From contig CANLZP010000001.1 in assembly GCA_947495695.1 (NCBI GenBank), forward strand, positions 143,069 to 207,068: a stretch of DNA of 64,000 bases, written 5' to 3'. The position numbers and the translations under genes are program-made. The stretch is from an uncultured Erythrobacter sp. GTDB taxonomy: Bacteria; Pseudomonadota; Alphaproteobacteria; Sphingomonadales; Sphingomonadaceae. A model generated the notes under the pieces. The model saw only the letters and a list, made by a program, of their open reading frames with translations. It made no database searches and was not told the DNA's origin. Below are positions 1 through 64,000 of this stretch, piece after piece (position 1 is the first letter of the stretch; each line of letters opens with the position of its first letter).

Positions 1-498
1 GGTGTTGCGACCGTAGAGGGTGCCCTGAGGGCCGCGCAGAACCTCGATCCGCTCAACATCATAGACGTCCAATACGGCCGCCTGCGGACGGTTGAGATAG
101 ACATCATCGACATACAGACCCACGCCCGCTTCAAATCCAGCAACCGGGTCTTGTTGGCCAACACCGCGAATGAATGCGCTGAGCGTGGTGTTGGTGCCGC
201 GGCTCACTTCCAGGGTCAGATTGGGCACTTCTTGTGCAATCTGGGTAATCTCCAGAGTGCCAGAACGCTCCAATTGTTCAGCCGATATGGCGGTCACGGC
301 GATCGGCACATCCAAGGCGCGTTCTTCGCGGCGACGTGCGGTAACAAAAATTACATTGCCGCTCTCGTCATCGCTTACCTCTTCAGCGGGCTGGGTTTCC
401 TGAGCCGCAACAGAGGCCGGTGCCATGGCCGCCGCTATGGCGAGGCCAGCACAACCTGCAAAAAACTTTCCATTCGAACTTAGCGAAATACGAGCCAT
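1..498 (-). CDS. TonB-dependent receptor, N-terminal part (runs off the window start)
   Basis: Manual translation from ATG 498: signal peptide MARISLSSNGKFFAGCAGLAIAAAMAPASVAAQ, then VTARRREERALDVPIAVTA and plug motif ERIEVLRGPQGTLYGRNT; purine-rich RBS upstream. Confidence 0.92.
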   Translation of the reverse strand, partial: MARISLSSNGKFFAGCAGLAIAAAMAPASVAAQETQPAEEVSDDESGNVIFVTARRREERALDVPIAVTAISAEQLERSGTLEITQIAQEVPNLTLEVSRGTNTTLSAFIRGVGQQDPVAGFEAGVGLYVDDVYLNRPQAAVLDVYDVERIEVLRGPQGTLYGRNT

Positions 499-537
499 GA
501 TCTCTCTCCCAATCTGCAATATCGAGCACCCTTATTG

Positions 538-561
538 AAAGTTGAACCACCATTCAAGTTT
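538..561. promoter_or_regulatory. Palindromic operator candidate between the divergent TBDR and TetR genes
   Basis: AAAGTTGAA-CCACCA-TTCAAGTTT, a near-perfect inverted repeat in the divergent intergenic region. Confidence 0.5.
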
Positions 562-628
562 ATTCTTGCGTGCTTTCCGATTGGTCTGTTACTAAAGCCA
601 TCGCGACAGGGGACATGATATCGATACT

Positions 629-1276
629 ATGACTGCCAAAGGTTCCGAATCTATCGCTGGAGCAAAGACGCCGCGCACCGCACGCGGACGCAAAACTTTG
701 CGCAAGCTCCTCGATGCGGCCGCTGTCGAGTTTGGTGAGAAGGGGTTTCATGCAGCCTCCGTCATTTCCATAACGAGCCGTGCTGAAGTCGCCTTGGGGT
801 CTTTCTATACCTATTTCGACAGCAAGGATGCTCTGTTCCAAGCTTTGGTCCAAGACATGAGCAGTCAGGTTAAATCGCATGCCGCATCGGCGGTGGGCGC
901 ACTGAAAGAGAACGCGGAGCCCAGTGCGCTGGATGTGGAGGAAGTGGCATTGGCGAGCTTCCTACGTTTTGCGAGCGAGCATAAGGAGATCTACCGCATC
1001 ATCGACGAATCTGAATTTGTCGATCCGGTGGCCTATCGCGCGCATTACGAAGGAACTGCTGCCCGTATTCTCGAACGACTGCAGGCGGGTGCGCAGGCAG
1101 GCGAATTGAGCCCGGACGTTGAAGAAGCGCACGCTTGGGCTGTTATGGGTATGAATGTATTTTTGGGCTTGAGATATGCGGTCTGGTCGCAAGATAACGA
1201 TAGCCTCGACATCGCGAGTATAGCGCGAAAAATTCTCGAGAAGGGTATTACCCAATCCTCCCGCGCCTCACGTTAG
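629..1276 (+). CDS. TetR/AcrR family transcriptional regulator
   Basis: N-terminal HTH LLDAAAVEFGEKGFHAASVISITSRAEVALGSFYTYF. Confidence 0.93.
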   Translation: MTAKGSESIAGAKTPRTARGRKTLRKLLDAAAVEFGEKGFHAASVISITSRAEVALGSFYTYFDSKDALFQALVQDMSSQVKSHAASAVGALKENAEPSALDVEEVALASFLRFASEHKEIYRIIDESEFVDPVAYRAHYEGTAARILERLQAGAQAGELSPDVEEAHAWAVMGMNVFLGLRYAVWSQDNDSLDIASIARKILEKGITQSSRASR

Positions 1277-1332
1277 CGGGATGAATAACCCCGCCCAAAG
1301 CTGAAGAGCTTCGCCAAGTCGTGATTTCAAAC

Positions 1333-1370
1333 GGGGCGGAAAGCACAGTCTCTGAAACCGCTTTACCATC
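1333..1370. repeat. Degenerate copy of the dispersed palindromic repeat family
   Basis: GGGGCGGAAAGC...AACCGCTTTACCATC resembles GGGTGGAAAGCGG at 3640 and GTCTGCTTTCCACCC at 22476. Confidence 0.4.
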
Positions 1371-1373
1371 CTA

Positions 1374-2306
1374 TCACAAACAGTCGCCGCGGCTGAGATA
1401 TCGATCGTCAAACAGCATGGGAATTGGTCGTGGCACGCGCGAATTGGCTGCATGGCCAGGGAGGGATTGTGCATGGATATGCAGGTGAGGCTCTTCGGTG
1501 TTGCCAGAGTTTCCAACTTGTCCGAGCAGGTCTCCAACTTCGATTTGCTGGCCTGCAACCACCTGAATGGAACCCTGACGAAAATGCGCCAAGACAACAT
1601 GTGCATCTTTGCAGGAAAGCTCCACGAGATTGGCTCCCTCGTCAGAGCGGTACTCAAACCCCGCCAGATTGTCGGGCTTGTTGTTCTCGACGGACAAAAC
1701 CTTGCCCCCGCAAGGTGCGCGAACGAGCTCGCCAAAAATGGCATAATGGGCCGGATCAGTGGGCTTTGGATGGTAGGACAAATGCGCGAGGGTCCGAAAT
1801 CCAAATTGATTTCGCTTTGTAAAATCCACCGAATGTTTCTCGAAGGACGAGCCTGTGTTTGGACCTTCATAAAAATGCGCATTCAACAGCAACGAATTGC
1901 CACCCGATAGGACACAAGACCCCGCACTACGGGCCAGCGGTGACGCCAATCTGGCGAAAGGCCCGTCCGGCTGCATGCGTCCGGTTGCGCCGCATCCAAT
2001 CAACAACAGACCCATAACTGACATCGCCATACCGGCAACCATAGCCAGTCGCGAAGGTGATTGGCGCGCCGAAGGAACTGGCCTTCGTGCTCGCCAGATG
2101 GCCAGCAGAAACAGAACCAGATAGAGGCCAGCGCCATAGATTGGAGGATAAACCCATATCCCTGCCAGCATCAGGCCAATCAGAAAAAGGCCTGCCCCTG
2201 CGACCAGCAGGGCGAAGTTGCGACGATCGACCGCCCGGGCCGAAGCCACCATCCAGATGATGCTCAGCGCAAGAACATTCTGAACCAAAATTGCAAAAAG
2301 AACCAT
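1374..2306 (-). CDS. M23 family metallopeptidase with N-terminal membrane helices
   Basis: Hydrophobic N-terminus; HSVDF, AHFRQGSI and GNSGNTEEPHLH (HxH) motifs. Confidence 0.85.
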   Translation of the reverse strand: MVLFAILVQNVLALSIIWMVASARAVDRRNFALLVAGAGLFLIGLMLAGIWVYPPIYGAGLYLVLFLLAIWRARRPVPSARQSPSRLAMVAGMAMSVMGLLLIGCGATGRMQPDGPFARLASPLARSAGSCVLSGGNSLLLNAHFYEGPNTGSSFEKHSVDFTKRNQFGFRTLAHLSYHPKPTDPAHYAIFGELVRAPCGGKVLSVENNKPDNLAGFEYRSDEGANLVELSCKDAHVVLAHFRQGSIQVVAGQQIEVGDLLGQVGNSGNTEEPHLHIHAQSLPGHAANSRVPRPIPMLFDDRYLSRGDCL

Positions 2307-2565
2307 GCGCCCCTCAGCTCCGCCAGATCAGCCGCAACACAGTTGGGCTGCCTTACCTCTTGGCGCGATGACATGATGTTGAAGAGGAAGTCAAATGACC
2401 GCGACAAGGCATCGTTTACACTCGCTTCAGCGCCTGCAAGCGGAGCGGCAAACACGATTTCTGCTACCACTTTGGCGTTCGATCATGAACAGTGGGTTCA
2501 ACACCAATTCACCCTAGCGTGGCCAGTCTTCTTTCCCACGGGTAAATCTTAGAGGGAGGATATGT

Positions 2566-3558
2566 ATGCTGAAGCAAAGTATGGGAATCGCTGCTTTACT
2601 CTGCACATGTTCAGCGGCAAGCGCTGAAACACTGACTGTCGCAGGCGTTTATGCAGCAAAGGCCGACATTGCCCCCGACATCCACACGATAGCCGTTGAA
2701 GGCTTCGGCGGTGACGCTGGACAAGAGCTCTCATTCTTACTCACTGACTTGCTGCAGGATGTAGACGTCACCGAAGAGCCTTGGTTCTCGTTTGTACCGG
2801 CAGCAACATTAGCCCAGATCGGCTCGATAGAGAAACAAGACTCGAGGATATTGGCCGGGGTTGAGCCGAGCGGAGCGCATTCTCCTCAATCTATCGCTGT
2901 CTTGCGAGGAACTGCACGCTCACAAACCAATGATTACGAGACAAGCTCCAAGAAGGTGAAGTCATGTGTCGAGAAAGAGAACGGCAAATGCGTTGAGCGC
3001 ATTGTAGAAGTCTATGAATGTCGCGATCTGACGGTGAGCTATTCGCCCTCTCTGCGGCTCATCGCATCTGACGGTGCGCTATTATACGAGAATTCGGACT
3101 ACAGAGAAGCCACCCAAACCTACTGCGAAGATGAAGATCGAATTCCCGACCCGGGCAATATGCTGGCCTCGCTTGCTGCGCAGTATGCGTATTCCGTAAG
3201 ATTAGAGATGGCCCCCCAATTCAGAGCCGAGCGTTTTCGAATCCTGGAAAGTCGCAAAGGATTGTCCAAGGCAGATAGGCCAAAGTTCAAAGATGCAGTC
3301 AGGCTGACAAAAAGCGATCCAGCCGCCGCTTGCCAAGAATTCATCAAGCTTGAAAGCGATTACCCGAAACACGTCTCTATCTTGTTCAACATAGGCCTGT
3401 GCCAGGAGAGCCAAGACGAACTTGGCGACGCTCGCAAGTACTACCTTCGAGTCCTGTCGTACGAGCCAGGCAAGGACATTGCTCTGGCAAGTTTAGCGCG
3501 AATCGAAAGTCGGCTGGCCGCTGAGCGCCAAATCTCCGACCACCTCAATACTCGTTGA
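2566..3558 (+). CDS. Secreted protein with C-terminal tetratricopeptide repeats
   Basis: Signal peptide; TPR-like LFNIGLCQESQDELGDARKYYLRVLSYEPG; strong RBS GAGGGAGG. Confidence 0.75.
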   Translation: MLKQSMGIAALLCTCSAASAETLTVAGVYAAKADIAPDIHTIAVEGFGGDAGQELSFLLTDLLQDVDVTEEPWFSFVPAATLAQIGSIEKQDSRILAGVEPSGAHSPQSIAVLRGTARSQTNDYETSSKKVKSCVEKENGKCVERIVEVYECRDLTVSYSPSLRLIASDGALLYENSDYREATQTYCEDEDRIPDPGNMLASLAAQYAYSVRLEMAPQFRAERFRILESRKGLSKADRPKFKDAVRLTKSDPAAACQEFIKLESDYPKHVSILFNIGLCQESQDELGDARKYYLRVLSYEPGKDIALASLARIESRLAAERQISDHLNTR

Positions 3559-3626
3559 ACTGCTGCGACTTCGATTGCTCTTGTACATGTGAGGCGCAGA
3601 ATCGCCTTGATACAGTGGCCGAGGTC

Positions 3627-3655
3627 AACGTCCGCAATCGGGTGGAAAGCGGATC
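3627..3655. repeat. Dispersed ~30 bp imperfect palindrome (reference copy)
   Basis: AACGTCCGCAATCGGGTGGAAAGCGGATC; first 11 nt identical to the reverse complement of 19717-19727. Confidence 0.7.
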
Positions 3656-3744
3656 AGATTATGGACGAGATACTCTGTCTACTCATATTGCGATGCAGGG
3701 CCAAACACCCCTCACTTTCAATCGCCACGAGATCATAAATGATC

Positions 3745-5133
3745 CTATGCTCCGCTGCGTCCAGATAAATCCTCTACAAAATTCGATGTCCATTGGTGGA
3801 TGTCATCATTGCGGACCGTTTCCACCAGCGCAGCGTACCGTTTTTTGCGTTCTTCGAGCGGCATGTCCAGCGCAGTGCGGATTGCCCGAGATAGATCGTC
3901 TGGGCTGTGTGGATTGACCAAAATTGCATCCGTTAGCTGATGGGCCGCCCCAGCAAATTTTGATAAAATTAGCACGCCGGGATCCTGTGGATCTTGCGCC
4001 GCGATATATTCCTTGGCGACCAAATTCATCCCATCGCGCAGGGGCGTTACCAAGCAGATTTTCGCCGAACGAAAGAAACCGCAAAGCTCAGCCAGACTAT
4101 GCCCGCGGTTCACATAGCGGATGGGCACAATATCGACTTCCGAGCGGGCCCCATTGATTTGGCCGGTTTTTTGTTCGAGTTCAGCCCGAATATCTTGATA
4201 ACTGCCCACATCTTCGCGGCTTGGCGGGGCAATTTGGATATACACTAGATCGCGCACCCGATCAGGGTTTTGGTCAAAAAACCGCGAGATTCCGTCGATC
4301 CGCTCGGGTAATCCCTTTGAATAATCGAGCCGGTCCACGCCAATCATAGCGGTGCGATGACGGGTGCTTTCGAGCAGTCTTTGTGCGGCCTCCTTAGCTT
4401 CTGAAGTGGCGCCTTGGGCTTGGATGTGATCCCAATCCACACCGATGGGATAGGCCCGCGCGCAAGTAACCTTGCCCTCAAAACGGATTTCTCCGGTGTC
4501 TTCGTTGACCTCAGCGCCAAGTTCTTTCTCACAGTAATGCTGAAAGCTGCCCAACCATTCATTGGTCTGGAAGCCGATCACGTCATATTCCAGCATCGTG
4601 CGTACCAAACGCTCATGATATGGGAGTGACACAAACAGCCGCGCTGGTGGCCAAGGTGTGTGAAGGAAGAACCCGATCCGGTTCTTAAAGCCGCGCGAAC
4701 GGAGCCGCTCGCCTAAGGGCAGCAGATGGTAATCATGCACCCAAATCAGGTCGTCTGGTTCGATTAGCGGTGAAACGCTCTCAGCGAAGTGCTCATTGAC
4801 CCGCTCATACCCCTTGCCGAACTCATTTTCATATTCGGTTAAATCGAGGCGGTAGTGAAATAGCGGCCACAGTGTGGAATTTGCATAGCCGTTGTAATAT
4901 TCTTCAACGTCATGTGCACTGAGGTCGATTGTGGCTGTCGTAACCCCGCCATTATTGTTCAACTGGATGTGCCCGGTGGTCTCATCCGCTTCGTTGCCTG
5001 ACCACCCGAACCAGATGCCGCCAAATTTCTTCAATGCTGAATTCAGCGCGCCTGCCAGGCCACCTTGCGCGCCAGCCGCACCGCGCGCTTTGGCGACAGC
5101 GACCCTGTTTGAGATAATGACTAGGCGGCTCAT
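3745..5133 (-). CDS. otsA: Trehalose-6-phosphate synthase
   Basis: GT20 motifs SNRV, GGLA, WVHDYHL, GFFLHTP, GVDRLDYSKG, DGMNLVAKE. Confidence 0.96.
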   Translation of the reverse strand: MSRLVIISNRVAVAKARGAAGAQGGLAGALNSALKKFGGIWFGWSGNEADETTGHIQLNNNGGVTTATIDLSAHDVEEYYNGYANSTLWPLFHYRLDLTEYENEFGKGYERVNEHFAESVSPLIEPDDLIWVHDYHLLPLGERLRSRGFKNRIGFFLHTPWPPARLFVSLPYHERLVRTMLEYDVIGFQTNEWLGSFQHYCEKELGAEVNEDTGEIRFEGKVTCARAYPIGVDWDHIQAQGATSEAKEAAQRLLESTRHRTAMIGVDRLDYSKGLPERIDGISRFFDQNPDRVRDLVYIQIAPPSREDVGSYQDIRAELEQKTGQINGARSEVDIVPIRYVNRGHSLAELCGFFRSAKICLVTPLRDGMNLVAKEYIAAQDPQDPGVLILSKFAGAAHQLTDAILVNPHSPDDLSRAIRTALDMPLEERKKRYAALVETVRNDDIHQWTSNFVEDLSGRSGA

Positions 5134-5140
5134 GATGGCT

Positions 5141-6970
5141 TCATCGTATTTCACTCCATTGGCGCGATAATAAGCCAGCGCAATTAATCACACCAACCAG
5201 TGAATAGGTCTGAGGGAAATTGCCCCATAGCTCACCAGTTTCAAAATCCATGTCTTCAGACAGCATTCCAGATCCGGTGCGGTGGCTCAGCATCGCCTCA
5301 AACAACCCACGCGCCTCTTCATCGCGTCCTGCCAAATGCAAGGCCTCGATCAGCCAGAATGTGCACACATTAAAAGCGGTTTCAGGCAGACCGAAATCAT
5401 CTTCTGAGGCATAGCGGAGCATATGCTCCCCGCGGCGCAGTGTTTTTTCAATCGCAGCAAACGTGCTTTTAAAGCGAGGATCATCGGGTTTAAGAAACCG
5501 CAGTTCGACCATTTGCAGCAGGCTAGCATCCAAATAGTCACTCTCGAAGCTGGCTCCGTAATGTTGACCGTTTTCGACCCAAGCCGCGCTTTCAATCTTT
5601 GCGCGAATAGCATCAGCACGCTCGCGCCATAACTTGGCGCGGCCAGCCTTGCCCAAATGATCGGCGACATTGGCCAGCCGATCGCAGGCCGCCCAGCACA
5701 TTACCGCAGAATAGGTGTGCACTTCCTGGCGGGTGCGAAATTCCCACAGGCCCGCGTCGGGTTGGTCATGCATTGCCCAAGCCATTTCGCCAACTTCTTC
5801 CAAGCTGACAAAGTCAGCATCGTCAGCCATTCGCAGCAGTCGGTGATCAAAAAAGGCTTGAGCCGTCGGCAACACAATTTGCCCGTAACAATCATGCTGG
5901 ACTTGCTTGTACGCAGCATTTCCAACCCGCACAGGGCCCATCCCACGATAGCCCGATAGGCTTTCTGCAATATTTTCATGCAGCTCGCTTTCACCCATGA
6001 CCGAATAAAGCGGCTGGATTTGGCCACCTTTCGCGCCATCGATAATATTGCGTAGGTATGCGAGATACTTCTCCAACACATCCAATGCGCCAAGGCGGTT
6101 GAGTGCTTGCACAGTGTAATAGGAATCGCGGATCCAGCAGAAACGATAATCCCAATTGCGCTCGCTTCCTGATGCCTCTGGGATAGAGGTTGTCAGTGCG
6201 GCCACAATGGCGCCGGTTTCTTCGTGTTGGCACAATTTCAGGACAATCGCGCAGCGGATCACATCTTCCTGCCATTCAAGCGGCAAGTGCAACCCGCGAA
6301 CCCAATGCCGCCAGTAACGCATCGTGCTTTGACTCATCCGGCGCAATTCAGACCGAACATTTCCAACAAATGGCTCATCGGGGCCAAGGAAAAAATGTTG
6401 GTCGCTTTCTATGCGGTAACTGCGGCCTTCAAGAATATAACCGACCGGAGCATCCGTGCTCAGGCGCATCGCTTGATCGCCCAGCAGATACCGAATGTGA
6501 TTGGTGCCATTTGTTCGCTCGGCGAGCTTGGCCGCGTAATCATGCATTGGTTGCAACACGACTTTCATGCGCGGCGCACCTGCGACAGGGCGCACGATAC
6601 GTGTGAATGCTACCGGTCGGTACATTCTACCTGAACTTTCAAAGCGGGGGCAAAAATCGCGGATCTCGACGGCGCTACCGTCTTCAGCCTCCAGCTTGGT
6701 GACAAGGACGGGCGTATTGCGTTCATACCATTGGGTTACATTGCTCTGACCCTCAAGCTCGAAGCGCCAGATGCCTTCGTCGCGATTGCCATTATTAAGG
6801 AGCGCACAGAACACCGGATCACCGTCCACGCGCGGAACGCAGCCCCAAACAAGCGCACCTGACCGGTCGATCAAACCGCTGATCTGGCAATTGCCAATCG
6901 GCCATAGGTCAAGATCGGATTGCAATTTACTAGGCAGCATTTCGTCTGTATCGATCATAGGTTCAGCCAC
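5141..6970 (-). CDS. Glycoside hydrolase family 15 (probable trehalase/glucoamylase-like)
   Basis: RNWDYRFCWIRD, GLWEFR, GMLSED..GELWGNFPQTYS motifs; lies between otsB and otsA. Confidence 0.92.
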   Translation of the reverse strand: MAEPMIDTDEMLPSKLQSDLDLWPIGNCQISGLIDRSGALVWGCVPRVDGDPVFCALLNNGNRDEGIWRFELEGQSNVTQWYERNTPVLVTKLEAEDGSAVEIRDFCPRFESSGRMYRPVAFTRIVRPVAGAPRMKVVLQPMHDYAAKLAERTNGTNHIRYLLGDQAMRLSTDAPVGYILEGRSYRIESDQHFFLGPDEPFVGNVRSELRRMSQSTMRYWRHWVRGLHLPLEWQEDVIRCAIVLKLCQHEETGAIVAALTTSIPEASGSERNWDYRFCWIRDSYYTVQALNRLGALDVLEKYLAYLRNIIDGAKGGQIQPLYSVMGESELHENIAESLSGYRGMGPVRVGNAAYKQVQHDCYGQIVLPTAQAFFDHRLLRMADDADFVSLEEVGEMAWAMHDQPDAGLWEFRTRQEVHTYSAVMCWAACDRLANVADHLGKAGRAKLWRERADAIRAKIESAAWVENGQHYGASFESDYLDASLLQMVELRFLKPDDPRFKSTFAAIEKTLRRGEHMLRYASEDDFGLPETAFNVCTFWLIEALHLAGRDEEARGLFEAMLSHRTGSGMLSEDMDFETGELWGNFPQTYSLVGVINCAGLLSRQWSEIR

Positions 6971-7695
6971 GCATGGACGTCTTGCACGCCATTGAGTTTG
7001 AAGTTGGCAGTGTGAGATGGCCGTTCACCAACAGCAATAGCCAATCCGCCATATTTTTGCACTGCAGTAAAGCCATCCTCGTCGGTAACGTCGTCACCAA
7101 TAAAAATAGGTGTGCTGCCCGCAAAAATTGGCGTGTTCATAAATGTAGCAATTGCAGATCCCTTGTTGGCACCGGGGCGAACAAGCTCAATCACGCATTT
7201 GCCGCATTTCATTGTTAGGCCGGACTGTTTTGCGATGATGGCAGCGGCATCCTGGATCGCCGGACCACTTGCAGGCACCGCGCGAAAATGCAGCGCCGCA
7301 CCGTGGCGTTTGCTTTCAAACAATGCGCCATGCTGAGAGGCAAGCTGGCGCAATTGCGCAATATCATTCGCGGGTATTGGTTTGATTTTTGCCCCTAGTG
7401 GCGCGCCATCTGCGCCGATTTGCTCTGCTCCATGGGAGCCCGCGCGGGCGATCTCAAGCTTTCCCAAATGCTGTTCTAAATTGCCCAAGTCGCGACCGCT
7501 TACGAGCGCCAATCGGCCGCCAATTTTATCAGCGACCGCTTTCAGCCGTCCGGCAATATTGTCAGGCACTTCGATCACATCAGGCCCAGCGGCAATTTCA
7601 ATCAGTGTTCCGTCAAAATCCAGAAATAGCGATACCGCTGAAGCCGACTGTAAGGAGGCAAACGATGGAGGAAGAGGCAGGGTTGATCGATTCAT
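6955..7695 (-). CDS. otsB: Trehalose-6-phosphate phosphatase
   Basis: HAD motifs LFLDFDGTL, SGR and FIGDDVTDEDGF; next to otsA. Confidence 0.93.
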   Translation of the reverse strand: MNRSTLPLPPSFASLQSASAVSLFLDFDGTLIEIAAGPDVIEVPDNIAGRLKAVADKIGGRLALVSGRDLGNLEQHLGKLEIARAGSHGAEQIGADGAPLGAKIKPIPANDIAQLRQLASQHGALFESKRHGAALHFRAVPASGPAIQDAAAIIAKQSGLTMKCGKCVIELVRPGANKGSAIATFMNTPIFAGSTPIFIGDDVTDEDGFTAVQKYGGLAIAVGERPSHTANFKLNGVQDVHAWLNL

Positions 7696-7847
7696 CCATT
7701 CACCCCTACGCTGCATTGCACCAATTTGTCACTGGCAATGCGAACCTATTCATTGGCAGCGTGATGGAAGCCGTCATGACCTGAGCAGGTGCTGGATATG
7801 CGACCCTCTCCGAAACTTGCGAACCAGCCGCACTCTGCATCGAATCA

Positions 7848-7876
7848 AACGTTCGCAACTGAGTTGAAAAGCCGAT
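7848..7876. repeat. Dispersed palindromic repeat family copy
   Basis: AACGTTCGCAACTGAGTTGAAAAGCCGAT aligns with the 3627 copy and the reverse complement of 19701-19727. Confidence 0.6.
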
Positions 7877-7943
7877 GATTCGATAGCGGCTATTACTTGT
7901 ACCTACTGCTACCTTGTGCAACTTTCGAGACGGGGGATCATGT

Positions 7944-9224
7944 ATGCAACGACCGTTTGGATTTTGGACTGCCGTTTCTATGGTGGTCGGGTTTATGATT
8001 GGTGCCGGGATCTATGTTCTTCCGAGCGATCTTTCCCAATTCGGCTGGACCTCGGTCGCTGGTTGGATAATCACCGGAGCCGGAGTTATGACAATTGCTC
8101 GGGTGATTGCGGAACTCCATATCAAATATCCAAAGGAGCCGAGCGCCCTTACCATTTCTGGCGATGTTCTCGGCCTCCTTGCAGTGCGTTTGATTGCTTG
8201 GAGTTATTGGTTTGGGATTCTGGTCGCTGCCGCAATACTGGCATTGGCTGCGGCAGACTATTTGATCTTTCTTGTTCCGGACGCTGGGGCTGACAATTGG
8301 TTGAAACCAATAGTCGCGACCCTGATCCTTTCCTCGGTCGTGGTTCTAAACCTTCGAGGAGTAAAGGGCGTTGGGAGGTTTCAGGTTGCAACCACCGTCT
8401 TGAAGTTGCTTCCGCTTGCTATTGTTGTTTCAATCGTTGCTTACCTCGCACTTGCATTGCCTGCGACCTATACGCAGACGCAATCCGAACCATTCATGGT
8501 CTCGCTTCTTACTCCGGCGCTAGGCGTCACATTCTTCGCTGTCTTGGGATTTGAGGGAGCAAGCCTGGTTGCCCAACGAGTGAGTGACCCAGAGCGAAAC
8601 GTTGTTCGAGCAACATTGTTTGGATTGTCATTTGTCCTGCTTCTCTATTTCTTGGTGAGCACAGGCATTGTGCTCGCAACACCTGCTGACGAGTTGCGAG
8701 GTGCTAGCGCGCCAGTCGCAACTTTTGTATCGAATCACGCTGGCCCATGGGCTGGAAATATGGTCGCGCTGTTTGCAGTTATCTCGGCAATAGGATGCCT
8801 GAACGCGGTTGTTTTGCTGCTCGGCGAGGTGCCGTTCGGGATGGCCCGCGATGGCCAATTTCCAGATTGGGTTGCTCCTGGAAGCGATCGTGGAGTTGGG
8901 AGGCGACCAATAATCGTCGCCTTTGTAATTGCCGCAACCGTAATACTTATGAGCTCAAACACTTTCGGTGCTCAGGTTTACGATTTTCTACTTCGGCTAA
9001 CGGTCGCCGCAAATATCTGGTTTTACGCTGGCATTTGCCTCGCGGCACTCAAAGATGGGACTAAACCCATATTGGCAATGCTGGGCTTAGGATTTTGCGG
9101 TTGGGTTCTTTACGGGTCTGGCGCGGAGGCAAGCGTCCTGGGTGTAAGCCTTATGTTGGTTGGCGCCCTACTTCATTTTGTGATCGGAGGACGCACAAAG
9201 CCGCGAGGGTCTGCTCCTTCGTAA
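7944..9224 (+). CDS. APC-superfamily amino acid/polyamine permease
   Basis: GFMIGAGIYVLP (TM1) and FFAVLGFEGAS (TM6) motifs; about 12 hydrophobic segments. Confidence 0.9.
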   Translation: MQRPFGFWTAVSMVVGFMIGAGIYVLPSDLSQFGWTSVAGWIITGAGVMTIARVIAELHIKYPKEPSALTISGDVLGLLAVRLIAWSYWFGILVAAAILALAAADYLIFLVPDAGADNWLKPIVATLILSSVVVLNLRGVKGVGRFQVATTVLKLLPLAIVVSIVAYLALALPATYTQTQSEPFMVSLLTPALGVTFFAVLGFEGASLVAQRVSDPERNVVRATLFGLSFVLLLYFLVSTGIVLATPADELRGASAPVATFVSNHAGPWAGNMVALFAVISAIGCLNAVVLLLGEVPFGMARDGQFPDWVAPGSDRGVGRRPIIVAFVIAATVILMSSNTFGAQVYDFLLRLTVAANIWFYAGICLAALKDGTKPILAMLGLGFCGWVLYGSGAEASVLGVSLMLVGALLHFVIGGRTKPRGSAPS

Positions 9225-9393
9225 CTAAACTTCCCATCCAGGGGCAGTATTCAACCCGATCATCCGCAATTAGCCTGTCAGCAGCCGCGCAGATTGGTCA
9301 TTCCCAACACAATTGAGAAATGGCCGGTTCAAGCTTTGGGTGTTGATGCAGTTCAACCGTCGGCCTCAACCTTATGTTGAAGCGGTGTTATCC

Positions 9394-9924
9394 TCAAAAC
9401 GGGATATCATCGTCTAGATCGTCATAGCCGCCACCCTGCGAACCCCCGCCTTGCGATCCGCCGGCTGCACCGCCGCCATTGCCGCCGCCCTGGTTCCAGC
9501 CGCCACCTTGACCACCGCCACTTTCGCCGCCGCCATAACCGCCACCTTGGCCACCGCCGCCGCCGCCGCCAGTGCGTCCGTCGAGCATGGTCAGTGTGCC
9601 ATCAAAGCCGCGCAAAACCACTTCTGTTGAATAGCGGTCATTGCCCTGCTGATCCTGCCATTTGCGGGTCTGCAACTTGCCTTCAACAAAGACCTTGGAG
9701 CCTTTCTTGAGGTAGTTTTCGACGACATTGACCAGACCTTCAGAGAAGATTGCGACGGTATGCCATTCGGTGCGTTCCTGGCGCTCGCCTGTTTTGCGAT
9801 CTTTCCAGGTCTCGCTGGTCGCGATGCGCAGATTGGCGACCTTGCCGCCGTTCTGGAAACTGCGAATTTCCGGATCTGCTCCCAAATTCCCGATGAGCAT
9901 GACTTTATTCAGTGACCCGGCCAT
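9394..9924 (-). CDS. ssb: Single-stranded DNA-binding protein
   Basis: [18 protein letters not shown], Gly-rich linker, C-terminal DDDIPF. Confidence 0.98.
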
Positions 9925-10072
9925 TCAAACTTCCTTCGCGTTGATGCTGTCGTTCTATTGGCGCACGCTGCAATCCAAGTGCCAGCGCGCTCCCATAGGT
10001 GATTCTCGATAATATGTAGGCCCCGCCGGTCTGGCAGCCAACCTGTAAAGGGCACTTTGTGCACCGAGAATT

Positions 10073-11941
10073 CTAAAGTCCGGCTGTGGTCGCGGTCCAG
10101 AACGTCAAACCGGCGAATACATAGGCAAGCGCGAACAAATACCCCAGCATGAACAATGGCCATTTCCAGCCGTTGGTCTCGCGGCGCGTTACCGCAATGG
10201 TGGAGAGGCATTGCGGGGCAAACACAAACCAAGCCAGAAACGCCAGAGCTGTGGGCAGGCTCCACCGCGCGGCGATCTGATCGCGCAAGGCTGCCTCGGT
10301 TGCTTCATCACCCTCTGCATCCACGGCATAGGTGGTAGCCAAACTGGCCACGGCCACTTCGCGCGCGGCCATCGCGGGCACCAACGCAAGCGTCATTTCG
10401 CGGTTAAAGCCAATCGGTTTGAAGGCTGGCTCCATCGCGCTGGCGATGTGACCGGCAAAGCTGGCATCCAATTGGCTCTCGCCCGGATCGGCTTTGGGAA
10501 AAGTCAGCAGCAGCCACAGGATGACCGTCGCGGCAAAAATGATCGTACCGGCGCGGCGCAGGAACACCCATGCGCGCTGCCACAGTCCGATCAGCAGATC
10601 CTTGATTCGGGGCCATTGATAGCGCGGCAGCTCCATAATCAACCCACTTGCCCCGCCCTGCGTAACCGTCAGGCGCAGGATCAGCGCGACCACCATCGCA
10701 CCCACAATTCCCGCAATATACAGCGCGAACAGGACCAGACCTTGCAATCCGATGCCAGGCCCAACGCTGTTGGCGGGAATAACCGCGGCGATGATCACGG
10801 CATAAACCGGAAGCCGGGCCGAACAGGTCATTAGCGGCGCAATCAAAATGGTCGTCAGCCGGTCTTTGGGATCAGCAATGCTACGCGTCGCCATAATACC
10901 GGGAATGGCGCAAGCAAAGCTGGACAGCAGCGGAATGAAACTGCGGCCCGACAGGCCCACGCTGGCCATCAGCCGGTCCATCAAGAAGGCTGCACGGGCC
11001 ATATAGCCGCTCGCCTCCATCACCAGAATAAAGGCGAACAGAATGATAATCTGGGGCAGGAAAACAACCACCGAGCCCACGCCCGCTATCAGTCCTTCGG
11101 TTAGGAAATCGCGCACGAAACTTTCTGGCATGGTAGAGGTGACAAAGCCCGAGGCAGCCTCGGTCGCGCCTTCGATCAGGCCAATAAAGGGGTCTGCCCA
11201 GGCGAATACCGCCTGAAACATAATGAACAAGAACCCGAACAGGATCACCGGGCCAATCCATGGATTGAGCAAAACCTTGTCCAACCCCGAATGCAGGCGG
11301 TGGGTGCCACTTTCGGAAAGGATCGCCGCCTTGGCGATATTTTTGGCGGCCAAGCGCCGTTCCGGCAGCGTAATGTGGATCGTGCGCCGCGCATCTTCCT
11401 GATCTGCATCGGCCACATCGCGCCCACTGCTGACATCGGTTATGACTTGGCGCAATTCATCCAACCCGCGCCGACGCACAGCTACGGTAGAGACCACTGG
11501 CACTCCCAGCGCATGGGACAGGGCATCAGGATCAAGGATCAGTCCATCCCGCTCGGCCAGATCGACCATGTTCAGCGCAACCACGGTTGGACGGCCCAGC
11601 GCAATCACCTCTTGCGCAAACACCAGATGCTGCTCCAGATTTGCGGCATCCAGCACGATGATGATCACATCGGGCTGCGCTTGGCCGTCAATCTCGCCCA
11701 TAACCACTTTGCGGGTGACTTCTTCATCGGGACTGCTGGTTTCAGACAGGCCATAACTGCCCGGCAAATCGAGCAGCTCAACCGTGGCGCCATGGGCCAA
11801 TTGCAACCGACCCGCTTTGCGCTCGACCGTTACGCCGGGGTAGTTGGCGATTTTTTGCCGAGCGCCAGTGAGTGCGTTGAACAGCGCGCTTTTGCCCGCA
11901 TTGGGGTTGCCGACCAGCGCGATAGTGTGGGGGGATGACAT
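10073..11941 (-). CDS. feoB: Ferrous iron transporter B
   Basis: GNPNAGKS, NYPGVTVE, DLPG, NMVD G-motifs; membrane domain with SFACAIPGIMATR and PQC. Confidence 0.96.
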   Translation of the reverse strand: MSSPHTIALVGNPNAGKSALFNALTGARQKIANYPGVTVERKAGRLQLAHGATVELLDLPGSYGLSETSSPDEEVTRKVVMGEIDGQAQPDVIIIVLDAANLEQHLVFAQEVIALGRPTVVALNMVDLAERDGLILDPDALSHALGVPVVSTVAVRRRGLDELRQVITDVSSGRDVADADQEDARRTIHITLPERRLAAKNIAKAAILSESGTHRLHSGLDKVLLNPWIGPVILFGFLFIMFQAVFAWADPFIGLIEGATEAASGFVTSTMPESFVRDFLTEGLIAGVGSVVVFLPQIIILFAFILVMEASGYMARAAFLMDRLMASVGLSGRSFIPLLSSFACAIPGIMATRSIADPKDRLTTILIAPLMTCSARLPVYAVIIAAVIPANSVGPGIGLQGLVLFALYIAGIVGAMVVALILRLTVTQGGASGLIMELPRYQWPRIKDLLIGLWQRAWVFLRRAGTIIFAATVILWLLLTFPKADPGESQLDASFAGHIASAMEPAFKPIGFNREMTLALVPAMAAREVAVASLATTYAVDAEGDEATEAALRDQIAARWSLPTALAFLAWFVFAPQCLSTIAVTRRETNGWKWPLFMLGYLFALAYVFAGLTFWTATTAGL

Positions 11942-11954
11942 AGTCGCTGCGCCC

Positions 11955-12194
11955 TTAATCTTGGGTGATTTGCATGGCGGCGGCGTGGGCGCGGCGCACC
12001 GCAATCGTCATCCGGCCAACTGTCAACGCAATCGGGTCAGCCCCACCGAACACGCCGCGATGGGCGATCGCGACGTCGGCGCCTTCATCCAGCCCTAAAG
12101 CGCGCAAGCGCTGGCCTTCTGAAGGAACCAACTGATCCCAATCGATATACGAAATGCGGGCTGATTCGCCCCTTGCAAGCTGGTCGAGCGTCAT
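11955..12194 (-). CDS. feoA: Ferrous iron transport protein A
   Basis: 79-aa SH3-like protein (RLRALGLDEG..DPIAL) directly upstream of feoB. Confidence 0.9.
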   Translation of the reverse strand: MTLDQLARGESARISYIDWDQLVPSEGQRLRALGLDEGADVAIAHRGVFGGADPIALTVGRMTIAVRRAHAAAMQITQD

Positions 12195-12222
12195 GCCATC
12201 GCGCTGCCAGACAGCGTCGCTA

Positions 12223-12241
12223 ATTGCAACTAATTATCATT
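12223..12241. promoter_or_regulatory. Fur-like iron box upstream of feoA
   Basis: Reverse complement AATGATAATTAGTTGCAAT resembles the Fur consensus; about 30 nt upstream of feoA. Confidence 0.6.
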
Positions 12242-12257
12242 AGTAAGATCGGGTTAT

Positions 12258-12926
12258 TTATCGCGCCGGATAGCGCAAACGGCCCAAAAAGCGCGAGACG
12301 CTGAAGCTGTCTCGTTCGCGCCCGAGCCACTTGGCCTTGGTCTTTTCGAACTTCATCACCCCATCGATGCGCCGGTCAAGAAAGGCATAGGTGCTGGACT
12401 TGCTTTCGCTCTCGTCATCGATGAATACGGCCAAGGTCGCGGTGTAAATCCCGGCCAAAATGGTGCGCTTGGTATAGTGGTTGTAATCAGTCGCCGTATC
12501 GCCCGCCAGTCGCCACATCACATCGGCGCTTTTCCAGCCCGTTCGCAGCGATTTTGGAGCATTGTGCGGCATCGCCATGATCGCCATCGCGCGGCGCAAG
12601 GCCTCTTCCAAACCATCCACCGCCTCCAGCCGGAACGCGACCAAAGCCCGAATGCGTTCTCTAATCTTCATTTCAGCGAGCTTTTCAGGTGGCAAAGCCT
12701 CCACCATCGCCAGATCGATCGAGGCGATCCACGCGCTGATCATGTCCATCGCGCCGCCGGGATAGGCCAGCCGCGCCACATCCGGGTCAACGTCAGCCAT
12801 CTGCGCTGCATGGTCCAAAGCAGTATCGCTCCAGCCATCGAAAATGGCCGCAGAAGCAACTTCACCCGCCATCGCCAAACGCAATTCGTCCAGCGTCAGA
12901 TCAGCCATGTCCGGTGATTGCACCAT
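12258..12926 (-). CDS. COQ9 family ubiquinone biosynthesis protein
   Basis: FDGWS and WRLAGDTATDYNHYTKRTILAGIY motifs. Confidence 0.92.
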   Translation of the reverse strand: MVQSPDMADLTLDELRLAMAGEVASAAIFDGWSDTALDHAAQMADVDPDVARLAYPGGAMDMISAWIASIDLAMVEALPPEKLAEMKIRERIRALVAFRLEAVDGLEEALRRAMAIMAMPHNAPKSLRTGWKSADVMWRLAGDTATDYNHYTKRTILAGIYTATLAVFIDDESESKSSTYAFLDRRIDGVMKFEKTKAKWLGRERDSFSVSRFLGRLRYPAR

Positions 12927-13546
12927 CAGGCGGAAGGACCATAATCACGCGTAACACCGCCAGTCTCGCGCTCTTCATCCGCGCGAGTGAACTCGTCCAG
13001 AACCCGTTTATTGCCCGTCATCAGCTTTGCATATTCGCGCGCCGAGCGTCCCGAATTGTCGGTTCGATCAGGGTTCGCACCCTTTTCCAAGAGCAGGCGA
13101 ATGATGGCCACATTTCGTCGATGCACGGCCGCAATCAACGGAGTCTCGCCCGATGAATCGGTGATGTTGAGGTTTGCGCCAGCCTTGATCAAAGTAGCAA
13201 CGGCTTCCTCGTCACCCAAGGTAACCGCTAGCTGCAATGGCGCTACGCCCTTTTTGTCCTTGATGTTGGGATTGGCACCGCGCTGGGTCAGAAACTTGAC
13301 CCAAGTGGCGTCACGGCGAGCCGTGACAATATGTAAGGCGGTTTCGCCCGTGGAAATGTCCCGTGTGTTGATGAGGACATTGCCCGGCTCGTTCAGCGCC
13401 TGCGTTACCGCAGTGCCGTCACGTTCCTTAACCGCTTCCAGAAATTCATAGCCCTCAGAGAACAATTGCGCTGCTGCTGGAACCGCAAAGGCCGATCCGA
13501 AAACCGCCAAAACAATTGCCAATCTGCGCATAACGGCACGCGCCAT
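12926..13546 (-). CDS. Exported ankyrin-repeat protein
   Basis: Signal peptide; GETALH, GVAPL, GETPL ankyrin repeats. Confidence 0.9.
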   Translation of the reverse strand: MARAVMRRLAIVLAVFGSAFAVPAAAQLFSEGYEFLEAVKERDGTAVTQALNEPGNVLINTRDISTGETALHIVTARRDATWVKFLTQRGANPNIKDKKGVAPLQLAVTLGDEEAVATLIKAGANLNITDSSGETPLIAAVHRRNVAIIRLLLEKGANPDRTDNSGRSAREYAKLMTGNKRVLDEFTRADEERETGGVTRDYGPSA

Positions 13547-13616
13547 GCTGTTATCCTTTCACATTTCCTGCCAAATAGCTTGTCACAGCCCCTGAACCAT
13601 TGCCAGTTAGCAGACG

Positions 13617-14231
13617 ATGAACCGCGACGCCATGCTTTCAAATTTTTCTCGAATGACCATGTCCATTGCCATGGCATTTGCCGTCGCTGCATGCTCTCCA
13701 ACGCCCGATCCGCCAGCAGAACCTCCTCTGGCCGGAGCTGACATTGGAGGCCCGTTCGAACTGATCAACAAGGATGGTGAAACGGTCCGGTGGCAGGATT
13801 TCGATGGCCAATATCGGATCGTTTATTTCGGCTTTACCTATTGTCCCGACATATGCCCCAATGATGTGCAACGCATGTCTCAGGGCCTGCGAATGTTTGC
13901 CGAAAGCGATCCCAAGCGCGCAGCGCAAGTGCAATCTATCTTTATCTCCGTCGATCCCGAACGCGATACGCCCGAGATCGTTGGCGAATTTGCAGCCGCA
14001 TTTTCGGATGATCTAATCGGTCTGACCGGATCGCCAGAACAGGTCAAAACCGCGGCCGACAATTTCCGCGTGTTCTATTCGCGCGGGGAAGATACACCGG
14101 GCGGCGGATATCTCGTCGACCATTCGGCGATTGTGTATCTGTTTGGAAGATCGGGTGAGCCTTTGGCGACCCTGCCAACCGATCAGGGCGCGCAAGCTGT
14201 GGCAGATGAATTGGCCAAATGGGTGAGTTAA
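13617..14231 (+). CDS. SCO family copper chaperone
   Basis: FGFTYCPDICP (CxxxC), ISVDPERD, VDHS; lipobox-like AVAAC. Confidence 0.95.
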   Translation: MNRDAMLSNFSRMTMSIAMAFAVAACSPTPDPPAEPPLAGADIGGPFELINKDGETVRWQDFDGQYRIVYFGFTYCPDICPNDVQRMSQGLRMFAESDPKRAAQVQSIFISVDPERDTPEIVGEFAAAFSDDLIGLTGSPEQVKTAADNFRVFYSRGEDTPGGGYLVDHSAIVYLFGRSGEPLATLPTDQGAQAVADELAKWVS

Positions 14232-14662
14232 GGGACCAGTTCTGGGAATTGCCGCTGGAGGCACTTACCCGGTCCGAATGGGAGGCGCTGTGCGATGGCT
14301 GCGGTCGGTGCTGCCTGCAGAAAATCGAGGACGCGGATACCGGTGCGATCGAAGACACCAACGTCGCGTGCCGATTGCTCGACACCAACACAGCGCAATG
14401 CAGCGATTACCGCAATCGCAAGGCCTTTGTACCCGATTGCCTGCGTCTGACGTTGAAGATTGTAAAGGAAGTTGCGTGGCTGCCGCGCAGCTGCGCCTAT
14501 CGTTTGCGAGCCGAGGATCGCCCGCTTGAGCCTTGGCATTATCTGCTGTGCGGTGACCGCGAAGAAGTGAAACGCGCGGGTATTTCGGTGGCTGGAAGAG
14601 TGGTGAGCGAAGTGGATGCTGGCCCGCTGGAACATCATGTGGTCGAATGGGACGCGCCATGA
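14219..14662 (+). CDS. YcgN family cysteine-cluster protein
   Basis: WEALCDGCGRCCL, CSDYRNR, WLPRSCAY. Confidence 0.93.
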   Translation: MGELRDQFWELPLEALTRSEWEALCDGCGRCCLQKIEDADTGAIEDTNVACRLLDTNTAQCSDYRNRKAFVPDCLRLTLKIVKEVAWLPRSCAYRLRAEDRPLEPWHYLLCGDREEVKRAGISVAGRVVSEVDAGPLEHHVVEWDAP

Positions 14663-15381
14663 TGGATTGGCTGCGACGTGACATGCTAGAGCCAGAAATT
14701 GTACTAGGCCAAAGCACCATCCCGATTGTGTTGCGCCGCCACCCAACCGCTCGCCGTTTGACCTTGCGCCTTGCTCCCGATGGCAGCGAAGTGCGCATCA
14801 CCATGCCCAAATGGGCCCGCAGCGCCGAAGCGATTGCCTTTGCCCATGCCCGCCGGGAATGGCTGGCTGGCCAGCATCAAAAGATCCCGCAACGCATCGC
14901 GCCACAGCCTGGACACACTATTGCGTATCGCGGGCAAGATATGCGGATTGAATGGCAGCAGGACCTCCCCCGCAAGCCTGTTATCGAGGGCACTGAGGTT
15001 CAATTGGGAGGACCGCTGCATTCGCTTGAGCACAGGTTGAAGCGCTGGCTTGAGGGCCAAGCGCTGGAACTGTTCGAGCGCGATGTGGCCCATTATTGCC
15101 AAAGAGCTGAACTGGAACAGGTGCCGGTCGCGCTTTCAAGGGCACAAAAGCGTTGGGGCAGCTGTTCTGATCGTTTGCGCATCCGGCTGAACTGGCGATT
15201 GATCCAAGCCCCCGACATGGTGCGCAGGTCTGTGGTTGCGCATGAGGTCACCCATTTGGTCCATTTTGATCACAGCCCCGCATTCCACACCATGCTAGCG
15301 GATTTGTTCGAAGATGACATCGCCGCAGCCGATCGTTGGCTGAAAGAGAACGGTCGTGGCCTCTACACCCATTTTGGCTAG
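14659..15381 (+). CDS. M48/YgjP (DUF45) metal-dependent hydrolase
   Basis: RWGSCS, LNWRL, VVAHEVTHLVHFDHSPAF (HExxH). Confidence 0.9.
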   Translation: MMDWLRRDMLEPEIVLGQSTIPIVLRRHPTARRLTLRLAPDGSEVRITMPKWARSAEAIAFAHARREWLAGQHQKIPQRIAPQPGHTIAYRGQDMRIEWQQDLPRKPVIEGTEVQLGGPLHSLEHRLKRWLEGQALELFERDVAHYCQRAELEQVPVALSRAQKRWGSCSDRLRIRLNWRLIQAPDMVRRSVVAHEVTHLVHFDHSPAFHTMLADLFEDDIAAADRWLKENGRGLYTHFG

Positions 15382-15452
15382 CTGGCTGCTCGTCTGCCTT
15401 CACTCCCAAAATTTGCATGGCGAAGGGACCGCCTTATCTCTATATCGGGACC

Positions 15453-15902
15453 ATGCTTCGCAATTCTCGCTTTAACCCCGGCACAGGAATCGTAGATTTC
15501 TGGAGCGAATTCAGAAAGCCAACGCCTTACCGTTGGCCGATTTTGGGCGTGTCTGCGCTGTTTACCTGCAGCCTGTTGTATGCCGTAACCAAAGAGCGGT
15601 ATTATTATCCACCCGAACGCCCCACCATCGAATATATTACCAGCTTCGAAGATGGCCGCAGCGATGCGGAGATTGCTGCCTCAAACGAAGAGAACCAACG
15701 TCGGCAGGACGCTATTGCCGCCGAGTTGGAAGAGATCGCTGAGCGCAAACGAGAACTTTACCGCTCGCTGGGTCGTGCCTCGGGCATGGATGTGGACGCG
15801 ATGGAGCGCCAGATTGCTGCAGAGCGTGCTGCGGAAGAGACCGAGCTGGAGCGCATTCGCACCGAGCGGGAAGAACGTGCGGGCGAAATATCCCAACAAT
15901 AG
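15453..15902 (+). CDS. Hypothetical membrane-anchored protein with acidic coiled-coil tail
   Basis: Open frame with one TM segment and an E/R-rich C-terminus; typical codon usage. Confidence 0.7.
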   Translation: MLRNSRFNPGTGIVDFWSEFRKPTPYRWPILGVSALFTCSLLYAVTKERYYYPPERPTIEYITSFEDGRSDAEIAASNEENQRRQDAIAAELEEIAERKRELYRSLGRASGMDVDAMERQIAAERAAEETELERIRTEREERAGEISQQ

Positions 15903-15968
15903 CTTAGCATTGCCGGAAAGTTACGGCCTGCATGCAGCACCCTTCCCGATACAGAGGAGCCTTATTCT

Positions 15969-15997
15969 TTGACAATGGCCCATTCCGACTGAATAAT
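15969..15997 (+). promoter_or_regulatory. Sigma70-type promoter candidate for the J-domain gene
   Basis: TTGACA-17 nt-AATAAT about 130 nt upstream of 16128. Confidence 0.5.
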
Positions 15998-16127
15998 GAT
16001 TTTGGGTAACGGCTCCGTTGGTGTTGAACCAGTAAGAGAGCCAATCGCATTCAAGTATACCGCTGGATAGACATCAATCCATTCAGCAAATGACGGGCCA
16101 TTTGGCCCCGCTCGACAGGAATATGCG

Positions 16128-16706
16128 ATGACCGAGAATATTGAATTTGTCGATCTGTATGCGCTCCTTCAGGTGAGCCCCGATTGCGACGGCAAAATTC
16201 TGGAAAAAGCCTATCATCACTTTGCCCTGAAATATCATCCGGACCAGGCCGAAACGGCCGATGTTGGAAAATTTCAGGAAGTCGTTGATGCCTATACCGT
16301 GCTGCGCGATGGGGAAAAGCGCACCGAATATGACAAGCAATATGCCGCCCATCATGGCGACAATGTGTTTGCGTTCCCCAGTGCACAAGATGCCGCCGTG
16401 CAAGGGTCAGAGGCTTTAGCCGACGCCGAAGCGCATCAGAAAATCCTGATGCACCTATACAAGCAAAGACGCGAAAATGCCGAACAACCCGGAGTCGTGG
16501 GGTATTTCGTGCAAAGAATGCTGGGCTGCTCAGATGAAAGCTTTGACTTTCACGTCTGGTACCTCAAATCCAAAGGGCTCATCAGCGTGACCGAACAGGC
16601 CGAGTTGGCGATCACCATCGAGGGGGTTGATCACGTCATATCCATGAGCCGGACCGCCGAAGCGGAAAAGCTCATGATCGCTCAGGCCAAACCCCAAAAA
16701 GACTAA
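16128..16706 (+). CDS. J-domain (DnaJ-like) protein with a probable C-terminal winged helix
   Basis: DLYALLQV..AYHHFALKYHPD..YD J-domain with HPD; no zinc finger. Confidence 0.88.
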   Translation: MTENIEFVDLYALLQVSPDCDGKILEKAYHHFALKYHPDQAETADVGKFQEVVDAYTVLRDGEKRTEYDKQYAAHHGDNVFAFPSAQDAAVQGSEALADAEAHQKILMHLYKQRRENAEQPGVVGYFVQRMLGCSDESFDFHVWYLKSKGLISVTEQAELAITIEGVDHVISMSRTAEAEKLMIAQAKPQKD

Positions 16707-16762
16707 ACCAAGCCAGATTAAAATGGGCGGGATAAAGCTGGGCAGGACTAACCCCAGAAGAG

Positions 16763-17941
16763 TTAGCCAGTTACGGCGGTTAGCGCGCTGACGAATTTGT
16801 CGATATTGCCCATGTGCAAGCCGGCAATATTGATCCGCCCTGATCCCGCCATATAGATCGCATGATCGGCCCGCAGCTGTTGTACTTGCTCCTTGGAAAC
16901 CGGAAGCGTGGCAAACAGGCCGTTTTGCGCGGCCAAAGGCGTCAGATCGACGCTGCCCGCCGTACCCGCCTCAGCCAGCACTTGGCGCACTTGCCGCATG
17001 CGATTGCGCATCGTTTCCAACTCGTCCAGCCACAGCGCGGTAAGCTCAGGATCGTTCAGAATCATCCGAACAGCGGCTCCACCATGATCGGGCGGCATGG
17101 ACCAACTCGCCCTGGCCAACGCGTTGGCATTGGAAAAGATCGTGTCCAGGCCCGATGGCTCGCTCGCCATGGCATAAAATGCGCCCACGCGGTCGCGGTA
17201 AACACCAAAGTTCTTATCACAGCTATAGGCGACAAATGCCTCGGGCACGGCGGCTAGAACTCGCCTTAGGCCGTAGGCATCTTCTTCCATGCCTTTGCCC
17301 AAGCCTTGATAGGCGCAATCGATGATGGGGAAGATGCCTTTGACGGCTATCGCGTCAGCAATCGCATCCCATTCTGCATGGGTGTAATCCACGCCGGTCG
17401 GGTTGTGGCACGAACCATGCAGCAAAATGGCGTCGCTTGGACCTGCGCTATTGATGACATCCAGCAGTGCGCCAACATTGGCCGTTCCATCGGCATTGGC
17501 ATGGGCAAAGCCGATCATCTCCAGCGCGATATCACCCAGGATCTGTGCGTGGTTGGGCCAGCTTGGCGTACCAATATGCAGGCGATCAACACCAGCGCGC
17601 TGGGCCAAGGCAACCGCTAATCGGACTGCGCCGGTTCCGCCTGGCGCCTGCATCCCTTGGATGCGGCCATCCATGGAAGGATCTTTCTCGCCGAAAATGT
17701 AAGGCTTGAGAGCATCGACGAAGCCCATATCACCTTCTGGCCCCAGATAAGCCTTGGTGTCTTGCGTATCGACCAGCATCTGCTCGGCGCGCTTGATCGC
17801 CTGAAACACGGGCGTATCGCCCTGCCCGGTGCGATAGACCCCCACGCCCAGGTCAATTTTGTCGGGGTTGGGATCGTCAGCATAGGCCTTGATCAAGGCA
17901 AGGAGAGCATCGGCGGGCTGTGGTGTGAGTCGTTCTAACAT
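16763..17941 (-). CDS. Aromatic amino acid/aspartate aminotransferase (AspC/TyrB type)
   Basis: KIDLGVGVY, GGTGA, HNPTG, SCDKNFGVYRDRVG, SGRINIAG. Confidence 0.95.
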   Translation of the reverse strand: MLERLTPQPADALLALIKAYADDPNPDKIDLGVGVYRTGQGDTPVFQAIKRAEQMLVDTQDTKAYLGPEGDMGFVDALKPYIFGEKDPSMDGRIQGMQAPGGTGAVRLAVALAQRAGVDRLHIGTPSWPNHAQILGDIALEMIGFAHANADGTANVGALLDVINSAGPSDAILLHGSCHNPTGVDYTHAEWDAIADAIAVKGIFPIIDCAYQGLGKGMEEDAYGLRRVLAAVPEAFVAYSCDKNFGVYRDRVGAFYAMASEPSGLDTIFSNANALARASWSMPPDHGGAAVRMILNDPELTALWLDELETMRNRMRQVRQVLAEAGTAGSVDLTPLAAQNGLFATLPVSKEQVQQLRADHAIYMAGSGRINIAGLHMGNIDKFVSALTAVTG

Positions 17942-18068
17942 GGCGCACTCCCCATGCCGCGCGGCTGGCGCGCTCGCAACAGGCAATTGCCTGTTGGCGG
18001 AGATAGTTCAGCTATCGGTCAAAAGTTTTCGGGCCCGCTCAATCAAGATGCTCCGGCAAAGTTCCCAA

Positions 18069-18905
18069 TCAGAACGGCAGCCAGCGCTGTTTTTTGGAAA
18101 ATCGCATATAGCCAGCGTTCACGCCAAGCCGCAGTCCCGCACCCACGCGAATGGGGATCATCACAACATCCCCTTTGCGCAGATAGCTGGCGTGCATACC
18201 GCCCACCACATAGGCTTGGCCCTCGCCTGCAGGATAGCGCTCGTACAGCTCTTCGCTGTCATACAAATTGTAGACCAGGATAAAGGTGTTGCCGGCGTTG
18301 GCACCTGCATCAAAGCCCACCGATGGACCGGTCCAATACACCGGGCGTTCGCCTTCAATCTTATGGTATAGTTTGCCCGATCCATAGCGCGCGCCCACCA
18401 CAAATGCGCCGCCGGCTTCGCGGCCGACAATATAGGCATTGGGTTCGCCCTGATCTTTCAGAGCCTTTTCAATCAATCCGGCCAAGCCTTTGGCACCCTT
18501 GCCGAAGACACCTTCTGCTGCGCCAATCAGATCATCCTCGCCATAGGTGGTCTCCCTGCCTACGCCCGCATTAGCAGCGGTTGTTTCGGTGGGGGGAGGC
18601 ACAGCGTCGGGCGCCTGGTCAACCGACACCGGATCGGCCCATTCGGGCGCTGTCGGAGCGTCATATGCATTGGTGGTTGCCGGGGCAGCGGAGGTAGTCG
18701 TATTGGTCACACTCTGGGCGGCGCCGGCATCACTTGCCGGTAGCTCGCTGGCTGGTGCAAAAAGATCACCATCGATCGCGCCGGTATAGGCTGCGTCGGG
18801 ATCAATGCTCTCCAGTTCCTGAGCGCTGCTGGCGCTGCCCATCAACGCAAACGAGGCGGCGAACGCCAAGCTTACGGTTTTCAAACTTGCGAGAATATGT
18901 GTCAT
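18069..18905 (-). CDS. DUF1134 (EipA-like) exported protein
   Basis: Signal peptide; GEPNAYIVGREAGGAFVVGARYGSG, YWTGPSVGFDAG, IPIRVGAGLRLG. Confidence 0.88.
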   Translation of the reverse strand: MTHILASLKTVSLAFAASFALMGSASSAQELESIDPDAAYTGAIDGDLFAPASELPASDAGAAQSVTNTTTSAAPATTNAYDAPTAPEWADPVSVDQAPDAVPPPTETTAANAGVGRETTYGEDDLIGAAEGVFGKGAKGLAGLIEKALKDQGEPNAYIVGREAGGAFVVGARYGSGKLYHKIEGERPVYWTGPSVGFDAGANAGNTFILVYNLYDSEELYERYPAGEGQAYVVGGMHASYLRKGDVVMIPIRVGAGLRLGVNAGYMRFSKKQRWLPF

Positions 18906-19140
18906 TGTACCCTTCCCTGGCCCGTGCGCGGGCCGATCCAGCGTGAACAGAATCCTTTGATGGGTGGCGGGCAATTGCGCGTCGATGAACGGAATCGAAA
19001 ATACGGCGAACCGAGTCCTATGGTCGTCCAATGCCGGACATGGGCCATTTTCTTGGGCCGATCGCAATTTTTGTGAAGACTCAGCTTGCCGCCTTACCCA
19101 CTGCTCATTATAGCGCGCCCTTCGCATGCCAATGCGATGC

Positions 19141-19233
19141 GGAGACGTGGGTGAGTGGCTGAAACCAGTCCCCTGCTAAGGGACCATACTGTTTATAGCG
19201 GTATCGAGGGTTCGAATCCCTCCGTCTCCGCCA
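19141..19233 (+). tRNA. tRNA-Ser(GCT)
   Basis: Acceptor GGAGACG/CGTCTCC, anticodon arm GTCCC-CTGCTAA-GGGAC, long variable arm, GGTTCGAATCC, encoded CCA. Confidence 0.97.
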
Positions 19234-19667
19234 CCATTTTGTGTAATCTTTTGACTTTAAGATTGAATTTTTCTCTCGCTCCTTGGGCCCCACATTAAGC
19301 CCCACACAAAAGCTTGGCTGCGCGCCCTGCGACAGGGTAATTCTATTACTGATATTGCGGGCAAACTGAGCTCGACGAGGCCTGGAGAGGGAATGCTTGA
19401 GCTTAGCCACTCGCTGCCTTGCCGATACGGACAGCTTGGTGCCGACAAGAAAGAATTCTTTTTCGGGAGAGAGAGCCCCATGGGGGTTGGATCAAGACAA
19501 GGGTGGGGTATGTTCATGGTTGCTCACGAAGGATTTCCCAAAAACGGCTCAACTTATAGTCAACGAGACACTCGTTGAGATTTGCAACACAAGGAACGAT
19601 TGGATGTGAGAAAGTGGTCTTTCTGCTAGTTTTCTAGCGTCAGCCTTCGCTCACAACAGGCCAGAAT

Positions 19668-19782
19668 CTGACAGTCCGCTTACGACCCAGAAGCTGCCGT
19701 TCCTTTCACGACCCAGTTGCGGACGTTAAGCATCTGCTCAAGATTTAGGGGATGCTCGGGCTGCCTTGGATCGGGAAGGGAC
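19668..19782. repeat. Composite cluster of three palindromic repeat units
   Basis: CTGACAGTCCGCTTACGACCCAGAAGCTGCCGTT, CCTTTCACGACCCAGTTGCGGACGTTAAGCATC and an inverted TGGATCGGGAAGGGAC. Confidence 0.7.
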
Positions 19783-19995
19783 TTATATTCTCGAAAGCGT
19801 GCTACCTAAAATTGAGGGCTGAATTTCGAATGCTAGTATTCATCCCTCGAGGAATTTCGGAACGGACTGAGCGGCCTATTTGCATTTGTTCAACCGCGAC
19901 TCACTCCTTTGCCCAAGATCAATAGACATGAGCGGAAACAGTCCTTACTGAATTGGGGGAGAGGGGCTGAAGATGGTAGACTTTGGGGCGGTACT

Positions 19996-21252
19996 ATGAT
20001 GGCCGGCGAAGGTACTGCAAAGGGCTGGAAATCAAAAGTAGCACTCTTCCTTCCAGGAATATTCCTTGTTGGCTTCAACATCGGAACCGGCAGCGTCACG
20101 ACCATGGCTTCGGCTGGCGCGAATTTCGGCATGGCGCTTCTATGGACGGTGCTGATCTCATGCGCCGCGACCTATCTGATGGTTGCGACATATGGTCGCT
20201 ACACTTTAGTCACGGGTGAGACTGCGCTCGAGGCATTTCGGAAACATATTCACCCAGCCGTCGGGCTGTTCTTTATCGCCGCCCTTAGCGTAGGCGTGTT
20301 TGCAAGCCTTATGGGCGTGATGGGGATAGTGGCCGAAATCAGCTTTGAATGGTCGAAGACTTTCATCCCAGGTGGCGTAAAGCCGATCTATTGGGCAGCG
20401 ATCTTTTGCTCGGTCGCCTATTTCATATTCTGGAGCGGCCACACGCAGGTTTTTGAGCGCATTTTGGCCGTGGTTGTAGCCATTATGGGCGTGAGCTTCG
20501 TGCTCAATTTCTTCATCCTCATGCCGCCTGTCTCGGCGATGGCCGCAGGGCTCATCCCATCGGTGCCGGATACTGGGTCGAGCGAGGCGGGACCTTTGCT
20601 GCTTGTCGCATCGATGGTCGGCACCACGATCTTCTCGGGGCTATTCATCATGCGCACAACCTTGGTGAAGGAGGCAGGCTGGACGATCGCACAGGACAAA
20701 CAACAACGGCGCGATGCGGCATTCGCCGCAATCATGATGTTCGTCATCAGCGCATCGATTATGGCGGCCGCAGCGGGGAGCCTATTCGTGGAGGGCATTA
20801 CGCTAGACAGCGCATCGAAAATGATCGGGTTGCTGGAGCCGCTTGCTGGACCGTTGGCTGTCTCAATCTTTGCCATCGGAATTATTGCGGCAGGGGTCTC
20901 GTCTCAGTTTCCGAACCTAATTCTCATTCCATGGCTCATTTGCGATTTTCGCAGCACGCCGCGCGACATGACGATCTGGAAATACCGCCTATTCGTGGGT
21001 ATCATTTCCCTGCTTGGGCTTGTCGTACCTCTTTTTGAGGCAAGACCGGTTTTGGTCCTTATCTTGAGTCAGGCATTCAATGTGGCGCTTTTGCCGATGA
21101 CGGTCGCGTGCATTTTCTATCTCGGCAATCGCAATGACTTGATGGGTGAATACCGCCATTCATGGCTGACCAATGTTGGGCTTGGCGCGATATTCTTCTT
21201 CTCACTCGTAACCGGCTATATGGGCTTTCAGGGCCTAATGGGCATGCTTTGA
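19996..21252 (+). CDS. NRAMP-fold transporter lacking the DPGN motif (YcsG-like)
   Basis: GFNIGTGSVTTMASAGANFG, ASMVGTT; about 11 TM segments. Confidence 0.8.
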   Translation: MMAGEGTAKGWKSKVALFLPGIFLVGFNIGTGSVTTMASAGANFGMALLWTVLISCAATYLMVATYGRYTLVTGETALEAFRKHIHPAVGLFFIAALSVGVFASLMGVMGIVAEISFEWSKTFIPGGVKPIYWAAIFCSVAYFIFWSGHTQVFERILAVVVAIMGVSFVLNFFILMPPVSAMAAGLIPSVPDTGSSEAGPLLLVASMVGTTIFSGLFIMRTTLVKEAGWTIAQDKQQRRDAAFAAIMMFVISASIMAAAAGSLFVEGITLDSASKMIGLLEPLAGPLAVSIFAIGIIAAGVSSQFPNLILIPWLICDFRSTPRDMTIWKYRLFVGIISLLGLVVPLFEARPVLVLILSQAFNVALLPMTVACIFYLGNRNDLMGEYRHSWLTNVGLGAIFFFSLVTGYMGFQGLMGML

Positions 21253-21265
21253 TGGAGTTAGGCTG

Positions 21266-22447
21266 ATGCGCGAATCCTGGCGTTGGTTTGGGCCAAGCGA
21301 TCCGGTCTCGCTGGAGGAAATTCGCCAAACTGGTGCGACCGATATTGTGAGCGCGTTGCACGATATCCCGATCGGCGAGCCATGGCCGCGCGAACAGATT
21401 GCGGCGCATCGCGCAATGGTCGAGCAAGGCAATGTGCCAGGTTCAATTTTGCACTGGACCGTGGTCGAAAGCATCCCTGTTCATGATGACATTAAGATCG
21501 CCTCGCCCGGGTGCGACGCCTATGTCGATGCGTGGATCGAAAGCATTAGGAACCTTGCGGCGGAGGGCATCAAGACCATCTGCTACAACTTCATGCCCGT
21601 TATTGATTGGACGCGAACAGACCTGCGACACCAACTTCCGAATGGCGCATATGCGCTGAAATTTGATCAGGAACGCTTTGCGGCATTTGATCTTTTCATC
21701 CTCAAACGAGCGGGCGCGGAGGCTGACTACAGCGAGGTCGAACTTGCCCGCGCAAGCGCCGCATTTGAAGCGATGTCAGCGGAGGATGTCGCTGGCCTTA
21801 CCAACACGATCATTGCCGGTCTTCCAGGTAAGATGACAGATGCCTATTCGCTAGACGATTTTCGCGCGATGTTGGCGCGCTACAACGGGATCAGCCATAA
21901 CCAACTGCGTGCAAATCTCGTCCAGTTCTTGAAGCGTGTACTGCCCGCCGCAGAGAAACTTGATGTGAAGCTCGCGATCCATCCCGATGATCCACCATGG
22001 AGCATGTTTGGTCTCCCGAGGGTCATCTGCACGCCAGCCGACCTGGATATGCTGTTTGAGGCTGCACCAAGCCGGTCAAACGGCATTACTCTGTGCGTCG
22101 GCACGTTTGGCAGCCGGCCAGACAACAATTTGCCGCAAATGGCGCGCGATTACCGCGATCGAATTCACTTTGCCCATTTACGTGGTGTTTCGCGCGACCC
22201 TGAGGAAGCACGCACATTTGTTGAGGCAAGCCATTTGGACAGCGATATCGACATGCTCAGCGTGATCCGCAATCTGCTCGCCAATGAGCGGGCCACGAAC
22301 CGTGAGATCTTCGTCCGACCCGATCACGGCCATTTGATGATGGGAGATATCTCAAAGGAGACCAATCCTGGCTATTCGGCGATCGGAAGGATGAAAGGTC
22401 TGGCGGAAATACGCGGCGTTATCCGCGCTTTGTCCTCCCCCGTTTAG
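21266..22447 (+). CDS. uxuA: Mannonate dehydratase
   Basis: MRESWRWFGPSD, VVESIPVH, CYNFMPVIDWTRT, AIHPDDPP, RPDHGH, PGYSAIGRMKGLAE. Confidence 0.96.
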   Translation: MRESWRWFGPSDPVSLEEIRQTGATDIVSALHDIPIGEPWPREQIAAHRAMVEQGNVPGSILHWTVVESIPVHDDIKIASPGCDAYVDAWIESIRNLAAEGIKTICYNFMPVIDWTRTDLRHQLPNGAYALKFDQERFAAFDLFILKRAGAEADYSEVELARASAAFEAMSAEDVAGLTNTIIAGLPGKMTDAYSLDDFRAMLARYNGISHNQLRANLVQFLKRVLPAAEKLDVKLAIHPDDPPWSMFGLPRVICTPADLDMLFEAAPSRSNGITLCVGTFGSRPDNNLPQMARDYRDRIHFAHLRGVSRDPEEARTFVEASHLDSDIDMLSVIRNLLANERATNREIFVRPDHGHLMMGDISKETNPGYSAIGRMKGLAEIRGVIRALSSPV

Positions 22448-22473
22448 TCAGCCAAATCTGCTGAGCTCGGACT

Positions 22474-22504
22474 AGGTCTGCTTTCCACCCCAATTCCAGC
22501 CATT
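22474..22504. repeat. Palindromic repeat family copy (minus orientation)
   Basis: Reverse complement AATGGCTGGAATTGGGGTGGAAAGCAGACCT aligns with the 3627 copy; AGGTCTGCTTT recurs at 22536. Confidence 0.65.
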
Positions 22505-22630
22505 GAGCCTTAGCCAAAGCTCAGCCGGAAGGCGAAGGTCTGCTTTAAGGCAAAGCTGTTGCACCTAAAGACTAGCCGCTAACCTTCGATAATCCCCCCT
22601 TATCGAAACCCAAAAAAATTGCTTACTTCT

Positions 22631-22695
22631 GGTCTGCAATGCGCCCCAGTCCAAGACGTAAGCATCCGAGATCTTAGTTCCGGAAAGCAGACATT
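22631..22695. repeat. Composite repeat unit directly upstream of the recombinase
   Basis: GGTCTGCAATGCGCCCCAGTCCAAGACGTAAGCATC...GGAAAGCAGACATT; shares CCCAGT....GACGT(T)AAGCATC with 19711-19734. Confidence 0.65.
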
Positions 22696-22721
22696 CTTCG
22701 AGGCCATTCCGGCCAAGGAGA

Positions 22722-23360
22722 ATGAAAATGACCTACTCACACTTTGACCCCGCTGCTCAAAATCGAGTGCCGTGGAATTTTGGAGCGAAGATCGGGCCTA
22801 AGCGTCCATTCAATCAGAAGCAGATCTGGGCGATCCGTTTCTTCTTAGATCGCGAAGAGCGCTTTCGCGATCGAGCGCTGTTCGATCTGGCGATTGATAG
22901 CAAGCTGCGAGGCTGTGATCTCGTCGAGTTGAAGATCGGCGATTTGGTCAGCGGTCCGGACATCAGGACGCGAGCAACAATCACGCAGCGAAAGACAGGT
23001 AGGCCAGTCCAGTTCGAGATCGCAGCTGACGCGCGTGCAAGCTTGTTTGCCTGGCTGGAGCTCAGAGGCGGTGACGTCGAGGACTTTGTCTTTCCGAGCC
23101 GAGTTGATCCCGCTCGCCACTTGAGCACGCGACAATACGCTCGGCTTGTTGATGAGTGGGTGGCAGCTATTGGATTGCGGCCCGAGGAGTATGGCACTCA
23201 CTCGCTGCGCCGCACCAAAGCCTCGATAATCTACAAGGCGACCGGAAACATCCGCGCGATCCAGATCCTGCTGGGCCATTCAAAAATCGAAAACACAGTT
23301 CGCTACTTGGGTGTGGACATTGAGGACGCCCTCACTCTTGCCGAGAAAACCGAAATCTGA
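22722..23360 (+). CDS. Minimal (212 aa) tyrosine recombinase/integrase
   Basis: Catalytic R (SKLRGCDL), HSLR, LLGH and VRYLG residues; no N-terminal arm-binding or core-binding domain. Confidence 0.93.
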   Translation: MKMTYSHFDPAAQNRVPWNFGAKIGPKRPFNQKQIWAIRFFLDREERFRDRALFDLAIDSKLRGCDLVELKIGDLVSGPDIRTRATITQRKTGRPVQFEIAADARASLFAWLELRGGDVEDFVFPSRVDPARHLSTRQYARLVDEWVAAIGLRPEEYGTHSLRRTKASIIYKATGNIRAIQILLGHSKIENTVRYLGVDIEDALTLAEKTEI

Positions 23361-23370
23361 CCGCTGCTGG

Positions 23371-23395
23371 GCGCCAGCCACGACCTGGCTGGCGC
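23371..23395 (+). terminator. Perfect 10 bp hairpin after the recombinase stop codon
   Basis: GCGCCAGCCA-CGACC-TGGCTGGCGC; no U-tract. Confidence 0.45.
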
Positions 23396-23414
23396 TCGCT
23401 ATCGGGAGTGCTGA

Positions 23415-23430
23415 CTGACCGTCCGCTTAC
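23415..23430. repeat. Palindromic repeat family half-copy downstream of the recombinase
   Basis: CTGACCGTCCGCTTAC, 15/16 identical to CTGACAGTCCGCTTAC at 19668. Confidence 0.6.
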
Positions 23431-23509
23431 AATCAATCTTGGTCGCCTAATGGACGGAAGCTAGAAAATCGACTATCGAAAAATGAAGCTGGATGGCCTT
23501 ACCAAGGCG

Positions 23510-24451
23510 CTAACGAACCAGCCTCTGGTGCGCACCAAATCCACGTAGCGCCATATCCTCGACAATCGCAGAGAGATGAATAGCGGATGGCGGGAGCGAC
23601 CGGTCCTGCCGCGTGACTATCGTCCCAGCGACTTCAACAGGCATCAACTGATCCAGCGTAGAGAGAACTGCTACTTTGCCCGCATGAATTTCCTGCCTGA
23701 TCACAGCCTCCGGGAGTAGGCCCAAAATATCGGTATTGGTCAGCAACTGGCGAAGCAGGCCAAGCTCATGGGTCGTCAGGAAGATCTCTCTCAAAGATGA
23801 AATCGATTCAAACTGCGCGGGAAATGCGTCAACGAATTGCTTGAGAAACCAGTCCGGCACCTCGGACCCTCCATAAGGATAGGAGATAAGGTCTGAAACT
23901 TCGAAAGTGCTCTTTTTGGTGAGCGGATGTCCCGCCCGGCAAGCAAAAATTGGTGGCACCAATGGAAAATTCCGATAGTCGAATTGATCGCTATGACGGT
24001 CCGGCGACAGTCCGATGAACATATCGATTCTGTCTCTCGAAAGATCGTCTTCCATCGAGCGCCAGTTGTGTTCTAGGGTCGTGAATTGGAGTTCCGGAAA
24101 TTTTGCGAGCAGGGCGGCCATTGCGGGAGCAAGCAGGCCCTCTGTGATCGCAGTGTCGACCCCTATGATAAGCCGGCCCTGCTTTAGGTTTTCCATCAAG
24201 GCGATGTCGCGTCTTGCCTGTGAAACCAATTCAACCGATTGGCGCGCTGCGACCAAGAGGCGCTCACCATATGCTGTCGGTGTGGTCTTGCGCTTCTTGC
24301 GCTCGAACAATTGGGTTCCGTATTGCTCTTCGAACTTGGCAACGGTTTGACTCAGTGCACCGTGGGTGATGCCAAGTTTGTCTGCAGCACGCCGGAAATT
24401 ACCCAACTCGGCCAAAGTTATGAGCTGCCTAAATCGCCAAAGTTCGTCCAT
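23510..24451 (-). CDS. LysR family transcriptional regulator
   Basis: HTH LAELGNFRRAADKLGITHGALSQTVAKFEEQYGTQLFER. Confidence 0.94.
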   Translation of the reverse strand: MDELWRFRQLITLAELGNFRRAADKLGITHGALSQTVAKFEEQYGTQLFERKKRKTTPTAYGERLLVAARQSVELVSQARRDIALMENLKQGRLIIGVDTAITEGLLAPAMAALLAKFPELQFTTLEHNWRSMEDDLSRDRIDMFIGLSPDRHSDQFDYRNFPLVPPIFACRAGHPLTKKSTFEVSDLISYPYGGSEVPDWFLKQFVDAFPAQFESISSLREIFLTTHELGLLRQLLTNTDILGLLPEAVIRQEIHAGKVAVLSTLDQLMPVEVAGTIVTRQDRSLPPSAIHLSAIVEDMALRGFGAHQRLVR

Positions 24452-24465
24452 CACTCACTCCATTT

Positions 24466-24482
24466 GGATAGCTATTCTAACC
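24466..24482. promoter_or_regulatory. LysR-type operator (copy 1)
   Basis: GGATAGCTATTCTAACC, a T-N11-A-type dyad; near-identical copy at 31606. Confidence 0.65.
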
Positions 24483-24582
24483 TTATTGCCTGAAATAGAT
24501 AGATTGATGATCCTGCAATTCTGAAATGAACCGATCGCGCCTGCCGCGCCGATCAGGAAAGTGTCATTCAAGGGAGCGGGAT

Positions 24583-27078
24583 ATGAAAAGCGCATTGTTC
24601 ACAACAGTTTCTATCGTCGGCTTGGCAGCCGCCCAACCAGTTTACGGACAGTCAGTCGAAACCAGCGAAGGCGCGGAGGGTGTGCCTGCATCCGAGCAGC
24701 GCGATGAAATTCTCGTGATTGCCCAGCGGCGCGAACAAGACGTTCAAGATGTGCCGATCGCCATCTCGGTCTTTTCCGATGAAGATCGCGATCGTCTGGG
24801 AATTCGCACGATTCAGGACATGTCTAACTTCACCCCCGGACTCAGCTTTTCGGCTTCGCTCGATCGGCTTTCGATCCGCGGCATTGGCCGGCTGACCAAT
24901 ATTATCGGCACCGACCCGGGTGTAGCTACTTACAATGACGGCTTCTACACGGCTTCGGCCGCCGAGGCGTCCAAGACGCCGATGTTTGTTGAGCGTGTCG
25001 AAGTGCTGCGTGGGCCTCAGGGCACTTTGTATGGACGAAATTCGATCGGCGGGTCGCTCAATGTCGTCTCGAAGCGTCCAACCGACGAATTTGAAGGCGA
25101 AGTGCGCGCGACTGTCGAAAGTTTGGGTTTCTGGATCGGAGAGGGCTACCTCTCTGGTCCGATCACTGATGAGTTGAGAGCGCGTGTCAGCGTTCAGGTC
25201 GGGCCCCGCTTTTTTGACGAGCCGTATACCAATATTTCCGGCCTCGAAGGCGAAGGGACACTCGATCGGTTTCTTGTCGAGGGGCAACTGGAATGGGACA
25301 TTTCAGACAGCACCGAATTGTGGCTAAAATATTCCCACGCCGAATGGGATGACCACAACCGCACTGGAGGCTTGGTTACGCCGTTTTCTACAACCGAGGT
25401 TCTGCCCGAAGGACTCGTGCCGAGTGCGGCCTTCGGGTATGCGGTTGCGTCTCCGGGTGTGACCGATCCGCGGTCTTTCGATGCCAATACCCGCGCCAGC
25501 CAAAAATTAACGGACAACCACAATATCGTCGCTCACCTGACCGCGGATATGGGCGGTGTCACTGTCAAATATGTCGGTGGCTATTCGCAGTATTTTTACG
25601 AGCAGATTTCGGACTACGATTTCACGAGCGTGGATTCTGTCACAACTGGTGCGGGAACATTGGCTGCGCTGAGCCCCGCTTTCGCTGCATTCACCTACAC
25701 TTACAACCCGACCTATGTGCAGGAATACATCGAGGACAAGAGCTACTATAGCAACGAGATCACCCTATCGAACAGCGACCCAGCCGCGTTCAATTGGATC
25801 GTTGGCCTCTACCAATATCACGAAGATTTCTCACAGCCGATCACTCAATTCGTCGATGCAGATGGGTCAGACAATCTGAGTGCCGCGATCGTAGCACCGA
25901 TCTGTCTGGGCCAGTTTGGCATTCCAACCGCGACCTGTGCCACCAATCCCCGCCGCTCATTTTACGAAGGCAGAAGCAATCTCGAGATCGACGGGTTAGC
26001 TGCTTTCGGTCAGGCGGATTTCGAGGTGTCGGACGGGCTAAAGCTCACGGTAGGCCTGCGCTATTCGCGTGACGAGAAGAAGGGCGATGAATCTTTCCGT
26101 CTTGTTGGTTGGAACCCCACCGATCCGACGGTTGATCCGGTTGGCTGCTTCGGGTTTGGTTGCGGGCCTTTCACGCCGGCATTCGATGTGACCGTTCCGG
26201 TCCTCAACACAGTATTTCCGGGCTTGACTGGATCTGGCGCCCAAACCCGTTCATTCGAGGATGACTGGGACGGACTTTCGTGGCGCCTTGGCCTTGATTA
26301 TGCGCCAAATCCCGACACTTTGATATTCGGCAGCTATTCGCGCGGCATCAAATCCGGCGGTTTCAATCTTGGTGTCTATTCCGCAAATGCTGTGGTCGAC
26401 AAAGAGGAAGTCGATGCGTTTGAAATCGGTATCAAGAGCCGTCCAGCTTACGGCTTTACGCTGAATGCGACTGCATTCCATTACGTCTATGATGGTTTGC
26501 AAGTTCCGATCGAGGTTGAAACCGGCGGGATTGGCCTCGGCAATCTGTTCAATGTGCCGACGTCGAAGTCGACCGGTTTTGAACTTGAGACATCCTGGGA
26601 AGCCACCGACTGGCTCGAATTCAATGCCAACTACGCCTATCTCGATGCGCGGATCACTCAGATCGATATGCTCTTTGATGATCCAAATCTGCCGGGCAAC
26701 AATCTGATCAGCATTGATGGCAACCGCTTGCCGGCATCGTCAAAGCACAAATTTTCCGTGTCAGGCCTGATCGACGTGCCGCTTGCGCAGGGGGACCTGT
26801 TCTTTGCGGGGAGCTACGTCTATCGCTCAAACGCCTACTACGGTGTTTTTGACAATCCAAACTACCGCGCTCCGGGTTGGGATCAGGTGGATCTGCGTGC
26901 GACATATGTGGCACCCGACAGGAACATCCGCTTGATCGCTTATGTCCGCAATGTCTTCGATACGCTTGGCTATGACGGTGCAGATGCACTGGAAGGAAGC
27001 CGGTCTTCGCGTTTTGGCCAGACGTTGAGCTACACTCCGCCGCGCAGTTTTGGCGCAGAGGTTCAGTTCAGCTTTTGA
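24583..27078 (+). CDS. TonB-dependent receptor
   Basis: Signal peptide, VIAQRREQ, ERVEVLRGPQGTLYGRN, C-terminal PRSFGAEVQFSF. Confidence 0.96.
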   Translation: MKSALFTTVSIVGLAAAQPVYGQSVETSEGAEGVPASEQRDEILVIAQRREQDVQDVPIAISVFSDEDRDRLGIRTIQDMSNFTPGLSFSASLDRLSIRGIGRLTNIIGTDPGVATYNDGFYTASAAEASKTPMFVERVEVLRGPQGTLYGRNSIGGSLNVVSKRPTDEFEGEVRATVESLGFWIGEGYLSGPITDELRARVSVQVGPRFFDEPYTNISGLEGEGTLDRFLVEGQLEWDISDSTELWLKYSHAEWDDHNRTGGLVTPFSTTEVLPEGLVPSAAFGYAVASPGVTDPRSFDANTRASQKLTDNHNIVAHLTADMGGVTVKYVGGYSQYFYEQISDYDFTSVDSVTTGAGTLAALSPAFAAFTYTYNPTYVQEYIEDKSYYSNEITLSNSDPAAFNWIVGLYQYHEDFSQPITQFVDADGSDNLSAAIVAPICLGQFGIPTATCATNPRRSFYEGRSNLEIDGLAAFGQADFEVSDGLKLTVGLRYSRDEKKGDESFRLVGWNPTDPTVDPVGCFGFGCGPFTPAFDVTVPVLNTVFPGLTGSGAQTRSFEDDWDGLSWRLGLDYAPNPDTLIFGSYSRGIKSGGFNLGVYSANAVVDKEEVDAFEIGIKSRPAYGFTLNATAFHYVYDGLQVPIEVETGGIGLGNLFNVPTSKSTGFELETSWEATDWLEFNANYAYLDARITQIDMLFDDPNLPGNNLISIDGNRLPASSKHKFSVSGLIDVPLAQGDLFFAGSYVYRSNAYYGVFDNPNYRAPGWDQVDLRATYVAPDRNIRLIAYVRNVFDTLGYDGADALEGSRSSRFGQTLSYTPPRSFGAEVQFSF

Positions 27079-27100
27079 GCTGGAGTGACAAGATGCGGTG

Positions 27101-27132
27101 CGTCCGGAGGTGGATTTGCAAACCTTCGGACG
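27101..27132. terminator. Hairpin between convergent TBDR and TauD genes
   Basis: CGTCCGGAGG...CCTTCGGACG inverted repeat. Confidence 0.4.
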
Positions 27133-27203
27133 TCGCCGATCGAGCTGAATTTGTGTGAAGGATGAGGCGCGAGGCCACGTCCATATAATGATGTGCAATG
27201 CCC

Positions 27204-28037
27204 TTATGTGGGCAAAGGAAATGGCTCTCCGGCCAGTGTGATGCGATGCATCAAGCGGCGTTCACCATCATAGTCATTCTCGGCAAGATGCCAGGTTAGA
27301 CGGTTATCCCAGATCGCAACCGAGCCTGGTTGCCAATTGAACCGGCATTGGAATTGCGGCTGTTGAGCATGGTGGAACAAGACTCTTAGAAATTCCTCGC
27401 TTTCCTCGCGCGCCAATCCTTCCAAAGCAATTGTGTGTGCCGGATTCACATACAGGATCTCCGCGCCCGTCTGCGGATGACGCACCATCACCGGATGGGT
27501 CGCCGAACCGACATCATCCGAACCCTTAAGAGAGCTGGCAAGATCGGTCCTCGAATAATAGCCGTCCCGGCCATAGATATGGGCATTGGAATGTACCGCT
27601 CTTAGCTGCTTTGCGCGCTGTTTGAGCGGATCAGGCAAAGCGCTCCATGCGGCGTGCATATTGGCAAACAACGTGTCGCCGCCTTTTGTCGGCAATTCGC
27701 GGGCGACAAGGATGGATCCAAGCGCAGGTGCAACATCATAGCTGTGATCAGTGTGCCAGCCGCCGCCGATATTCGTGGTTTGGTCGGCTTCCTTGCGCAC
27801 CTCGGCAATCTCAGGAAACCCTTCAACCGGCATGAAGAATTTGTTGAGGACGAGGTCGCCGAAACTCTTCGCAAAGGCCAAATGCGCTGCCGGTGCAAAG
27901 TCCTGATCTCTAAAGAATAAGACACCGCGCTGCGCTAGCAATTGCCGCATTTGATCGATTTCTGAATCGCTGGCATTGGCCAGTTGGACTCCTTCGATCA
28001 AAGAGCCGCAAGATTGTGACCAGTCGCTGGCTTTCAA
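27204..28037 (-). CDS. TauD/TfdA family Fe(II)/2-oxoglutarate dioxygenase
   Basis: GWHTDHSY (HxD), GGDTLF, AIWDNRLTWH, RLMHR. Confidence 0.93.
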   Translation of the reverse strand: MKASDWSQSCGSLIEGVQLANASDSEIDQMRQLLAQRGVLFFRDQDFAPAAHLAFAKSFGDLVLNKFFMPVEGFPEIAEVRKEADQTTNIGGGWHTDHSYDVAPALGSILVARELPTKGGDTLFANMHAAWSALPDPLKQRAKQLRAVHSNAHIYGRDGYYSRTDLASSLKGSDDVGSATHPVMVRHPQTGAEILYVNPAHTIALEGLAREESEEFLRVLFHHAQQPQFQCRFNWQPGSVAIWDNRLTWHLAENDYDGERRLMHRITLAGEPFPLPT

Positions 28038-29296
28038 ATCACACTCCCCGACAGGAAAGTTACAGCAGCATAGGCTGGGTCTGGATACTCATAAAACCCT
28101 TTGCCCACCTGCAAGCCGGATCGACCTTGCGCAAGCTGATCGATCAGGCATTTATGCACCTTGCCTGCATTCTCCGGCCCTGCAAGTGGTCCTGTCACGT
28201 GGAACAGTGTCAATGCGCGCTCCAATCCGATTTCATCCAAGATAGCGAAAGGTCCTTTGGCCTGTCGGGTGGCCGCAATCCAAGCGCGATCGACATCGTG
28301 GGGCCGCGCTACGTCATTGGTTGCGATCAAGACTGCATTCTGAGTCCATGCCGATGTCAGAGCATAGTCGGCCAAAGACGTTTCGGGATGAGCTTGGAGA
28401 AAGTCGGGCGCGGCATAAGCGGGGTCAGGATAAGTATAGAACCCGCGACCGCTCCTCATCCCAAATCGCCCCGTCCCCACAACAGGTGCGAGAAAGGACA
28501 GGACCTTACGCTTCATCAGATCCATCAATGGTTGTTCCGGCATCGCCGGGCGGTTCTTCCAGCTATCATAGATCAGCCGCGTGCCGAACAGGTCCATCAT
28601 CCCGAACGGCCCCATCGGAGAACCCGTGCGCTTCATCCACGCCCGGTCAACCTCTTCAATGCTCGCTGCGCCATCGATGACCTGCAGCATAGCAGCCGCC
28701 AGCACAGGGCCGATCATAGCATTGAAAACATACCCCTTGTTCTCTTTTTTGAGGACAAGCGACACTCCACCGAGGTGTTGCACATAGTCCTGCAAACGTG
28801 AAAGTGTAGCCGGTGACGTCCGCGGACCGGGCACGATATCAAACAACATCGCTCCCAGATGCGAATGCAGCGCGGCAAAGCGGCTTCCATCAATGACCGC
28901 GTCCTCGATATCCGAAACCAAGAGAGATGAGCTGTTGGTGGTAAGGATCGTATCGGATGCCGCGTATCTCTCCAATTCGGCGAATAATTCGCGCTTCACT
29001 GCGAGATTTTCAAAAATGGATTCGCTGACTAGCCCTGCACCGTAAAGTGCCGCTTTCAGATCTTTCTGGATCGCGATCCGTGAAGAGGCGTCCTGCGCGG
29101 CTTTGGGCGAGATAAGTCCTGCTATCGCCATCTCTCCGGCTATCTCAGATACACGCTGTGGCACTTCGAGCAGGGAGTCCCATGCAATGTCGTAAACCAC
29201 CGCGTCGTAGCCAGCCAGCGCGGCTAAGAGCGCGTTGTAACACCCCATCGTGCCGCCACCGATGAAGCAGACATGACCTTCGCCGTGAGGCTTCAT
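28034..29296 (-). CDS. 3-hydroxyacyl-CoA dehydrogenase-like protein with duplicated C-terminal domain
   Basis: FIGGGTMG Rossmann motif, ESIFENLAVK, TTNSSS; two MGPFG/KGPFA...GxGFYxYP repeats. Confidence 0.85.
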   Translation of the reverse strand: MKPHGEGHVCFIGGGTMGCYNALLAALAGYDAVVYDIAWDSLLEVPQRVSEIAGEMAIAGLISPKAAQDASSRIAIQKDLKAALYGAGLVSESIFENLAVKRELFAELERYAASDTILTTNSSSLLVSDIEDAVIDGSRFAALHSHLGAMLFDIVPGPRTSPATLSRLQDYVQHLGGVSLVLKKENKGYVFNAMIGPVLAAAMLQVIDGAASIEEVDRAWMKRTGSPMGPFGMMDLFGTRLIYDSWKNRPAMPEQPLMDLMKRKVLSFLAPVVGTGRFGMRSGRGFYTYPDPAYAAPDFLQAHPETSLADYALTSAWTQNAVLIATNDVARPHDVDRAWIAATRQAKGPFAILDEIGLERALTLFHVTGPLAGPENAGKVHKCLIDQLAQGRSGLQVGKGFYEYPDPAYAAVTFLSGSVI

Positions 29297-30102
29297 TTGA
29301 GCGGCCTTGGCAGACGATCAGGAAGGATCAGATTGGTGCTGCCCTTAGTCAACGCAGCAGGCCGATAATCAAGAATTGGCAGCGACTTGAGAGCATTGAC
29401 GATATGGAATTGAGTCGGATTCTGCTCCCAGCTCAGATTTTTCCACTCGACCTTGCCTTCGCCCAGCATGATCTGCGTGATGTGGTTTTCGCTCGGGAAA
29501 GTTGTGTATTCGTCAAGTTTGGGTTCAAATGATCCAGCCTGCTGTATGTAGCGCCAGCCCATTGGATTATCTTTGCCCTTGAGCGCTTTCTCACTGGCGG
29601 CAATCTCCTCAAGTTCAGGCGCGCGCAGTCCAGAGACTTCGATATCGACAATCGTGTGTCCGAAATGGCTCGCATTGCAGCGCCAGACGTCATTGGAGAC
29701 GCTGTGGTCCGGAATATCGGCATAGACTTTGGGAATTCCCTGTAACTCGCGCCCGGTCAGGATTGGATCGGTCAGATTTTCCCAGATGACCAACGCAAAG
29801 GTCCCTCCAAGGGATTCGCCATCACTGCGATAAGTAACGTCGGCATTCACGCCGATCATGTTGTATCCCCTCCCGGCAAGCCAATCGACTTGTCGGTTGC
29901 AGGCATAGAAGACAGAGATGATCGGCTCGGCAGCTGGCTCGAATCCTTGCGGAAGCAACTGCGCCAATTGGCTGCCATCGGTTACATATGGAACAGTCAG
30001 CGCGGTCACGTCGCGATACCAGCCGGAACTGCCCGGACCGTGATAGCGCGCGCCGAAATGTGCCGGCATCATGTGGCTCTTAGTTGGATCACGCTTGAAC
30101 AC
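29293..30102 (-). CDS. Acetoacetate decarboxylase-like family protein
   Basis: LAQLLPQGFEP and GRELQGIPK (Schiff-base Lys position). Confidence 0.82.
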   Translation of the reverse strand: MFKRDPTKSHMMPAHFGARYHGPGSSGWYRDVTALTVPYVTDGSQLAQLLPQGFEPAAEPIISVFYACNRQVDWLAGRGYNMIGVNADVTYRSDGESLGGTFALVIWENLTDPILTGRELQGIPKVYADIPDHSVSNDVWRCNASHFGHTIVDIEVSGLRAPELEEIAASEKALKGKDNPMGWRYIQQAGSFEPKLDEYTTFPSENHITQIMLGEGKVEWKNLSWEQNPTQFHIVNALKSLPILDYRPAALTKGSTNLILPDRLPRPLK

Positions 30103-30114
30103 TCGATCTTCCTC

Positions 30115-31545
30115 TCAATCAGCCGGGGTTAGGGTTTGCGCGACATTGCGTTCATGAGCGGCGCGGTTGATTTTGTAGAGGCGCACGCAAAGCAATCGCA
30201 GGACCCAAAGCACCACAATCGCAATCAGGTAAGTCTTGCCAAATTCCTGCACAGTGCTGTCTGCAACCTGGCCTGGTTCGGCTCCCTCAGGGAAGTTGAC
30301 AACGGCAAGCACCAGCGATGCAGCGAAAATCCCCAAACCCTGCGTTGCCTTTGCCGAAAAAGTGATCGCTGCAAAGAACACACCTTCTGACCGACGCTTG
30401 GTCTTAACCTCGCTTTCTTCCACCAGATCGGCGATCATCGAGAACATCAGCACCTGAAATGAGATTATCAGGGTCATCTCGATCACCGCGACGACGAAAA
30501 TCAGTGGCAATAGGAACGATTGCCCATCTACCGGCATCGGCTCTAGAACGCCGAGCAAGCGCAGGGTGATCAGCACGGGTGACATGAACAATGTCGCGCC
30601 TGCCGCGATAAGCGCTCCATTGCGTTTACCGAACTGCTTGGTGAAGAACGGTGCAATCACCACCGCAAGTGCCGCTCCGACAAGCGATGCGAGGATCAGT
30701 ATGCTAATCTGTTCCTGCGTGAAGCCCCAGAAGAAGGAATTGATGTAGAGATTGAGGCTCATCGCAAGGCCGGTGGCAACCGATGAAAGGATGGTCGCCA
30801 TAAACAGTGCGAAGAACGACTTGCTTGTCAAAGTCTCAAGAATCTCAGCGAATATCAAACCCAGCTTCTTGGCCTGTTTCGCGGGCGCGGCCGGCAAGGT
30901 CGGGATCAATCGGTGCGTGCCGAGACTTGCCACTATGATCGAAACAAAGATCATTGCGGAGGCGATCAGACCATAGGTGGTGAAGCCGTCGCGATTGAAC
31001 AGGCCACTAGGATTGGCTTCATTGGGCGCTAGAATGACAGCCAGCGTAAAGACTGCGATCAGCGTCCCGCCGATCCAGCCAAAGAATGTGCGCCACGCCA
31101 TCAGTGACGTTCTTTCGTCGTAGTCGCGCGTCAGTTCCGCGGCTAGCGCAGAGCTTGGCACTTCATAGAGCGTGATAAGCGTGCGGATCAGGATCGATAG
31201 GACGACCAGATAGGCAAACAGCATATTGCCCGAAATGCCTTCTGGCGGGCTCCAAAGGAAGAAATAGGCAATCGCGACCGGTATTGCAGCGAAATACATC
31301 CATGGGTGCCTGCGCCCCCACCGGCTGCGGGTATTGTCGCTCAGATAGCCGACAAACGGATCGGAGAATGCGTCGAAGACCAGTGCGATAAGCAGCGCCA
31401 GCCCGACCAGTTCTGCTTCAACTCCAAGAATCTGTGAGTAGAACAACAACAGGAAGAAATCGAACCCGTTGTTCTTAACCCCATAGGCGATAGCTCCGAA
31501 ACCATACGCAAGCTTTGTTGCTATCGGAATCTTTGTGGTGGTCAA
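30115..31545 (-). CDS. MFS transporter (glycoside-pentoside-hexuronide type)
   Basis: KLAYGFG, DAFSDPFVGYLSDNTRSRWGRRHP, YDERTSL; likely TTG start at 31545 after GGAGAG. Confidence 0.9.
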   Translation of the reverse strand: MTTTKIPIATKLAYGFGAIAYGVKNNGFDFFLLLFYSQILGVEAELVGLALLIALVFDAFSDPFVGYLSDNTRSRWGRRHPWMYFAAIPVAIAYFFLWSPPEGISGNMLFAYLVVLSILIRTLITLYEVPSSALAAELTRDYDERTSLMAWRTFFGWIGGTLIAVFTLAVILAPNEANPSGLFNRDGFTTYGLIASAMIFVSIIVASLGTHRLIPTLPAAPAKQAKKLGLIFAEILETLTSKSFFALFMATILSSVATGLAMSLNLYINSFFWGFTQEQISILILASLVGAALAVVIAPFFTKQFGKRNGALIAAGATLFMSPVLITLRLLGVLEPMPVDGQSFLLPLIFVVAVIEMTLIISFQVLMFSMIADLVEESEVKTKRRSEGVFFAAITFSAKATQGLGIFAASLVLAVVNFPEGAEPGQVADSTVQEFGKTYLIAIVVLWVLRLLCVRLYKINRAAHERNVAQTLTPAD

Positions 31546-31605
31546 AGTCGCTCTCCAAGCTTTTCTGCTTGAGATCGCTACACGGCTAACCAGGTGCTTC
31601 AATAA

Positions 31606-31622
31606 GGATAGAATAGCTAACC
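31606..31622. promoter_or_regulatory. LysR-type operator (copy 2) upstream of the MFS operon
   Basis: Reverse complement GGTTAGCTATTCTATCC versus GGATAGCTATTCTAACC at 24466 (15/17). Confidence 0.65.
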
Positions 31623-31765
31623 GGTTTTGGTCTTGCTGCAGGCGGCTCCATGCGGCGAAATCACCGAGATTTATCGACTGAACCTAGCAAGATACGCACC
31701 CAACCAGAGGCCACATGCCAACTATGTGGTCATCGCCGTCAATTTGGGGCTTCGGTACGTTTGGA

Positions 31766-31849
31766 AATGACCGCTCATGGTGTCGTTAGCGGAATGGCGG
31801 CTCTTCGCGCTCACAGCCCCATGAGCAGACATTCCGCAATCGGCCCAAT
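31766..31849. repeat. Composite palindromic repeat element
   Basis: AATGACCGCTCATGG...CCATGAGCAGACATT (13/15 inverted repeat); aligns over about 40 nt with the reverse complement of 19688-19727. Confidence 0.7.
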
Positions 31850-31857
31850 ATCCGCCA

Positions 31858-33114
31858 TCACTTTGAGTCAGACTCTAAGATCATATCGTCGGCGATTGAT
31901 TGCGTCAGCTCAATCAGCTCGCCAACGCCGTCCATCTGGCGATTGGTCATGATCGCAATCGAAATTCCATGTTCCGGGTACATTATCAGGAACGCTGTAC
32001 CTCCCATCGCGATGCCCCCGTGGTGGCTTACCATTACCTTGCGGTCTTCGCCGAGCGTGCCATCTAAAGGATGGCTCCGCCAACCGAAGGCGTAATTCTG
32101 CTCGTTGACTTCGCCGCTTCTCAGCATCTGCGGCGCGAAAAACAAATTGTCTCTGGTGGCGGCATCGACATATCCGCCGTTCAAGATCGCCTGCGTCATC
32201 AGAACTAGGTCAGCGGGCGTTGAAACAAATCCCCCGCCGGCTGTCTTGTTGGAGTTTTCGACCGGATATGCGGGTTTGTACTCATTGTCCCTAACTGCAT
32301 AGGGCACGGCTATGTCTCCGTTCGCTAGACCCTCTCTCATTGTATTTGTCATAGAGAGTGGCGATGTCAGCTTAGCTGCGATAATCTCATCAAAGGACAG
32401 GCCGCTCGCACCCTCCATGGCTGCCGCCGCCAGCGTAAACCCATGCGAGCTATAAGAAAATTCTGTTCCGGGCTCGAACAGTAACTCAGAATCCGCGAAA
32501 GTCGCAACGGCGCTTTCTACACTGTCGTGGCTCGTTTGGTTGCTGTATTCGTCGAACGGGAAGCAAAAGCAGAATTCATAATGACGGATGCCAGCGGTAT
32601 GAGTGAACAGCTGCCGTGGAGTGATGTCATATTTTTTCGCAGGGAAGTATGGAACGATCCTTCGAATGGGCGCATCAAGGTCCAGAATACCCTCTTCCAC
32701 AAGTTTCGCGGCTGTCGTTGCGGTCACAGCTTTTGAAACACTGCCGATCCGAAACATTGTATCCAGTTTAGCGGGCGTTTCAGTCTCGAGGTTTCCAAAT
32801 CCCATGGCGCGTGCCCACACAACTCGGCTGTCTTTGCCGATGGCAATTGAAAGGGCTGGAAATTTATTCGCTGTTACCGCGTCATCCAGTCTCGCATTGG
32901 CCGAAGCAATAACCGCAGCAAATTCGTCTGGTATGGGCGATTGCTCACCTGCAGTTCGATCAAGAGCTGGAATGTTTTTCCAACCGCTATTGAAGACGAA
33001 AACGGGTTCAAACAATTTGAAGATTGCAATCATCAGTCCGATTGTGAAAGCCAAAGAAACGAGCAGAATGCGCATCCGCTTGAACCGATTGTCTTGAGTT
33101 TTGGTCACTACCAT
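31858..33114 (-). CDS. Serine hydrolase, beta-lactamase/peptidase S12 family
   Basis: FRIGSVSK (SxxK), LFTHTAGI, FSYSSHG, HHGG; N-terminal TM anchor. Confidence 0.92.
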   Translation of the reverse strand: MVVTKTQDNRFKRMRILLVSLAFTIGLMIAIFKLFEPVFVFNSGWKNIPALDRTAGEQSPIPDEFAAVIASANARLDDAVTANKFPALSIAIGKDSRVVWARAMGFGNLETETPAKLDTMFRIGSVSKAVTATTAAKLVEEGILDLDAPIRRIVPYFPAKKYDITPRQLFTHTAGIRHYEFCFCFPFDEYSNQTSHDSVESAVATFADSELLFEPGTEFSYSSHGFTLAAAAMEGASGLSFDEIIAAKLTSPLSMTNTMREGLANGDIAVPYAVRDNEYKPAYPVENSNKTAGGGFVSTPADLVLMTQAILNGGYVDAATRDNLFFAPQMLRSGEVNEQNYAFGWRSHPLDGTLGEDRKVMVSHHGGIAMGGTAFLIMYPEHGISIAIMTNRQMDGVGELIELTQSIADDMILESDSK

Positions 33115-33386
33115 TTTTCCTTTAGAAATCTCTGAACTGCTGAGACCAAATCCCAACCGAGAGAGGTGTTCTTACCGTATATATAGACACTGTCAATTTT
33201 TGAAATCTCTTGGCCTTGTCCCATGGTTATGGATATTTCGATCAGGCTCACATGATCAACGACCTCCGCAATCTGACCGGCCGAACGCCAGTGCATCTGA
33301 TTGGAGAACGCCAAGCTGAGGCAAGATCTGGCCTATGATCTTCGGTGGCAGCTAGCGCCGTGAGAATTCGCACCGCTAGTCGCTGC

Positions 33387-33950
33387 TCAAGTTGGCTTCG
33401 CAGCGTCCAATATTTTGTCAGATAATGAAGGGCTGTTCACAGCGCGTGCCAGTGTGACACCGCCAATCAAACTGCTGAGATAGGACCATGCATTTGCGAG
33501 TCGTTCCGGTTTGCTTGCCCCATCCATCTTATCCGCGACCAAACCAGCAATTGCTTGCATCTTCTGTTCGTAGAGCGCGCGTGTTTTTTCGTTAGCGCGA
33601 ACAACTTCTGGAGAAAATGCTGCCATAGCGCATCCGCCGGACAGATTATCGCGGTGCGCTTTGCCAAGATAATAGTTTGAAAATTCCGTCGTCCAATCAT
33701 CGCCATGCTTCAATTGAAACTCGGGGACGGCCGCAATGACCTCGTCAAGGCCAGCGATAAGCGCGGCCTCAAATGCTGCCGCCTTCGAGCCAAAGTGTGC
33801 GTAGAACGCCCCGGATGTGACGCCAGCCCCCTTTGCAAGCCCGTCAACTCCGATGCCATCGTAACCCTTACTGCGGAAACCGCGACCTGCCGCGTCCAGA
33901 ATCCGGCGCCTTGTTTCCAGCTTACGCTCATCCTGCTTCGTCAAACTCAA
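33387..33950 (-). CDS. TetR/AcrR family regulator
   Basis: ILDAAGRGFRSKGYDGIGVDGLAKGAGVTSGAFYAHFGSK. Confidence 0.93.
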   Translation of the reverse strand: MSLTKQDERKLETRRRILDAAGRGFRSKGYDGIGVDGLAKGAGVTSGAFYAHFGSKAAAFEAALIAGLDEVIAAVPEFQLKHGDDWTTEFSNYYLGKAHRDNLSGGCAMAAFSPEVVRANEKTRALYEQKMQAIAGLVADKMDGASKPERLANAWSYLSSLIGGVTLARAVNSPSLSDKILDAAKPT

Positions 33951-33973
33951 TTCCTTATCAAATCCACAAATTT

Positions 33974-34057
33974 ATATAGCGGTCGTTATATTTACTTGAC
34001 GGCATAGCGATCGTTATATATCTGGCCCTCACGAACGTTATATAACGATCTCTATAT
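33974..34057. promoter_or_regulatory. Three TetR-type operator palindromes
   Basis: ATATAGCGGTCGTTATAT (33974), CATAGCGATCGTTATAT (34003), ATATAACGATCTCTATAT (34040). Confidence 0.7.
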
Positions 34058-34100
34058 AATTGCAAAGCATAGGTGCTTTGCTGACCGATGAAGGAAAAAT

Positions 34101-34532
34101 ATGCCTTATCTTCAAATTATTACTTCACAGGATTCGCTGGACAAAGCAGCGCAAGGGGCGCTGGTTTGTCGTATTTCCAATGCTATTCTGGAAGCCGAGT
34201 GCGCCAAAATTGGTGATGCCGCTGCGCAATCGCTTGTCTGGGCGCATTACTTTGAGCTTCCGCAAGACGCCATTTATGTTGGTGGGAAAGTTATCGAAGC
34301 ACCGCCTTTTCGCATCGCCATACACACTCCTGAAGGCGCGCTCACTGATATCACCCGAGGCAGGCTTGTCAGCGCAATCGGCAATATTGTCGATGATATC
34401 GCCGGGCCAATTGAGGGGCGTCTGAACCATTGGACGATGCTCTACGAAATTACCGACGGCAACTGGGGGGCGGGGCAGGTTCTTCGCTTGCCCGATATCC
34501 AGTCAGCAATGAACATTAAGCAAGCCGCTTAA
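34101..34532 (+). CDS. Tautomerase superfamily protein
   Basis: N-terminal M-P (catalytic Pro-1), two beta-alpha-beta units, EITDGNWGAG. Confidence 0.8.
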   Translation: MPYLQIITSQDSLDKAAQGALVCRISNAILEAECAKIGDAAAQSLVWAHYFELPQDAIYVGGKVIEAPPFRIAIHTPEGALTDITRGRLVSAIGNIVDDIAGPIEGRLNHWTMLYEITDGNWGAGQVLRLPDIQSAMNIKQAA

Positions 34533-34569
34533 TCCGAGCGAACCCTCGTAAACATGCAAAGGAATACCA

Positions 34570-35049
34570 ATGCTCAAGAAAACTACAATCGGACTATTTG
34601 CCGCGTCCATTTTGGCCGCGGGCTTCACCTCAACCGCCCAAGCACAAAGTTGCATGCCAATCGGCGGCGTCGCGATCCCTCACTTCTACGCAGAAGGTGA
34701 AGGTAACCCGATGATTATTTCTGCTGCCCTTACAGGGAGTGTCCAAAATGCTGCTGGCAAAATTACGGCGCAAAGGGAGACAGCCACCGGCCTCGAAATG
34801 GATATGGAACATTATTTCGGCCGGGATGACGGCGGCGCGTTTCAGACCAAGGACTTGGGCGTGCTCACGGCCATTCCGGGAAAACCAGGTCGGTATATGA
34901 TCGAGATTACCTACCATATCCAAGACGACGTAACCCGCGGAACGCTTGAGGGTTATACTGGCCAGTTCAGCAGCTACGGACTCGTCGATCTGCGAGACCC
35001 CGACAATCTCGTTGGTCTTGTCCGCTACACCGGCTCGATTTGTAAATAG
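34570..35049 (+). CDS. Secreted beta-rich hypothetical protein (possibly dirigent/allene oxide cyclase-like barrel)
   Basis: Signal peptide, terminal Cys pair, VTRGTLEGYTGQF turn motif; fold call is inference. Confidence 0.65.
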   Translation: MLKKTTIGLFAASILAAGFTSTAQAQSCMPIGGVAIPHFYAEGEGNPMIISAALTGSVQNAAGKITAQRETATGLEMDMEHYFGRDDGGAFQTKDLGVLTAIPGKPGRYMIEITYHIQDDVTRGTLEGYTGQFSSYGLVDLRDPDNLVGLVRYTGSICK

Positions 35050-35056
35050 CTCTACT

Positions 35057-35083
35057 GGTCCGCCCACCCCCATTGGGCCACGT
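35057..35083. repeat. Degenerate palindromic repeat family copy
   Basis: GGTCCGCCCACCCCCATTGGGCCACGT resembles 22475-22504; 7 nt after a stop codon. Confidence 0.4.
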
Positions 35084-35154
35084 AGAAGCTATCGCTGGCG
35101 GGTGGCCTGGTGCCGCTCGCCAGTTTTTGGCCCCCTCGCACACTGAGAAAATTC

Positions 35155-35595
35155 ATGAACACTTCAATCGAACCTTCCGCTCTCCCGTCATCAATCCTGT
35201 ATACAATGGTCCGAGTCAGCGACTTAGACCAATCCATTGCGTTTTACCGGGATGCGCTTGGCATGCGCGAACTGCGGAGGGAAACGTTCACTAACGGCCG
35301 CTTCACATTGGTATTTATGGGGTACGCTAACGATTGCAATGGACCTATGATCGAGCTGACCTGGAATTGGGATGCCGAAGAATACTCCCATGGAAGCGGA
35401 TTTGGGCATGTGGCTCTGGGGGTCGCTGACATTTATGGGGCCTGCGAACGGCTGAAGGGCATGGGAATTGCGATAACACGCGATGCCGGGCCCATGACGC
35501 ACGCAGTGGATGAAACTGGATACCGCGAGGACATCGCATTTCTTGAAGACCCGGACGGATACAAGATCGAGTTAATAGGGATACCCGCTGCATAG
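35155..35595 (+). CDS. gloA: Lactoylglutathione lyase (glyoxalase I)
   Basis: YTMVRVSDLDQSIAFY, IELTWNW, GFGHVALGV, FLEDPDGYKIELI. Confidence 0.85.
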   Translation: MNTSIEPSALPSSILYTMVRVSDLDQSIAFYRDALGMRELRRETFTNGRFTLVFMGYANDCNGPMIELTWNWDAEEYSHGSGFGHVALGVADIYGACERLKGMGIAITRDAGPMTHAVDETGYREDIAFLEDPDGYKIELIGIPAA

Positions 35596-36009
35596 CTAGT
35601 GGGTGGAGGCATCCACTACTGCGCTGTCAGACAATTCGCTGCACATATTGGCACTCCCTAGGGGAGCGTCTGTTCTAGATCATCGCTTGTAAAGTCGACG
35701 AAGTAGGATCTCGAAGGAGAGGCTGATGCGGCTCGACTTGGCTGACAAGCTAATAACCGATTCACGTGATTCTGCATGAACAATTGGCAGCAAGAAAGGT
35801 CCGAATTCGCAGTGGCAAGTACAAATCACGAGGAAGGTCATATCGCCAAACGGCACCATCCCCTCCTCGTTCTGATTCATTGGATACTAGAGCTAATGAC
35901 TATCGCCGAGATTGGCCGCGTTACAAATTTCAATCAGTGACCCCTAGATGGCAATCGTAGGAATGGGCTTCATAGTGATCACGGGTTTAGGGAAAGGAGC
36001 GAATTGAAG

Positions 36010-36426
36010 ATGAACGAGAAACCGAATAGGATACAAGGGAGCTGCCTATGCAGGTCAGTCTCGTTCGAGATCGTCAATGATTTTGCCAAACTTTATTTTT
36101 GCAACTGTAATCAGTGCAGAAAAATAACTGGTTCGGCTTTCGCATCGAACCTTTTCGTCAATATTGAAAGCTTCGATTGGCTGGCTGGCTCTGATGGTAT
36201 CGCCGTCTACAAAGTACCGAACAGGGATATCGCGAAATCGTTTTGCCGAAAATGTGGTTCTGGTGTTCCGTGGCTCAGTAGCGACGGGGCAATGATGATC
36301 GTGCCAGCGGGCTGCCTTAATGGAGAGCCGGAGGTGAAGGGAAGGATCAGGATATTCACAGCTGAAGAACCAACTTGGTCATCAGAATTTGAACTGATAG
36401 AAGTACATTCGGGTTTCCCCGATTAG
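36010..36426 (+). CDS. GFA/CENP-V family zinc protein
   Basis: GSCLC, CNCNQCRK, FCRKCGS motifs. Confidence 0.9.
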   Translation: MNEKPNRIQGSCLCRSVSFEIVNDFAKLYFCNCNQCRKITGSAFASNLFVNIESFDWLAGSDGIAVYKVPNRDIAKSFCRKCGSGVPWLSSDGAMMIVPAGCLNGEPEVKGRIRIFTAEEPTWSSEFELIEVHSGFPD

Positions 36427-36448
36427 ATGCATACAACTTTCTCAAGGC

Positions 36449-37144
36449 TTAGACTGATTCATCAGCCGATATCGATGACGTCAATTGGCTTAACATGAGT
36501 TTCAGATACCGAGTTTCTTGTGAGGATAGAGTCTTTGACGTTTCTCGTGCCTTCATCTGGAAGTAGTGCCCCATCAAGTAGGGATAGCTCTCTTGTTCTG
36601 GTAGTTGCCCAGCATGGTCGAGGTTGGCGAGTTGAGCGTAGACTGCGATATCTGCAACTGTCAGCCGGTTCTCAGAAAAATATTTTTTGCCGGAAAGCTC
36701 GCTTTCAAGATATTGGAATCGAACGGGCAGTTTGTGTCTGACCGCCTCTTCGATCATTAGAGTATCAATTGGCTCGCCGCGCATCTGATTGATAAATGTC
36801 GGTTGGAAAACACCTTCGCTAATGTCTCCAAACAGTGCGGTATCGGCATATTCCTCGATCCAGAGGGCATGACCAAGTGCTTTCGGTTCGGTCGGGATAA
36901 TTGTGCCGTTGGGACTAGGGAATGCCGCATCGAGATATGCCGAGATTGCAGAGCTATCGTTGAGCCGGAAAGCACCATCTGTCAGAATCGGAATGCGTTT
37001 CAGCGGGCTTATCGATTCAAAATGATCCGGTGGATTGTAGGGGTTTATGTCGTTGCTCTTAAAAGATATCCCTTTTTCCATAGCGACGAGTGTTACCTTG
37101 CGCGTGAAAGGTGACAGCGGCGATCCGTGAACAACCACACTCAT
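36449..37144 (-). CDS. Glutathione S-transferase
   Basis: SPFTRKV, SPLKRIPIL, DSSAISAYL, LTVADIA. Confidence 0.92.
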   Translation of the reverse strand: MSVVVHGSPLSPFTRKVTLVAMEKGISFKSNDINPYNPPDHFESISPLKRIPILTDGAFRLNDSSAISAYLDAAFPSPNGTIIPTEPKALGHALWIEEYADTALFGDISEGVFQPTFINQMRGEPIDTLMIEEAVRHKLPVRFQYLESELSGKKYFSENRLTVADIAVYAQLANLDHAGQLPEQESYPYLMGHYFQMKARETSKTLSSQETRYLKLMLSQLTSSISADESV

Positions 37145-37554
37145 TTTGATACGCCGCCATCCTGCGAAAGCGCACGCCATCCGAGCAGTAGAAGCCCTGC
37201 AATGATTGTAACTCCGACTACCACAACGCTCATGCCGCCGATTGTGAAATTGGTACCGTCAGAATGCACCATTGACCCTCCATAAAGGGGGCCAGCAGCC
37301 CATGCGATCAAGAAAGATGCGCTCAAGATCAATCCAAGGACAATTCCCAGTCGCGGCGCGATGCGTTTCCAAACCAATATGAATGCCAGGATGGCAATTG
37401 CTGCGTTCGCAATAAGTTGCCAGGCTTCATGAAGGCGCGCGTGGCTAGGCCATTCGGGATTGAATAGATGCGAGCTACTGATTTCCATGAACGGTATCAC
37501 GGCAGACAGCACGAATGCACATAGAGCGACGGAAAAGAGTGTGATCTTGGGCAT
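37141..37554 (-). CDS. Small four-TM membrane protein
   Basis: Hydrophobic segments with PEWPSHARLHEAW; ATGA overlap with the GST gene. Confidence 0.78.
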   Translation of the reverse strand: MPKITLFSVALCAFVLSAVIPFMEISSSHLFNPEWPSHARLHEAWQLIANAAIAILAFILVWKRIAPRLGIVLGLILSASFLIAWAAGPLYGGSMVHSDGTNFTIGGMSVVVVGVTIIAGLLLLGWRALSQDGGVSK

Positions 37555-37570
37555 TAGGTGGCCTCATTTT

Positions 37571-37617
37571 ACTATCAAATTGACAGCGTCTATATTGACT
37601 ATCAAATTGACGGCGTC
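37571..37617. promoter_or_regulatory. Tandem duplicated TetR operator
   Basis: ACTATCAAATTGAC(A/G)GCGTC twice, 27 nt apart; each contains ATTGAC-N3-GTC(A/T)AT. Confidence 0.7.
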
Positions 37618-37627
37618 AATATGAGTT

Positions 37628-38233
37628 ATGCCTAAAGAGAAATCCTTCCACCACGGCGACCTGAAACGCGTGCTATTCGAAAAAGCTCTTGAGCTTCTTG
37701 ATAGGGACGGCGTGGATGGTGTGACTATCAGAGCGGTAGCTCGAGAGGCCGGGGTATCCCATGGCGCCCCCGTCAATCATTACCGAGACCGCAAGGCCTT
37801 GCTGACTGCACTTGCGCAGCGGCAATTTGAAACGATCCTGAATTCTGTTGAAGACGGCCTCACCGCGGCACCGGGCGGTTCCAATGCTTGGATTGAAGTG
37901 TTCGGCAAAGCGTTGTTGGAATTCGGCTTTAAATATCCACACCGCTACAAGCTGCTGTGGCGCGGTGATTTGATCGATCTAAAGGATCCCGACCTTTCAA
38001 AGGTTATGGATCAAGTCTATCTTCAACTTTGTGGCCAAATCGAGCTTGCTATGCCTCAGGTCGAATTTGATCGTGATACCGTGGCGGTTGCCTTCTGGTC
38101 CATGATACATGGATATCTGGATATGAGGCTGTCAGGGATGTTCGTCCCGCTCGATGACAAAGTGACCGGAAGGCCGCGAGATGCGGCGCTGCTCGACCTT
38201 TTCAAAATGCTCGCGCCTCTAAACCGCTCTTGA
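37628..38233 (+). CDS. TetR family regulator
   Basis: FHHGDLK, VTIRAVAREAGVSHGAPVNHY; WHG-like C-terminus FWSMIHG. Confidence 0.93.
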   Translation: MPKEKSFHHGDLKRVLFEKALELLDRDGVDGVTIRAVAREAGVSHGAPVNHYRDRKALLTALAQRQFETILNSVEDGLTAAPGGSNAWIEVFGKALLEFGFKYPHRYKLLWRGDLIDLKDPDLSKVMDQVYLQLCGQIELAMPQVEFDRDTVAVAFWSMIHGYLDMRLSGMFVPLDDKVTGRPRDAALLDLFKMLAPLNRS

Positions 38234-38247
38234 TGCTTCCTCTCGCC

Positions 38248-38303
38248 GGCACCGTCAGACTAACGTGGCAGCTTCAGGCAAGGGCTGCTGGCCGGCTCGA
38301 ATG
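38248..38303. mobile_element. Orphan IS6-family terminus
   Basis: GGCACCGTCAGACTAA resembles the IR of the adjacent intact IS6. Confidence 0.6.
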
Positions 38304-39143
38304 GGTGTTGTCAGACTAACTGCACCGATTGCGGATTGAGGTGGTTGGGATAGGGTGGTTTTATGCCCAGGCCAAGTAAACCCGCCAGTCCATTCCACCG
38401 TTTCAACTCGTCGCCGGAAGTGATCCGTATGGCAGTTATGCTGTATGTTCGGTATCCTCTGAGCCTTCGCAATGTTGAAGATCTGCTGTTCAAATATGGC
38501 GTTGATATTTGCCACGAGACGGTCCGGTTTTGGTGGAATCGGTTCGGACCGCTGTTCGCATCCGATATTCGAAGACAACGTATCAGCCGGATGCGAGGCT
38601 TTCGGAATTGGCGCTGGCACGTCGACGAGGTTTTCGTGAAAATCAATGGCGAGACCCATTATCTGTGGCGAGCGGTCGACCACGAAGGTGAAATTTCCGA
38701 GAGTTATGTCACTAAGAAAAGGGATAAAAAGGCTGCATTGAAGTTTCTACGCAAGGCGTTGAAGCGTCACGGCCAGGCTGAAAAGATCGTGACCGACGGC
38801 CTTAAGTCTTACCCTGCGGCGATGCGCGAACTTGGCAATGAAGGCCGCCGCGAGATGGGCAGGTGGAAGAACAATCGAGTGGAAAACAGCCACCTTCCGT
38901 TCCGGCGAAAAGAGCGTGTCATGCAGCGTTTTCGGAGGATGAAATCACTGCAAAAGTTTGCTTCAGTTCATGCAAATGTTCACAACCACTTTAACTCGCA
39001 ACGCCACCTAATCGATCGCCAAACTTACAAGACCGCCCGCTCAGCCGCCTTGGCTGAGTGGCAAAACCTCATGGCCTGAAGAGTAGTTAGGTAGAGGACA
39101 ACTCCGCCAAGTGGAGACGAGTTCGCATTAGACTGACAGCACC
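38304..39143 (+). mobile_element. IS6 family insertion sequence, 840 bp
   Basis: IRs GGTGTTGTCAGACTAA (38304-38319) and TTAGACTGACAGCACC (39128-39143), 14/16; no target duplication seen. Confidence 0.92.
38363..39079 (+). CDS. IS6 family DDE transposase
   Basis: YVRYPLSLRNVEDLL, WHVDE, IVTDG, NNRVENSHLPFRR. Confidence 0.96.
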   Translation: MPRPSKPASPFHRFNSSPEVIRMAVMLYVRYPLSLRNVEDLLFKYGVDICHETVRFWWNRFGPLFASDIRRQRISRMRGFRNWRWHVDEVFVKINGETHYLWRAVDHEGEISESYVTKKRDKKAALKFLRKALKRHGQAEKIVTDGLKSYPAAMRELGNEGRREMGRWKNNRVENSHLPFRRKERVMQRFRRMKSLQKFASVHANVHNHFNSQRHLIDRQTYKTARSAALAEWQNLMA

Positions 39144-39269
39144 CGGTATAGCGTGCCTTCTGCACGGCCTGCTGCCCTTCTTATTCGTGGGCACGGGCAG
39201 CAAAGCTGTTAGCAAGCTGCACAATCGCATGGTTACGAACCGTCGCCGCAAACCATGCGCTGACCAAGC

Positions 39270-39408
39270 GGCACTGTCAGACTACTGCATCTGATCGACG
39301 GTTGAGCACGCTTGGGAAAGTCAGGTGCGATCCTCTCCCATGGCCCGCAAACCTATATCGGCCAAAATAAGTGATTATAGGTTTTGCTCACAGCCGACTT
39401 GGATCGCT
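39270..39408 (+). pseudogene. Truncated IS6 left end with aborted transposase start
   Basis: GGCACTGTCAGACTAC followed by ATGGCCCGCAAACCT (MARKP), then unrelated sequence. Confidence 0.55.
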
Positions 39409-40184
39409 TAAGCAGCAACCGAAATCACCGTGCGGCGGTAGAGGTGCCAGGTTGCATGTCCCAGAACCGGCAGAGCGACAAACAACCCCAGAAACATGGG
39501 TAGGAGCGCCACAAACAAGATCATCGCAACCATCACAGCCCAGACCAGCAGCACCTGCTTGTTTGACCGGATGGCAGCAAGGCTGACAATAATCGCTGTT
39601 ATGAAATCAACCTCGTGATCAACCAGTAAGGGTAGGCTGATGACTGTCACACAGTAGAACGCCAGAGCCATGATCCCGCCGATCACGCTGCCCACTGCGA
39701 GCATGGCCAGACCGGTCGGCGTGAGCAGGAAGGCCAGCGATTCTGCATCCGTGCCGCTCTCCGCAGCGAAAATCGCAAACACGCCGTGGGCCAGCATCAA
39801 CCAGAAGGCGAAGGCTACGAATACGATCACGCCCATCGAGACGATCTGCTCGTCTCCATGGCCTCTTAGCGCGCCCAGCACTGGCTTCCAACTGACAGGC
39901 TCCTTCGCTTCGCGGCGGCGGCTTACTTCATACAGACCCACCGCTGTAAAGGGTGCCAGCAAAGGAAAGCCAGCTGCAGCGGGGATCAGCCACGATGCAT
40001 CGCCCCACTGCAGCATAACCAACGAAATAAGGATGCCGCCTGCCACATAGATCGCTGCGAAAAACAGACCATATGTCGGATAGGTGCAGAAATCCGACCA
40101 ACCGGCTGCAAGCGCATGTTTCAAATCGGCCAGGCTCAGACTGTCCGAGACAGAATATGGTGCGACAGTTCCCTGTTCAGGCAT
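39408..40184 (-). CDS. DUF2189 family integral membrane protein
   Basis: ALAAGWSDF, GFPLLAPFTAVGLYEVSRR, PVLGHATWHLYRR. Confidence 0.9.
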   Translation of the reverse strand: MPEQGTVAPYSVSDSLSLADLKHALAAGWSDFCTYPTYGLFFAAIYVAGGILISLVMLQWGDASWLIPAAAGFPLLAPFTAVGLYEVSRRREAKEPVSWKPVLGALRGHGDEQIVSMGVIVFVAFAFWLMLAHGVFAIFAAESGTDAESLAFLLTPTGLAMLAVGSVIGGIMALAFYCVTVISLPLLVDHEVDFITAIIVSLAAIRSNKQVLLVWAVMVAMILFVALLPMFLGLFVALPVLGHATWHLYRRTVISVAA

Positions 40185-40200
40185 GGCGGCTTACTCCCCA

Positions 40201-40875
40201 TTAGAAGCGATAGCTTACTCCGGCGCTGACAACCCATGGGTCCAGCTTGTGCTTGGTTTCAATGGCGAGCGTGTTACCTGCGTACCAACGCGCAGTGGTA
40301 TCAATAAAGTAGCGCTTGGCATCGAGATTGATGCCGAACCCTTGATCGCTAATAGGAATATCGATCCCCGCCTGAAGCGCGATGCCAAATTCATCCGACA
40401 AATCGGTGTCAGTGACGCCGAGCGGGATTGTTGCTGCTCCTGGTTTGTCCTCGATCCAGAGAAAATAGGCAGGCCCGGCGCCGACATAGGGTTTGGCATT
40501 GCCAAGGTCGAAATGCAGCTTTGCAGTGACCGTCGCAGGGATCAGCCTGGCGTTTGAGACAAGCTCGGCACCGGGCAACCCGCTGATCGCATCAACATCA
40601 TGCTGAGTGACACAGCAAATCGTTTCCACCGAAAAGGAATCGCTGATGAAGTATTCGACCGCAATGGTCGGGACGATATTGTCATTCGCCTTGGTTTGCG
40701 TGTTGACCGGAAGCCCCACGGTATCGACGTTTAGCTCGGTGATTTTTCCATCGGGCAACACTGCTGTTCCAAGCAGTTTGACTTGCAATTGGCCAGCTCG
40801 ATCATCGCTCTGCGCGAGAGCGGGAGTGGCCGAGAAAGCCAGACCAGCGATCATGCATGCAAGAAACGGTTTCAT
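40201..40875 (-). CDS. ompW: OmpW family outer membrane protein
   Basis: Signal peptide, KPYVGAG, LDPWVVSAGVSYRF. Confidence 0.88.
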   Translation of the reverse strand: MKPFLACMIAGLAFSATPALAQSDDRAGQLQVKLLGTAVLPDGKITELNVDTVGLPVNTQTKANDNIVPTIAVEYFISDSFSVETICCVTQHDVDAISGLPGAELVSNARLIPATVTAKLHFDLGNAKPYVGAGPAYFLWIEDKPGAATIPLGVTDTDLSDEFGIALQAGIDIPISDQGFGINLDAKRYFIDTTARWYAGNTLAIETKHKLDPWVVSAGVSYRF

Positions 40876-40969
40876 AGTTCTGTATCCCCAAAGCTGCAGT
40901 GGCCACCCTTCGCGACCAAGGATTGTTGCAGCTCGGTGCCTTAAGTGGCTGCAATTTGGGGTGCATTCA

Positions 40970-40983
40970 TTGATCTGGATCAA
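40970..40983. promoter_or_regulatory. FNR/FixK box between ompW and the Crp/Fnr gene
   Basis: Perfect TTGAT-CTGG-ATCAA. Confidence 0.88.
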
Positions 40984-41045
40984 AGACCATTCCGCTTTTT
41001 GCGCCCAAATATCGCGTTGAGGGCAGATTTGATCGAGGCGCGCCA

Positions 41046-41771
41046 ATGAACAATCACAGCGCATTTGACACTTTCATGAGAGCTGCATTCGGGATGGAGC
41101 CTGGAGGCAAGACCTGCAACCAATTGGAGACCATTGCGACCACTCTATCGCTAGACCGGGGCAAGATCGCGCCGCTCGATCGTTCGATAGATCAAATCGC
41201 CTGCATAACGCGCGGAGCAACAAAATTGGCCGTACATGCCTCTGGTGACAGAGAGCAGATTGTCGCCTTTCATTTTGCCGGAGATATCGTTTCTATCCCC
41301 TCAGACGGTTCGCACATCTATGTCATGACCAGTCTGGTTGAAACAGAGCTATTGGTGTTTCCGGCCCGCGAGTTCTTCGATCAGGCGTCAGCAGAAAGCA
41401 CCATGGCCCGCTCGCTGTTCGACCGGCTGCCAGCCGCCTTGAACCGGTGCCGCGAGAAGGCCGTTGCGTTGGGAAGGATGAGCGCACACGAGCGGCTAGC
41501 TGGGTTCTTGACTGGGATGGCTGAACGGGTGGGTAAACGGGTTGGCGAACGAATCGTCCTCAACCTGCCCATGTCTCGTCAGGACATCGGCGATTCACTC
41601 GGAATGACAATCGAAACCGTAAGCCGCCAATTGGGCGCCATGCGCAAAGCGGGCTTGATCGAAACCAGGGGGCGATCGCAAATAGTGCTGCGAGACATAC
41701 GCGAATTGGCCAAGCGGGCTGGGCACGCAAAACAAGCCAACAAAAAACCTCCCAAAAATTTCGAAATTTGA
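41046..41771 (+). CDS. Crp/Fnr family regulator (FixK-like, no N-terminal Cys cluster)
   Basis: LPMSRQDIGDSLGMTIETVSRQL HTH; ERLAGFL. Confidence 0.9.
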   Translation: MNNHSAFDTFMRAAFGMEPGGKTCNQLETIATTLSLDRGKIAPLDRSIDQIACITRGATKLAVHASGDREQIVAFHFAGDIVSIPSDGSHIYVMTSLVETELLVFPAREFFDQASAESTMARSLFDRLPAALNRCREKAVALGRMSAHERLAGFLTGMAERVGKRVGERIVLNLPMSRQDIGDSLGMTIETVSRQLGAMRKAGLIETRGRSQIVLRDIRELAKRAGHAKQANKKPPKNFEI

Positions 41772-41781
41772 TCTGGATCAA
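41768..41781. promoter_or_regulatory. FNR/FixK box upstream of ccoN
   Basis: Perfect TTGAT-CTGG-ATCAA overlapping the regulator stop codon, 53 nt before the ccoN ATG. Confidence 0.9.
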
Positions 41782-41834
41782 TGTGTGGGTCGCACAAAGC
41801 GGCTAGCCGTGAGGGCAACAGAAGGGGCGTAAAT

Positions 41835-43490
41835 ATGGAAGCCGTACTTGGCCGGGCTGGCCTTTGGTTTGTGATAATGTTCCTGGCGCTCGCCGCATAT
41901 GTCGGTGCGCAGGACGCAGGCTTTGCCGCACATGCAGTTGTAGTGGGAGTAATCGCCTTTGCGTTTCTATGCGTAACGGTGATGCGCTATGATCCGCTGG
42001 CACGAGCACAGAGCATGTTCCGGATGCCACCAGGGCCATCGCGCTACGATGATGACGTGGTGCGCTGGGGTGTCATCGCAACGGTGTTCTGGGGCATGGC
42101 CGGGTTTCTGGCTGGCGTTGCTATTGCGCTCCAGATGGTTTTCCCGGCGCTCAATATCGAACCCTGGCTAAATTTTGGCCGCCTGCGTCCGCTACATACA
42201 TCTGCGGTGATTTTCGCATTTGGCGGCAATGCGCTGTTGGCGACGAGCTTTTACGTGGTGCAGCGCACCTGCCGCACCACACTGGCGTTTCCCTCTTTGG
42301 CGCGGTTCGTCTTCTGGGGTTACCAGCTGTTTATCGTTCTGGCCGCTTCAGGCTATTTGCTGGGCGTTACACAATCCAAAGAATATGCCGAGCCTGAATG
42401 GTATGTCGACATCTGGCTGACCATCGTTTGGGTCGCCTATTTTATCGTCTTCGTTGGCACGATTGTGCGCCGACATGAACCGCATATCTATGTCGCCAAC
42501 TGGTTCTATCTGGCTTTCATCATCACGATTGCGATGCTGCATATTGTCAACAATCTGGCCATCCCGGTCAGCTTCCTTGGCTCGCGCAGTTACAGCGCCT
42601 TTGGCGGGGTTCAAGATGCCCTGACGCAGTGGTGGTATGGGCATAATGCGGTCGGCTTCTTTCTGACCGCAGGCTTCCTGGCAATGATGTATTACTTCGT
42701 GCCGAAACAGGCTGAGCGGCCGGTCTATTCCTATCGCCTGTCGATCATCCACTTCTGGAGCCTGATCTTCCTGTATATTTGGGCAGGCCCACACCATCTG
42801 CACTACACCGCGCTACCCGATTGGGCTCAGACTCTGGGTATGGTGTTCTCGATCATCCTATGGATGCCGAGCTGGGGCGGCATGATCAACGGTCTGATGA
42901 CCCTCAACGGCGCCTGGGACAAGGTCAGAACCGATCCCATCATTCGCATGATGGTGATGTCGCTCGCCTTCTATGGAATGAGCACATTTGAAGGTCCTGT
43001 GATGAGCATCAAGGCGGTCAATTCGCTGTCTCATTATACCGATTGGACCATCGGACACGTGCACTCTGGCGCGTTGGGCTGGAACGGCATGATCACTTTT
43101 GCATGCGTGTATTTCCTGGTGCCGCGCCTGTGGGGCCGCGAACGAATGTATTCGATGCGCATGATCAATTGGCACTTCTGGCTCGCGACGCTGGGTATCG
43201 TTTTCTACGCAGCCAGCATGTGGGTCGCTGGCCTTACACAAGGCCTGATGTGGCGTGAGTATGATGCCAATGGCTATCTGGTGAACAGCTTTGTCGACAC
43301 CGTCGCAGCGCTCAAGCCAATGTTTGCAGCCCGTGCCTTTGGCGGGATCCTCTACCTCGCTGGTGGAGTGCTGCTTACCTACAACGTCTGGATGACGATT
43401 GCGGGCCATTTGCGCGACGAAGCGCCAATGACCGACGCGAAGCACAATCGCGCAGCCGACCGTCCCATCACCGCAGCACCCGCAGAATAG
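41835..43490 (+). CDS. ccoN: cbb3-type cytochrome c oxidase subunit I
   Basis: [38 protein letters not shown]. Confidence 0.98.
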
Positions 43491-43503
43491 GAGGGCCGTT
43501 TCG

Positions 43504-44265
43504 ATGAGCACTGAGCCGACACAGGCCACTTCGCGCCACCAGAAACTGGAACGCAATATCACGTTGATGGCGATTGCTACTCTGATTACCGTTTCCATCG
43601 GTGGCATCGTGCAGATTGCCCCGCTGTTCTATCTCGACAACACGATCGAGAAAGTTGACGGGATGCGTCCCTACACTCCGCTGGAGCAGGCTGGTCGCGA
43701 CATCTATGTGCGCGAAGGCTGCTATACCTGCCATAGCCAGATGATCCGTCCGTTCCGCGACGAAGTGGAGCGTTACGGCCCTTACAGTCTGGCGGCGGAA
43801 AGCATGTATGATCATCCCTTCCAGTGGGGATCCAAACGGACCGGACCTGACCTTGCCAGGGTGGGCGACCGCTATTCAGATGAATGGCACGTCCAGCATC
43901 TGAAAGACCCCCAAAGTGTGGTCCCAGAGAGCATCATGCCGCAATACAGCTTCCTGGCCGAAACAGATCTGAAGGTGGCCGATCCGGAAGGAATGCTCAC
44001 GGCGCTGCGCCGTGTCGGCGTTCCCTATACCGACCGCGATATTCAAATGGCAGAGGCCGATCTTGCCGCCCAAGCCGATCCGTTCAGCAATCGGGAAGAT
44101 CTGGAGGAACGCTATCCCAAGACGCAGGTGCGCGATTTCGATGGCGATCCCGATCGTCTGACCGAGATGGATGCGTTGGTCGCCTATCTGCAGATGCTCG
44201 GCACCTTGGTTGATGTGAAAAGCGCTGCCGCTCAACAGGAATTGGCAGAGGAGACTGGCAGATGA
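43504..44265 (+). CDS. ccoO: cbb3-type oxidase subunit II
   Basis: [26 protein letters not shown]. Confidence 0.97.
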
Positions 44266-44426
44266 CCGACTACGAAACCTTGCGCCAATTTGCAGACAGT
44301 TTCGGTCTGTTGGTCATGGCGATCATCTTTCTCGCTTTGTGTGCCTGGCCCTTCCGACCTGGTGCGAACGAACGCAACCGCCATGCGGCCAACTCAATTC
44401 TCGAGGATCACGAAGATGGCGAATGA
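44262..44426 (+). CDS. ccoQ: cbb3-type oxidase subunit IV
   Basis: Manual translation [17 protein letters not shown]...FRPG...AANSILED, 54 aa, overlapping ccoO and ccoP. Confidence 0.9.
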
Positions 44427-45336
44427 GTCAAATATTGAGAACCGCGTTGATCAGCCAACCGGAACCGAGTTTGTCGGCCATGAATGGGACGGAATTGAAG
44501 AGCTCGACACTCCGTTGCCGCGGTGGTGGCTGTGGACGTTTTACGCCACGATTGTGTGGGCGATTGGCTATGTGGTGGCCTATCCCGCCTGGCCGATGAT
44601 TGACCGCGCAACAGAAGGCGTCATCGGCTGGACCAGCCGGGGGCAGTTGGCCGAGGAGATTAGCGTGGCCAACAAGGCGCGCGAAGGTCTGCTCGAGCAG
44701 ATCGCGGCAACCGACACCGCGCTGCTGACCGATGATCCGCAATTGATGCAACAGGCCGTTGCCGGTGGTGCCGCGGCTTTTAAGGTCAATTGTGTGCAAT
44801 GCCATGGTGCCGGGGCAGCCGGATCACCCGGCTATCCCAATCTCAATGATGATGAGTGGCTGTGGGGCGGCGATTTGGAATCGATCGAATTGACCTTGCA
44901 GCATGGCGTGCGTTGGGATGGATCGGATCAGACCCGGTTCAGCCTGATGCCCGGGTTTGGCGATATTTTCACAACCGAGGAAATCAACGCTTTGGCTGGC
45001 CATGTGCTGTCCTTTACCGGCAGGTCGGAATCATCGGCCACAGGCGTCCAGCTTTACGCAGACAATTGTCTGTCGTGCCATGGCCAGTCTGGCGAAGGCA
45101 GCCGCGACCAAGGAGCCCCTGCCCTCAATGATGCAATCTGGCTGTATGGCAGCAGCGAAACAGCTATTCGCGGGCAGATCCGCGCGCCCAGCCATGGCGT
45201 GATGCCGGGCTGGAAAGACCGGCTGGATCCTGCGACCATCAAGATGCTCGCCGCCTATGTTCACTCGCTTGGCGGCGGTGAAACTCTGGCTCAGCAGTCC
45301 GACGAGCCAGCCGAAGCAGCCGATGAACAACCCTGA
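44416..45336 (+). CDS. ccoP: cbb3-type oxidase subunit III
   Basis: GHEWDGIEELDTPLPRWW; two CxxCH motifs (CVQCH, CLSCH). Confidence 0.97.
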   Translation: MANESNIENRVDQPTGTEFVGHEWDGIEELDTPLPRWWLWTFYATIVWAIGYVVAYPAWPMIDRATEGVIGWTSRGQLAEEISVANKAREGLLEQIAATDTALLTDDPQLMQQAVAGGAAAFKVNCVQCHGAGAAGSPGYPNLNDDEWLWGGDLESIELTLQHGVRWDGSDQTRFSLMPGFGDIFTTEEINALAGHVLSFTGRSESSATGVQLYADNCLSCHGQSGEGSRDQGAPALNDAIWLYGSSETAIRGQIRAPSHGVMPGWKDRLDPATIKMLAAYVHSLGGGETLAQQSDEPAEAADEQP

Positions 45337-46867
45337 GGAACCTGATCCCAAGACAGAGGAACGCGATCGCTGGGCCGAGGCCATCACCCCGGTGCAGCCA
45401 AAACCTGCGCGCAAACCGGCCACGCTCGGCGCAGACGTTCCGATTGGCGACCTCTACGAAAAGCACAAAGTCGTCCATAATCAGCGCATCGACGGACCGT
45501 TTCGGCGGTTCAAATGGACGGTGATGGTGCTGACCCTGGCGATCTATTATGTGACGCCGTGGCTGCGGTGGGATCGCGGGCCCTATGCTCCTGATCAGGC
45601 GGTGCTGGTCGATCTGACAAATCGGCGCTTCTACATGTTCGGTATCGAGATATGGCCGCACGAGTTTTATTTTGTCGCCGGCATGTTGATCATGGCCGGT
45701 ATCGGGCTGTTCCTGGTGACCAGCGCTGTTGGCCGCGCATGGTGTGGCTATGCCTGCCCGCAGACAGTCTGGACAGATCTGTTCCAGCATGTCGATCGGC
45801 TGTTCGACGGCGATAGAAATGCACGTGTAAAGCTGGACAAGGCGCCGTGGGGGCCGGCCAAGCTCGCCCGCCGTGCGTCGAAATGGACGGTCTATCTGCT
45901 GATCGCATTTGTCACCGGCGGTGCGTGGATCTTGTATTTCGCCGATGCCCCGACCCTGCTGCGGGACTTCTTTACCGGCGAGGCCGCTCCCATCGCCTAT
46001 GCCACAGTTGCCGTTTTGACCGCCACGACCTTTGCGCTGGGCGGGTTCCTGCGCGAACAGGTGTGCATTTACATGTGCCCTTGGCCGCGCATCCAGACCG
46101 CCATGCTCGATGAAAAATCGCTCATCGTCACCTACAAAGACTGGCGCGGCGAGAAACGCGGAAGCCTGAAGAAGGCGCTGAAACAGCCCGATGAATATGG
46201 TGATTGTATAGATTGCCAGCAATGTGTTGCGGTCTGCCCCACTGGGATCGATATCCGCGAAGGTCCGCAGATTGGCTGCATCACCTGCGCGCTTTGCATT
46301 GACGCATGCGACCGTGTGATGGCCGACATAGGTCGGCCGCGTGGCTTGATCGATTATGCAACGCTGGAGGATTGCAAGCACGAGGCGACAGGAGGCAAAC
46401 CGCAATCGCCTTGGAAAACGCTGCGCCGCCCCCGCACCCTGGTTTACGGTGCCATATGGCTCTCTATCGGTGCGGCCCTGTTGTTTGCGCTTGGCGTTCG
46501 CACGCATACCGAAATCACCGTTTCGCCAGACCGCAACCCGCCCTTCATGCTGATGCGTGATGGATCGGTACGAAACGCCTACACGCTCAAATTGCGCAAC
46601 ATGGAGAGCAGGCCGCGCACCATGCAGGTGGAGATTAGCGGACTGGCGGGGGCAACCATGTGGACCGATTCAATAACGCGCGAGAATGCGGCGACCAGCC
46701 AGCAGGTCGAGGTTCCTGCTGACGCGACCCGCACGGTTCGCGCCTATGTGCTGGCCCCGGCCAATTCGAGCGAGCAGAGCTTCACCTTCACGCTGACTTC
46801 TCTCGACGAGCAACGCGAAAGTGACACTGCCCAAACCCTTTTCACAACACCGGGAGGTAACCCATGA
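45323..46867 (+). CDS. ccoG: Cytochrome c oxidase accessory ferredoxin-like protein
   Basis: CGYACPQTVWTD, CIYMCPWPR, CIDCQQCVAVCPTGIDIR, CITCALCIDAC. Confidence 0.97.
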   Translation: MNNPEEPDPKTEERDRWAEAITPVQPKPARKPATLGADVPIGDLYEKHKVVHNQRIDGPFRRFKWTVMVLTLAIYYVTPWLRWDRGPYAPDQAVLVDLTNRRFYMFGIEIWPHEFYFVAGMLIMAGIGLFLVTSAVGRAWCGYACPQTVWTDLFQHVDRLFDGDRNARVKLDKAPWGPAKLARRASKWTVYLLIAFVTGGAWILYFADAPTLLRDFFTGEAAPIAYATVAVLTATTFALGGFLREQVCIYMCPWPRIQTAMLDEKSLIVTYKDWRGEKRGSLKKALKQPDEYGDCIDCQQCVAVCPTGIDIREGPQIGCITCALCIDACDRVMADIGRPRGLIDYATLEDCKHEATGGKPQSPWKTLRRPRTLVYGAIWLSIGAALLFALGVRTHTEITVSPDRNPPFMLMRDGSVRNAYTLKLRNMESRPRTMQVEISGLAGATMWTDSITRENAATSQQVEVPADATRTVRAYVLAPANSSEQSFTFTLTSLDEQRESDTAQTLFTTPGGNP

Positions 46868-47310
46868 GCCGAGAATTTACCGGACGCGACATGGCTCTTG
46901 TGATGGTGGCCGGCTTTGGGATCGTCTTTGCGGTCAATATCCTGATGGCTAATCTTGCGACAAGCGGATTTGGCGGAGTTGTGGTCGAAAATTCCTACGT
47001 CGCCAGCCAGAAATTTAACCGCTGGCTGGACAAGGCAGAACGCAGCAAGGCGCTCGGCTGGAAAGCAGATGTCACGCGCAGCGACGATGGATATCTCACA
47101 ATCGCCGCAGCAGGTGTTCCAGAAGAAGCCACCGTTACAGCGCAATTGCGGCGTCCCATCGGCGCAAACGAGACTGCGTCCATCACCTTTGCGAGCATTG
47201 AAGGCGGAATCTATCGCTCCACCCAGCCCGTCAGCGAGGGGCGCTGGATCGTGCGTCTGGCAATCACATCGGGCCAAGACAGCTGGTCGCAGGAAACGTC
47301 GCTCCAATGA
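46864..47310 (+). CDS. ccoH: FixH family protein
   Basis: GFGIVFAVN, GVVVENSYVASQKFN. Confidence 0.92.
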   Translation: MSREFTGRDMALVMVAGFGIVFAVNILMANLATSGFGGVVVENSYVASQKFNRWLDKAERSKALGWKADVTRSDDGYLTIAAAGVPEEATVTAQLRRPIGANETASITFASIEGGIYRSTQPVSEGRWIVRLAITSGQDSWSQETSLQ

Positions 47311-49439
47311 ACGTACCTGTCGCCCTAGCCTCTGGCCAACCAGCGCAATTTCGCGACACCCGCTTCACCGTGCCAAGCATTCGCTGCGCCGGCTGCATCG
47401 CCAAGATCGAGCGTGAGTTACCGAAACTGGACGGCGTTGAACACGCACGGGTCAATTTCTCGGCCAAGCGGGTTGCGATCCACCATTCCACCTCGCTCGA
47501 TGACGTCGATTTGACCAAGGCGCTGCGTGAAATCGGTTTTGAAGCCCAGCCCGTCAGCGAAAACCCGTTGGCGCGTGATGATGCAGACACGCGGATGATC
47601 TTGCGCGCCGTGGCGGTGGCCGGCTTTGGCATGATGAACATCATGCTTTTGTCGATCAGCGTTTGGTCGGGTGCCAACGGTGCGACCCGCGACCTGTTTC
47701 ACTGGCTCTCGGCCATAATCGCTATTCCCGTAATCGCTTATGCTGGGCGGCCCTTCTTCGCCTCGGCATTGATGGCGTTGCGCTATGGCCGGACCAATAT
47801 GGACGTGCCGATCTCTATCGGGGTTTTGTTGGCAACCGCGCTTAGTCTGTATGAAACGGCCACCAGCGGTGCGCATGCCTATTTTGAAAGCGCGGTCATG
47901 CTGTTGTTTTTCCTTTTGTGCGGCAGAGCCCTTGACGCCACGATGCGCACGCGGACCCGGGCCGGAATTGGTGCGCTGCTTGGCCGGATGGGTAAGAGCG
48001 CCAGCGTTTTTCAGCCAGATGGATCGTGCCAACGCGTCTCTGCAGAAGAATTGCAACCAGGCATGCTGGTGCTGGTCGCGGCGGGCGAGGCCTTGGCCGC
48101 TGATGGTGTGGTCGAGCACGGCGAAGGCGCGGTCGACAACGCCATGTTGACCGGCGAGACAACCCCGCAGACCGTTGGTTCAGGAAGCGAAGTTCACGCC
48201 GGTGCGATCAATCTGCTTGGACCTTTGCATGTCCGTTTGACAGCCGTTGGCGGCGACACGGCCTTGGCCGAAATCGCGCGCCTGATGGACGAGGCCGGCC
48301 AATCGCGCAGCCTGTATGTTCGGATCGCTGACCGCGCATCACGGCTCTATGCGCCCGTGGTCCACAGCCTGGCCGCTTTGGCCTTTATCGGTTGGATGCT
48401 GGCCGGAGCCGGATGGCACCAGTCGCTGGTCATCGCCATCGCGGTGCTTATCATCACCTGTCCCTGCGCTATGGGGCTGGCCGTACCCGCCGCACAAGTG
48501 GTGGCTTCTGGTGCTTTGATAAAGCGAGGTCTGTTGGTCAAAGACGGCAGCGCATTGGAGCGCTTGGCCGAGGTTGATGTGGCCTTATTCGACAAGACAG
48601 GCACTCTAACGCTGGGAGCGCCGCGACCCGACATTTCCACTCTGGATGATACCACGAGATCGGTCGCATTGGGCTTGGCGCAGGCCAGCCGCCACCCCTT
48701 AAGCCAAGGACTGGCCGATGCTTTGATCGAAGAAGGCGTAAAAGCGGCCATTGTCGATGAGATCGAGGAGCAAAGTGGCCAAGGCCTTACTGGGCAATGG
48801 GAAGGGGCCGCTGTGTCGATAGGACAGCCTCAAACCGCTCAGGATGGAATGGCCAGCGAGTTGACTGTTGGTGATCGTCATTGGACATTGCGTTTCAAAG
48901 ATCCGGTCCGCGGTGATGCCCGCCAGACGATCAATCGGTTGGAAAGCCTGGGGATCGCGAGCCGTATCTTGTCTGGAGATGTCAGCCAGTCGGTGGAGCG
49001 GGTGGCCAGTGACCTTGGCGTTCCAGCGCAAGCAGGCGCAACTCCGCATGAAAAGCTGGCGCTGCTGGAAGGCCTCAAGGCGGATGGGCATAAGCCACTT
49101 ATGGTTGGGGACGGAATCAATGACGGACCCGCCCTGGCAGCGGCGCATGCCTCCATCGCACCCAGCACCGCGAGCGATGCCAGTCAGCAAGCTGCCGATG
49201 CAGTGTTCATTGGCGAAAAACTGGCGCCAGTGGCATTTGCGGTGACCATTGCCCGCCAAACGATGCGCATCGTGCGCCAGAATTTTACCTTCGCAATCGG
49301 ATACAACATCCTTGCCATTCCGTTGGCGCTGTTTGGCATGGTGACGCCGCTGATTGCCGCCATTGCAATGTCGGTGAGCTCTTTGGTTGTGGTCGGCAAT
49401 TCTCTGCGGCTGGCCCGATCTGGAAAGGATGAAACATGA
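47307..49439 (+). CDS. ccoI: Copper-translocating P1B-type ATPase
   Basis: HMA CAGC, TGE, CPC, DKTGTLT, GDGINDGPALA. Confidence 0.96.
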   Translation: MNVPVALASGQPAQFRDTRFTVPSIRCAGCIAKIERELPKLDGVEHARVNFSAKRVAIHHSTSLDDVDLTKALREIGFEAQPVSENPLARDDADTRMILRAVAVAGFGMMNIMLLSISVWSGANGATRDLFHWLSAIIAIPVIAYAGRPFFASALMALRYGRTNMDVPISIGVLLATALSLYETATSGAHAYFESAVMLLFFLLCGRALDATMRTRTRAGIGALLGRMGKSASVFQPDGSCQRVSAEELQPGMLVLVAAGEALAADGVVEHGEGAVDNAMLTGETTPQTVGSGSEVHAGAINLLGPLHVRLTAVGGDTALAEIARLMDEAGQSRSLYVRIADRASRLYAPVVHSLAALAFIGWMLAGAGWHQSLVIAIAVLIITCPCAMGLAVPAAQVVASGALIKRGLLVKDGSALERLAEVDVALFDKTGTLTLGAPRPDISTLDDTTRSVALGLAQASRHPLSQGLADALIEEGVKAAIVDEIEEQSGQGLTGQWEGAAVSIGQPQTAQDGMASELTVGDRHWTLRFKDPVRGDARQTINRLESLGIASRILSGDVSQSVERVASDLGVPAQAGATPHEKLALLEGLKADGHKPLMVGDGINDGPALAAAHASIAPSTASDASQQAADAVFIGEKLAPVAFAVTIARQTMRIVRQNFTFAIGYNILAIPLALFGMVTPLIAAIAMSVSSLVVVGNSLRLARSGKDET

Positions 49440-49582
49440 CCGGTTTGGCGTTTCTCATCCCTATCGCCCTGGGCATGGGCCTGTTCGGTCTGGCTGCGTT
49501 TTTCTGGGCCATGCGCAGCGGCCAATTCGACGATATGGACGGGGCAGCTCATCGCATCCTGATCGACGAGGAAGACGAATAG
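49436..49582 (+). CDS. ccoS: cbb3 oxidase maturation protein
   Basis: Manual translation MTGLAFLIPIAL...WAMRSGQFDDMDGAAHRILIDEEDE, 48 aa. Confidence 0.93.
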   Translation: MTGLAFLIPIALGMGLFGLAAFFWAMRSGQFDDMDGAAHRILIDEEDE

Positions 49583-49616
49583 GCGCGCTGCAACACGCCA
49601 CCAACGCTATGCAGCA

Positions 49617-50300
49617 TCAAGGCGCATTCTGTGAATGGATTGCCTCAATGCGCCGGGCCATTCCGGCGCTATCGATGAGCGTGATTTTGCCATAGCCTAT
49701 CTCGATCAGGCCTTGTGCTGCCAGTTTCTTTAGCGCCTTGCCAATAGCAACTCTTGAAACGCCCAGCGTGTCCGCCAAATCTTCTTGCCGGCAATCAATG
49801 TCGCGCGGGCTCGATGAACTGGCAGGGGATGCCAAAAGCAATCGCGCAATGCGCAGCGGCAAGGGCAACCTTCTTTGGGCATCGAGGAAATCGAGTATCT
49901 CGACATTACGCCACAACGCCAGCTTCAGCAGCGCTTCGTAAATCTCAGGCCAAGCGTGCAACAAGCCGGTCAGTGCTGGCTGGCTCACAAACACCACTTG
50001 TGTGGTGCCAACGGACCACAGGCTGTGTGTTTGGGGCAAACCCAAGAACACTGTGAACTGCCCATAACATTCACCTTTGCGCAGCAATCCCGACACCAGA
50101 AATGAGCCATCGGGTCTGATATTCCCCACCGCAATTTCGCCAGCGCTGACCAAGGATATGCCATCGCGCGCGTCGCCTCGCTCTTCGATAAGCTGGCCAT
50201 CGGTATAGGACGTGGATCTACCCGCAGCACACAGTTCGGTCCAAATCTCGTCAGGCAAGAGGTCTGCAAATGTGACGTTTTGTTGGCGCAGTATCTTCAT
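49617..50300 (-). CDS. Crp/Fnr family regulator
   Basis: cNMP-like domain, RIARLL, QEDLADTLGVSRVAIGKAL HTH. Confidence 0.88.
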   Translation of the reverse strand: MKILRQQNVTFADLLPDEIWTELCAAGRSTSYTDGQLIEERGDARDGISLVSAGEIAVGNIRPDGSFLVSGLLRKGECYGQFTVFLGLPQTHSLWSVGTTQVVFVSQPALTGLLHAWPEIYEALLKLALWRNVEILDFLDAQRRLPLPLRIARLLLASPASSSSPRDIDCRQEDLADTLGVSRVAIGKALKKLAAQGLIEIGYGKITLIDSAGMARRIEAIHSQNAP

Positions 50301-50381
50301 AAATGCCCAAATGTAACTTGTTAGCATTCTTTCTCATCATACCCGCCTATCGTCAACGCTTCGGACATAGGGAGAAGGCGC

Positions 50382-51176
50382 ATGGACCTTAGGATCAAAG
50401 GCAAGAAAGCGATCATGGCGGGGGGCAGCGCAGGCATGGGTCGAGCCACAGCTGAACGATTGGCAGAGGCCGGCGCGGAGCTGGTAATCACCGCGCGCGG
50501 AGAAGAGCGCTTGCGCAAGGCTGCAGATGAAATTGCGACCAAGCATGGCGTTACAGTCACACCGGTTGTGGCCGATTCGTCGGCCGAGGCGGGACGAGAA
50601 GCCTTGTTTGCCGCCTGTCCTGATCCCGATATTTTGGCGATCACGATCAAACCGCCTGACCCCAATGGAGACTTCTTGCAGGTTACAGCTGATATGTGGC
50701 GCGGATCGGTCGAGACCGCTTTGATCGGCCCGATTGAGATCATGCGGCATTACATCCCATCGATGAAGGACAAAGGATGGGGCCGTATCGTCAACATTGC
50801 GACCTTCTCAGCCAAGAACCCGATGATCTGGCGATTGATGTCGGGTCCTGCGCGGTCAGCATTGCTGAATTATACCGCCAGCGTATCGCGCGAGATTGCA
50901 CCGCATGGCGTCATCTTGAACAATCTGTTGCCTGGCATGTTTGCTACTGAAGGCGCATCAGAAATCATGGGAGCCTATGCCAGTGCATTCGGCCTAGAGC
51001 CCAAGCCGGAGATAGTTCGCGAGCATTTCAAGACACACAATTTCATACCGGCAGGATTTATGGGCGATGCCGATGATCTGGCGCCGATGGCAGCCTTTCT
51101 GTGCAGTGGATTGGCGCGCTTCATCGTCGGTCAGAATATTGTGATCGACGGAGGGCAGCACAATGCGATCTTTTGA
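50382..51176 (+). CDS. Short-chain dehydrogenase/reductase
   Basis: AGGSAGMG, GWGRIVNIA, NNLLPG, FIVGQNIVIDGG. Confidence 0.92.
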   Translation: MDLRIKGKKAIMAGGSAGMGRATAERLAEAGAELVITARGEERLRKAADEIATKHGVTVTPVVADSSAEAGREALFAACPDPDILAITIKPPDPNGDFLQVTADMWRGSVETALIGPIEIMRHYIPSMKDKGWGRIVNIATFSAKNPMIWRLMSGPARSALLNYTASVSREIAPHGVILNNLLPGMFATEGASEIMGAYASAFGLEPKPEIVREHFKTHNFIPAGFMGDADDLAPMAAFLCSGLARFIVGQNIVIDGGQHNAIF

Positions 51177-51185
51177 GCGACCAAC

Positions 51186-52274
51186 ATGGGGGCAATCATG
51201 AAAGTCTACGGATCACGCATTTCCTACTACACCGGAAAACTCGAGGCATATTTGCGCTACAAGGACGTTGAGTACACCGCCCTCCCCACGCCATATGGCG
51301 AAGCAAAGATGCTCAAGGAAAAGGTGGGCGCGGTGCAAATGCCGATCGTCGATGACGATGGGTCATGGATGTCAGACACCACGCCGATCATCGAACATCT
51401 TGAGACGATCCACACAGATCGGCCCGTGCTTCCAGATAATCGCGTAACTGCTTTCATTGCTCATCTGATCGAAGATTATGCGGACGAGTGGTTATGGCGT
51501 CCGGCGATGTATTTCCGCTGGTGGTATGGCGATGACAGAACACTGGCGGCGAACACATTGACCGATGAAGTTACCGGTCATCTCAAAGCCCCGCGATGGA
51601 TGCGCAAGCGCATGATTATACGGCGTCAAATGCGCCATTATCTCGATCGTGACGGGATCACGGAGTCAACACGTGGCCATGTAGAGCAATCCTATTTCAA
51701 TGCGCTCAGCGCGATGACCGCCGTACTGGAAAAGCGTCCGTTTCTGCTGGGATCGGCCCCTTCTCTTGCTGATTTTGGAATGATGGGACCTATGTTCAGG
51801 CACTTTGGTCAAGACCCTACCCCGCAAGAGATCATGCGTAATAAAGCGCCTACGGTTTACGAATGGGTCGCGCGCATGTGGCGGGCCAAGGACCAAGGGC
51901 CGCCCGAATTTGTTACCACCATCCCCGATGATACTGCTTCGTTATTGCGTGAGATCTGCGAGACGCATTTGGTGCAGCTAGGGGCCAATCTTGACGGATT
52001 TGCAACGGGCCAGCCACGATTCGATATGACCGTGCAAGGGTGCCACTATAAAGGCATCGCAACCTCGCGATATCGGGTCTGGTGCCTTGAAGAATTGCGC
52101 CGGCGGTTTGCTGCGCTGACCGATCATGACCAGGCTGCCGTCCGCGAATTGCTACCCTATGATCACGCCAAGATCTTGTGGCAAAGCGAGCTTCCCGCCC
52201 AATCAGGATTTAACCAAGATCGACGCTTGCCCTTCGGGCCTGCCATCAATGTATTCGATGGCGGCTTACCTTAG
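51186..52274 (+). CDS. Glutathione S-transferase-like protein (long form)
   Basis: SYYTGKLEAYLRYK, SDTTPII, EDYADEWL, PSLADFG. Confidence 0.82.
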   Translation: MGAIMKVYGSRISYYTGKLEAYLRYKDVEYTALPTPYGEAKMLKEKVGAVQMPIVDDDGSWMSDTTPIIEHLETIHTDRPVLPDNRVTAFIAHLIEDYADEWLWRPAMYFRWWYGDDRTLAANTLTDEVTGHLKAPRWMRKRMIIRRQMRHYLDRDGITESTRGHVEQSYFNALSAMTAVLEKRPFLLGSAPSLADFGMMGPMFRHFGQDPTPQEIMRNKAPTVYEWVARMWRAKDQGPPEFVTTIPDDTASLLREICETHLVQLGANLDGFATGQPRFDMTVQGCHYKGIATSRYRVWCLEELRRRFAALTDHDQAAVRELLPYDHAKILWQSELPAQSGFNQDRRLPFGPAINVFDGGLP

Positions 52275-52314
52275 GTAGGAGACAGCGCAACGCCAATGCA
52301 GCCCGCTATGCAAT

Positions 52315-52890
52315 TTATTGGCCGTGTTCACTCCGGGCAATTTCATGCAGCCAAGCCGCGTGCTGAGGGGCTTTCTTGGTTTCTGACCATTCCTCCAGCA
52401 TCGGCATGGCGACGCGCTTAAGCTCGGCATATTGATCATCGGTGCCGATATCGGCTGCCAATTCCACGCGGTGGCCATTGGGATCGAAGAAATAGATCGA
52501 TTTGAAAATGCCGTGATGGGTTGGCCCCAGCACATCGATCCCCAATCCTTCTACATGCGCTTTGGCCGCCAGCAATTCATCTTCCGATGCAACCCGAAAG
52601 GCAAGGTGCTGGACCCACTGCGGTGTGTTCTCGTCACGGCCCATCTCGGGCTGGTTGGGAAGCTCGAAAAAGGCCAGAATATTGCCGTTCCCTGCGTCCA
52701 GAAAGACGTGCATGTAGGGATCATATTCGCCGGTTGAGGGGACGTGGTCTTCTGAGAAGGCCGAGGTGTATTCCATCCCCAGAACCTGTTCATACCATTC
52801 CACGGTTTGCTTGGCGTCTTTGCACCGATAGGCCGCGTGATGGATCCCGCCGAGGCTGATGGGATGCCCTGAAATCTCTGAAGCGCTCAT
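52315..52890 (-). CDS. VOC/glyoxalase family protein
   Basis: [34 protein letters not shown]; coupled to hppD. Confidence 0.9.
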
Positions 52891-54005
52891 TCGGCTGGCT
52901 CCGGTGCTTTGGCGTCCAACACGCCGCGCGCGATCTGGTCGCGCTCGATGCTTTCAAACAGGGCCTTAAAATTGCCCTCGCCAAAGCCATCATCGCCCTT
53001 GCGCTGGATAAATTCAAAGAACACCGGGCCAACTTGTGCTTCGGCAAAGATCTGTAGCAACAAGCGCGGTTGGCCGCCCTCGGTTGTGCCGTCCAGCAAA
53101 ATGCCGCGCATCTTCAATTCGTCAGCGTTTTCACCATGGCCGGGCAGGCGTTCGTCCAGCATCTGATAATAGGTTTCAGGCGGCGCGCTCATAAACGGCA
53201 CGCCAAAGCCTTTGAGGCGGTCCCAACAAGCCACAAGATCATCACAGATCAACGCGATATGCTGGATGCCTTCGCCGTTAAATTCGCGCAGAAATTCCTC
53301 GATCTGGCCCTTGCCGCCCTCGCCTTCTTCATTGAGGGGGATCTTGATCTTACCATCGGGTGCGGTCAGCGCCTTTGACGTCAGCCCGGTATATTCGCCC
53401 TTGATGTCGAAGAAGCGGATCTCGCGGAAGTTAAACAGGCTTTCGTAATAGTCCGCCCAATATTTCATCCGGCCAGTGTACACATTGTGCGTTAGGTGAT
53501 CGATCAATTGGAAGCCCGCGCCTTCGGGATGCTTTTCCACGCCAGGCAGATATTCGAAATCGATGTCATAGATCGACAGGCCATCACCCTTATCATCGGC
53601 ATAACGATCCACCAGATACAGGATCGCGCCACCAATGCCGCGGATAGCGGGAATGCGCAATTCCATCGGGCCTGGCTCATTGGCAACTGGCTCTGCACCC
53701 GATGCCATCAAGTGATCCCATGCCTGTTGTGCATCGCGCACGCGGAAAGCCATGCCGCAGGCCGAAGGACCATGTTCGCGGGCGAAATACCAAGCCGCGC
53801 TGCGCGGTTCGTAATTGGCGATCAGATTGATTCCGCCCTGCCGCCACAGATTGACATCCTTGGACCGGTGCGTGGCTACATGGGTGAACCCCATGGCTTC
53901 AAACACAGGCTCCAACATGCCTTTTTCAGGGGCACAAAATTCCACAAATTCAAAGCCATCAAGGCCAGCGGGATTTTCGAACAGATCGCCGGGATGCTTG
54001 GTCAT
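52887..54005 (-). CDS. hppD: 4-hydroxyphenylpyruvate dioxygenase
   Basis: [46 protein letters not shown]. Confidence 0.97.
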
Positions 54006-54041
54006 GAACTTAAACCTTCAATAGGAATCGATAGATAAATA

Positions 54042-54059
54042 TAGTTACTTTTGAAACTA
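54042..54059. promoter_or_regulatory. Palindrome upstream of hppD
   Basis: TAGTT-ACTTTTGA-AACTA in an AT-rich divergent promoter region. Confidence 0.45.
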
Positions 54060-54166
54060 AATAGCATTTGCCCCGCATTTTGGCAAGCGAGCCCGCCACC
54101 ATACCACAAATCCCATTTGCATGACCGCAGTGTTTGGTGCAGCCCTGTGACGAGAGAGGAAATGAT

Positions 54167-54700
54167 ATGATCAAGACCACCGGGATCAATCACGTGGCGC
54201 TGGTATGCCGCGACATGCGAGAGACCGTCCAATTCTACACCGAAGTGTTGGGCATGCCCTTGTTCAAGACGGTGGAACTGCCCGATGGTGGCCAACATTT
54301 CTTCTTTGATTGCGGTAATGGCAATGCGGTGGCGTTCTTCTGGTGGAAGGATGGGCCACCAGCCGCGCCGGGGATCGCATCGGTGCGTAAATTCCCGATG
54401 GATGCCAAGACTGCTGTTGGGTCGATGAACCATCTTGCCTTCGATATGGCCGAGGAGGAATTGGAAGCAGCCTTGGACCGGCTGGAGGAGGCTGACGTCC
54501 CGCATACCCACGCCGTGGTCAACCACGATGACAGCCGCATGGGTGTCTCACGCGAATTGCACGATGGTGTGTTCGTCCGCTCGGTCTATTTCACCGATCC
54601 CAACGGAATCATGCTGGAATTTGCCGCCACCACCAAAAGTTTTGGCCCGGCCGATATTGCCCATGAACCGGCCACCGCCGCCGATAGAGAGGACGTCTGA
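54167..54700 (+). CDS. VOC/glyoxalase family protein
   Basis: INHVALVC, GQHFFFDCG, MNHLAF, SVYFTDPNGIMLEFAA. Confidence 0.9.
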   Translation: MIKTTGINHVALVCRDMRETVQFYTEVLGMPLFKTVELPDGGQHFFFDCGNGNAVAFFWWKDGPPAAPGIASVRKFPMDAKTAVGSMNHLAFDMAEEELEAALDRLEEADVPHTHAVVNHDDSRMGVSRELHDGVFVRSVYFTDPNGIMLEFAATTKSFGPADIAHEPATAADREDV

Positions 54701-54703
54701 GCC

Positions 54704-55348
54704 ATGCCCCGACTTCGCAAGGTCTCAAGAGCAGAAGCGGATGAGAAAGTCGCACTGCCGCTTTACAAAATGCTGTTTGGTGATCGCGATCCCGTGGCTG
54801 AGCCAGGCACCGCCACCGGGACCCCAGGCGATTGGTGGACTGTCTTCGCCAATTCGCCCGCCACTCTGCAACATGCTGCCCAAGGCTTTGCCTATTATCA
54901 AAGCAAGGATCGCAAGCTGGAGCCTGCGCTGCGCGAATTGGGCCAAACCTGGGCTGGTTGGGCCACAGGCAGCCAGTTCGTCTTCTCGCAACATTGCAAA
55001 AGCCTTCGCGCGCTTAGAGTTTCTGAAGAGAAGATCAACGCCATCCCGCACTGGCAAACTGTCAACTGCTATGATCCGCGAGAGCGACTGGTGCTGGCCT
55101 ATGCAGATCGATTGGTGTGCCATGCCGGGCGCGTTCCCGATGCTTTGTTCACAGACCTGAAGGCGGAGTTTTCGGACGAGGAAATCCTCGAACTGACTTA
55201 CGTCACCTGCATGTATCAGATGCACGCCGTGATGAGCCGAGCGCTTCGCACCGAATTTGACGACCGGGATGACCCGATCACCGAAGTACCAGCTCCTGAA
55301 GGGTTCGAGGCGACCGATTTCTTCAATTCTGACCGCACAAAAGACTAA
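54704..55348 (+). CDS. Carboxymuconolactone decarboxylase/AhpD-like protein
   Basis: LRELG..WA...HC helical pattern, VPDALF..LKAEFSDEEILELT. Confidence 0.78.
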   Translation: MPRLRKVSRAEADEKVALPLYKMLFGDRDPVAEPGTATGTPGDWWTVFANSPATLQHAAQGFAYYQSKDRKLEPALRELGQTWAGWATGSQFVFSQHCKSLRALRVSEEKINAIPHWQTVNCYDPRERLVLAYADRLVCHAGRVPDALFTDLKAEFSDEEILELTYVTCMYQMHAVMSRALRTEFDDRDDPITEVPAPEGFEATDFFNSDRTKD

Positions 55349-55413
55349 ATCTCTCGCCATGCCAAACGATTGAACGCTTGAATTTACGGGCGGCTATCAC
55401 GATAGCACTGGGC

Positions 55414-56487
55414 ATGGGAGACACGCGCACTTACGCCATCATTGGCTGCGGCATGATGGGCCGCGAGCACATGCGCAATTGCGCGATTGTGGACGGGGTT
55501 GAACTGGTTGGCATTGCCGATCCCGATGCGGGTTCTCGCAAGCAGGCCTTGGAACTGGCCAAACAATTGGGTCATACCATCACAGGTTTTGACGATACCG
55601 AAGCGCTGATGGCGGAGTTGAAGCCCGACGCTGTGATTATCGCCAGCCCCAATTTCACCCATTTCGATGTGGTCCAGCAAATCATGCCGCATGGCTGCGC
55701 AATCCTGCTGGAAAAACCGATGTGTACGAGCGTGGACGATGCCCGCGCATTGCATGGCATGGCCGAGGAATATCCAATGCCGATCTGGGTCGGGTTGGAA
55801 TATCGCTATATGCCGCCGGTCACCCGCTTTGTTGAGAGGGTTCACAGCGGCGAAGCGGGAGCCATCAAGATGCTGACGATCCGCGAGCATCGCTTCCCTT
55901 TCCTTGAAAAGGTGGGCGACTGGAACCGATTCAATCGCAATTCTGGCGGAACTCTGGTGGAGAAATGCTGCCATTTCTTCGACCTGATGCGTCATATTTT
56001 GCAGGATGAACCAGTCCGCATTTTCGCCAGCGGTGGCCAAGATGTGAACCATCTGGACGAGGTCTATAATGGCGAAGTCCCCGACATTTTGGACAATGCT
56101 CTGGTCACGGTGGATTTTGCCAGGGGCGCCCGCGCCAGCCTTGATCTGTGCATGTTCGCCGAAGGATCACAGCAGCAAGAAGACATCTATGCTCTGGGAC
56201 CAGCGGGCAAGTTGGAAGTCGCCCTGCCCCGCGCCAGCATCATCTGGAGCCCCCGCGACCAGAGCGGCCCGCATGAAGAAGCCGTGGCAACCCCGCCCGA
56301 CGCTTTGGCGGCAGGCGATCACTGGGGCGCAACCTATTTCCAATTGCGCGAATTTCACTCCTGCCTGACGCAAGGCAGCCCCGCCATCATCACGACATGG
56401 GACGGTTTGCGCTCGGTTGAAATGGGCGCAGCGGCACAGCAATCAATCGCCACCGGGCTCCCGGTTGCTCTGGATATTCAGGAATAG
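55414..56487 (+). CDS. Gfo/Idh/MocA family oxidoreductase
   Basis: IIGCGMMG, ASPNFTH, LEKPMC, GGTLVEKCCHFFDL. Confidence 0.92.
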   Translation: MGDTRTYAIIGCGMMGREHMRNCAIVDGVELVGIADPDAGSRKQALELAKQLGHTITGFDDTEALMAELKPDAVIIASPNFTHFDVVQQIMPHGCAILLEKPMCTSVDDARALHGMAEEYPMPIWVGLEYRYMPPVTRFVERVHSGEAGAIKMLTIREHRFPFLEKVGDWNRFNRNSGGTLVEKCCHFFDLMRHILQDEPVRIFASGGQDVNHLDEVYNGEVPDILDNALVTVDFARGARASLDLCMFAEGSQQQEDIYALGPAGKLEVALPRASIIWSPRDQSGPHEEAVATPPDALAAGDHWGATYFQLREFHSCLTQGSPAIITTWDGLRSVEMGAAAQQSIATGLPVALDIQE

Positions 56488-56489
56488 AC

Positions 56490-57452
56490 ATGGACCACAT
56501 CCCCACTATCGGTTTCGGATTTTGGAAGGTCGCGCGTGAAGATGCGGCCGACGTCGCCTATGCAGCGATCAAGGCTGGCTATCGCCACCTCGACTGCGCG
56601 GCGGATTACGGCAACGAAACGCAAGTTGGTCAAGGCATCACGCGCGCTATTTCCGATGGGCTGGTGACGCGCGACGACCTGTGGATCACGTCCAAGCTAT
56701 GGAACACTTTTCACGCACCAGAGCATGTGAAGGAAGGGTGCCAAAAATCCCTCGGCGACCTCGGCCTGGATTATCTGGACCTCTATCTGGTCCATTTCCC
56801 GATTGCGCTGGAATATGTACCGATTGAAACTCGATATCCGCCTGAATGGGTGCACGATCCGGCGAGCAATTCAGGCCAAGGTTCAGGAATGGTGCGAGCG
56901 CCGGTCCCGCTGCACGCAACCTGGGCCGCGATGGAGGCTTTGATTGACGATGGGCTGACGCGCGAAATTGGCGTGTGCAATTACAATTCTGCCCTCATCC
57001 ATGACCTGATGACCTATTCCAGGGTGCAGCCCTATGCCTTGCAGATTGAAGCTCATCCCTATCTGACGCAGGAAAGACTGATCCGGCTTGCCAAGGACTA
57101 TGGCATGCATGTCACCGCATTTTCGCCTCTTGGTGCGCTATCCTATGTCGAGTTGGACATGGCCGGCGATGCAGACACTGTTCTCACGCAGCCTGCAGTG
57201 CTTGCCGCAGCTGAAGCGCATGGCAAAACACCCGCGCAAGTGGTCCTGCGTTGGGGCATCCAGCGCGGAACGTCGATCATTCCCAAGACGTCCAAGCCCG
57301 ACCGCATGCGCGAAAATCTGGCGCTCGACGATTTCGAACTATCGCCTGGCGAAATGCACGCAATCAGCGCGCTCAACCAAAACCGCCGTTTCAATGATCC
57401 CGGCGCATTTACCGAGGCGGCCTTTGGCTCCTTCCATCCCATCTACGATTGA
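56490..57452 (+). CDS. Aldo/keto reductase (xylose reductase-like)
   Basis: Tetrad D (LDCA), Y (DYGNE), K (TSKLW), H (LVHFP); IPKTS cofactor motif. Confidence 0.92.
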   Translation: MDHIPTIGFGFWKVAREDAADVAYAAIKAGYRHLDCAADYGNETQVGQGITRAISDGLVTRDDLWITSKLWNTFHAPEHVKEGCQKSLGDLGLDYLDLYLVHFPIALEYVPIETRYPPEWVHDPASNSGQGSGMVRAPVPLHATWAAMEALIDDGLTREIGVCNYNSALIHDLMTYSRVQPYALQIEAHPYLTQERLIRLAKDYGMHVTAFSPLGALSYVELDMAGDADTVLTQPAVLAAAEAHGKTPAQVVLRWGIQRGTSIIPKTSKPDRMRENLALDDFELSPGEMHAISALNQNRRFNDPGAFTEAAFGSFHPIYD

Positions 57453-57459
57453 GCATCAG

Positions 57460-58368
57460 ATGATCGAATTTCCTGCAATTATTGAGGGCCAAGGCGACCT
57501 CGCCGGCTTTCTGGGTGACAACAAGGCAGCGGTGGATGCGGCGCTGGACGATGCCGGAACTTTGCTGTTCCGCGGATTTGATGTGCCGGATGCGCAAGCA
57601 TTCGATGCTGCGGTTACCGGATATGGGGAAGCAGGCTTCACCTATGAAGAATCGCTCAGCAATGCGGTTCGGGTCAATGTGACACCGCGTGTCTTCACGG
57701 CCAATGAAGCGCCGCCGGAAACCGCAATTCATCTGCACCACGAGATGGCACAGACCCCGCTCTATCCATCCAAGCTGTTCTTCTATTGCGAGATTGCTCC
57801 TGGCGCAGGCGGCGCGACCCCGGTCTGTCGGTCCGACTGGTTGCTGGAGAAGATGGAGCAAGCCGATCCGGCCCTAGTGGCGCGTTTTGCTAAGCTAGGC
57901 GTGCGTTACACCAATGTGATGCCTGCCAGCGACGATGCCGGATCTGGACAGGGGCGCAGTTGGCGCAGCACCTTGGGCACGGCCGACCGCATAGGGGCCG
58001 AAGCCCGATTGCGCGAGTTGGGTTATGCATGGGAATGGCAGGCTGACGACAGCCTGCGCGCCACCACTCCAACCCTACCCGCTATCCGTACCTTGCCCGA
58101 TGGCAGGCGCACTTTCTTCAACCAGCTGATCGCGGCTTTTCGCGGTTGGTCGGACAGTCGCAACGAAGCGCACAAATCGGTCACTTTTGGCGATGGATCA
58201 CCGATCACCGGCGAAGACATGGCGCAGACCATCGCTCTGTCAGAGGAGTTGACGCGAGATGTCGCATGGCAAGCTGGAGACGTTGCTCTGCTAGACAACT
58301 ATCTGGTCATGCATGGGCGGCGGCCCTTTGCCGGCAAACGCCGGGTGCTCGCCTCGCTGATCGCTTAG
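57460..58368 (+). CDS. Clavaminate synthase-like Fe(II)/2-oxoglutarate dioxygenase
   Basis: HHEMAQ (HxE), LFFYC, GGATP, LDNYLVMHGRRPF. Confidence 0.88.
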   Translation: MIEFPAIIEGQGDLAGFLGDNKAAVDAALDDAGTLLFRGFDVPDAQAFDAAVTGYGEAGFTYEESLSNAVRVNVTPRVFTANEAPPETAIHLHHEMAQTPLYPSKLFFYCEIAPGAGGATPVCRSDWLLEKMEQADPALVARFAKLGVRYTNVMPASDDAGSGQGRSWRSTLGTADRIGAEARLRELGYAWEWQADDSLRATTPTLPAIRTLPDGRRTFFNQLIAAFRGWSDSRNEAHKSVTFGDGSPITGEDMAQTIALSEELTRDVAWQAGDVALLDNYLVMHGRRPFAGKRRVLASLIA

Positions 58369-58377
58369 CGCCTGATC

Positions 58378-59907
58378 CTAGCCCGCGACACGCCCGATAT
58401 TGAGGCCGCGTTCGTCTTGGGTGACGGACAATTGCGCGCCAAAGGGCTCCCCGCTCTCAAACAGCTTTGCTGTGGCCGGGTGATCCAGATCCGCCTTGCC
58501 GCAAACCCGCTCACCAGCAGCATTGCGTCCCAGAAAGACAGCATCAGCCCCCTTTTTGCTACGGTTGATGGTGTAGCTTTCCACGCTGGCGCTATCGAAG
58601 GGCTCGGTACTGAAGGATACCTGGTCACTGGGCCGAGGCAATTTGGCAAAGCGCGTTTCGCCAGACCAGTCAGCTGGATCGGTGGAGTAAATGCCCGTGG
58701 CATATTTGCTCATCCAGCCGCCATTGGCACCAACCAGAGCGTATGAGCCTGCGTCAGAGCGCACGCGCTCTACCGCCTCGACAATCGCATGGGCCGAGTA
58801 GTTATTGCCCGCACCACCAAAGAAAGGCAGCCCCCCGGTCAGGGTCAGCCCGCGCGGATCATCCGTGCTCAAGCCAAAGCGGTCCATCTGGTTGAACACC
58901 GGAATAGCAAAGCAGGAATAGAAATCGAGATAGGACATGTCTTCCATGCCCTTGCCCGCCATGCCAAGAGCTTGCTCAACCGATGCAATCGATGCCGGAT
59001 TGGCGGACAGGTCCGGCCGCTCTGACAGTTTCAGCTCGGTTGCTGCTGTCACGGCATGGATGTGCACCCATTTGTCCTCGGGCACGCCCAATTCACGCGC
59101 CTTACCGGCCGACGCGACAATAATTGCAGCCGCTTGATTCACCTGATCGCGCGCCACGGTCATCCGGGTATAGGGTTCTGCAACTATGCGGTTGCGCTCG
59201 GTGATTGTCGCCAGTTCCTCGGCGCTGCGTACAACCGGTGCAGCGGCATGCGGATTGGCAGCTGCAACGCGTGTAAAGGGTTCGAATAATTCACCAATGT
59301 CGAGCCGATATTCCTCCAGCCCCTTGCCCTGCTTGGCCCGCCGCGCATTTTCGGCGATGGCATAAAGCGGGATCGCCCCGGTGGCGCCATGGGCGAAGAT
59401 TGCCGGCTCCATCATTTCATCAACGCCAAAGCCCTGATCTTCAAACTCGCCGCCATGCGTCTCTGACCAGTCAGGCTGCTCGCCCTTGGCCGAGAGAGCC
59501 AGCACCGTCGAGATCGCCTCGGCCCCGACAATAACTGCAACGCCCGCATCACCGGCTGCAATATCGCGCGCAAATTCGCCAACCAGTTGCTGATTGGTCT
59601 GCCCGCCGGTGGTGGTCAATATCCCACGCTTGGGATGAGCGCCCACGCGCGATGCGATGGCGCGCGGAATATTATCGGCAGTACCAAAGGGCGGCTTTCT
59701 GTCCGGGCGAGACATTTCGAAAGCACGGATTACGGCCAGCACGTCAATCGCACCGGCAACATCACCGCTGGCCCCGGTGTTAGCAATCGCTGCCTGCAAA
59801 GATCGCCCGCCCAGGTCCATATAGGACAGCGCTTCATAGCTGTCCGTGCCAACTTTCTCGGAATACTGGCCAACGCCAATGATGACCGGCGTGTTGTCCG
59901 CTACCAT
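58378..59907 (-). CDS. Thiolase-like protein with extra C-terminal domain (TLP1-like)
   Basis: TPVIIGVGQ, DFYSCF, LTGGLPFFGGAGNNYSAH; no canonical N-domain catalytic Cys. Confidence 0.8.
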   Translation of the reverse strand: MVADNTPVIIGVGQYSEKVGTDSYEALSYMDLGGRSLQAAIANTGASGDVAGAIDVLAVIRAFEMSRPDRKPPFGTADNIPRAIASRVGAHPKRGILTTTGGQTNQQLVGEFARDIAAGDAGVAVIVGAEAISTVLALSAKGEQPDWSETHGGEFEDQGFGVDEMMEPAIFAHGATGAIPLYAIAENARRAKQGKGLEEYRLDIGELFEPFTRVAAANPHAAAPVVRSAEELATITERNRIVAEPYTRMTVARDQVNQAAAIIVASAGKARELGVPEDKWVHIHAVTAATELKLSERPDLSANPASIASVEQALGMAGKGMEDMSYLDFYSCFAIPVFNQMDRFGLSTDDPRGLTLTGGLPFFGGAGNNYSAHAIVEAVERVRSDAGSYALVGANGGWMSKYATGIYSTDPADWSGETRFAKLPRPSDQVSFSTEPFDSASVESYTINRSKKGADAVFLGRNAAGERVCGKADLDHPATAKLFESGEPFGAQLSVTQDERGLNIGRVAG

Positions 59908-59934
59908 GGCCTCAGCCCCTTTTGTTGTGTGCGA

Positions 59935-61203
59935 TCAGTCTACGAAGTCAGTAACGCGCTCAACGATAATGGCCGGGGCCATTCCGCCCGCTGCGCACAT
60001 CGTCACAAGGCCATAGCGCCCTTCGCGACGTTCCAGCTCGTCGACAATCGTGCCGATCAGGATCGAACCGGTTGCCCCAATGGGATGGCCCAGCGCAATG
60101 GATCCGCCGTTCACATTGACCTTGTCCCAATCCAGATTGAGGTCCTTCATAAATTTGGCGGTTACGACGGCAAAAGCCTCGTTGATCTCGAACAGATCGA
60201 TATCATCCACGCTCATCCCGGCCTTGGCTAAAACCTTCTTGGCCGCTGGCACAGGCGCGTTCAGCATTAGAGTTGGACAATCGCCCATATTGGCTGTGGC
60301 CACGATCCGCGCGCGCGGTTTCAACCCATGCTTCTGCGCATATTCTTTCGAGCACACCAAAACGGCTGCGGCGCCATCAACCACGCCTGATGAGTTACCA
60401 GGACCGTGGAAGTGTTGAATGTCCACATCAGGATATTTCTGATTGACCATTTCACGGAACGTCGGCTGGCCTTCTCCCATCGACATATCGGCCATCTTCT
60501 CAAACGAGGCTGGCAATCCGCCGAGGACTTCCATGGTTGTTCCTGGGCGAGGGAACTCTTCCTTGTCCAGCACTACATTGCCATCATCATCCAGCACGGG
60601 AATAACAGATTTGTCGAAGCGGCCCTCCTCAATCGCCTTGGCGGCGTTTTCCTGGCTTTTGAAAGCGACCATATCCAGATCTTCTCGGGTAAAACCTTCA
60701 ATCGTGGCAATCGCGTCTCCGCAAATACCCTGTTGGGATTGCGGATGGGTCTTGGCCAAGCGTTCGTTATGGCTGCCCATGATCCGCGGCGGCAGACCAA
60801 GGTGCGCGCGCTCTTTCGCCATCTCGCCGGTCAGGCTCATCATTTCTGTACCACCAGCAACGATGCAATCTTCCATCCCGCTCATAATCTGAGCCGCCGC
60901 CAGATTGACCGAGGTAATCCCTCCCCCACAAAAACGGTCCAGCGTCATCCCGCTGGAGGTTTCGTCATAGCCTGCATCCAGCGCCGCCATCCGGCCAAGG
61001 TCACCGCCCTGCTTGCCCTCTTGCGAGGAGGTGGACCAAATCACATCGCCTACGGTGGACGTATCCAGATTGTTACGTTCGGCAATCGCCTTGAGGACAG
61101 CCGCCGCCAGATGCTGTGGGTGCATGTGGGCAAGGGCACCTTTGCCAACTTTGCCAATCCCACGCGGTGTACGCACGGCATCGATGATATAGGCTTCGGC
61201 CAT
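59935..61203 (-). CDS. Acetyl-CoA C-acyltransferase (thiolase)
   Basis: DRFCGGG, NEAF, GHPIGATG, CAAGG. Confidence 0.94.
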   Translation of the reverse strand: MAEAYIIDAVRTPRGIGKVGKGALAHMHPQHLAAAVLKAIAERNNLDTSTVGDVIWSTSSQEGKQGGDLGRMAALDAGYDETSSGMTLDRFCGGGITSVNLAAAQIMSGMEDCIVAGGTEMMSLTGEMAKERAHLGLPPRIMGSHNERLAKTHPQSQQGICGDAIATIEGFTREDLDMVAFKSQENAAKAIEEGRFDKSVIPVLDDDGNVVLDKEEFPRPGTTMEVLGGLPASFEKMADMSMGEGQPTFREMVNQKYPDVDIQHFHGPGNSSGVVDGAAAVLVCSKEYAQKHGLKPRARIVATANMGDCPTLMLNAPVPAAKKVLAKAGMSVDDIDLFEINEAFAVVTAKFMKDLNLDWDKVNVNGGSIALGHPIGATGSILIGTIVDELERREGRYGLVTMCAAGGMAPAIIVERVTDFVD

Positions 61204-61330
61204 AACGGAAATCCTCTCACTTATCGAAATTGCGGTTGACGTGTTCGTAAACCGACTGCACCACTCGCACAACATTTGAGTTGCATTTTGAAATGCCAAA
61301 AAGTGATAGGCCTGCAATAGGAGAGCATGC

Positions 61331-62092
61331 ATGAGCGAAGAGTTGCTAACCGAAGTTCGTGACGGAGTTTTGATCGTCACCATAAACCGCCCAGAAGCCA
61401 AAAACGCGATGAACAAGGCTGCTGCCGAAGCTATTGCAGAAGCGATGGACCGATTGGACGCCGAAGATGATCTGCGGGTCGGCATTATTACCGGCGCAGG
61501 TGGCACCTTTTGTTCTGGCATGGATCTGAAAGGCTTCCTGCGCGGCGAAAGCCCGTCGGTAAAAGGTCGCGGGTTTGGCGGCGTTGTCCAGGCACCGCCC
61601 AAGAAGCCCTTGATTGCGGCCGTTGAAGGCTATGCCTTGGCCGGTGGTCTGGAACTGATGATCGCCTGCGATTTGGTGGTCGCACATAAAGACGCAAAAT
61701 TTGGAATTCCCGAAGCCAAGCGCGGCCTGGTTGCTGCCGCTGGCGGGGTGATGATGCTGCCCGATCAAATCCCCGAGAGGATCGCCATGGAGCTGGCCTT
61801 GACCGGTGACTTCATCGGAGCCCAGCGCGCTTACGAGCTCGGCTTGATCAACCGCATCAGCGATGGCCCCGCCTTGGATGGAGCGCTGGAATTGGCCAGT
61901 GCAATTGCGGCCAATGGCCCGCTGGCGGTCCGTGTTTCGAAAGCTGTCATGAAAGAATCGCGCGGCTGGCCGATGGACGAACGCTATGATCGCCAAGGTA
62001 AGTTGATCGCTCCTGTATTCACATCAGAAGATGCACGCGAAGGTGCCGCCGCTTTTGCCGAAAAGCGCGCTCCGAATTGGAAAGGGAAATAA
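61331..62092 (+). CDS. Enoyl-CoA hydratase/crotonase family protein
   Basis: FCSGMDL, ALAGGLEL, FGIPEAKRGL. Confidence 0.94.
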   Translation: MSEELLTEVRDGVLIVTINRPEAKNAMNKAAAEAIAEAMDRLDAEDDLRVGIITGAGGTFCSGMDLKGFLRGESPSVKGRGFGGVVQAPPKKPLIAAVEGYALAGGLELMIACDLVVAHKDAKFGIPEAKRGLVAAAGGVMMLPDQIPERIAMELALTGDFIGAQRAYELGLINRISDGPALDGALELASAIAANGPLAVRVSKAVMKESRGWPMDERYDRQGKLIAPVFTSEDAREGAAAFAEKRAPNWKGK

Positions 62093-62093
62093 T

Positions 62094-63257
62094 ATGCCTG
62101 TCATTAATGTCCCCCAGCCAGAATTTATGGAAGACGAGGAAATCTCGATCTTCGCCGATGCGGTTGGCAAATTTTATCAGCAACGCGCCGGTGAAAAGCG
62201 CGTCCTGAAGTGGCGCGAAGACGGCCAAGTAGAACGAGAGTTCTGGAATGAAGCTGGCGAGGCTGGCTTGCTGGGCGTTTCTGTGCCTGAAGAATATGGG
62301 GGCCATGGGGGCGATTTCCGACACGACATGGTGGTACTGGATCAACAAGCCAAGCATGGAGTAGAAGGCTTTGCCGCGAGCCTGCACAACACCATCATCC
62401 TGCCCTATCTGGTACGCCACGGCACCGAAGAGCAAAAGCTGAAATACCTGCCCAAATTGGTCAGCGGCGAATTGGTAAGCGCCATCGCCATGACCGAACC
62501 TGGTGTTGGGTCCGACCTCCAATCGATCACAACCACCGCGCTGAAAGATGGTAATGGCTACCGGATCAATGGGTCAAAGACCTATATCTCAAATGGTCAG
62601 ACCGCAGACTTCATCGTGGTGGTCGCCAAGACCGATCCGAACGAGCGGGCCAAGGGCATTTCGCTCATGCTGCTCGAAACAGAAGGTGCCGAAGGGTTCG
62701 AACGCGGCAAGAAGCTCGACAAGATCGGGCTGGACGCAGCTGATACTTCAGAGCTTTTCTTCGATAATGTGTTCGTGCCAGCCGAGAATATTCTGGGCGG
62801 TGTCGAAGGCAAAGGCTTCTATCAATTGATGGGCGAGCTTCCTCAGGAACGCTTGGTGATCGCCATGGGCGCCGCAACGGGCATCGAAAAAGCGCTCGAA
62901 ACGACGGTTGCCTATGTCAAGGAGCGAAAGGCCTTTGGACAGACCATATGGGATTTCCAGAACACACAGTTCGTCCTCGCGGACCTAAAGGCCAAGGGAA
63001 CGGCTGCGCGTATTTTCGTCAATGATTGCATCAAGAAATTGCTTGATGGAGAATTGGACGTCGCAACCGCAAGCATGGCAAAATATTGGGTGACCGAGCT
63101 GCAAAGCGAAGTCGTGGACAAATGCCTGCAGCTGCATGGCGGTGCGGGTTACATCAATGATTACCCGATTGCGCGGATGTATCGCGATACCCGTATCGCT
63201 CGCATCTATGGCGGTTCAAACGAAGTGATGAAAATGCTGATCGCACGGTCGATGTAG
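62094..63257 (+). CDS. Acyl-CoA dehydrogenase (long-chain-like)
   Basis: AMTEPGVGSD, GSKTYISNG, QLHGGAGY, IYGGSNEVMK. Confidence 0.95.
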   Translation: MPVINVPQPEFMEDEEISIFADAVGKFYQQRAGEKRVLKWREDGQVEREFWNEAGEAGLLGVSVPEEYGGHGGDFRHDMVVLDQQAKHGVEGFAASLHNTIILPYLVRHGTEEQKLKYLPKLVSGELVSAIAMTEPGVGSDLQSITTTALKDGNGYRINGSKTYISNGQTADFIVVVAKTDPNERAKGISLMLLETEGAEGFERGKKLDKIGLDAADTSELFFDNVFVPAENILGGVEGKGFYQLMGELPQERLVIAMGAATGIEKALETTVAYVKERKAFGQTIWDFQNTQFVLADLKAKGTAARIFVNDCIKKLLDGELDVATASMAKYWVTELQSEVVDKCLQLHGGAGYINDYPIARMYRDTRIARIYGGSNEVMKMLIARSM

Positions 63258-63303
63258 AAGCGCGCGTATCAGCGAACCTGCGCTGACGCATCACCCAGAC
63301 ATC

Positions 63304-63341
63304 AAAAAGGGCGGCTCGCATTTTGTGCGAACCGCCCTTTT
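63304..63341. terminator. Bidirectional rho-independent terminator
   Basis: AAAAAGGGCGG...CCGCCCTTTT between convergent genes. Confidence 0.8.
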
Positions 63342-63377
63342 CTTTGCCCTCTCCCAAAGGCTTAACCGTCTTGCACC

Positions 63378-64000
63378 TTAGAACTTGGTGCGAACGGTTA
63401 CACCGTAAGTCGCTGGTTCCTGCACGAAGGCAGAGCGTGATGATCCGCGAAGCACGGTGTTGAATGTTACACCGCGTGTCACAACATCGGTAACATTCAC
63501 GCCCCAGGCTTCCAATGTCCAGCTCTCGTCTTGGGCACCGATGCCAATCCGCAGGTTGACCTTGGTGTTGCCGTCCTGAACATCAAACGGAACCAGCGGC
63601 GCTGCATCGACCGCTGCATTGATGTCACCACCAAAGCTGGCAATTACCGCTGCGCTTGGGACTGTGGTTGCTTGCGTCGAGGTGCGACGGTCGCTTTCAG
63701 TCCGCATCTGACCCGATGCGAAGAAGCGCAGGTCATTGCCGATATCACGATCGTAATTGACACCTGCGATCGCCACAATGCTTGGCGCATTGGTCAGCGA
63801 GTTGCCACACAGTGAAGTAACGTTCGCATTTGGAACACCGCCATCGCAATTTTCAGGGTAGCGAGCGTTCGTATAAGTCAGACCCAAGTTAAACGTTAGG
63901 TTCTGGTCTGGACGGATCACCGATTCCAACTCGAAACCGGATGATTTTGCCGAGTTCACATTGAAGGTGGTGAACTGAGCGCCGGTGAATTCAAGAACCT
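63378..64000 (-). CDS. TonB-dependent receptor, C-terminal part (start outside the window)
   Basis: Barrel strands GFELE, WTLEAWGVNVTD; terminal TYGVTVRTKF. Confidence 0.9.
   Translation of the reverse strand, partial: VLEFTGAQFTTFNVNSAKSSGFELESVIRPDQNLTFNLGLTYTNARYPENCDGGVPNANVTSLCGNSLTNAPSIVAIAGVNYDRDIGNDLRFFASGQMRTESDRRTSTQATTVPSAAVIASFGGDINAAVDAAPLVPFDVQDGNTKVNLRIGIGAQDESWTLEAWGVNVTDVVTRGVTFNTVLRGSSRSAFVQEPATYGVTVRTKF

Follow-up and report, generated by a model that had tools for sequence, protein, structure and literature searches.

Gene modules bounded by short arm-spacer-arm sites of tyrosine recombinases are described from Acinetobacter plasmids, where pdif sites are assigned to XerC/XerD (PMC6449649). 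In a 64,000-nt stretch of DNA from an uncultured Erythrobacter sp. (the window), we find modules bounded by units of similar build. The likeness extends to the occurrence of the same module in differing contexts (here an NRAMP-uxuA module, an RND-pump module and one replaced cassette), and to a mechanism that was deduced by comparative genomics ahead of biochemistry. The units described here differ in being unlike dif, their modules are chromosomal whereas those of pdif are on plasmids, the sites flanking the NRAMP-uxuA and RND modules are direct rather than inverted, and a small recombinase gene is present on a cassette of its own.

Integron cassettes resemble the modules of the window as promoter-poor segments with one imperfectly palindromic site each that a tyrosine recombinase (here putatively) integrates and cuts out again, and CALINs, site arrays without an integrase, parallel the unit-rich genomes without a recombinase described below. 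However, the recombinase of the window has no IntI insertion (20.9 bits for TIGR02249, cut-off 265; 15.9 bits for NF011946, cut-off 435), and its gene is itself a cassette. Its 31-bp units, with conserved arms and spacer, contrast with attC hairpins of 57-141 bp; attC sites are organized as R''-L''...L'-R' on a folded single strand, whereas most units fold no better than shuffled sequence. A fixed attI/Pc platform is absent here, and the modules may carry several genes and their own regulator. FimB and FimE are, like the enzyme of the window, tyrosine recombinases of ~200 aa that lack the N-terminal core-binding domain, with short inverted repeats as (here putative) substrate. The recombinase nevertheless scores 22.4 bits against NF007371 (cut-off 222) and 16 against NF007370 (cut-off 221), and relocation and replacement are what is observed here, whereas FimB/FimE invert a promoter segment.

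With the REP/REPIN-RAYT systems the units share the character of numerous short, imperfectly palindromic intergenic repeats that vary in number and are restricted to particular lineages, and an enzyme gene placed between two inverted repeats. That gene encodes a PF00589 tyrosine recombinase, whereas RAYT is an HUH Y1 transposase; no RAYT flanked by repeats is present, and the units have a 6 bp stem and a conserved 13-nt centre without a GTAG tag. Alphaproteobacteria also carry CGTC-tagged REPs, palindromic intergenic repeats located mostly downstream of genes and reported without a dedicated transposase, which have an unpaired CGTC tag, an 8-9 bp stem starting from AT, a 4-5 nt loop and a CCA tail (Di Nocera et al. 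2013, PMC3733652). The units are likewise alphaproteobacterial, intergenic, palindromic and mostly gene-downstream, but in the unit AAyGTCCGCAATTGGGTCGTTAGCGGAC the CGTC lies within the arm (GTCCGC), the 6-bp stem includes GTC, the centre has 13 nt and there is no CCA tail. Rfam gave no match to the units either. We found no published description of the unit family in the literature.

A genus-restricted family of intergenic repeats

The repeat family is real and occurs far above chance. Its unit of ~31 bp has the consensus AAyGTCCGC-AA-TTGGG(G)TsG-wwA-GCGGAC, in which arms of ~9-11 bp (nnnGTCCGCwA and its complement) enclose the asymmetric 8-9 bp spacer TTGGG(G)TsG; the inverted arms and asymmetric spacer claimed in the earlier note thus hold for the consensus. 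The genome contains 11 copies of the sequence GGGTNGNAAGCGGA, where ~0.3 would be expected, and an iterated nhmmer profile (E<0.05) recovers 32 unit copies. As the earlier note had anticipated, copies score better than shuffled DNA, with 25 genomic matches of at least 20 bits in a PWM scan against 0 in shuffled sequence. Although the genome is 88% coding, 31 of the 32 copies are intergenic. Of 24 genomes of the genus, 20 have units (0-54 per genome), whereas 16 other genera of the same order have none; the family is confined to one genus.

Among the copies previously proposed for the window, those at 3627, 19671, 19697, 22474 and 31829 are solid (Table 1), the tandem pair reaching 32.5 (19671) and 30.3 bits (19697) in the PWM scan. 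The copy at 7848 is weak, with ~24 of 29 positions agreeing with the unit consensus by eye, as is that at 23415-23457, a partial match without significance, and those at 1333 and 35057 are unsupported (PWM -37 and -27 bits). The sequence at 22631-22695 is no plain copy; it forms the left end of the recombinase cassette and is related to the units via one arm and a CCCCA core. The unit at 3627 lies outside the island, between the convergent genes for a TPR protein and otsA, and that at 31829 separates the MFS-transporter gene of the LysR block from the next gene.

Table 1. Positions of the features discussed, counted from the first nucleotide of the window.
Feature	Position	Strand	Support
Unit AACGTCCGCAATCGGGTGGAAAGCGGATCAG	3627..3657	+	nhmmer E = 6e-5; PWM 33 bits; strong
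Possible decayed unit AACGTTCGCAACTGAGTTGAAAAGCCGAT	7848..7876	+	PWM -5 bits; nhmmer none; weak
tRNA gene	19141..19230	+	Rfam RF00005, 56.5 bits
Two tandem overlapping units	19671..19701, 19697..19727	-	nhmmer E = 0.0013 each; strong
NRAMP-uxuA mobile module, including right-hand unit	19906..22504	+	
Subfamily-II unit AATGGCTGGAATTGGGGTGGAAAGCAGACC	22474..22504	-	nhmmer E = 0.0015; real
Cassette left end: L-site GGTCTGCAATGCGCCCCAGTCCAAGAC...GAAAGCAGACATTC, GGCCATTCCGGCC palindrome, ribosome-binding site	22632..22721	+	94-locus homology start
212-aa tyrosine recombinase, catalytic domain only	22722..23360	+	PF00589 E = 4.2e-21
Cassette right end: terminator-like hairpin (23369-23397) overlapping R-site (23392-23419)	23369..23419	+	
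Partial unit-like sequence	23420..23457	.	PWM -5.6 bits, not significant
Marginal unit	31766	+	
Unit	31829..31859	-	PWM 20.7 bits; first-round nhmmer E = 0.87; rated strong

Modules and breakpoints at the units

The variable region of the window begins downstream of the tRNA gene, and in comparison with genome G008 synteny returns only at ~52.3 kb. The 352-aa ORF adjoining the tRNA gene (18069-19127) encodes EipA and no recombinase. Direct evidence that modules have moved comes from the comparison with G111, a genome ~95% identical to this one.

Four genomes carry the NRAMP-uxuA module, no two of them at the same chromosomal locus; identity to the copy in the window is 97% (G111), 89% (G055) and 85% (G006). 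Its flanking units are direct in three of the four (this genome, G111 and G055), and in G006 the left unit alone was detected. In the window the tandem units form its left border and the subfamily-II unit its right border, at whose outer end, 22504, homology with G111 stops exactly. A hybrid unit in G111 connects the sequence of window positions 19440-19694 with the context of C1:332617 of this genome. A 5.9-kb RND-pump module elsewhere in this genome (C1:332615-338535) is 99.85% identical in G111 and yet relocated; its flanking units are in direct orientation, and hybrid units stand at its junctions, the crossover apparently lying in the spacer. A further segment of 10.6 kb (C2:339856-350427) is replaced by 0.5 kb in G111, with the same two orthologous units on either side.

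Units are strongly enriched at breakpoints of synteny or indels, in line with the coincidence predicted earlier: of 16 units, 8 have such a breakpoint no more than 50 bp away, compared with 3.8% of intergenic positions picked at random. One breakpoint near a unit (C2:120339), however, is really that of a classic island with a tRNA 3'-end repeat as its boundary. In five natural junctions, divergence sets in at the arm/spacer boundary or immediately past the spacer, which would fit strand exchange within it, as at core sites of the loxP, FRT or dif type. Recombination between units has occurred, with the crossover apparently in or beside the spacer. The comparisons support the view that units border independently mobile modules, and module shuffling at the units, as earlier proposed, is well supported by the genome comparison because relocations, hybrid units, breakpoint enrichment and crossovers apparently in the spacer are all seen relative to G111. 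The modules listed in the earlier note fared unequally. NRAMP-uxuA and the recombinase cassette were confirmed; the LysR block is conserved as a block in two other genomes and has no flanking units there; and the border proposed at 35057 has to be abandoned, since the homologous block of G084 continues through it uninterrupted. No circular module junction was seen in the short metagenome contigs searched.

A compact recombinase on its own cassette

The recombinase belongs to the tyrosine recombinase superfamily (75.9 bits against PF00589, cut-off 27.1), and the catalytic R, K, HxxR, H and Y can be read in its translation within SKLRGCDL, QRKTGR, HSLRR, LLGH and VRY. Xer, Cre and phage integrases have an N-terminal core-binding domain. 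Such a (SAM-like) domain was not found here, Pfam giving the protein no second domain, and residues 41-200 align to XerD 124-282 and nowhere else in XerD. The recombinase has more than 8000 homologues, and homologue length is uniformly 210-212 aa. Comparison with L016 gives 88 synonymous and 6 non-synonymous codon differences, the mark of strong purifying selection; because of this and of the readable motifs, the recombinase looks functional.

Its gene sits within a cassette of ~780 bp, and the homologous sequence shared by 94 recombinase loci is confined to positions ~22632-23410 of the window. The left-end consensus is AAyGnCyGCwwTGCGCCCCAA; at the right end the consensus comprises the hairpin and then GTCCGCTTsTGGGGGTGGAAGCGGAC. 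The R-site of the window is decayed (GCGCTCGCTATCGGGAGTGCTGACTGAC), while relatives have GCGTCCGCTTCTGGGGGTGGAAGCGGAC at its position, directly after which homology ends. At a fixed offset past the stop codon, ~45 or ~75 nt, 34 of 80 loci (42.5%) have the R-site motif TGGGGTGGAAAGCGGA with at most 3 mismatches, among them loci of Mesorhizobium, Aminobacter and Xanthobacter; of control windows (n=4522), 0.6% have it. Family-type sites bracket the recombinase gene across these 80 loci from two orders of Alphaproteobacteria, Rhizobiales included, and the two sites are mutually inverted. Since the motif stands at fixed distances across two orders, the sites are part of the cassette itself and not merely its target. 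A variant end motif, TGGGTGGNTTYCTG, has 15 matches in 7 genomes that carry the divergent recombinase clade against 2 in 9 others, suggesting that recombinase type and site variant co-vary to some degree.

Three species share, at 99.7% identity, a 7.05-kb element bearing the recombinase. Its start coincides exactly with the L-site, with three differing left flanks, and at its end stands an imperfect direct repeat of the site; the flanks in the three genomes part exactly at the arm/spacer boundary. In this recently spread element all 4 recombinase copies carry TGA at the conserved Trp111, so it moved without a working recombinase copy in cis. The 5.9-kb RND module is homologous to and colinear with the cargo of this element, and its left unit stands where the recombinase R-site is in the element.

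Candidate catalysts and alternative explanations

The reading we favor is that the units are core-type sites of site-specific recombination, with inverted binding arms (GTCCGCwA) around an asymmetric crossover spacer of 8-9 bp. A module between two direct units would leave as a circle with one site and could re-insert at any other unit, which would create hybrid units at the junctions; the reaction would presumably be conservative, passing through the circular intermediate. Among candidate enzymes the 212-aa recombinase, whose gene is itself part of a cassette with such sites at both ends, is the likeliest, and it could work in trans on dispersed units. We give this combination of core sites, circles and small recombinase about an even chance. 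The recombinase sites are inverted and those of the NRAMP-uxuA and RND modules direct, so a single simple excision/integration model is insufficient.

That the recombinase performs the recombination between units, as the earlier note proposed in calling them substrates of the adjacent enzyme, is plausible, but it is an inference. The units may instead be hot spots or attachment sites of another enzyme or process, with the recombinase cassette a mere passenger inserting there. We consider this unlikely, while several findings speak for it or against the recombinase. In 121 genomes of the genus, the number of units bears no relation to the presence of the recombinase (mean 3.9 with, 4.1 without), and several complete genomes with 12-24 units have no intact recombinase (none in G015, G110 and G133, a 116-nt fragment in G057). 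The motif occurs just 0-2 times in each of 12 other recombinase-bearing genomes, and therefore the recombinase generally makes no dispersed repeats. The element with the nonsense-mutated gene nevertheless reached three species. A PF00589 gene of any kind lies within 20 kb of 13 of the 32 units, compared with 10.5% of random intergenic positions, and ~80 nt past the stop codon of another integrase, of 347 aa, there is likewise a unit. However, this integrase is found in just 8 of the 121 genomes, and the motif keeps its fixed distances on both sides of the recombinase gene in two orders, even where the dispersed family is lacking. XerCD, whose dif site consists of a XerC arm, a 6-bp spacer and a XerD arm, is an unlikely agent because the sole dif-like sequence found with the pattern of the E. 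coli site (C2:531405, GAATGATAATATATATTATGTTAAAT) has no similarity to the units. RAYT (PF01797) is absent from the whole genome, whereas the same search was positive in 6 of 14 control genomes. Homologous recombination is disfavored as well, since the units, with a length of ~31 bp and an identity of 70-80%, offer RecA neither the length nor the similarity that it needs to act efficiently.

It seems improbable that the units are ordinary REP-like elements, serving as terminators, mRNA stabilisers or nucleoid-protein sites, and that they lie near breakpoints because variable regions are rich in intergenic DNA. Most copies do stand 20-130 nt downstream of gene 3' ends, 13 of 31 between convergent genes, the consensus folds into a hairpin of 6-8 bp (-6.4 kcal/mol, z = -2.9), and copy number and restriction to one genus are like those of REP families (PMC3733652). 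On the other hand, no covariation is seen between the arms, which are 69% paired compared with 73.5% in shuffles, 3 of the 5 window units fold no better than shuffles, a T-run is absent, and to the lack of an Rfam match are added a breakpoint excess (50% against 3.8%) measured against intergenic positions alone and the directly observed hybrid units with internal crossover. We regard as very improbable that the units derive from the cassette ends of the recombinase and spread by copying, as miniature non-autonomous transposable elements of the REPIN or MITE kind, with module borders as a by-product. The inverted family-type ends of the cassette recall the REPs around RAYT genes (PMC3337134), and amplification in one genus only, with widely ranging copy number, would fit such copying. 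But the copies share neither common flanks nor target duplications beyond ~35 nt, and several units are orthologous between this genome and G111 although the DNA between them differs. Moreover, tyrosine recombinases work by conservative exchange between a pair of sites, and no short sequence is copied in the process.

We rate the existence of an undescribed alphaproteobacterial system, in which a ~210-aa recombinase of the catalytic domain only, on its own cassette of ~0.8 kb, and REP-like core sites of 31 bp move multi-gene modules, that cassette included, from one chromosomal site to another, as slightly less probable than even. If the recombinase acts on the units, the two would constitute a new and very compact recombinase-site pair (~210 aa and ~31 bp), and integron cassettes and pdif modules would have a counterpart on the chromosome. 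Palindromic repeats of a class without RAYT would thereby gain an enzyme, and a REP-like family could originate from recombination sites with no need of an HUH transposase. Thousands of proteins in Sphingomonadales and Rhizobiales belong to the recombinase family, all of them annotated merely as 'tyrosine-type recombinase/integrase', and a defined function would therefore alter many annotations. For marine Erythrobacteraceae it would mean that self-contained modules (transporters, efflux pumps, catabolic regulons) build their variable regions. Whatever the enzyme, the short repeats mark exact points of module exchange between ~95% identical genomes, and exchange at the units provides a testable model of the turnover of flexible genomic islands.

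A dispersed family of intergenic repeats

The genome around the window, which covers C1:143069-207068, comprises 2.74 Mb in three contigs (C1 to C3) with 56.6% G+C, and its repeat unit is an intergenic sequence of ~31 bp in which two inverted arms (GTCCGCwA) enclose an asymmetric spacer of 8-9 bp (TTGGG(G)TsG). The sequences cited in the earlier note are present where it placed them, and GGGTNGNAAGCGGA occurs 11 times genome-wide against ~0.3 expected occurrences. As a generic repeat finder missed the family, profiles were built by hand from 19 seeds in three iterations, and nhmmer (E<0.05) with the iterated profile recovered 32 copies spread over all three contigs. The claim that the copies are intergenic holds for 31 of these 32, as judged with a custom codon-usage gene caller (88% coding); most lie 20-130 nt beyond the 3' end of a gene, and 13 are flanked by convergent gene pairs. 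Among the individual copies proposed, those at 3627, 19671, 19697 and 31829 were recovered with a position weight matrix and that at 22474-22504 with nhmmer, those at 7848 and 23415 are weak, and those at 1333 and 35057 were not supported by the matrix; the original observation was largely right.

The consensus of the units is AAyGTCCGC-AA-TTGGGTCG-TTA-GCGGAC-AGTC, with a subfamily II of the form GAAATTGGGGTGGAAAGCGGAC, and the best-conserved portion is the centre. The arms decay independently: paired arm cells amount to 69%, compared with 73.5% in shuffles, with a single compensatory cell. Since the unit alignment contains none of the arm covariation expected of a hairpin, and folding energies are mostly unremarkable, we abandoned the interpretation of the units as structured RNAs or terminators. 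No Rfam family matched the units in the window at the gathering threshold.

In a wider scan with a sequence-only covariance model, units were found in 20 of the 24 genomes scanned from this genus, at 0-54 copies per genome, and were absent from 16 other genera of the order. At least one unit is present in 79 of 121 sampled genomes of the genus.

Gene modules and their borders

The gene content of the region is listed in the table. Compared with G008, a genome of the same genus with long synteny to the window, the part downstream of the tRNA, from window 19.2 kb to ~52.3 kb, is variable; about 33 kb following the tRNA are missing in G008, which has 5.7 kb there. The public record of G008, whose contig C6 carries recombinase locus L020, is titled 'MAG: Marinomonas sp.', a label that looks wrong. 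Neither a large integrase nor a repeat of the 3' end of this tRNA was found within the window; in two genomes (G008, G014) and at locus L023, sequences of 31-36 nt similar to the tRNA 3' end are located within a few kb of recombinase copies. An intergenic tandem repeat of 27 nt (TTTACTATCAAATTGACAGCGTCTATA / TTGACTATCAAATTGACGGCGTCAATA, 89% identical) at window 37568-37621 may be a paired operator.

Genes and RNA features of the region, in order
Feature	Window position	Remark
TetR, M23 peptidase, TPR		first genes of the range
otsA, GH15 gene, otsB		after the TPR gene
Amino-acid permease, SSB, FeoB		after otsB
Aminotransferase		after FeoB
EipA	18069-19127	after the aminotransferase
tRNA	19141-19230	downstream of EipA; sole Rfam match in the window (gathering threshold)
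NRAMP	19909-21252	
UxuA	21266-22447	
Recombinase	22722-23360	212-aa PF00589 protein
LysR, TonB receptor, TauD, 3-hydroxyacyl-CoA dehydrogenase, acetoacetate decarboxylase-like, MFS transporter		LysR block, after the recombinase

The NRAMP-uxuA module (window 19906-22504) recurs in three related genomes, each time at a different locus: in G111 with 97% identity (syntenic to C2:361-365 kb of the studied genome), in G055 with 89% (C2:133-143 kb) and in G006 with 85% (C2:317-337 kb). The units on its two sides share one orientation in the window and in G111 and G055, and only the left unit was detected in G006; the right limit of homology is the outer end of the unit at 22474-22504. At the intergenic locus where G111 has NRAMP-uxuA, the studied genome carries a different insert, three ORFs with low coding scores (C2:361576-364632). 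The tandem units are separated from the start of NRAMP by 178 nt in the window (19728-19905) and by ~25 nt at the same place in G111; within these 178 nt lies GACGTTAAGCATCTGCTCAAGATTTAGG, resembling the left end of the recombinase cassette (GACGTAAGCATCCGAGATCTTAG), and this stretch looks like a leftover left site without its recombinase.

G111, a near-conspecific genome, is 94-96% identical to the studied genome over long syntenic blocks, and a second relocated module was found in this comparison. A 5.9-kb segment encoding MarR, a hydrolase and an RND pump (C1:332615-338535) is 99.85% identical in G111, in another location. Its boundaries are two minus-strand units, at 332617-332646 and 338518-338547. 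At one junction in G111 a new left arm is joined to the same TGGGGTGGAAAGCGGAC, forming a hybrid unit, and at the other the same ...TTTTGGGTCGTAAGCGG is joined to the right arm, with its flank, of the window unit 19671-19701. Between one pair of orthologous units, 10.6 kb in the studied genome (C2:339856-350427) correspond to 0.5 kb of different DNA in G111, and C2:323734-328537 behaves similarly.

Over 800 kb compared with G111, 8 of 16 units of the studied genome have a breakpoint of synteny or an indel breakpoint within 50 bp, against 3.8% of intergenic positions drawn at random; of the other units, three fall in segments specific to the studied genome and one at a G111 contig start. By inspection of the unit list against block ends, 8-9 of 13 G111 units are within ~80 nt of a breakpoint. 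The breakpoint at C2:120339 was rejected as a unit event, being an ordinary tRNA-flanked island: G111 carries 7.7 kb at a tRNA gene (G111 C1:788618-796353; C2:120440-120520 in the studied genome) with direct repeats of the tRNA 3' end on both sides, and a unit ~100 nt away took no part in that event. Relocated modules, hybrid junction units and breakpoint enrichment provide direct comparative evidence for the proposed shuffling of modules at the units. The list of modules proposed in the earlier note fared less evenly: NRAMP-uxuA is mobile and flanked by units, whereas the LysR block, conserved as a whole in two further genomes (G126, G143), has no detectable flanking units there, and the border at 35057 is contradicted by genome G084. 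Window 23375-37499 is absent from G111.

The recombinase and its cassette

The recombinase aligns only to residues 124-282 of XerD, i.e. to the C-terminal catalytic domain, and reaches no curated NCBIfam cut-off. Its family has more than 8000 matches, nearly all of 210 aa, with 74-97% identity to the window protein in Erythrobacteraceae, Sphingomonadaceae and many Rhizobiales; the named relatives reached through its homologs are Erythrobacter, Altererythrobacter, Qipengyuania and other Erythrobacteraceae. About half of the genomes of the genus encode it, often as 2-3 non-identical copies accompanied by pseudogenes, one of which lies at C3:357811-358182 of the studied genome. Against a copy with 97% protein and 85% DNA identity, codon differences are 88 synonymous and 6 non-synonymous, and the gene is evidently under strongly purifying selection.

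In all 94 recombinase loci fetched, homology with the window is confined to ~22632-23410. In close loci it starts at AAyGnCyGC-ww-TGCGCCCCAAtccAAGAC...GAAAGCGGACATTC, 81-90 nt upstream of the ATG, and it stops past a hairpin that continues, through its 3' arm, into a subfamily-II unit, GTCCGCTTsTGGGGGTGGAAGCGGAC; the right end in the window is a decayed subfamily-II unit at 23392-23419. Among 80 species-representative loci, TGGGGTGGAAAGCGGA (up to 3 mismatches) occurs within 160 nt after the recombinase stop codon in 34, compared with 0.6% of 4522 control windows taken from these loci; its offset is fixed, at ~45 nt in loci of Erythrobacteraceae and ~75 nt in those of Rhizobiales. Judging from these loci, the recombinase gene occupies a discrete cassette of ~780 bp bounded by family-type sites, the L-site and the R-site. 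Pieces matching the region in short public metagenome contigs end at window 19694, 22504 and 23410. A palindrome, GGCCATTCCGGCC, directly precedes the recombinase ribosome-binding site (window 22697-22709) and is kept in nearly all of loci L015-L094; two (L053, L055) carry GGTCATTCCGACC, a two-sided change preserving the palindrome, and the Rhizobiales version is GGCCAATCAAGGCC. Its role could be that of a hairpin acting on translation or of an autoregulation operator.

A longer element carrying the recombinase is common to Altererythrobacter sp. GH1-8, Erythrobacter sp. NAP1 and Qipengyuania sp. S6317L1, with 99.7% identity; its full extent of 7.05 kb was set by comparing GH1-8 with NAP1, and the S6317L1 copy was compared over 3.7 kb only. 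It starts exactly at the L-site, where three unrelated left flanks diverge at the boundary of arm and spacer, and its end, GACCGTCAACTAACGGCCCAA, repeats the L-site imperfectly in direct orientation. Its cargo comprises MarR, an alpha/beta hydrolase, a thioesterase-like gene, a membrane-fusion protein and an RND pump. The RND module of the studied genome is colinear with this cargo at 73-74% DNA identity, and its left unit is located where the 7-kb element has the R-site, which makes the R-site the junction between two cassettes. In all four copies examined (L033, L034, L035, L037) a TGA replaces the conserved Trp111 codon of the recombinase, turning LFAWLEL into LFA*LEL; GH1-8 has a second, intact copy. 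The element has spread recently with its nonsense-mutated recombinase, which requires action in trans, read-through or another enzyme.

Candidate enzymes and known systems

That the neighboring recombinase catalyzes module shuffling is plausible, with the chances for and against about equal. Unit number shows no genus-wide correlation with recombinase presence (246 units in 63 recombinase-positive and 238 in 58 recombinase-negative genomes of the 121), and several complete genomes, among them G015, G057, G110 and G133, have 12-24 units but no intact recombinase gene; the missing correlation counts against this enzyme. In addition, the end motif occurs only 0-2 times genome-wide in each of 12 other recombinase-bearing genomes. 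We therefore rejected a dispersed unit family as a general companion of the recombinase; the site belongs to the cassette, and its dispersed amplification is special to this genus. On the other side, the variant end motif of a divergent recombinase clade has 15 matches in 7 genomes with the clade and 2 in 9 others (counts without phylogenetic correction), lending modest support to co-evolution of clade and site variant.

Other partner enzymes were considered as well. XerCD is unlikely because the sole dif-like sequence found (GAATGATAATATATATTATGTTAAAT, C2:531405), a candidate chromosome dimer-resolution site, is unrelated to the units. A 347-aa tyrosine recombinase (C1:341481-342524) shares 25% identity with the 212-aa protein and is unrelated beyond the fold; a near-perfect subfamily-II unit (GAATGTCTGAAATTGGGGTGGAAAGCGGACATTC, C1:341371-341404) lies ~80 nt past its stop codon. 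We rejected this integrase because its gene is present in only 8 of the 121 genomes, and a RAYT because the gene is absent from the genome.

No published description of the recombinase or the site family was found in our literature search; subscription journals were outside its coverage and an earlier description is possible. The geometry of the units differs from that of the CGTC-tagged REPs of Alphaproteobacteria (PMC3733652), and the recombinase is not a member of the FimB/E subfamily. REPtrons similarly place an enzyme gene between two inverted repeats, but their defining test fails here for want of a RAYT. Although the units show no resemblance to dif, and the recombinase lacks the IntI insertion and the sites the attC structure of integrons, pdif modules and integron cassettes are alike in having short arm-spacer-arm sites that delimit gene modules changing context. 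The genome comparisons support the view that the units are where gene modules move.

Follow-up and report, generated by a model that had tools for sequence, protein, structure and literature searches.

Background

The sites used by Cre (loxP), FLP (FRT) and the Xer recombinases (dif) consist of inverted arms around an asymmetric spacer of 6-8 bp, and sites whose spacers are unlike become heterospecific, as in engineered cassette exchange. In Acinetobacter, pdif modules are blocks of genes bracketed by inverted recombination sites, and among integrons clusters of attC sites that have no integrase are common. Dispersed repeats also characterize REPtrons, whose RAYT enzyme is an HUH (Y1) transposase, and translation gates of the type that hides the Shine-Dalgarno (SD) sequence are found in many transposase genes. 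Tn6212 is a 16-kb element in ICEs of Pseudomonas syringae, in which the first ORF encodes a XerC-type recombinase and whose boundary repeats also surround metal-resistance clusters (PMC3583860, PMC10945833).

Here we describe a small tyrosine recombinase gene and the repeats that surround it within a 64-kb stretch of DNA (the window, i.e. the entire stretch analysed). Since this gene lies between sites of the type at which blocks of DNA have been swapped, its product probably acts as the enzyme of a hitherto undescribed system for module exchange in marine alphaproteobacteria. Literature searches by motif and by concept returned no description of the recombinase family or of its sites, which, the coverage of such searches being incomplete, is weak evidence of novelty.

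Results and discussion

A recombinase reduced to its catalytic domain

22728..23360, + strand: gene of a 210-aa tyrosine recombinase, within the longest ORF, which opens at 22722 (domain match, alignment, dN/dS and structural model)

A first-pass annotation, made from the DNA letters alone, had described a protein of 212 aa, and the corresponding ORF (22722..23360, + strand) is indeed present in the window, but the real protein is probably slightly shorter. The SD sequence AAGGAG (22715-22720) is separated by 1 nt from the ATG at 22722 and by 7 nt from the one at 22728, and it is this second ATG that serves as the start in most homologs, with a length of 210 aa. Both the SD spacing and the homologous starts thus make a 210-aa recombinase likely, with its true start probably at 22728.

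The same annotation considered the protein to be an intact tyrosine recombinase that consists of the catalytic domain only and lacks the insertion specific to IntI, and on both points it was right. A Pfam scan of the recombinase returned PF00589 (residues 34-198, profile positions 7-168 of 172, 75.9 bits against a cut-off of 27.1) and no other domain. The residues R63, K91, H160, R163, H186 and Y195 (212-aa numbering) are invariant, or conserved in at least 90% of cases, in 22-27 homologs, and this R-K-H-R-H-Y catalytic set aligns to the motifs of XerD. When the profile of the family is set against E. coli XerD the alignment opens at XerD residue 125, i.e. it covers the catalytic domain alone; the N-terminal core-binding domain of about 100 aa is absent, and just 30-40 residues or so lie ahead of the catalytic domain. 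An AlphaFold2 model had a pLDDT of 84.7, with low confidence for residues 1-28 and the canonical fold for the remainder, a value that came with a more diverse alignment, the model built from sequences 76-97% identical having a pLDDT of 55 and being unusable. The N-terminal tail of this family of about 210 residues is some 30 residues long and mostly disordered. Foldseek matched the model to XerA, XerH, VchIntIA, Tn1549 Int and Cre at a probability of 1.0, with query-normalised TM-scores of 0.6-0.73; all of these matches are 270-350 aa in size, and are therefore longer than the 210-aa recombinase by a core-binding domain.

Scores against the NCBIfam models were all below the respective cut-offs: 57 bits for XerA (cut-off 220), 56.1 for XerC (TIGR02224, cut-off 335), 39.4 for XerD (TIGR02225, cut-off 330), a weak 22.4 for the FimE-type invertase (PRK09871, cut-off 222, E 7e-5) and 20.9 for IntI (TIGR02249, cut-off 265), the last aligned at residues 132-198 only. 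A length of 210 aa leaves no room for the IntI-specific insertion. The recombinase is a member of the tyrosine recombinase superfamily (PF00589) that falls outside IntI, Xer and Fim by every model score.

The family is large, with more than 8000 close homologs (the best being 76-97% identical) and 673 clusters at 50% identity with E-value <= 1e-30. Its hosts include Erythrobacter, Qipengyuania, Altererythrobacter, Sphingomicrobium and Parasphingorhabdus as well as Mesorhizobium, Aminobacter, Devosia and Xanthobacter, and homologs of 40-58% identity are carried by plasmids of Rhodobacterales and Vibrio. The gene is patchily distributed, being present in 43 of 151 genomes in the family and in 12 of 301 in the class, and genomes that have it often carry 2-4 copies, many of which are fragments; the source genome has an intact copy, a second that is truncated and contains two TGA stops, and a distant paralog of 311 aa. 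The dN/dS values are 0.01-0.04 at a dS of about 1-2, which is saturated, and there are pairs of homologs whose proteins are 96-98% identical while their DNA is just 81-85% identical. Selection on the recombinase is, by these values, extreme.

A 780-bp unit that keeps its two sites

22631..22655, + strand: left site, GGTCTGC-AAT-GCGCCCC-AGTCC, conserved in 41 loci with unrelated left flanks
22656..22697, + strand: conserved leader (CCAAGACGTAAGCATCCGAGATCTTAG...), which ends in the partner arm GAAAGCAGACATTC (22684-22697), from the alignment of homolog loci
23392..23415, + strand: right site, inverted and degenerate in this copy, GCGCTCGC-TAT-CGGGAGT-GCTGAC, from homolog comparison

When positions 21000-25000 of the window were compared by blastn with 80 homolog loci, only 22631-23410 aligned, the neighbouring genes never doing so. 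The approximately 780 bp that the homologs have in common comprise the gene, one upstream site and one downstream site, so that the proposal that gene and repeats form a discrete module agrees with what is shared, and the module has a history apart from that of its flanks. Homology with other loci at the DNA level opens at about 22631-22641. Across the 41 loci the left site has an arm that varies apart from an invariant G.C.GC, then three A/T-rich bases and a C-rich spacer of 7 bp; G11, C13 and G15 are invariant, C16 is conserved in at least 90%, and GCGCCCC comes next. The sites of the unit have the form GNCNGC-WWW / 7-bp C-rich spacer / WWW-GCNGNC, and can be seen as two imperfect palindromes of about 30 bp, inverted relative to one another, whose arms, (AT)GNCNGC-WWW, enclose an asymmetric spacer that differs between them (GCGCCCC on the left, of the CACCCCC type on the right). 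In homologs the right site reads GCGTCCGC-TTC-TGGGGGT-GAAAGCGGAC (consensus GCGTCCGCTTCTGGGGGTGAAAGCGGAC), compared with which the copy in the window is degenerate and 3-4 nt short in the spacer; because of this shortening, the window's copy of the unit may be immobile.

The order of parts across homologs is constant: a G.C.GC arm, three A/T-rich bases, GCGCCCCAAT and a leader that runs to GAAAGCGGACATTC, followed by a stem-loop with the SD sequence, the gene, a compensated stem-loop and the right site. Copies of the Rhizobiales type follow the same plan, with GTCCGG-AAA-CGGCCCC upstream and GGGGTGGAAAGCGGA downstream, and both sites stay with the gene from Sphingomonadales to Rhizobiales despite differing flanks. 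The first-pass annotation had linked the enzyme to the repeats and expected the motif to recur next to homologs, and this is what we observed, conserved members of the repeat family flanking the gene in homologs.

Within the window, AGGTCTGCTTT is found at 22474 and 22536, GGTCTGCAAT at 22631 and, inverted, AAAGCAGACAT at 22684, whereas CGTCCGCTT lies about 60 nt past the recombinase stop, close downstream of the gene as had been noted. Allowing one mismatch, AGGTCTGCTTT has only three matches in the 64-kb window, all within a stretch of 220 nt, against 0.81 expected window-wide. The positions of the four upstream units had been given correctly; the pair at 22474-22546, on the other hand, belongs to a neighbouring 136-bp repeat and lies outside the recombinase unit.

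22474..22615, + strand: adjacent unit, in which the site AGGTCTGC-TTT-CCACCCC-AATT has the 136-bp repeat behind it, recognised from its second genomic copy
19708..19805, + strand: leader-like element without a recombinase gene, ACGACCCAGTTGCGGACGTTAAGCATC..., 85% identical to C2:118480-118577 and resembling the recombinase leader

The 136-bp repeat (22480-22615) has a 95.6% identical copy in reverse orientation at C1:325670-325805, and homology between the two copies opens right after the arm GTCYGC. The repeats are not hairpins: in the 41 loci the arms are not complementary, and RNAalifold finds no hairpin at the boxes. Given that lack of complementarity, the arms are better read as inverted half-sites for a protein, placed about an asymmetric spacer.

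Structures at the level of RNA

22695..22721, + strand: SD-sequestering stem-loop, UCUUC-GA-GGCC-AUUCC-GGCC-AA-GGAGA (RNAalifold, 41 leaders)
23371..23395, + strand: 3' stem-loop, a perfect 10-bp stem (23371-23380 with 23386-23395) with compensatory changes

Two structures next to the gene do behave as hairpins. The SD hairpin (UCUYC..GGCC-loop-GGCC..GGAGA) is the sole consensus structure that RNAalifold recovers from 41 leaders, with compensatory changes in two of its nine pairs and variation that is mostly C or U opposite G; such C/U-G wobble is tolerated by RNA alone, which points to a structure at the RNA level. The hairpin reported downstream of the gene is where it was said to be and is conserved, with compensatory changes in five of nine pairs in homologs and common G-U pairs. 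The 3' arm of this stem-loop extends into the right site. A T-run is lacking, and the structure was absent from the output of the terminator scan. In view of the wobble and compensatory changes both stem-loops are best read as mRNA structures and not as DNA sites, the downstream one probably being an RNA 3' end or stabiliser. Masking of the SD sequence by the upstream stem-loop probably holds translation of the recombinase low, i.e. it would act as a translation gate. A longer leader hairpin, in which the left arm would pair with GAAAGCGGAC, was considered and rejected, since these arms are non-complementary and show no covariation and RNAalifold keeps the SD hairpin only. Scans for sigma-70 promoters and intrinsic terminators returned nothing at the recombinase gene, and an Rfam scan of 19000-24000 returned only a tRNA-Ser.

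Homology breaks at the sites

Pairs of loci that share flanking DNA allow the unit to be compared with its surroundings. In L017 and L030, 2.85 kb of left flank are 87% identical and the recombinase genes 79%; L010 and L035 share 2.8 kb at 90%, with recombinase genes that are 80% identical; and in L017 and L024 the cargo is 91% identical and the recombinase gene 81%. By these differences in identity, the recombinase unit has a history separate from that of both its flanks. Two further pairs (L016/L040 and L007/L034) gave no interpretable junctions.

23408..31808, no strand assigned: LysR cargo unit of 8.4 kb, with both ends in sites, 94.1% identical in L121
31766..31849, + strand: composite site element, ATGGCGGC-TCT-TCGC|GCTCACAGCCCC...GCAGACATTC, then CCGCAATCGGCCCAA, from the comparison with L121

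The DNA that follows the unit encodes a LysR regulator, a TonB-dependent receptor, a TauD-like dioxygenase and others, and a contig from a Sphingomonadaceae MAG (L121) matches this cargo throughout 23408-31808 at 94.1% identity, with different DNA past both ends. At the left end, both the window and L121 have arm-TAT-spacer|GTGCT(G/T)AC, the shared part opening inside the right site (23408); at the right end, sharing stops at the arm-WWW (31793-31808) within the composite element. At the place of the recombinase unit, beside the cargo, L121 has a miniature of about 95 nt, in which the left site and the start of the leader (GCGGCGGC-TTT-GCGCCCCAGTCTCGGAC...GAAAGCGGCC) are followed by the right site, with no gene between them.

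The LysR cargo is absent from 15 congeners, and a search of congeners for an empty site found nothing that aligns within 10 kb beyond the tRNA-Ser, so there is no clean empty site. Metagenome contigs at the unit contained no joints, circles or inversions; these contigs break at 22629-22632, and depth is higher over the recombinase gene.

A third case is an element of 7.05 kb that consists of the recombinase gene followed by an AcrB-family RND pump. Its copies in Erythrobacter sp. NAP1, Qipengyuania sp. S6317L1 and Altererythrobacter sp. GH1-8 occupy three different sites, one in each of these genera, and share 99.7% identity. On the left the flanks are unrelated, their last bases being GTCAGC-TTA|, GGCTGC-GAG| and GGCGGC-AAT|; the element starts at ...GC-WWW|GCGCCCC and has a common right end, ...GACCGTCAACTAACGGCCCAA|, and sites of the GCGCCCC type are present in the same orientation at both ends. 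In the Qipengyuania genome the spot orthologous to the Altererythrobacter right flank is free of the element and carries a site, ACCGTCCGGTTTCGGCCCAAG|. The recombinase gene of the element itself has a nonsense codon (W111*), so an element that has spread recently must have been moved in trans or by something else; a second, uninterrupted recombinase copy (L038) is present in Altererythrobacter sp. GH1-8. In all three breakpoint comparisons, which are the cases examined and carry no genome-wide statistic, the break falls between the arm-WWW and the C-rich spacer.

Sites elsewhere in the genome and in the family

In the source genome sites have the generic form ATGTCCGC-AAT-TGGGGTGG-AAA-GCGGACAT. 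The 17-mer TGGGGTGGAAAGCGGAC, with up to two mismatches, occurs 21 times in this 2.74-Mb genome and was never found in shuffled sequences. A loose regular expression for the site was not enriched (52 matches against 59-74 in shuffles) and was used solely to list the spacer classes, which include CCACCCC, GCGCCCC and CGACCCA. Copies of the site are found in same-orientation arrays behind unrelated genes. One clear array (C2:323808-327554) contains four sites, each behind a different gene of a series that is co-directional yet unrelated (a GST, a hypothetical protein, an MBL-fold protein and a WYL regulator), and same-orientation clusters are present in other genomes as well.

We also counted TGGGGTGGAAAGCGGAC (up to two mismatches) in 151 genomes of the family. 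The mean number of sites was 4.3 in genomes with the recombinase gene and 1.6 in those without (p=2e-4), a difference that disappeared once one site was subtracted per gene copy (p=0.30), and 9 of the 108 genomes without the gene carry at least five sites. A dependence of repeat number on the enzyme, of the kind expected for a REPtron, is therefore rejected (corrected p=0.30). This null result removes one possible support for a link between enzyme and sites; it does not refute that link, since site arrays lacking an integrase are usual in integrons.

Proposed mechanism

On balance we favour the view that the protein is a functional, site-specific recombinase by which DNA units with sites at their borders are inserted or exchanged, in the manner of integrons or Tn6212, as the positions of the sites and of the homology breaks suggest. 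The short arms would be its binding targets and serve as inverted half-sites, and strand exchange would fall at the boundary between arm and spacer, with cleavage at the spacer edges. A catalytic domain alone would contact the inner half-site only, in agreement with the shortness of the conserved G.C.GC-WWW. Recombination between sites would insert or excise the units that they bound, or exchange them between replicons: if direct and alike in spacer, two sites would excise or insert a circle, while site pairs that are inverted or have unlike spacers would give cassette exchange. Inverted sites whose spacers differ enclose the recombinase unit, and likewise the LysR cargo, an arrangement that would allow exchange by two crossovers and not loss. 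From these patterns we infer that the recombinase itself makes the breakpoints, where the crossover is located and what role the spacer classes play.

Alternative explanations

An alternative to module exchange is that the repeats are an independent family, similar to REPs or terminators, that the unit merely lands in or carries copies of them, and that the breakpoints are the work of homologous or illegitimate recombination. We consider this unlikely, though several observations speak for it. Site counts, once corrected, are independent of the recombinase, and sites are abundant in some genomes that lack the gene; the orientation of sites relative to the genes ahead of them is fixed, as would be expected of REPs or terminators; the G-U pairs of the 3' hairpin and the SD hairpin indicate selection at the RNA level nearby; the 7-kb element has moved with a broken recombinase gene; and breakpoints at short repeats can be produced by homologous or illegitimate recombination. 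Nevertheless, one would not expect from such a family that both sites accompany the gene in different bacterial orders although the flanks differ, or that the junction has the same position (arm-WWW | spacer) in independent cases. Moreover, non-complementary arms make poor hairpins, in keeping with the failure of RNAalifold to find one at the boxes, and arrays of sites without a recombinase are usual for integrons too.

Alternatively, the gene might encode the ordinary integrase of a larger island, either one beside the tRNA-Ser (19141-19233) or one in the style of Tn6212, with the repeats being old att scars. Congeners vary downstream of the tRNA-Ser and lack the LysR block, and the 7-kb element, recombinase-first and with like repeats at both ends, recalls Tn6212 (PMC3583860). 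We regard this as distinctly improbable, because the gene is 3.5 kb from the tRNA-Ser and directed away from it, the histories of recombinase unit and cargo are separate, arrays of sites are also found far from any recombinase gene, and the protein has neither an arm-binding nor a core-binding domain.

That the enzyme is an invertase like FimB or FimE, flipping a nearby segment or its own gene as a phase switch, is very improbable. Such local inversion would be consistent with a size and architecture like those of FimB/FimE, enzymes to which the first-pass annotation had compared the recombinase, with the weak PRK09871 match (E 7e-5) and with the two sites around the gene being mutually inverted, but that match reaches 22 bits against a cut-off of 222, the spacers of the two sites are unlike, the orientation of the gene is identical in all pairs of loci that share flanks, so that the analogy is unsupported, and a patchy, multi-copy and pseudogene-rich distribution suits a mobile element better than a host switch. 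Hardly credible is the idea of a functionless, decaying remnant (the 3' half of a phage-type integrase gene), to which a length about half that of phage integrases and the truncated second copy with its two TGA stops might point, as it is contradicted by the dN/dS of 0.01-0.04, by a 210-aa length common to thousands of homologs, by the conserved RBS and leader ahead of the gene and by the complete catalytic fold in the model.

Implications of module exchange

If module exchange is the correct reading, it can be taken a step further, to a second platform for gene capture and module exchange that is independent of integrons. It would consist of a clamp-less 210-aa recombinase and lox-like sites (11/12-7-11/12) with heterospecific spacer classes, would operate in Alphaproteobacteria and perhaps in Proteobacteria at large, and would exchange units of 0.1 to more than 8 kb (regulons, efflux pumps, the recombinase gene) among chromosomes, islands and plasmids by a natural form of recombinase-mediated cassette exchange, with recombinase-less miniatures as docking sites. 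We put this forward tentatively, as a proposal that we would sooner doubt than affirm. If enzyme and sites do act in the way inferred in the preceding sections, this would account for the movement, with borders precise to the base pair, of accessory regulons, metal-efflux pumps and other blocks in marine sphingomonads and rhizobia, with no need of transposases, phage-type integrases or integrons. The markers of mobile DNA would gain a widespread recombinase family, and the "island" beside the tRNA-Ser would become a chain of separately exchangeable units. It would also show how a tyrosine recombinase can achieve site recognition and synapsis without a core-binding domain, and a clamp-less recombinase could be a compact tool for genome engineering.

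Comparison with known systems

The likeness to integrons lies in a tyrosine recombinase associated with short, imperfectly palindromic sites at the borders of gene units that can be exchanged, in same-orientation clusters of sites, one of them a clear array behind unrelated genes, in site arrays without the enzyme, and in a crossover that would take place at a fixed point in the site and leave hybrid junction sites. In contrast to IntI, the recombinase described here has neither the specific insertion nor a core-binding domain. The arms of its sites (GNCNGC, GCNGNC) are non-complementary, whereas attC sites are hairpins with complementary arms, and a folded single-stranded substrate like attC is therefore unlikely. 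The units here, about 0.1 to 8 kb in size, may comprise whole regulons, and the recombinase gene is itself a unit, with no arrangement resembling attI or Pc.

Tn6212 resembles the present system in having a recombinase first and cargo behind it, boundary repeats, and near-identical copies in divergent backgrounds. This layout (recombinase first, cargo, like repeats, near-identical copies) holds for the 7-kb element, represented by loci L022, L024 and L026, and does not hold for the window's own unit. The repeats of Tn6212 (AAATACGTTATCAC) are unrelated in sequence, the comparison being one of layout and not of recombinase homology, and here, unlike in Tn6212, recombinase and cargo form units that can be separated.

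With Cre, FLP and Xer the system shares sites of inverted arms around an asymmetric spacer, and its site-bounded gene blocks recall the pdif modules of Acinetobacter, but those enzymes clamp the DNA by means of a core-binding domain that this recombinase does not have; Xer enzymes, in addition, are housekeeping proteins of the host, and the XerC and XerD model scores obtained here are far below the cut-offs. FimB and FimE are similar in being about 200 aa long and mostly catalytic domain, and in acting on short nearby sites, while the recombinase differs from them in its mobile-element distribution, its lack of orientation variants and scores far under the cut-offs. Finally, REPtrons also combine dispersed intergenic palindromic repeats with a single enzyme gene nested between copies; the enzyme here, however, belongs to PF00589 and not to the HUH Y1 transposases, and repeat number does not track the enzyme.

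Variable DNA downstream of tRNA-Ser

The tRNA-Ser and the gene upstream of it are conserved in all 15 congeners, and these differ throughout the DNA downstream of it. In the window, this DNA reads as a chain of units, namely NRAMP-uxuA, a 136-bp repeat, the small-recombinase unit and a LysR regulon.

Window 19233-31850: variable stretch, beginning at tRNA-Ser (19141-19233)
Window 22480-22615 and source genome C1:325670-325805: 136-bp non-coding repeat, in opposite orientations

The two copies of the repeat are 95.6% identical, and their homology begins exactly past the arm of a candidate recombination site (GTCYGC|TTTCCACCCC). Elsewhere in the source genome there are a solitary site and a second copy of the recombinase gene.

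Window 3627-3660: solitary clean site AACGTCCGCAATCGGGTGGAAAGCGGATCAG, beyond the end of a TPR gene and outside the island
C3:357811-358330 (L002/L087): truncated recombinase gene

This second copy comprises only residues 1-126, with two TGA stops, and retains the left site and leader (TTTGCGCCCCAATTTCAGACATAGC...).

Related recombinases and their neighbors

A 7.05-kb element carrying a recombinase and an AcrB-family pump shows 99.7% identity over three genera (Qipengyuania, Erythrobacter and Altererythrobacter). Since every copy (L022, L023, L024 and L026) has the in-frame stop W111* in the recombinase gene, the spread of this element postdates the breakage of that gene. Among about 45 close loci, nine have a DUF2924 gene and a 555-aa large serine recombinase lying divergently, directly upstream of the small recombinase; the end of another integrative element often adjoins the recombinase unit.

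L024 3001-3639 (Erythrobacter sp. NAP1; same in L022, L023 and L026): recombinase gene of the 7.05-kb element
L032 506-2735, minus strand (also L009, L020, L021, L025, L029, L034, L043 and L046): DUF2924 gene and large serine recombinase
L124 3986-4579, Vibrio alginolyticus conjugative plasmid NZ_CP014052.1: small-recombinase homolog

The Vibrio homolog (197 aa) is 47% identical to the small recombinase. Upstream of it lies GTCTGC-AAT-ATTTTTCAGCCCCC, similar to the left site of the window's recombinase unit, and the homolog is followed directly by an AbiEii/DUF6088 pair along with a type I restriction-modification system.

A cassette-like array

Source genome C2:321500-329500 (L084 3500-11500): gene array with sites

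The array, with no recombinase nearby, contains unrelated, co-directional genes (DUF808-GST, hypothetical, MBL-fold, WYL regulator, hypothetical and M90 peptidase), between which there are same-orientation or composite sites. It resembles a cassette array.
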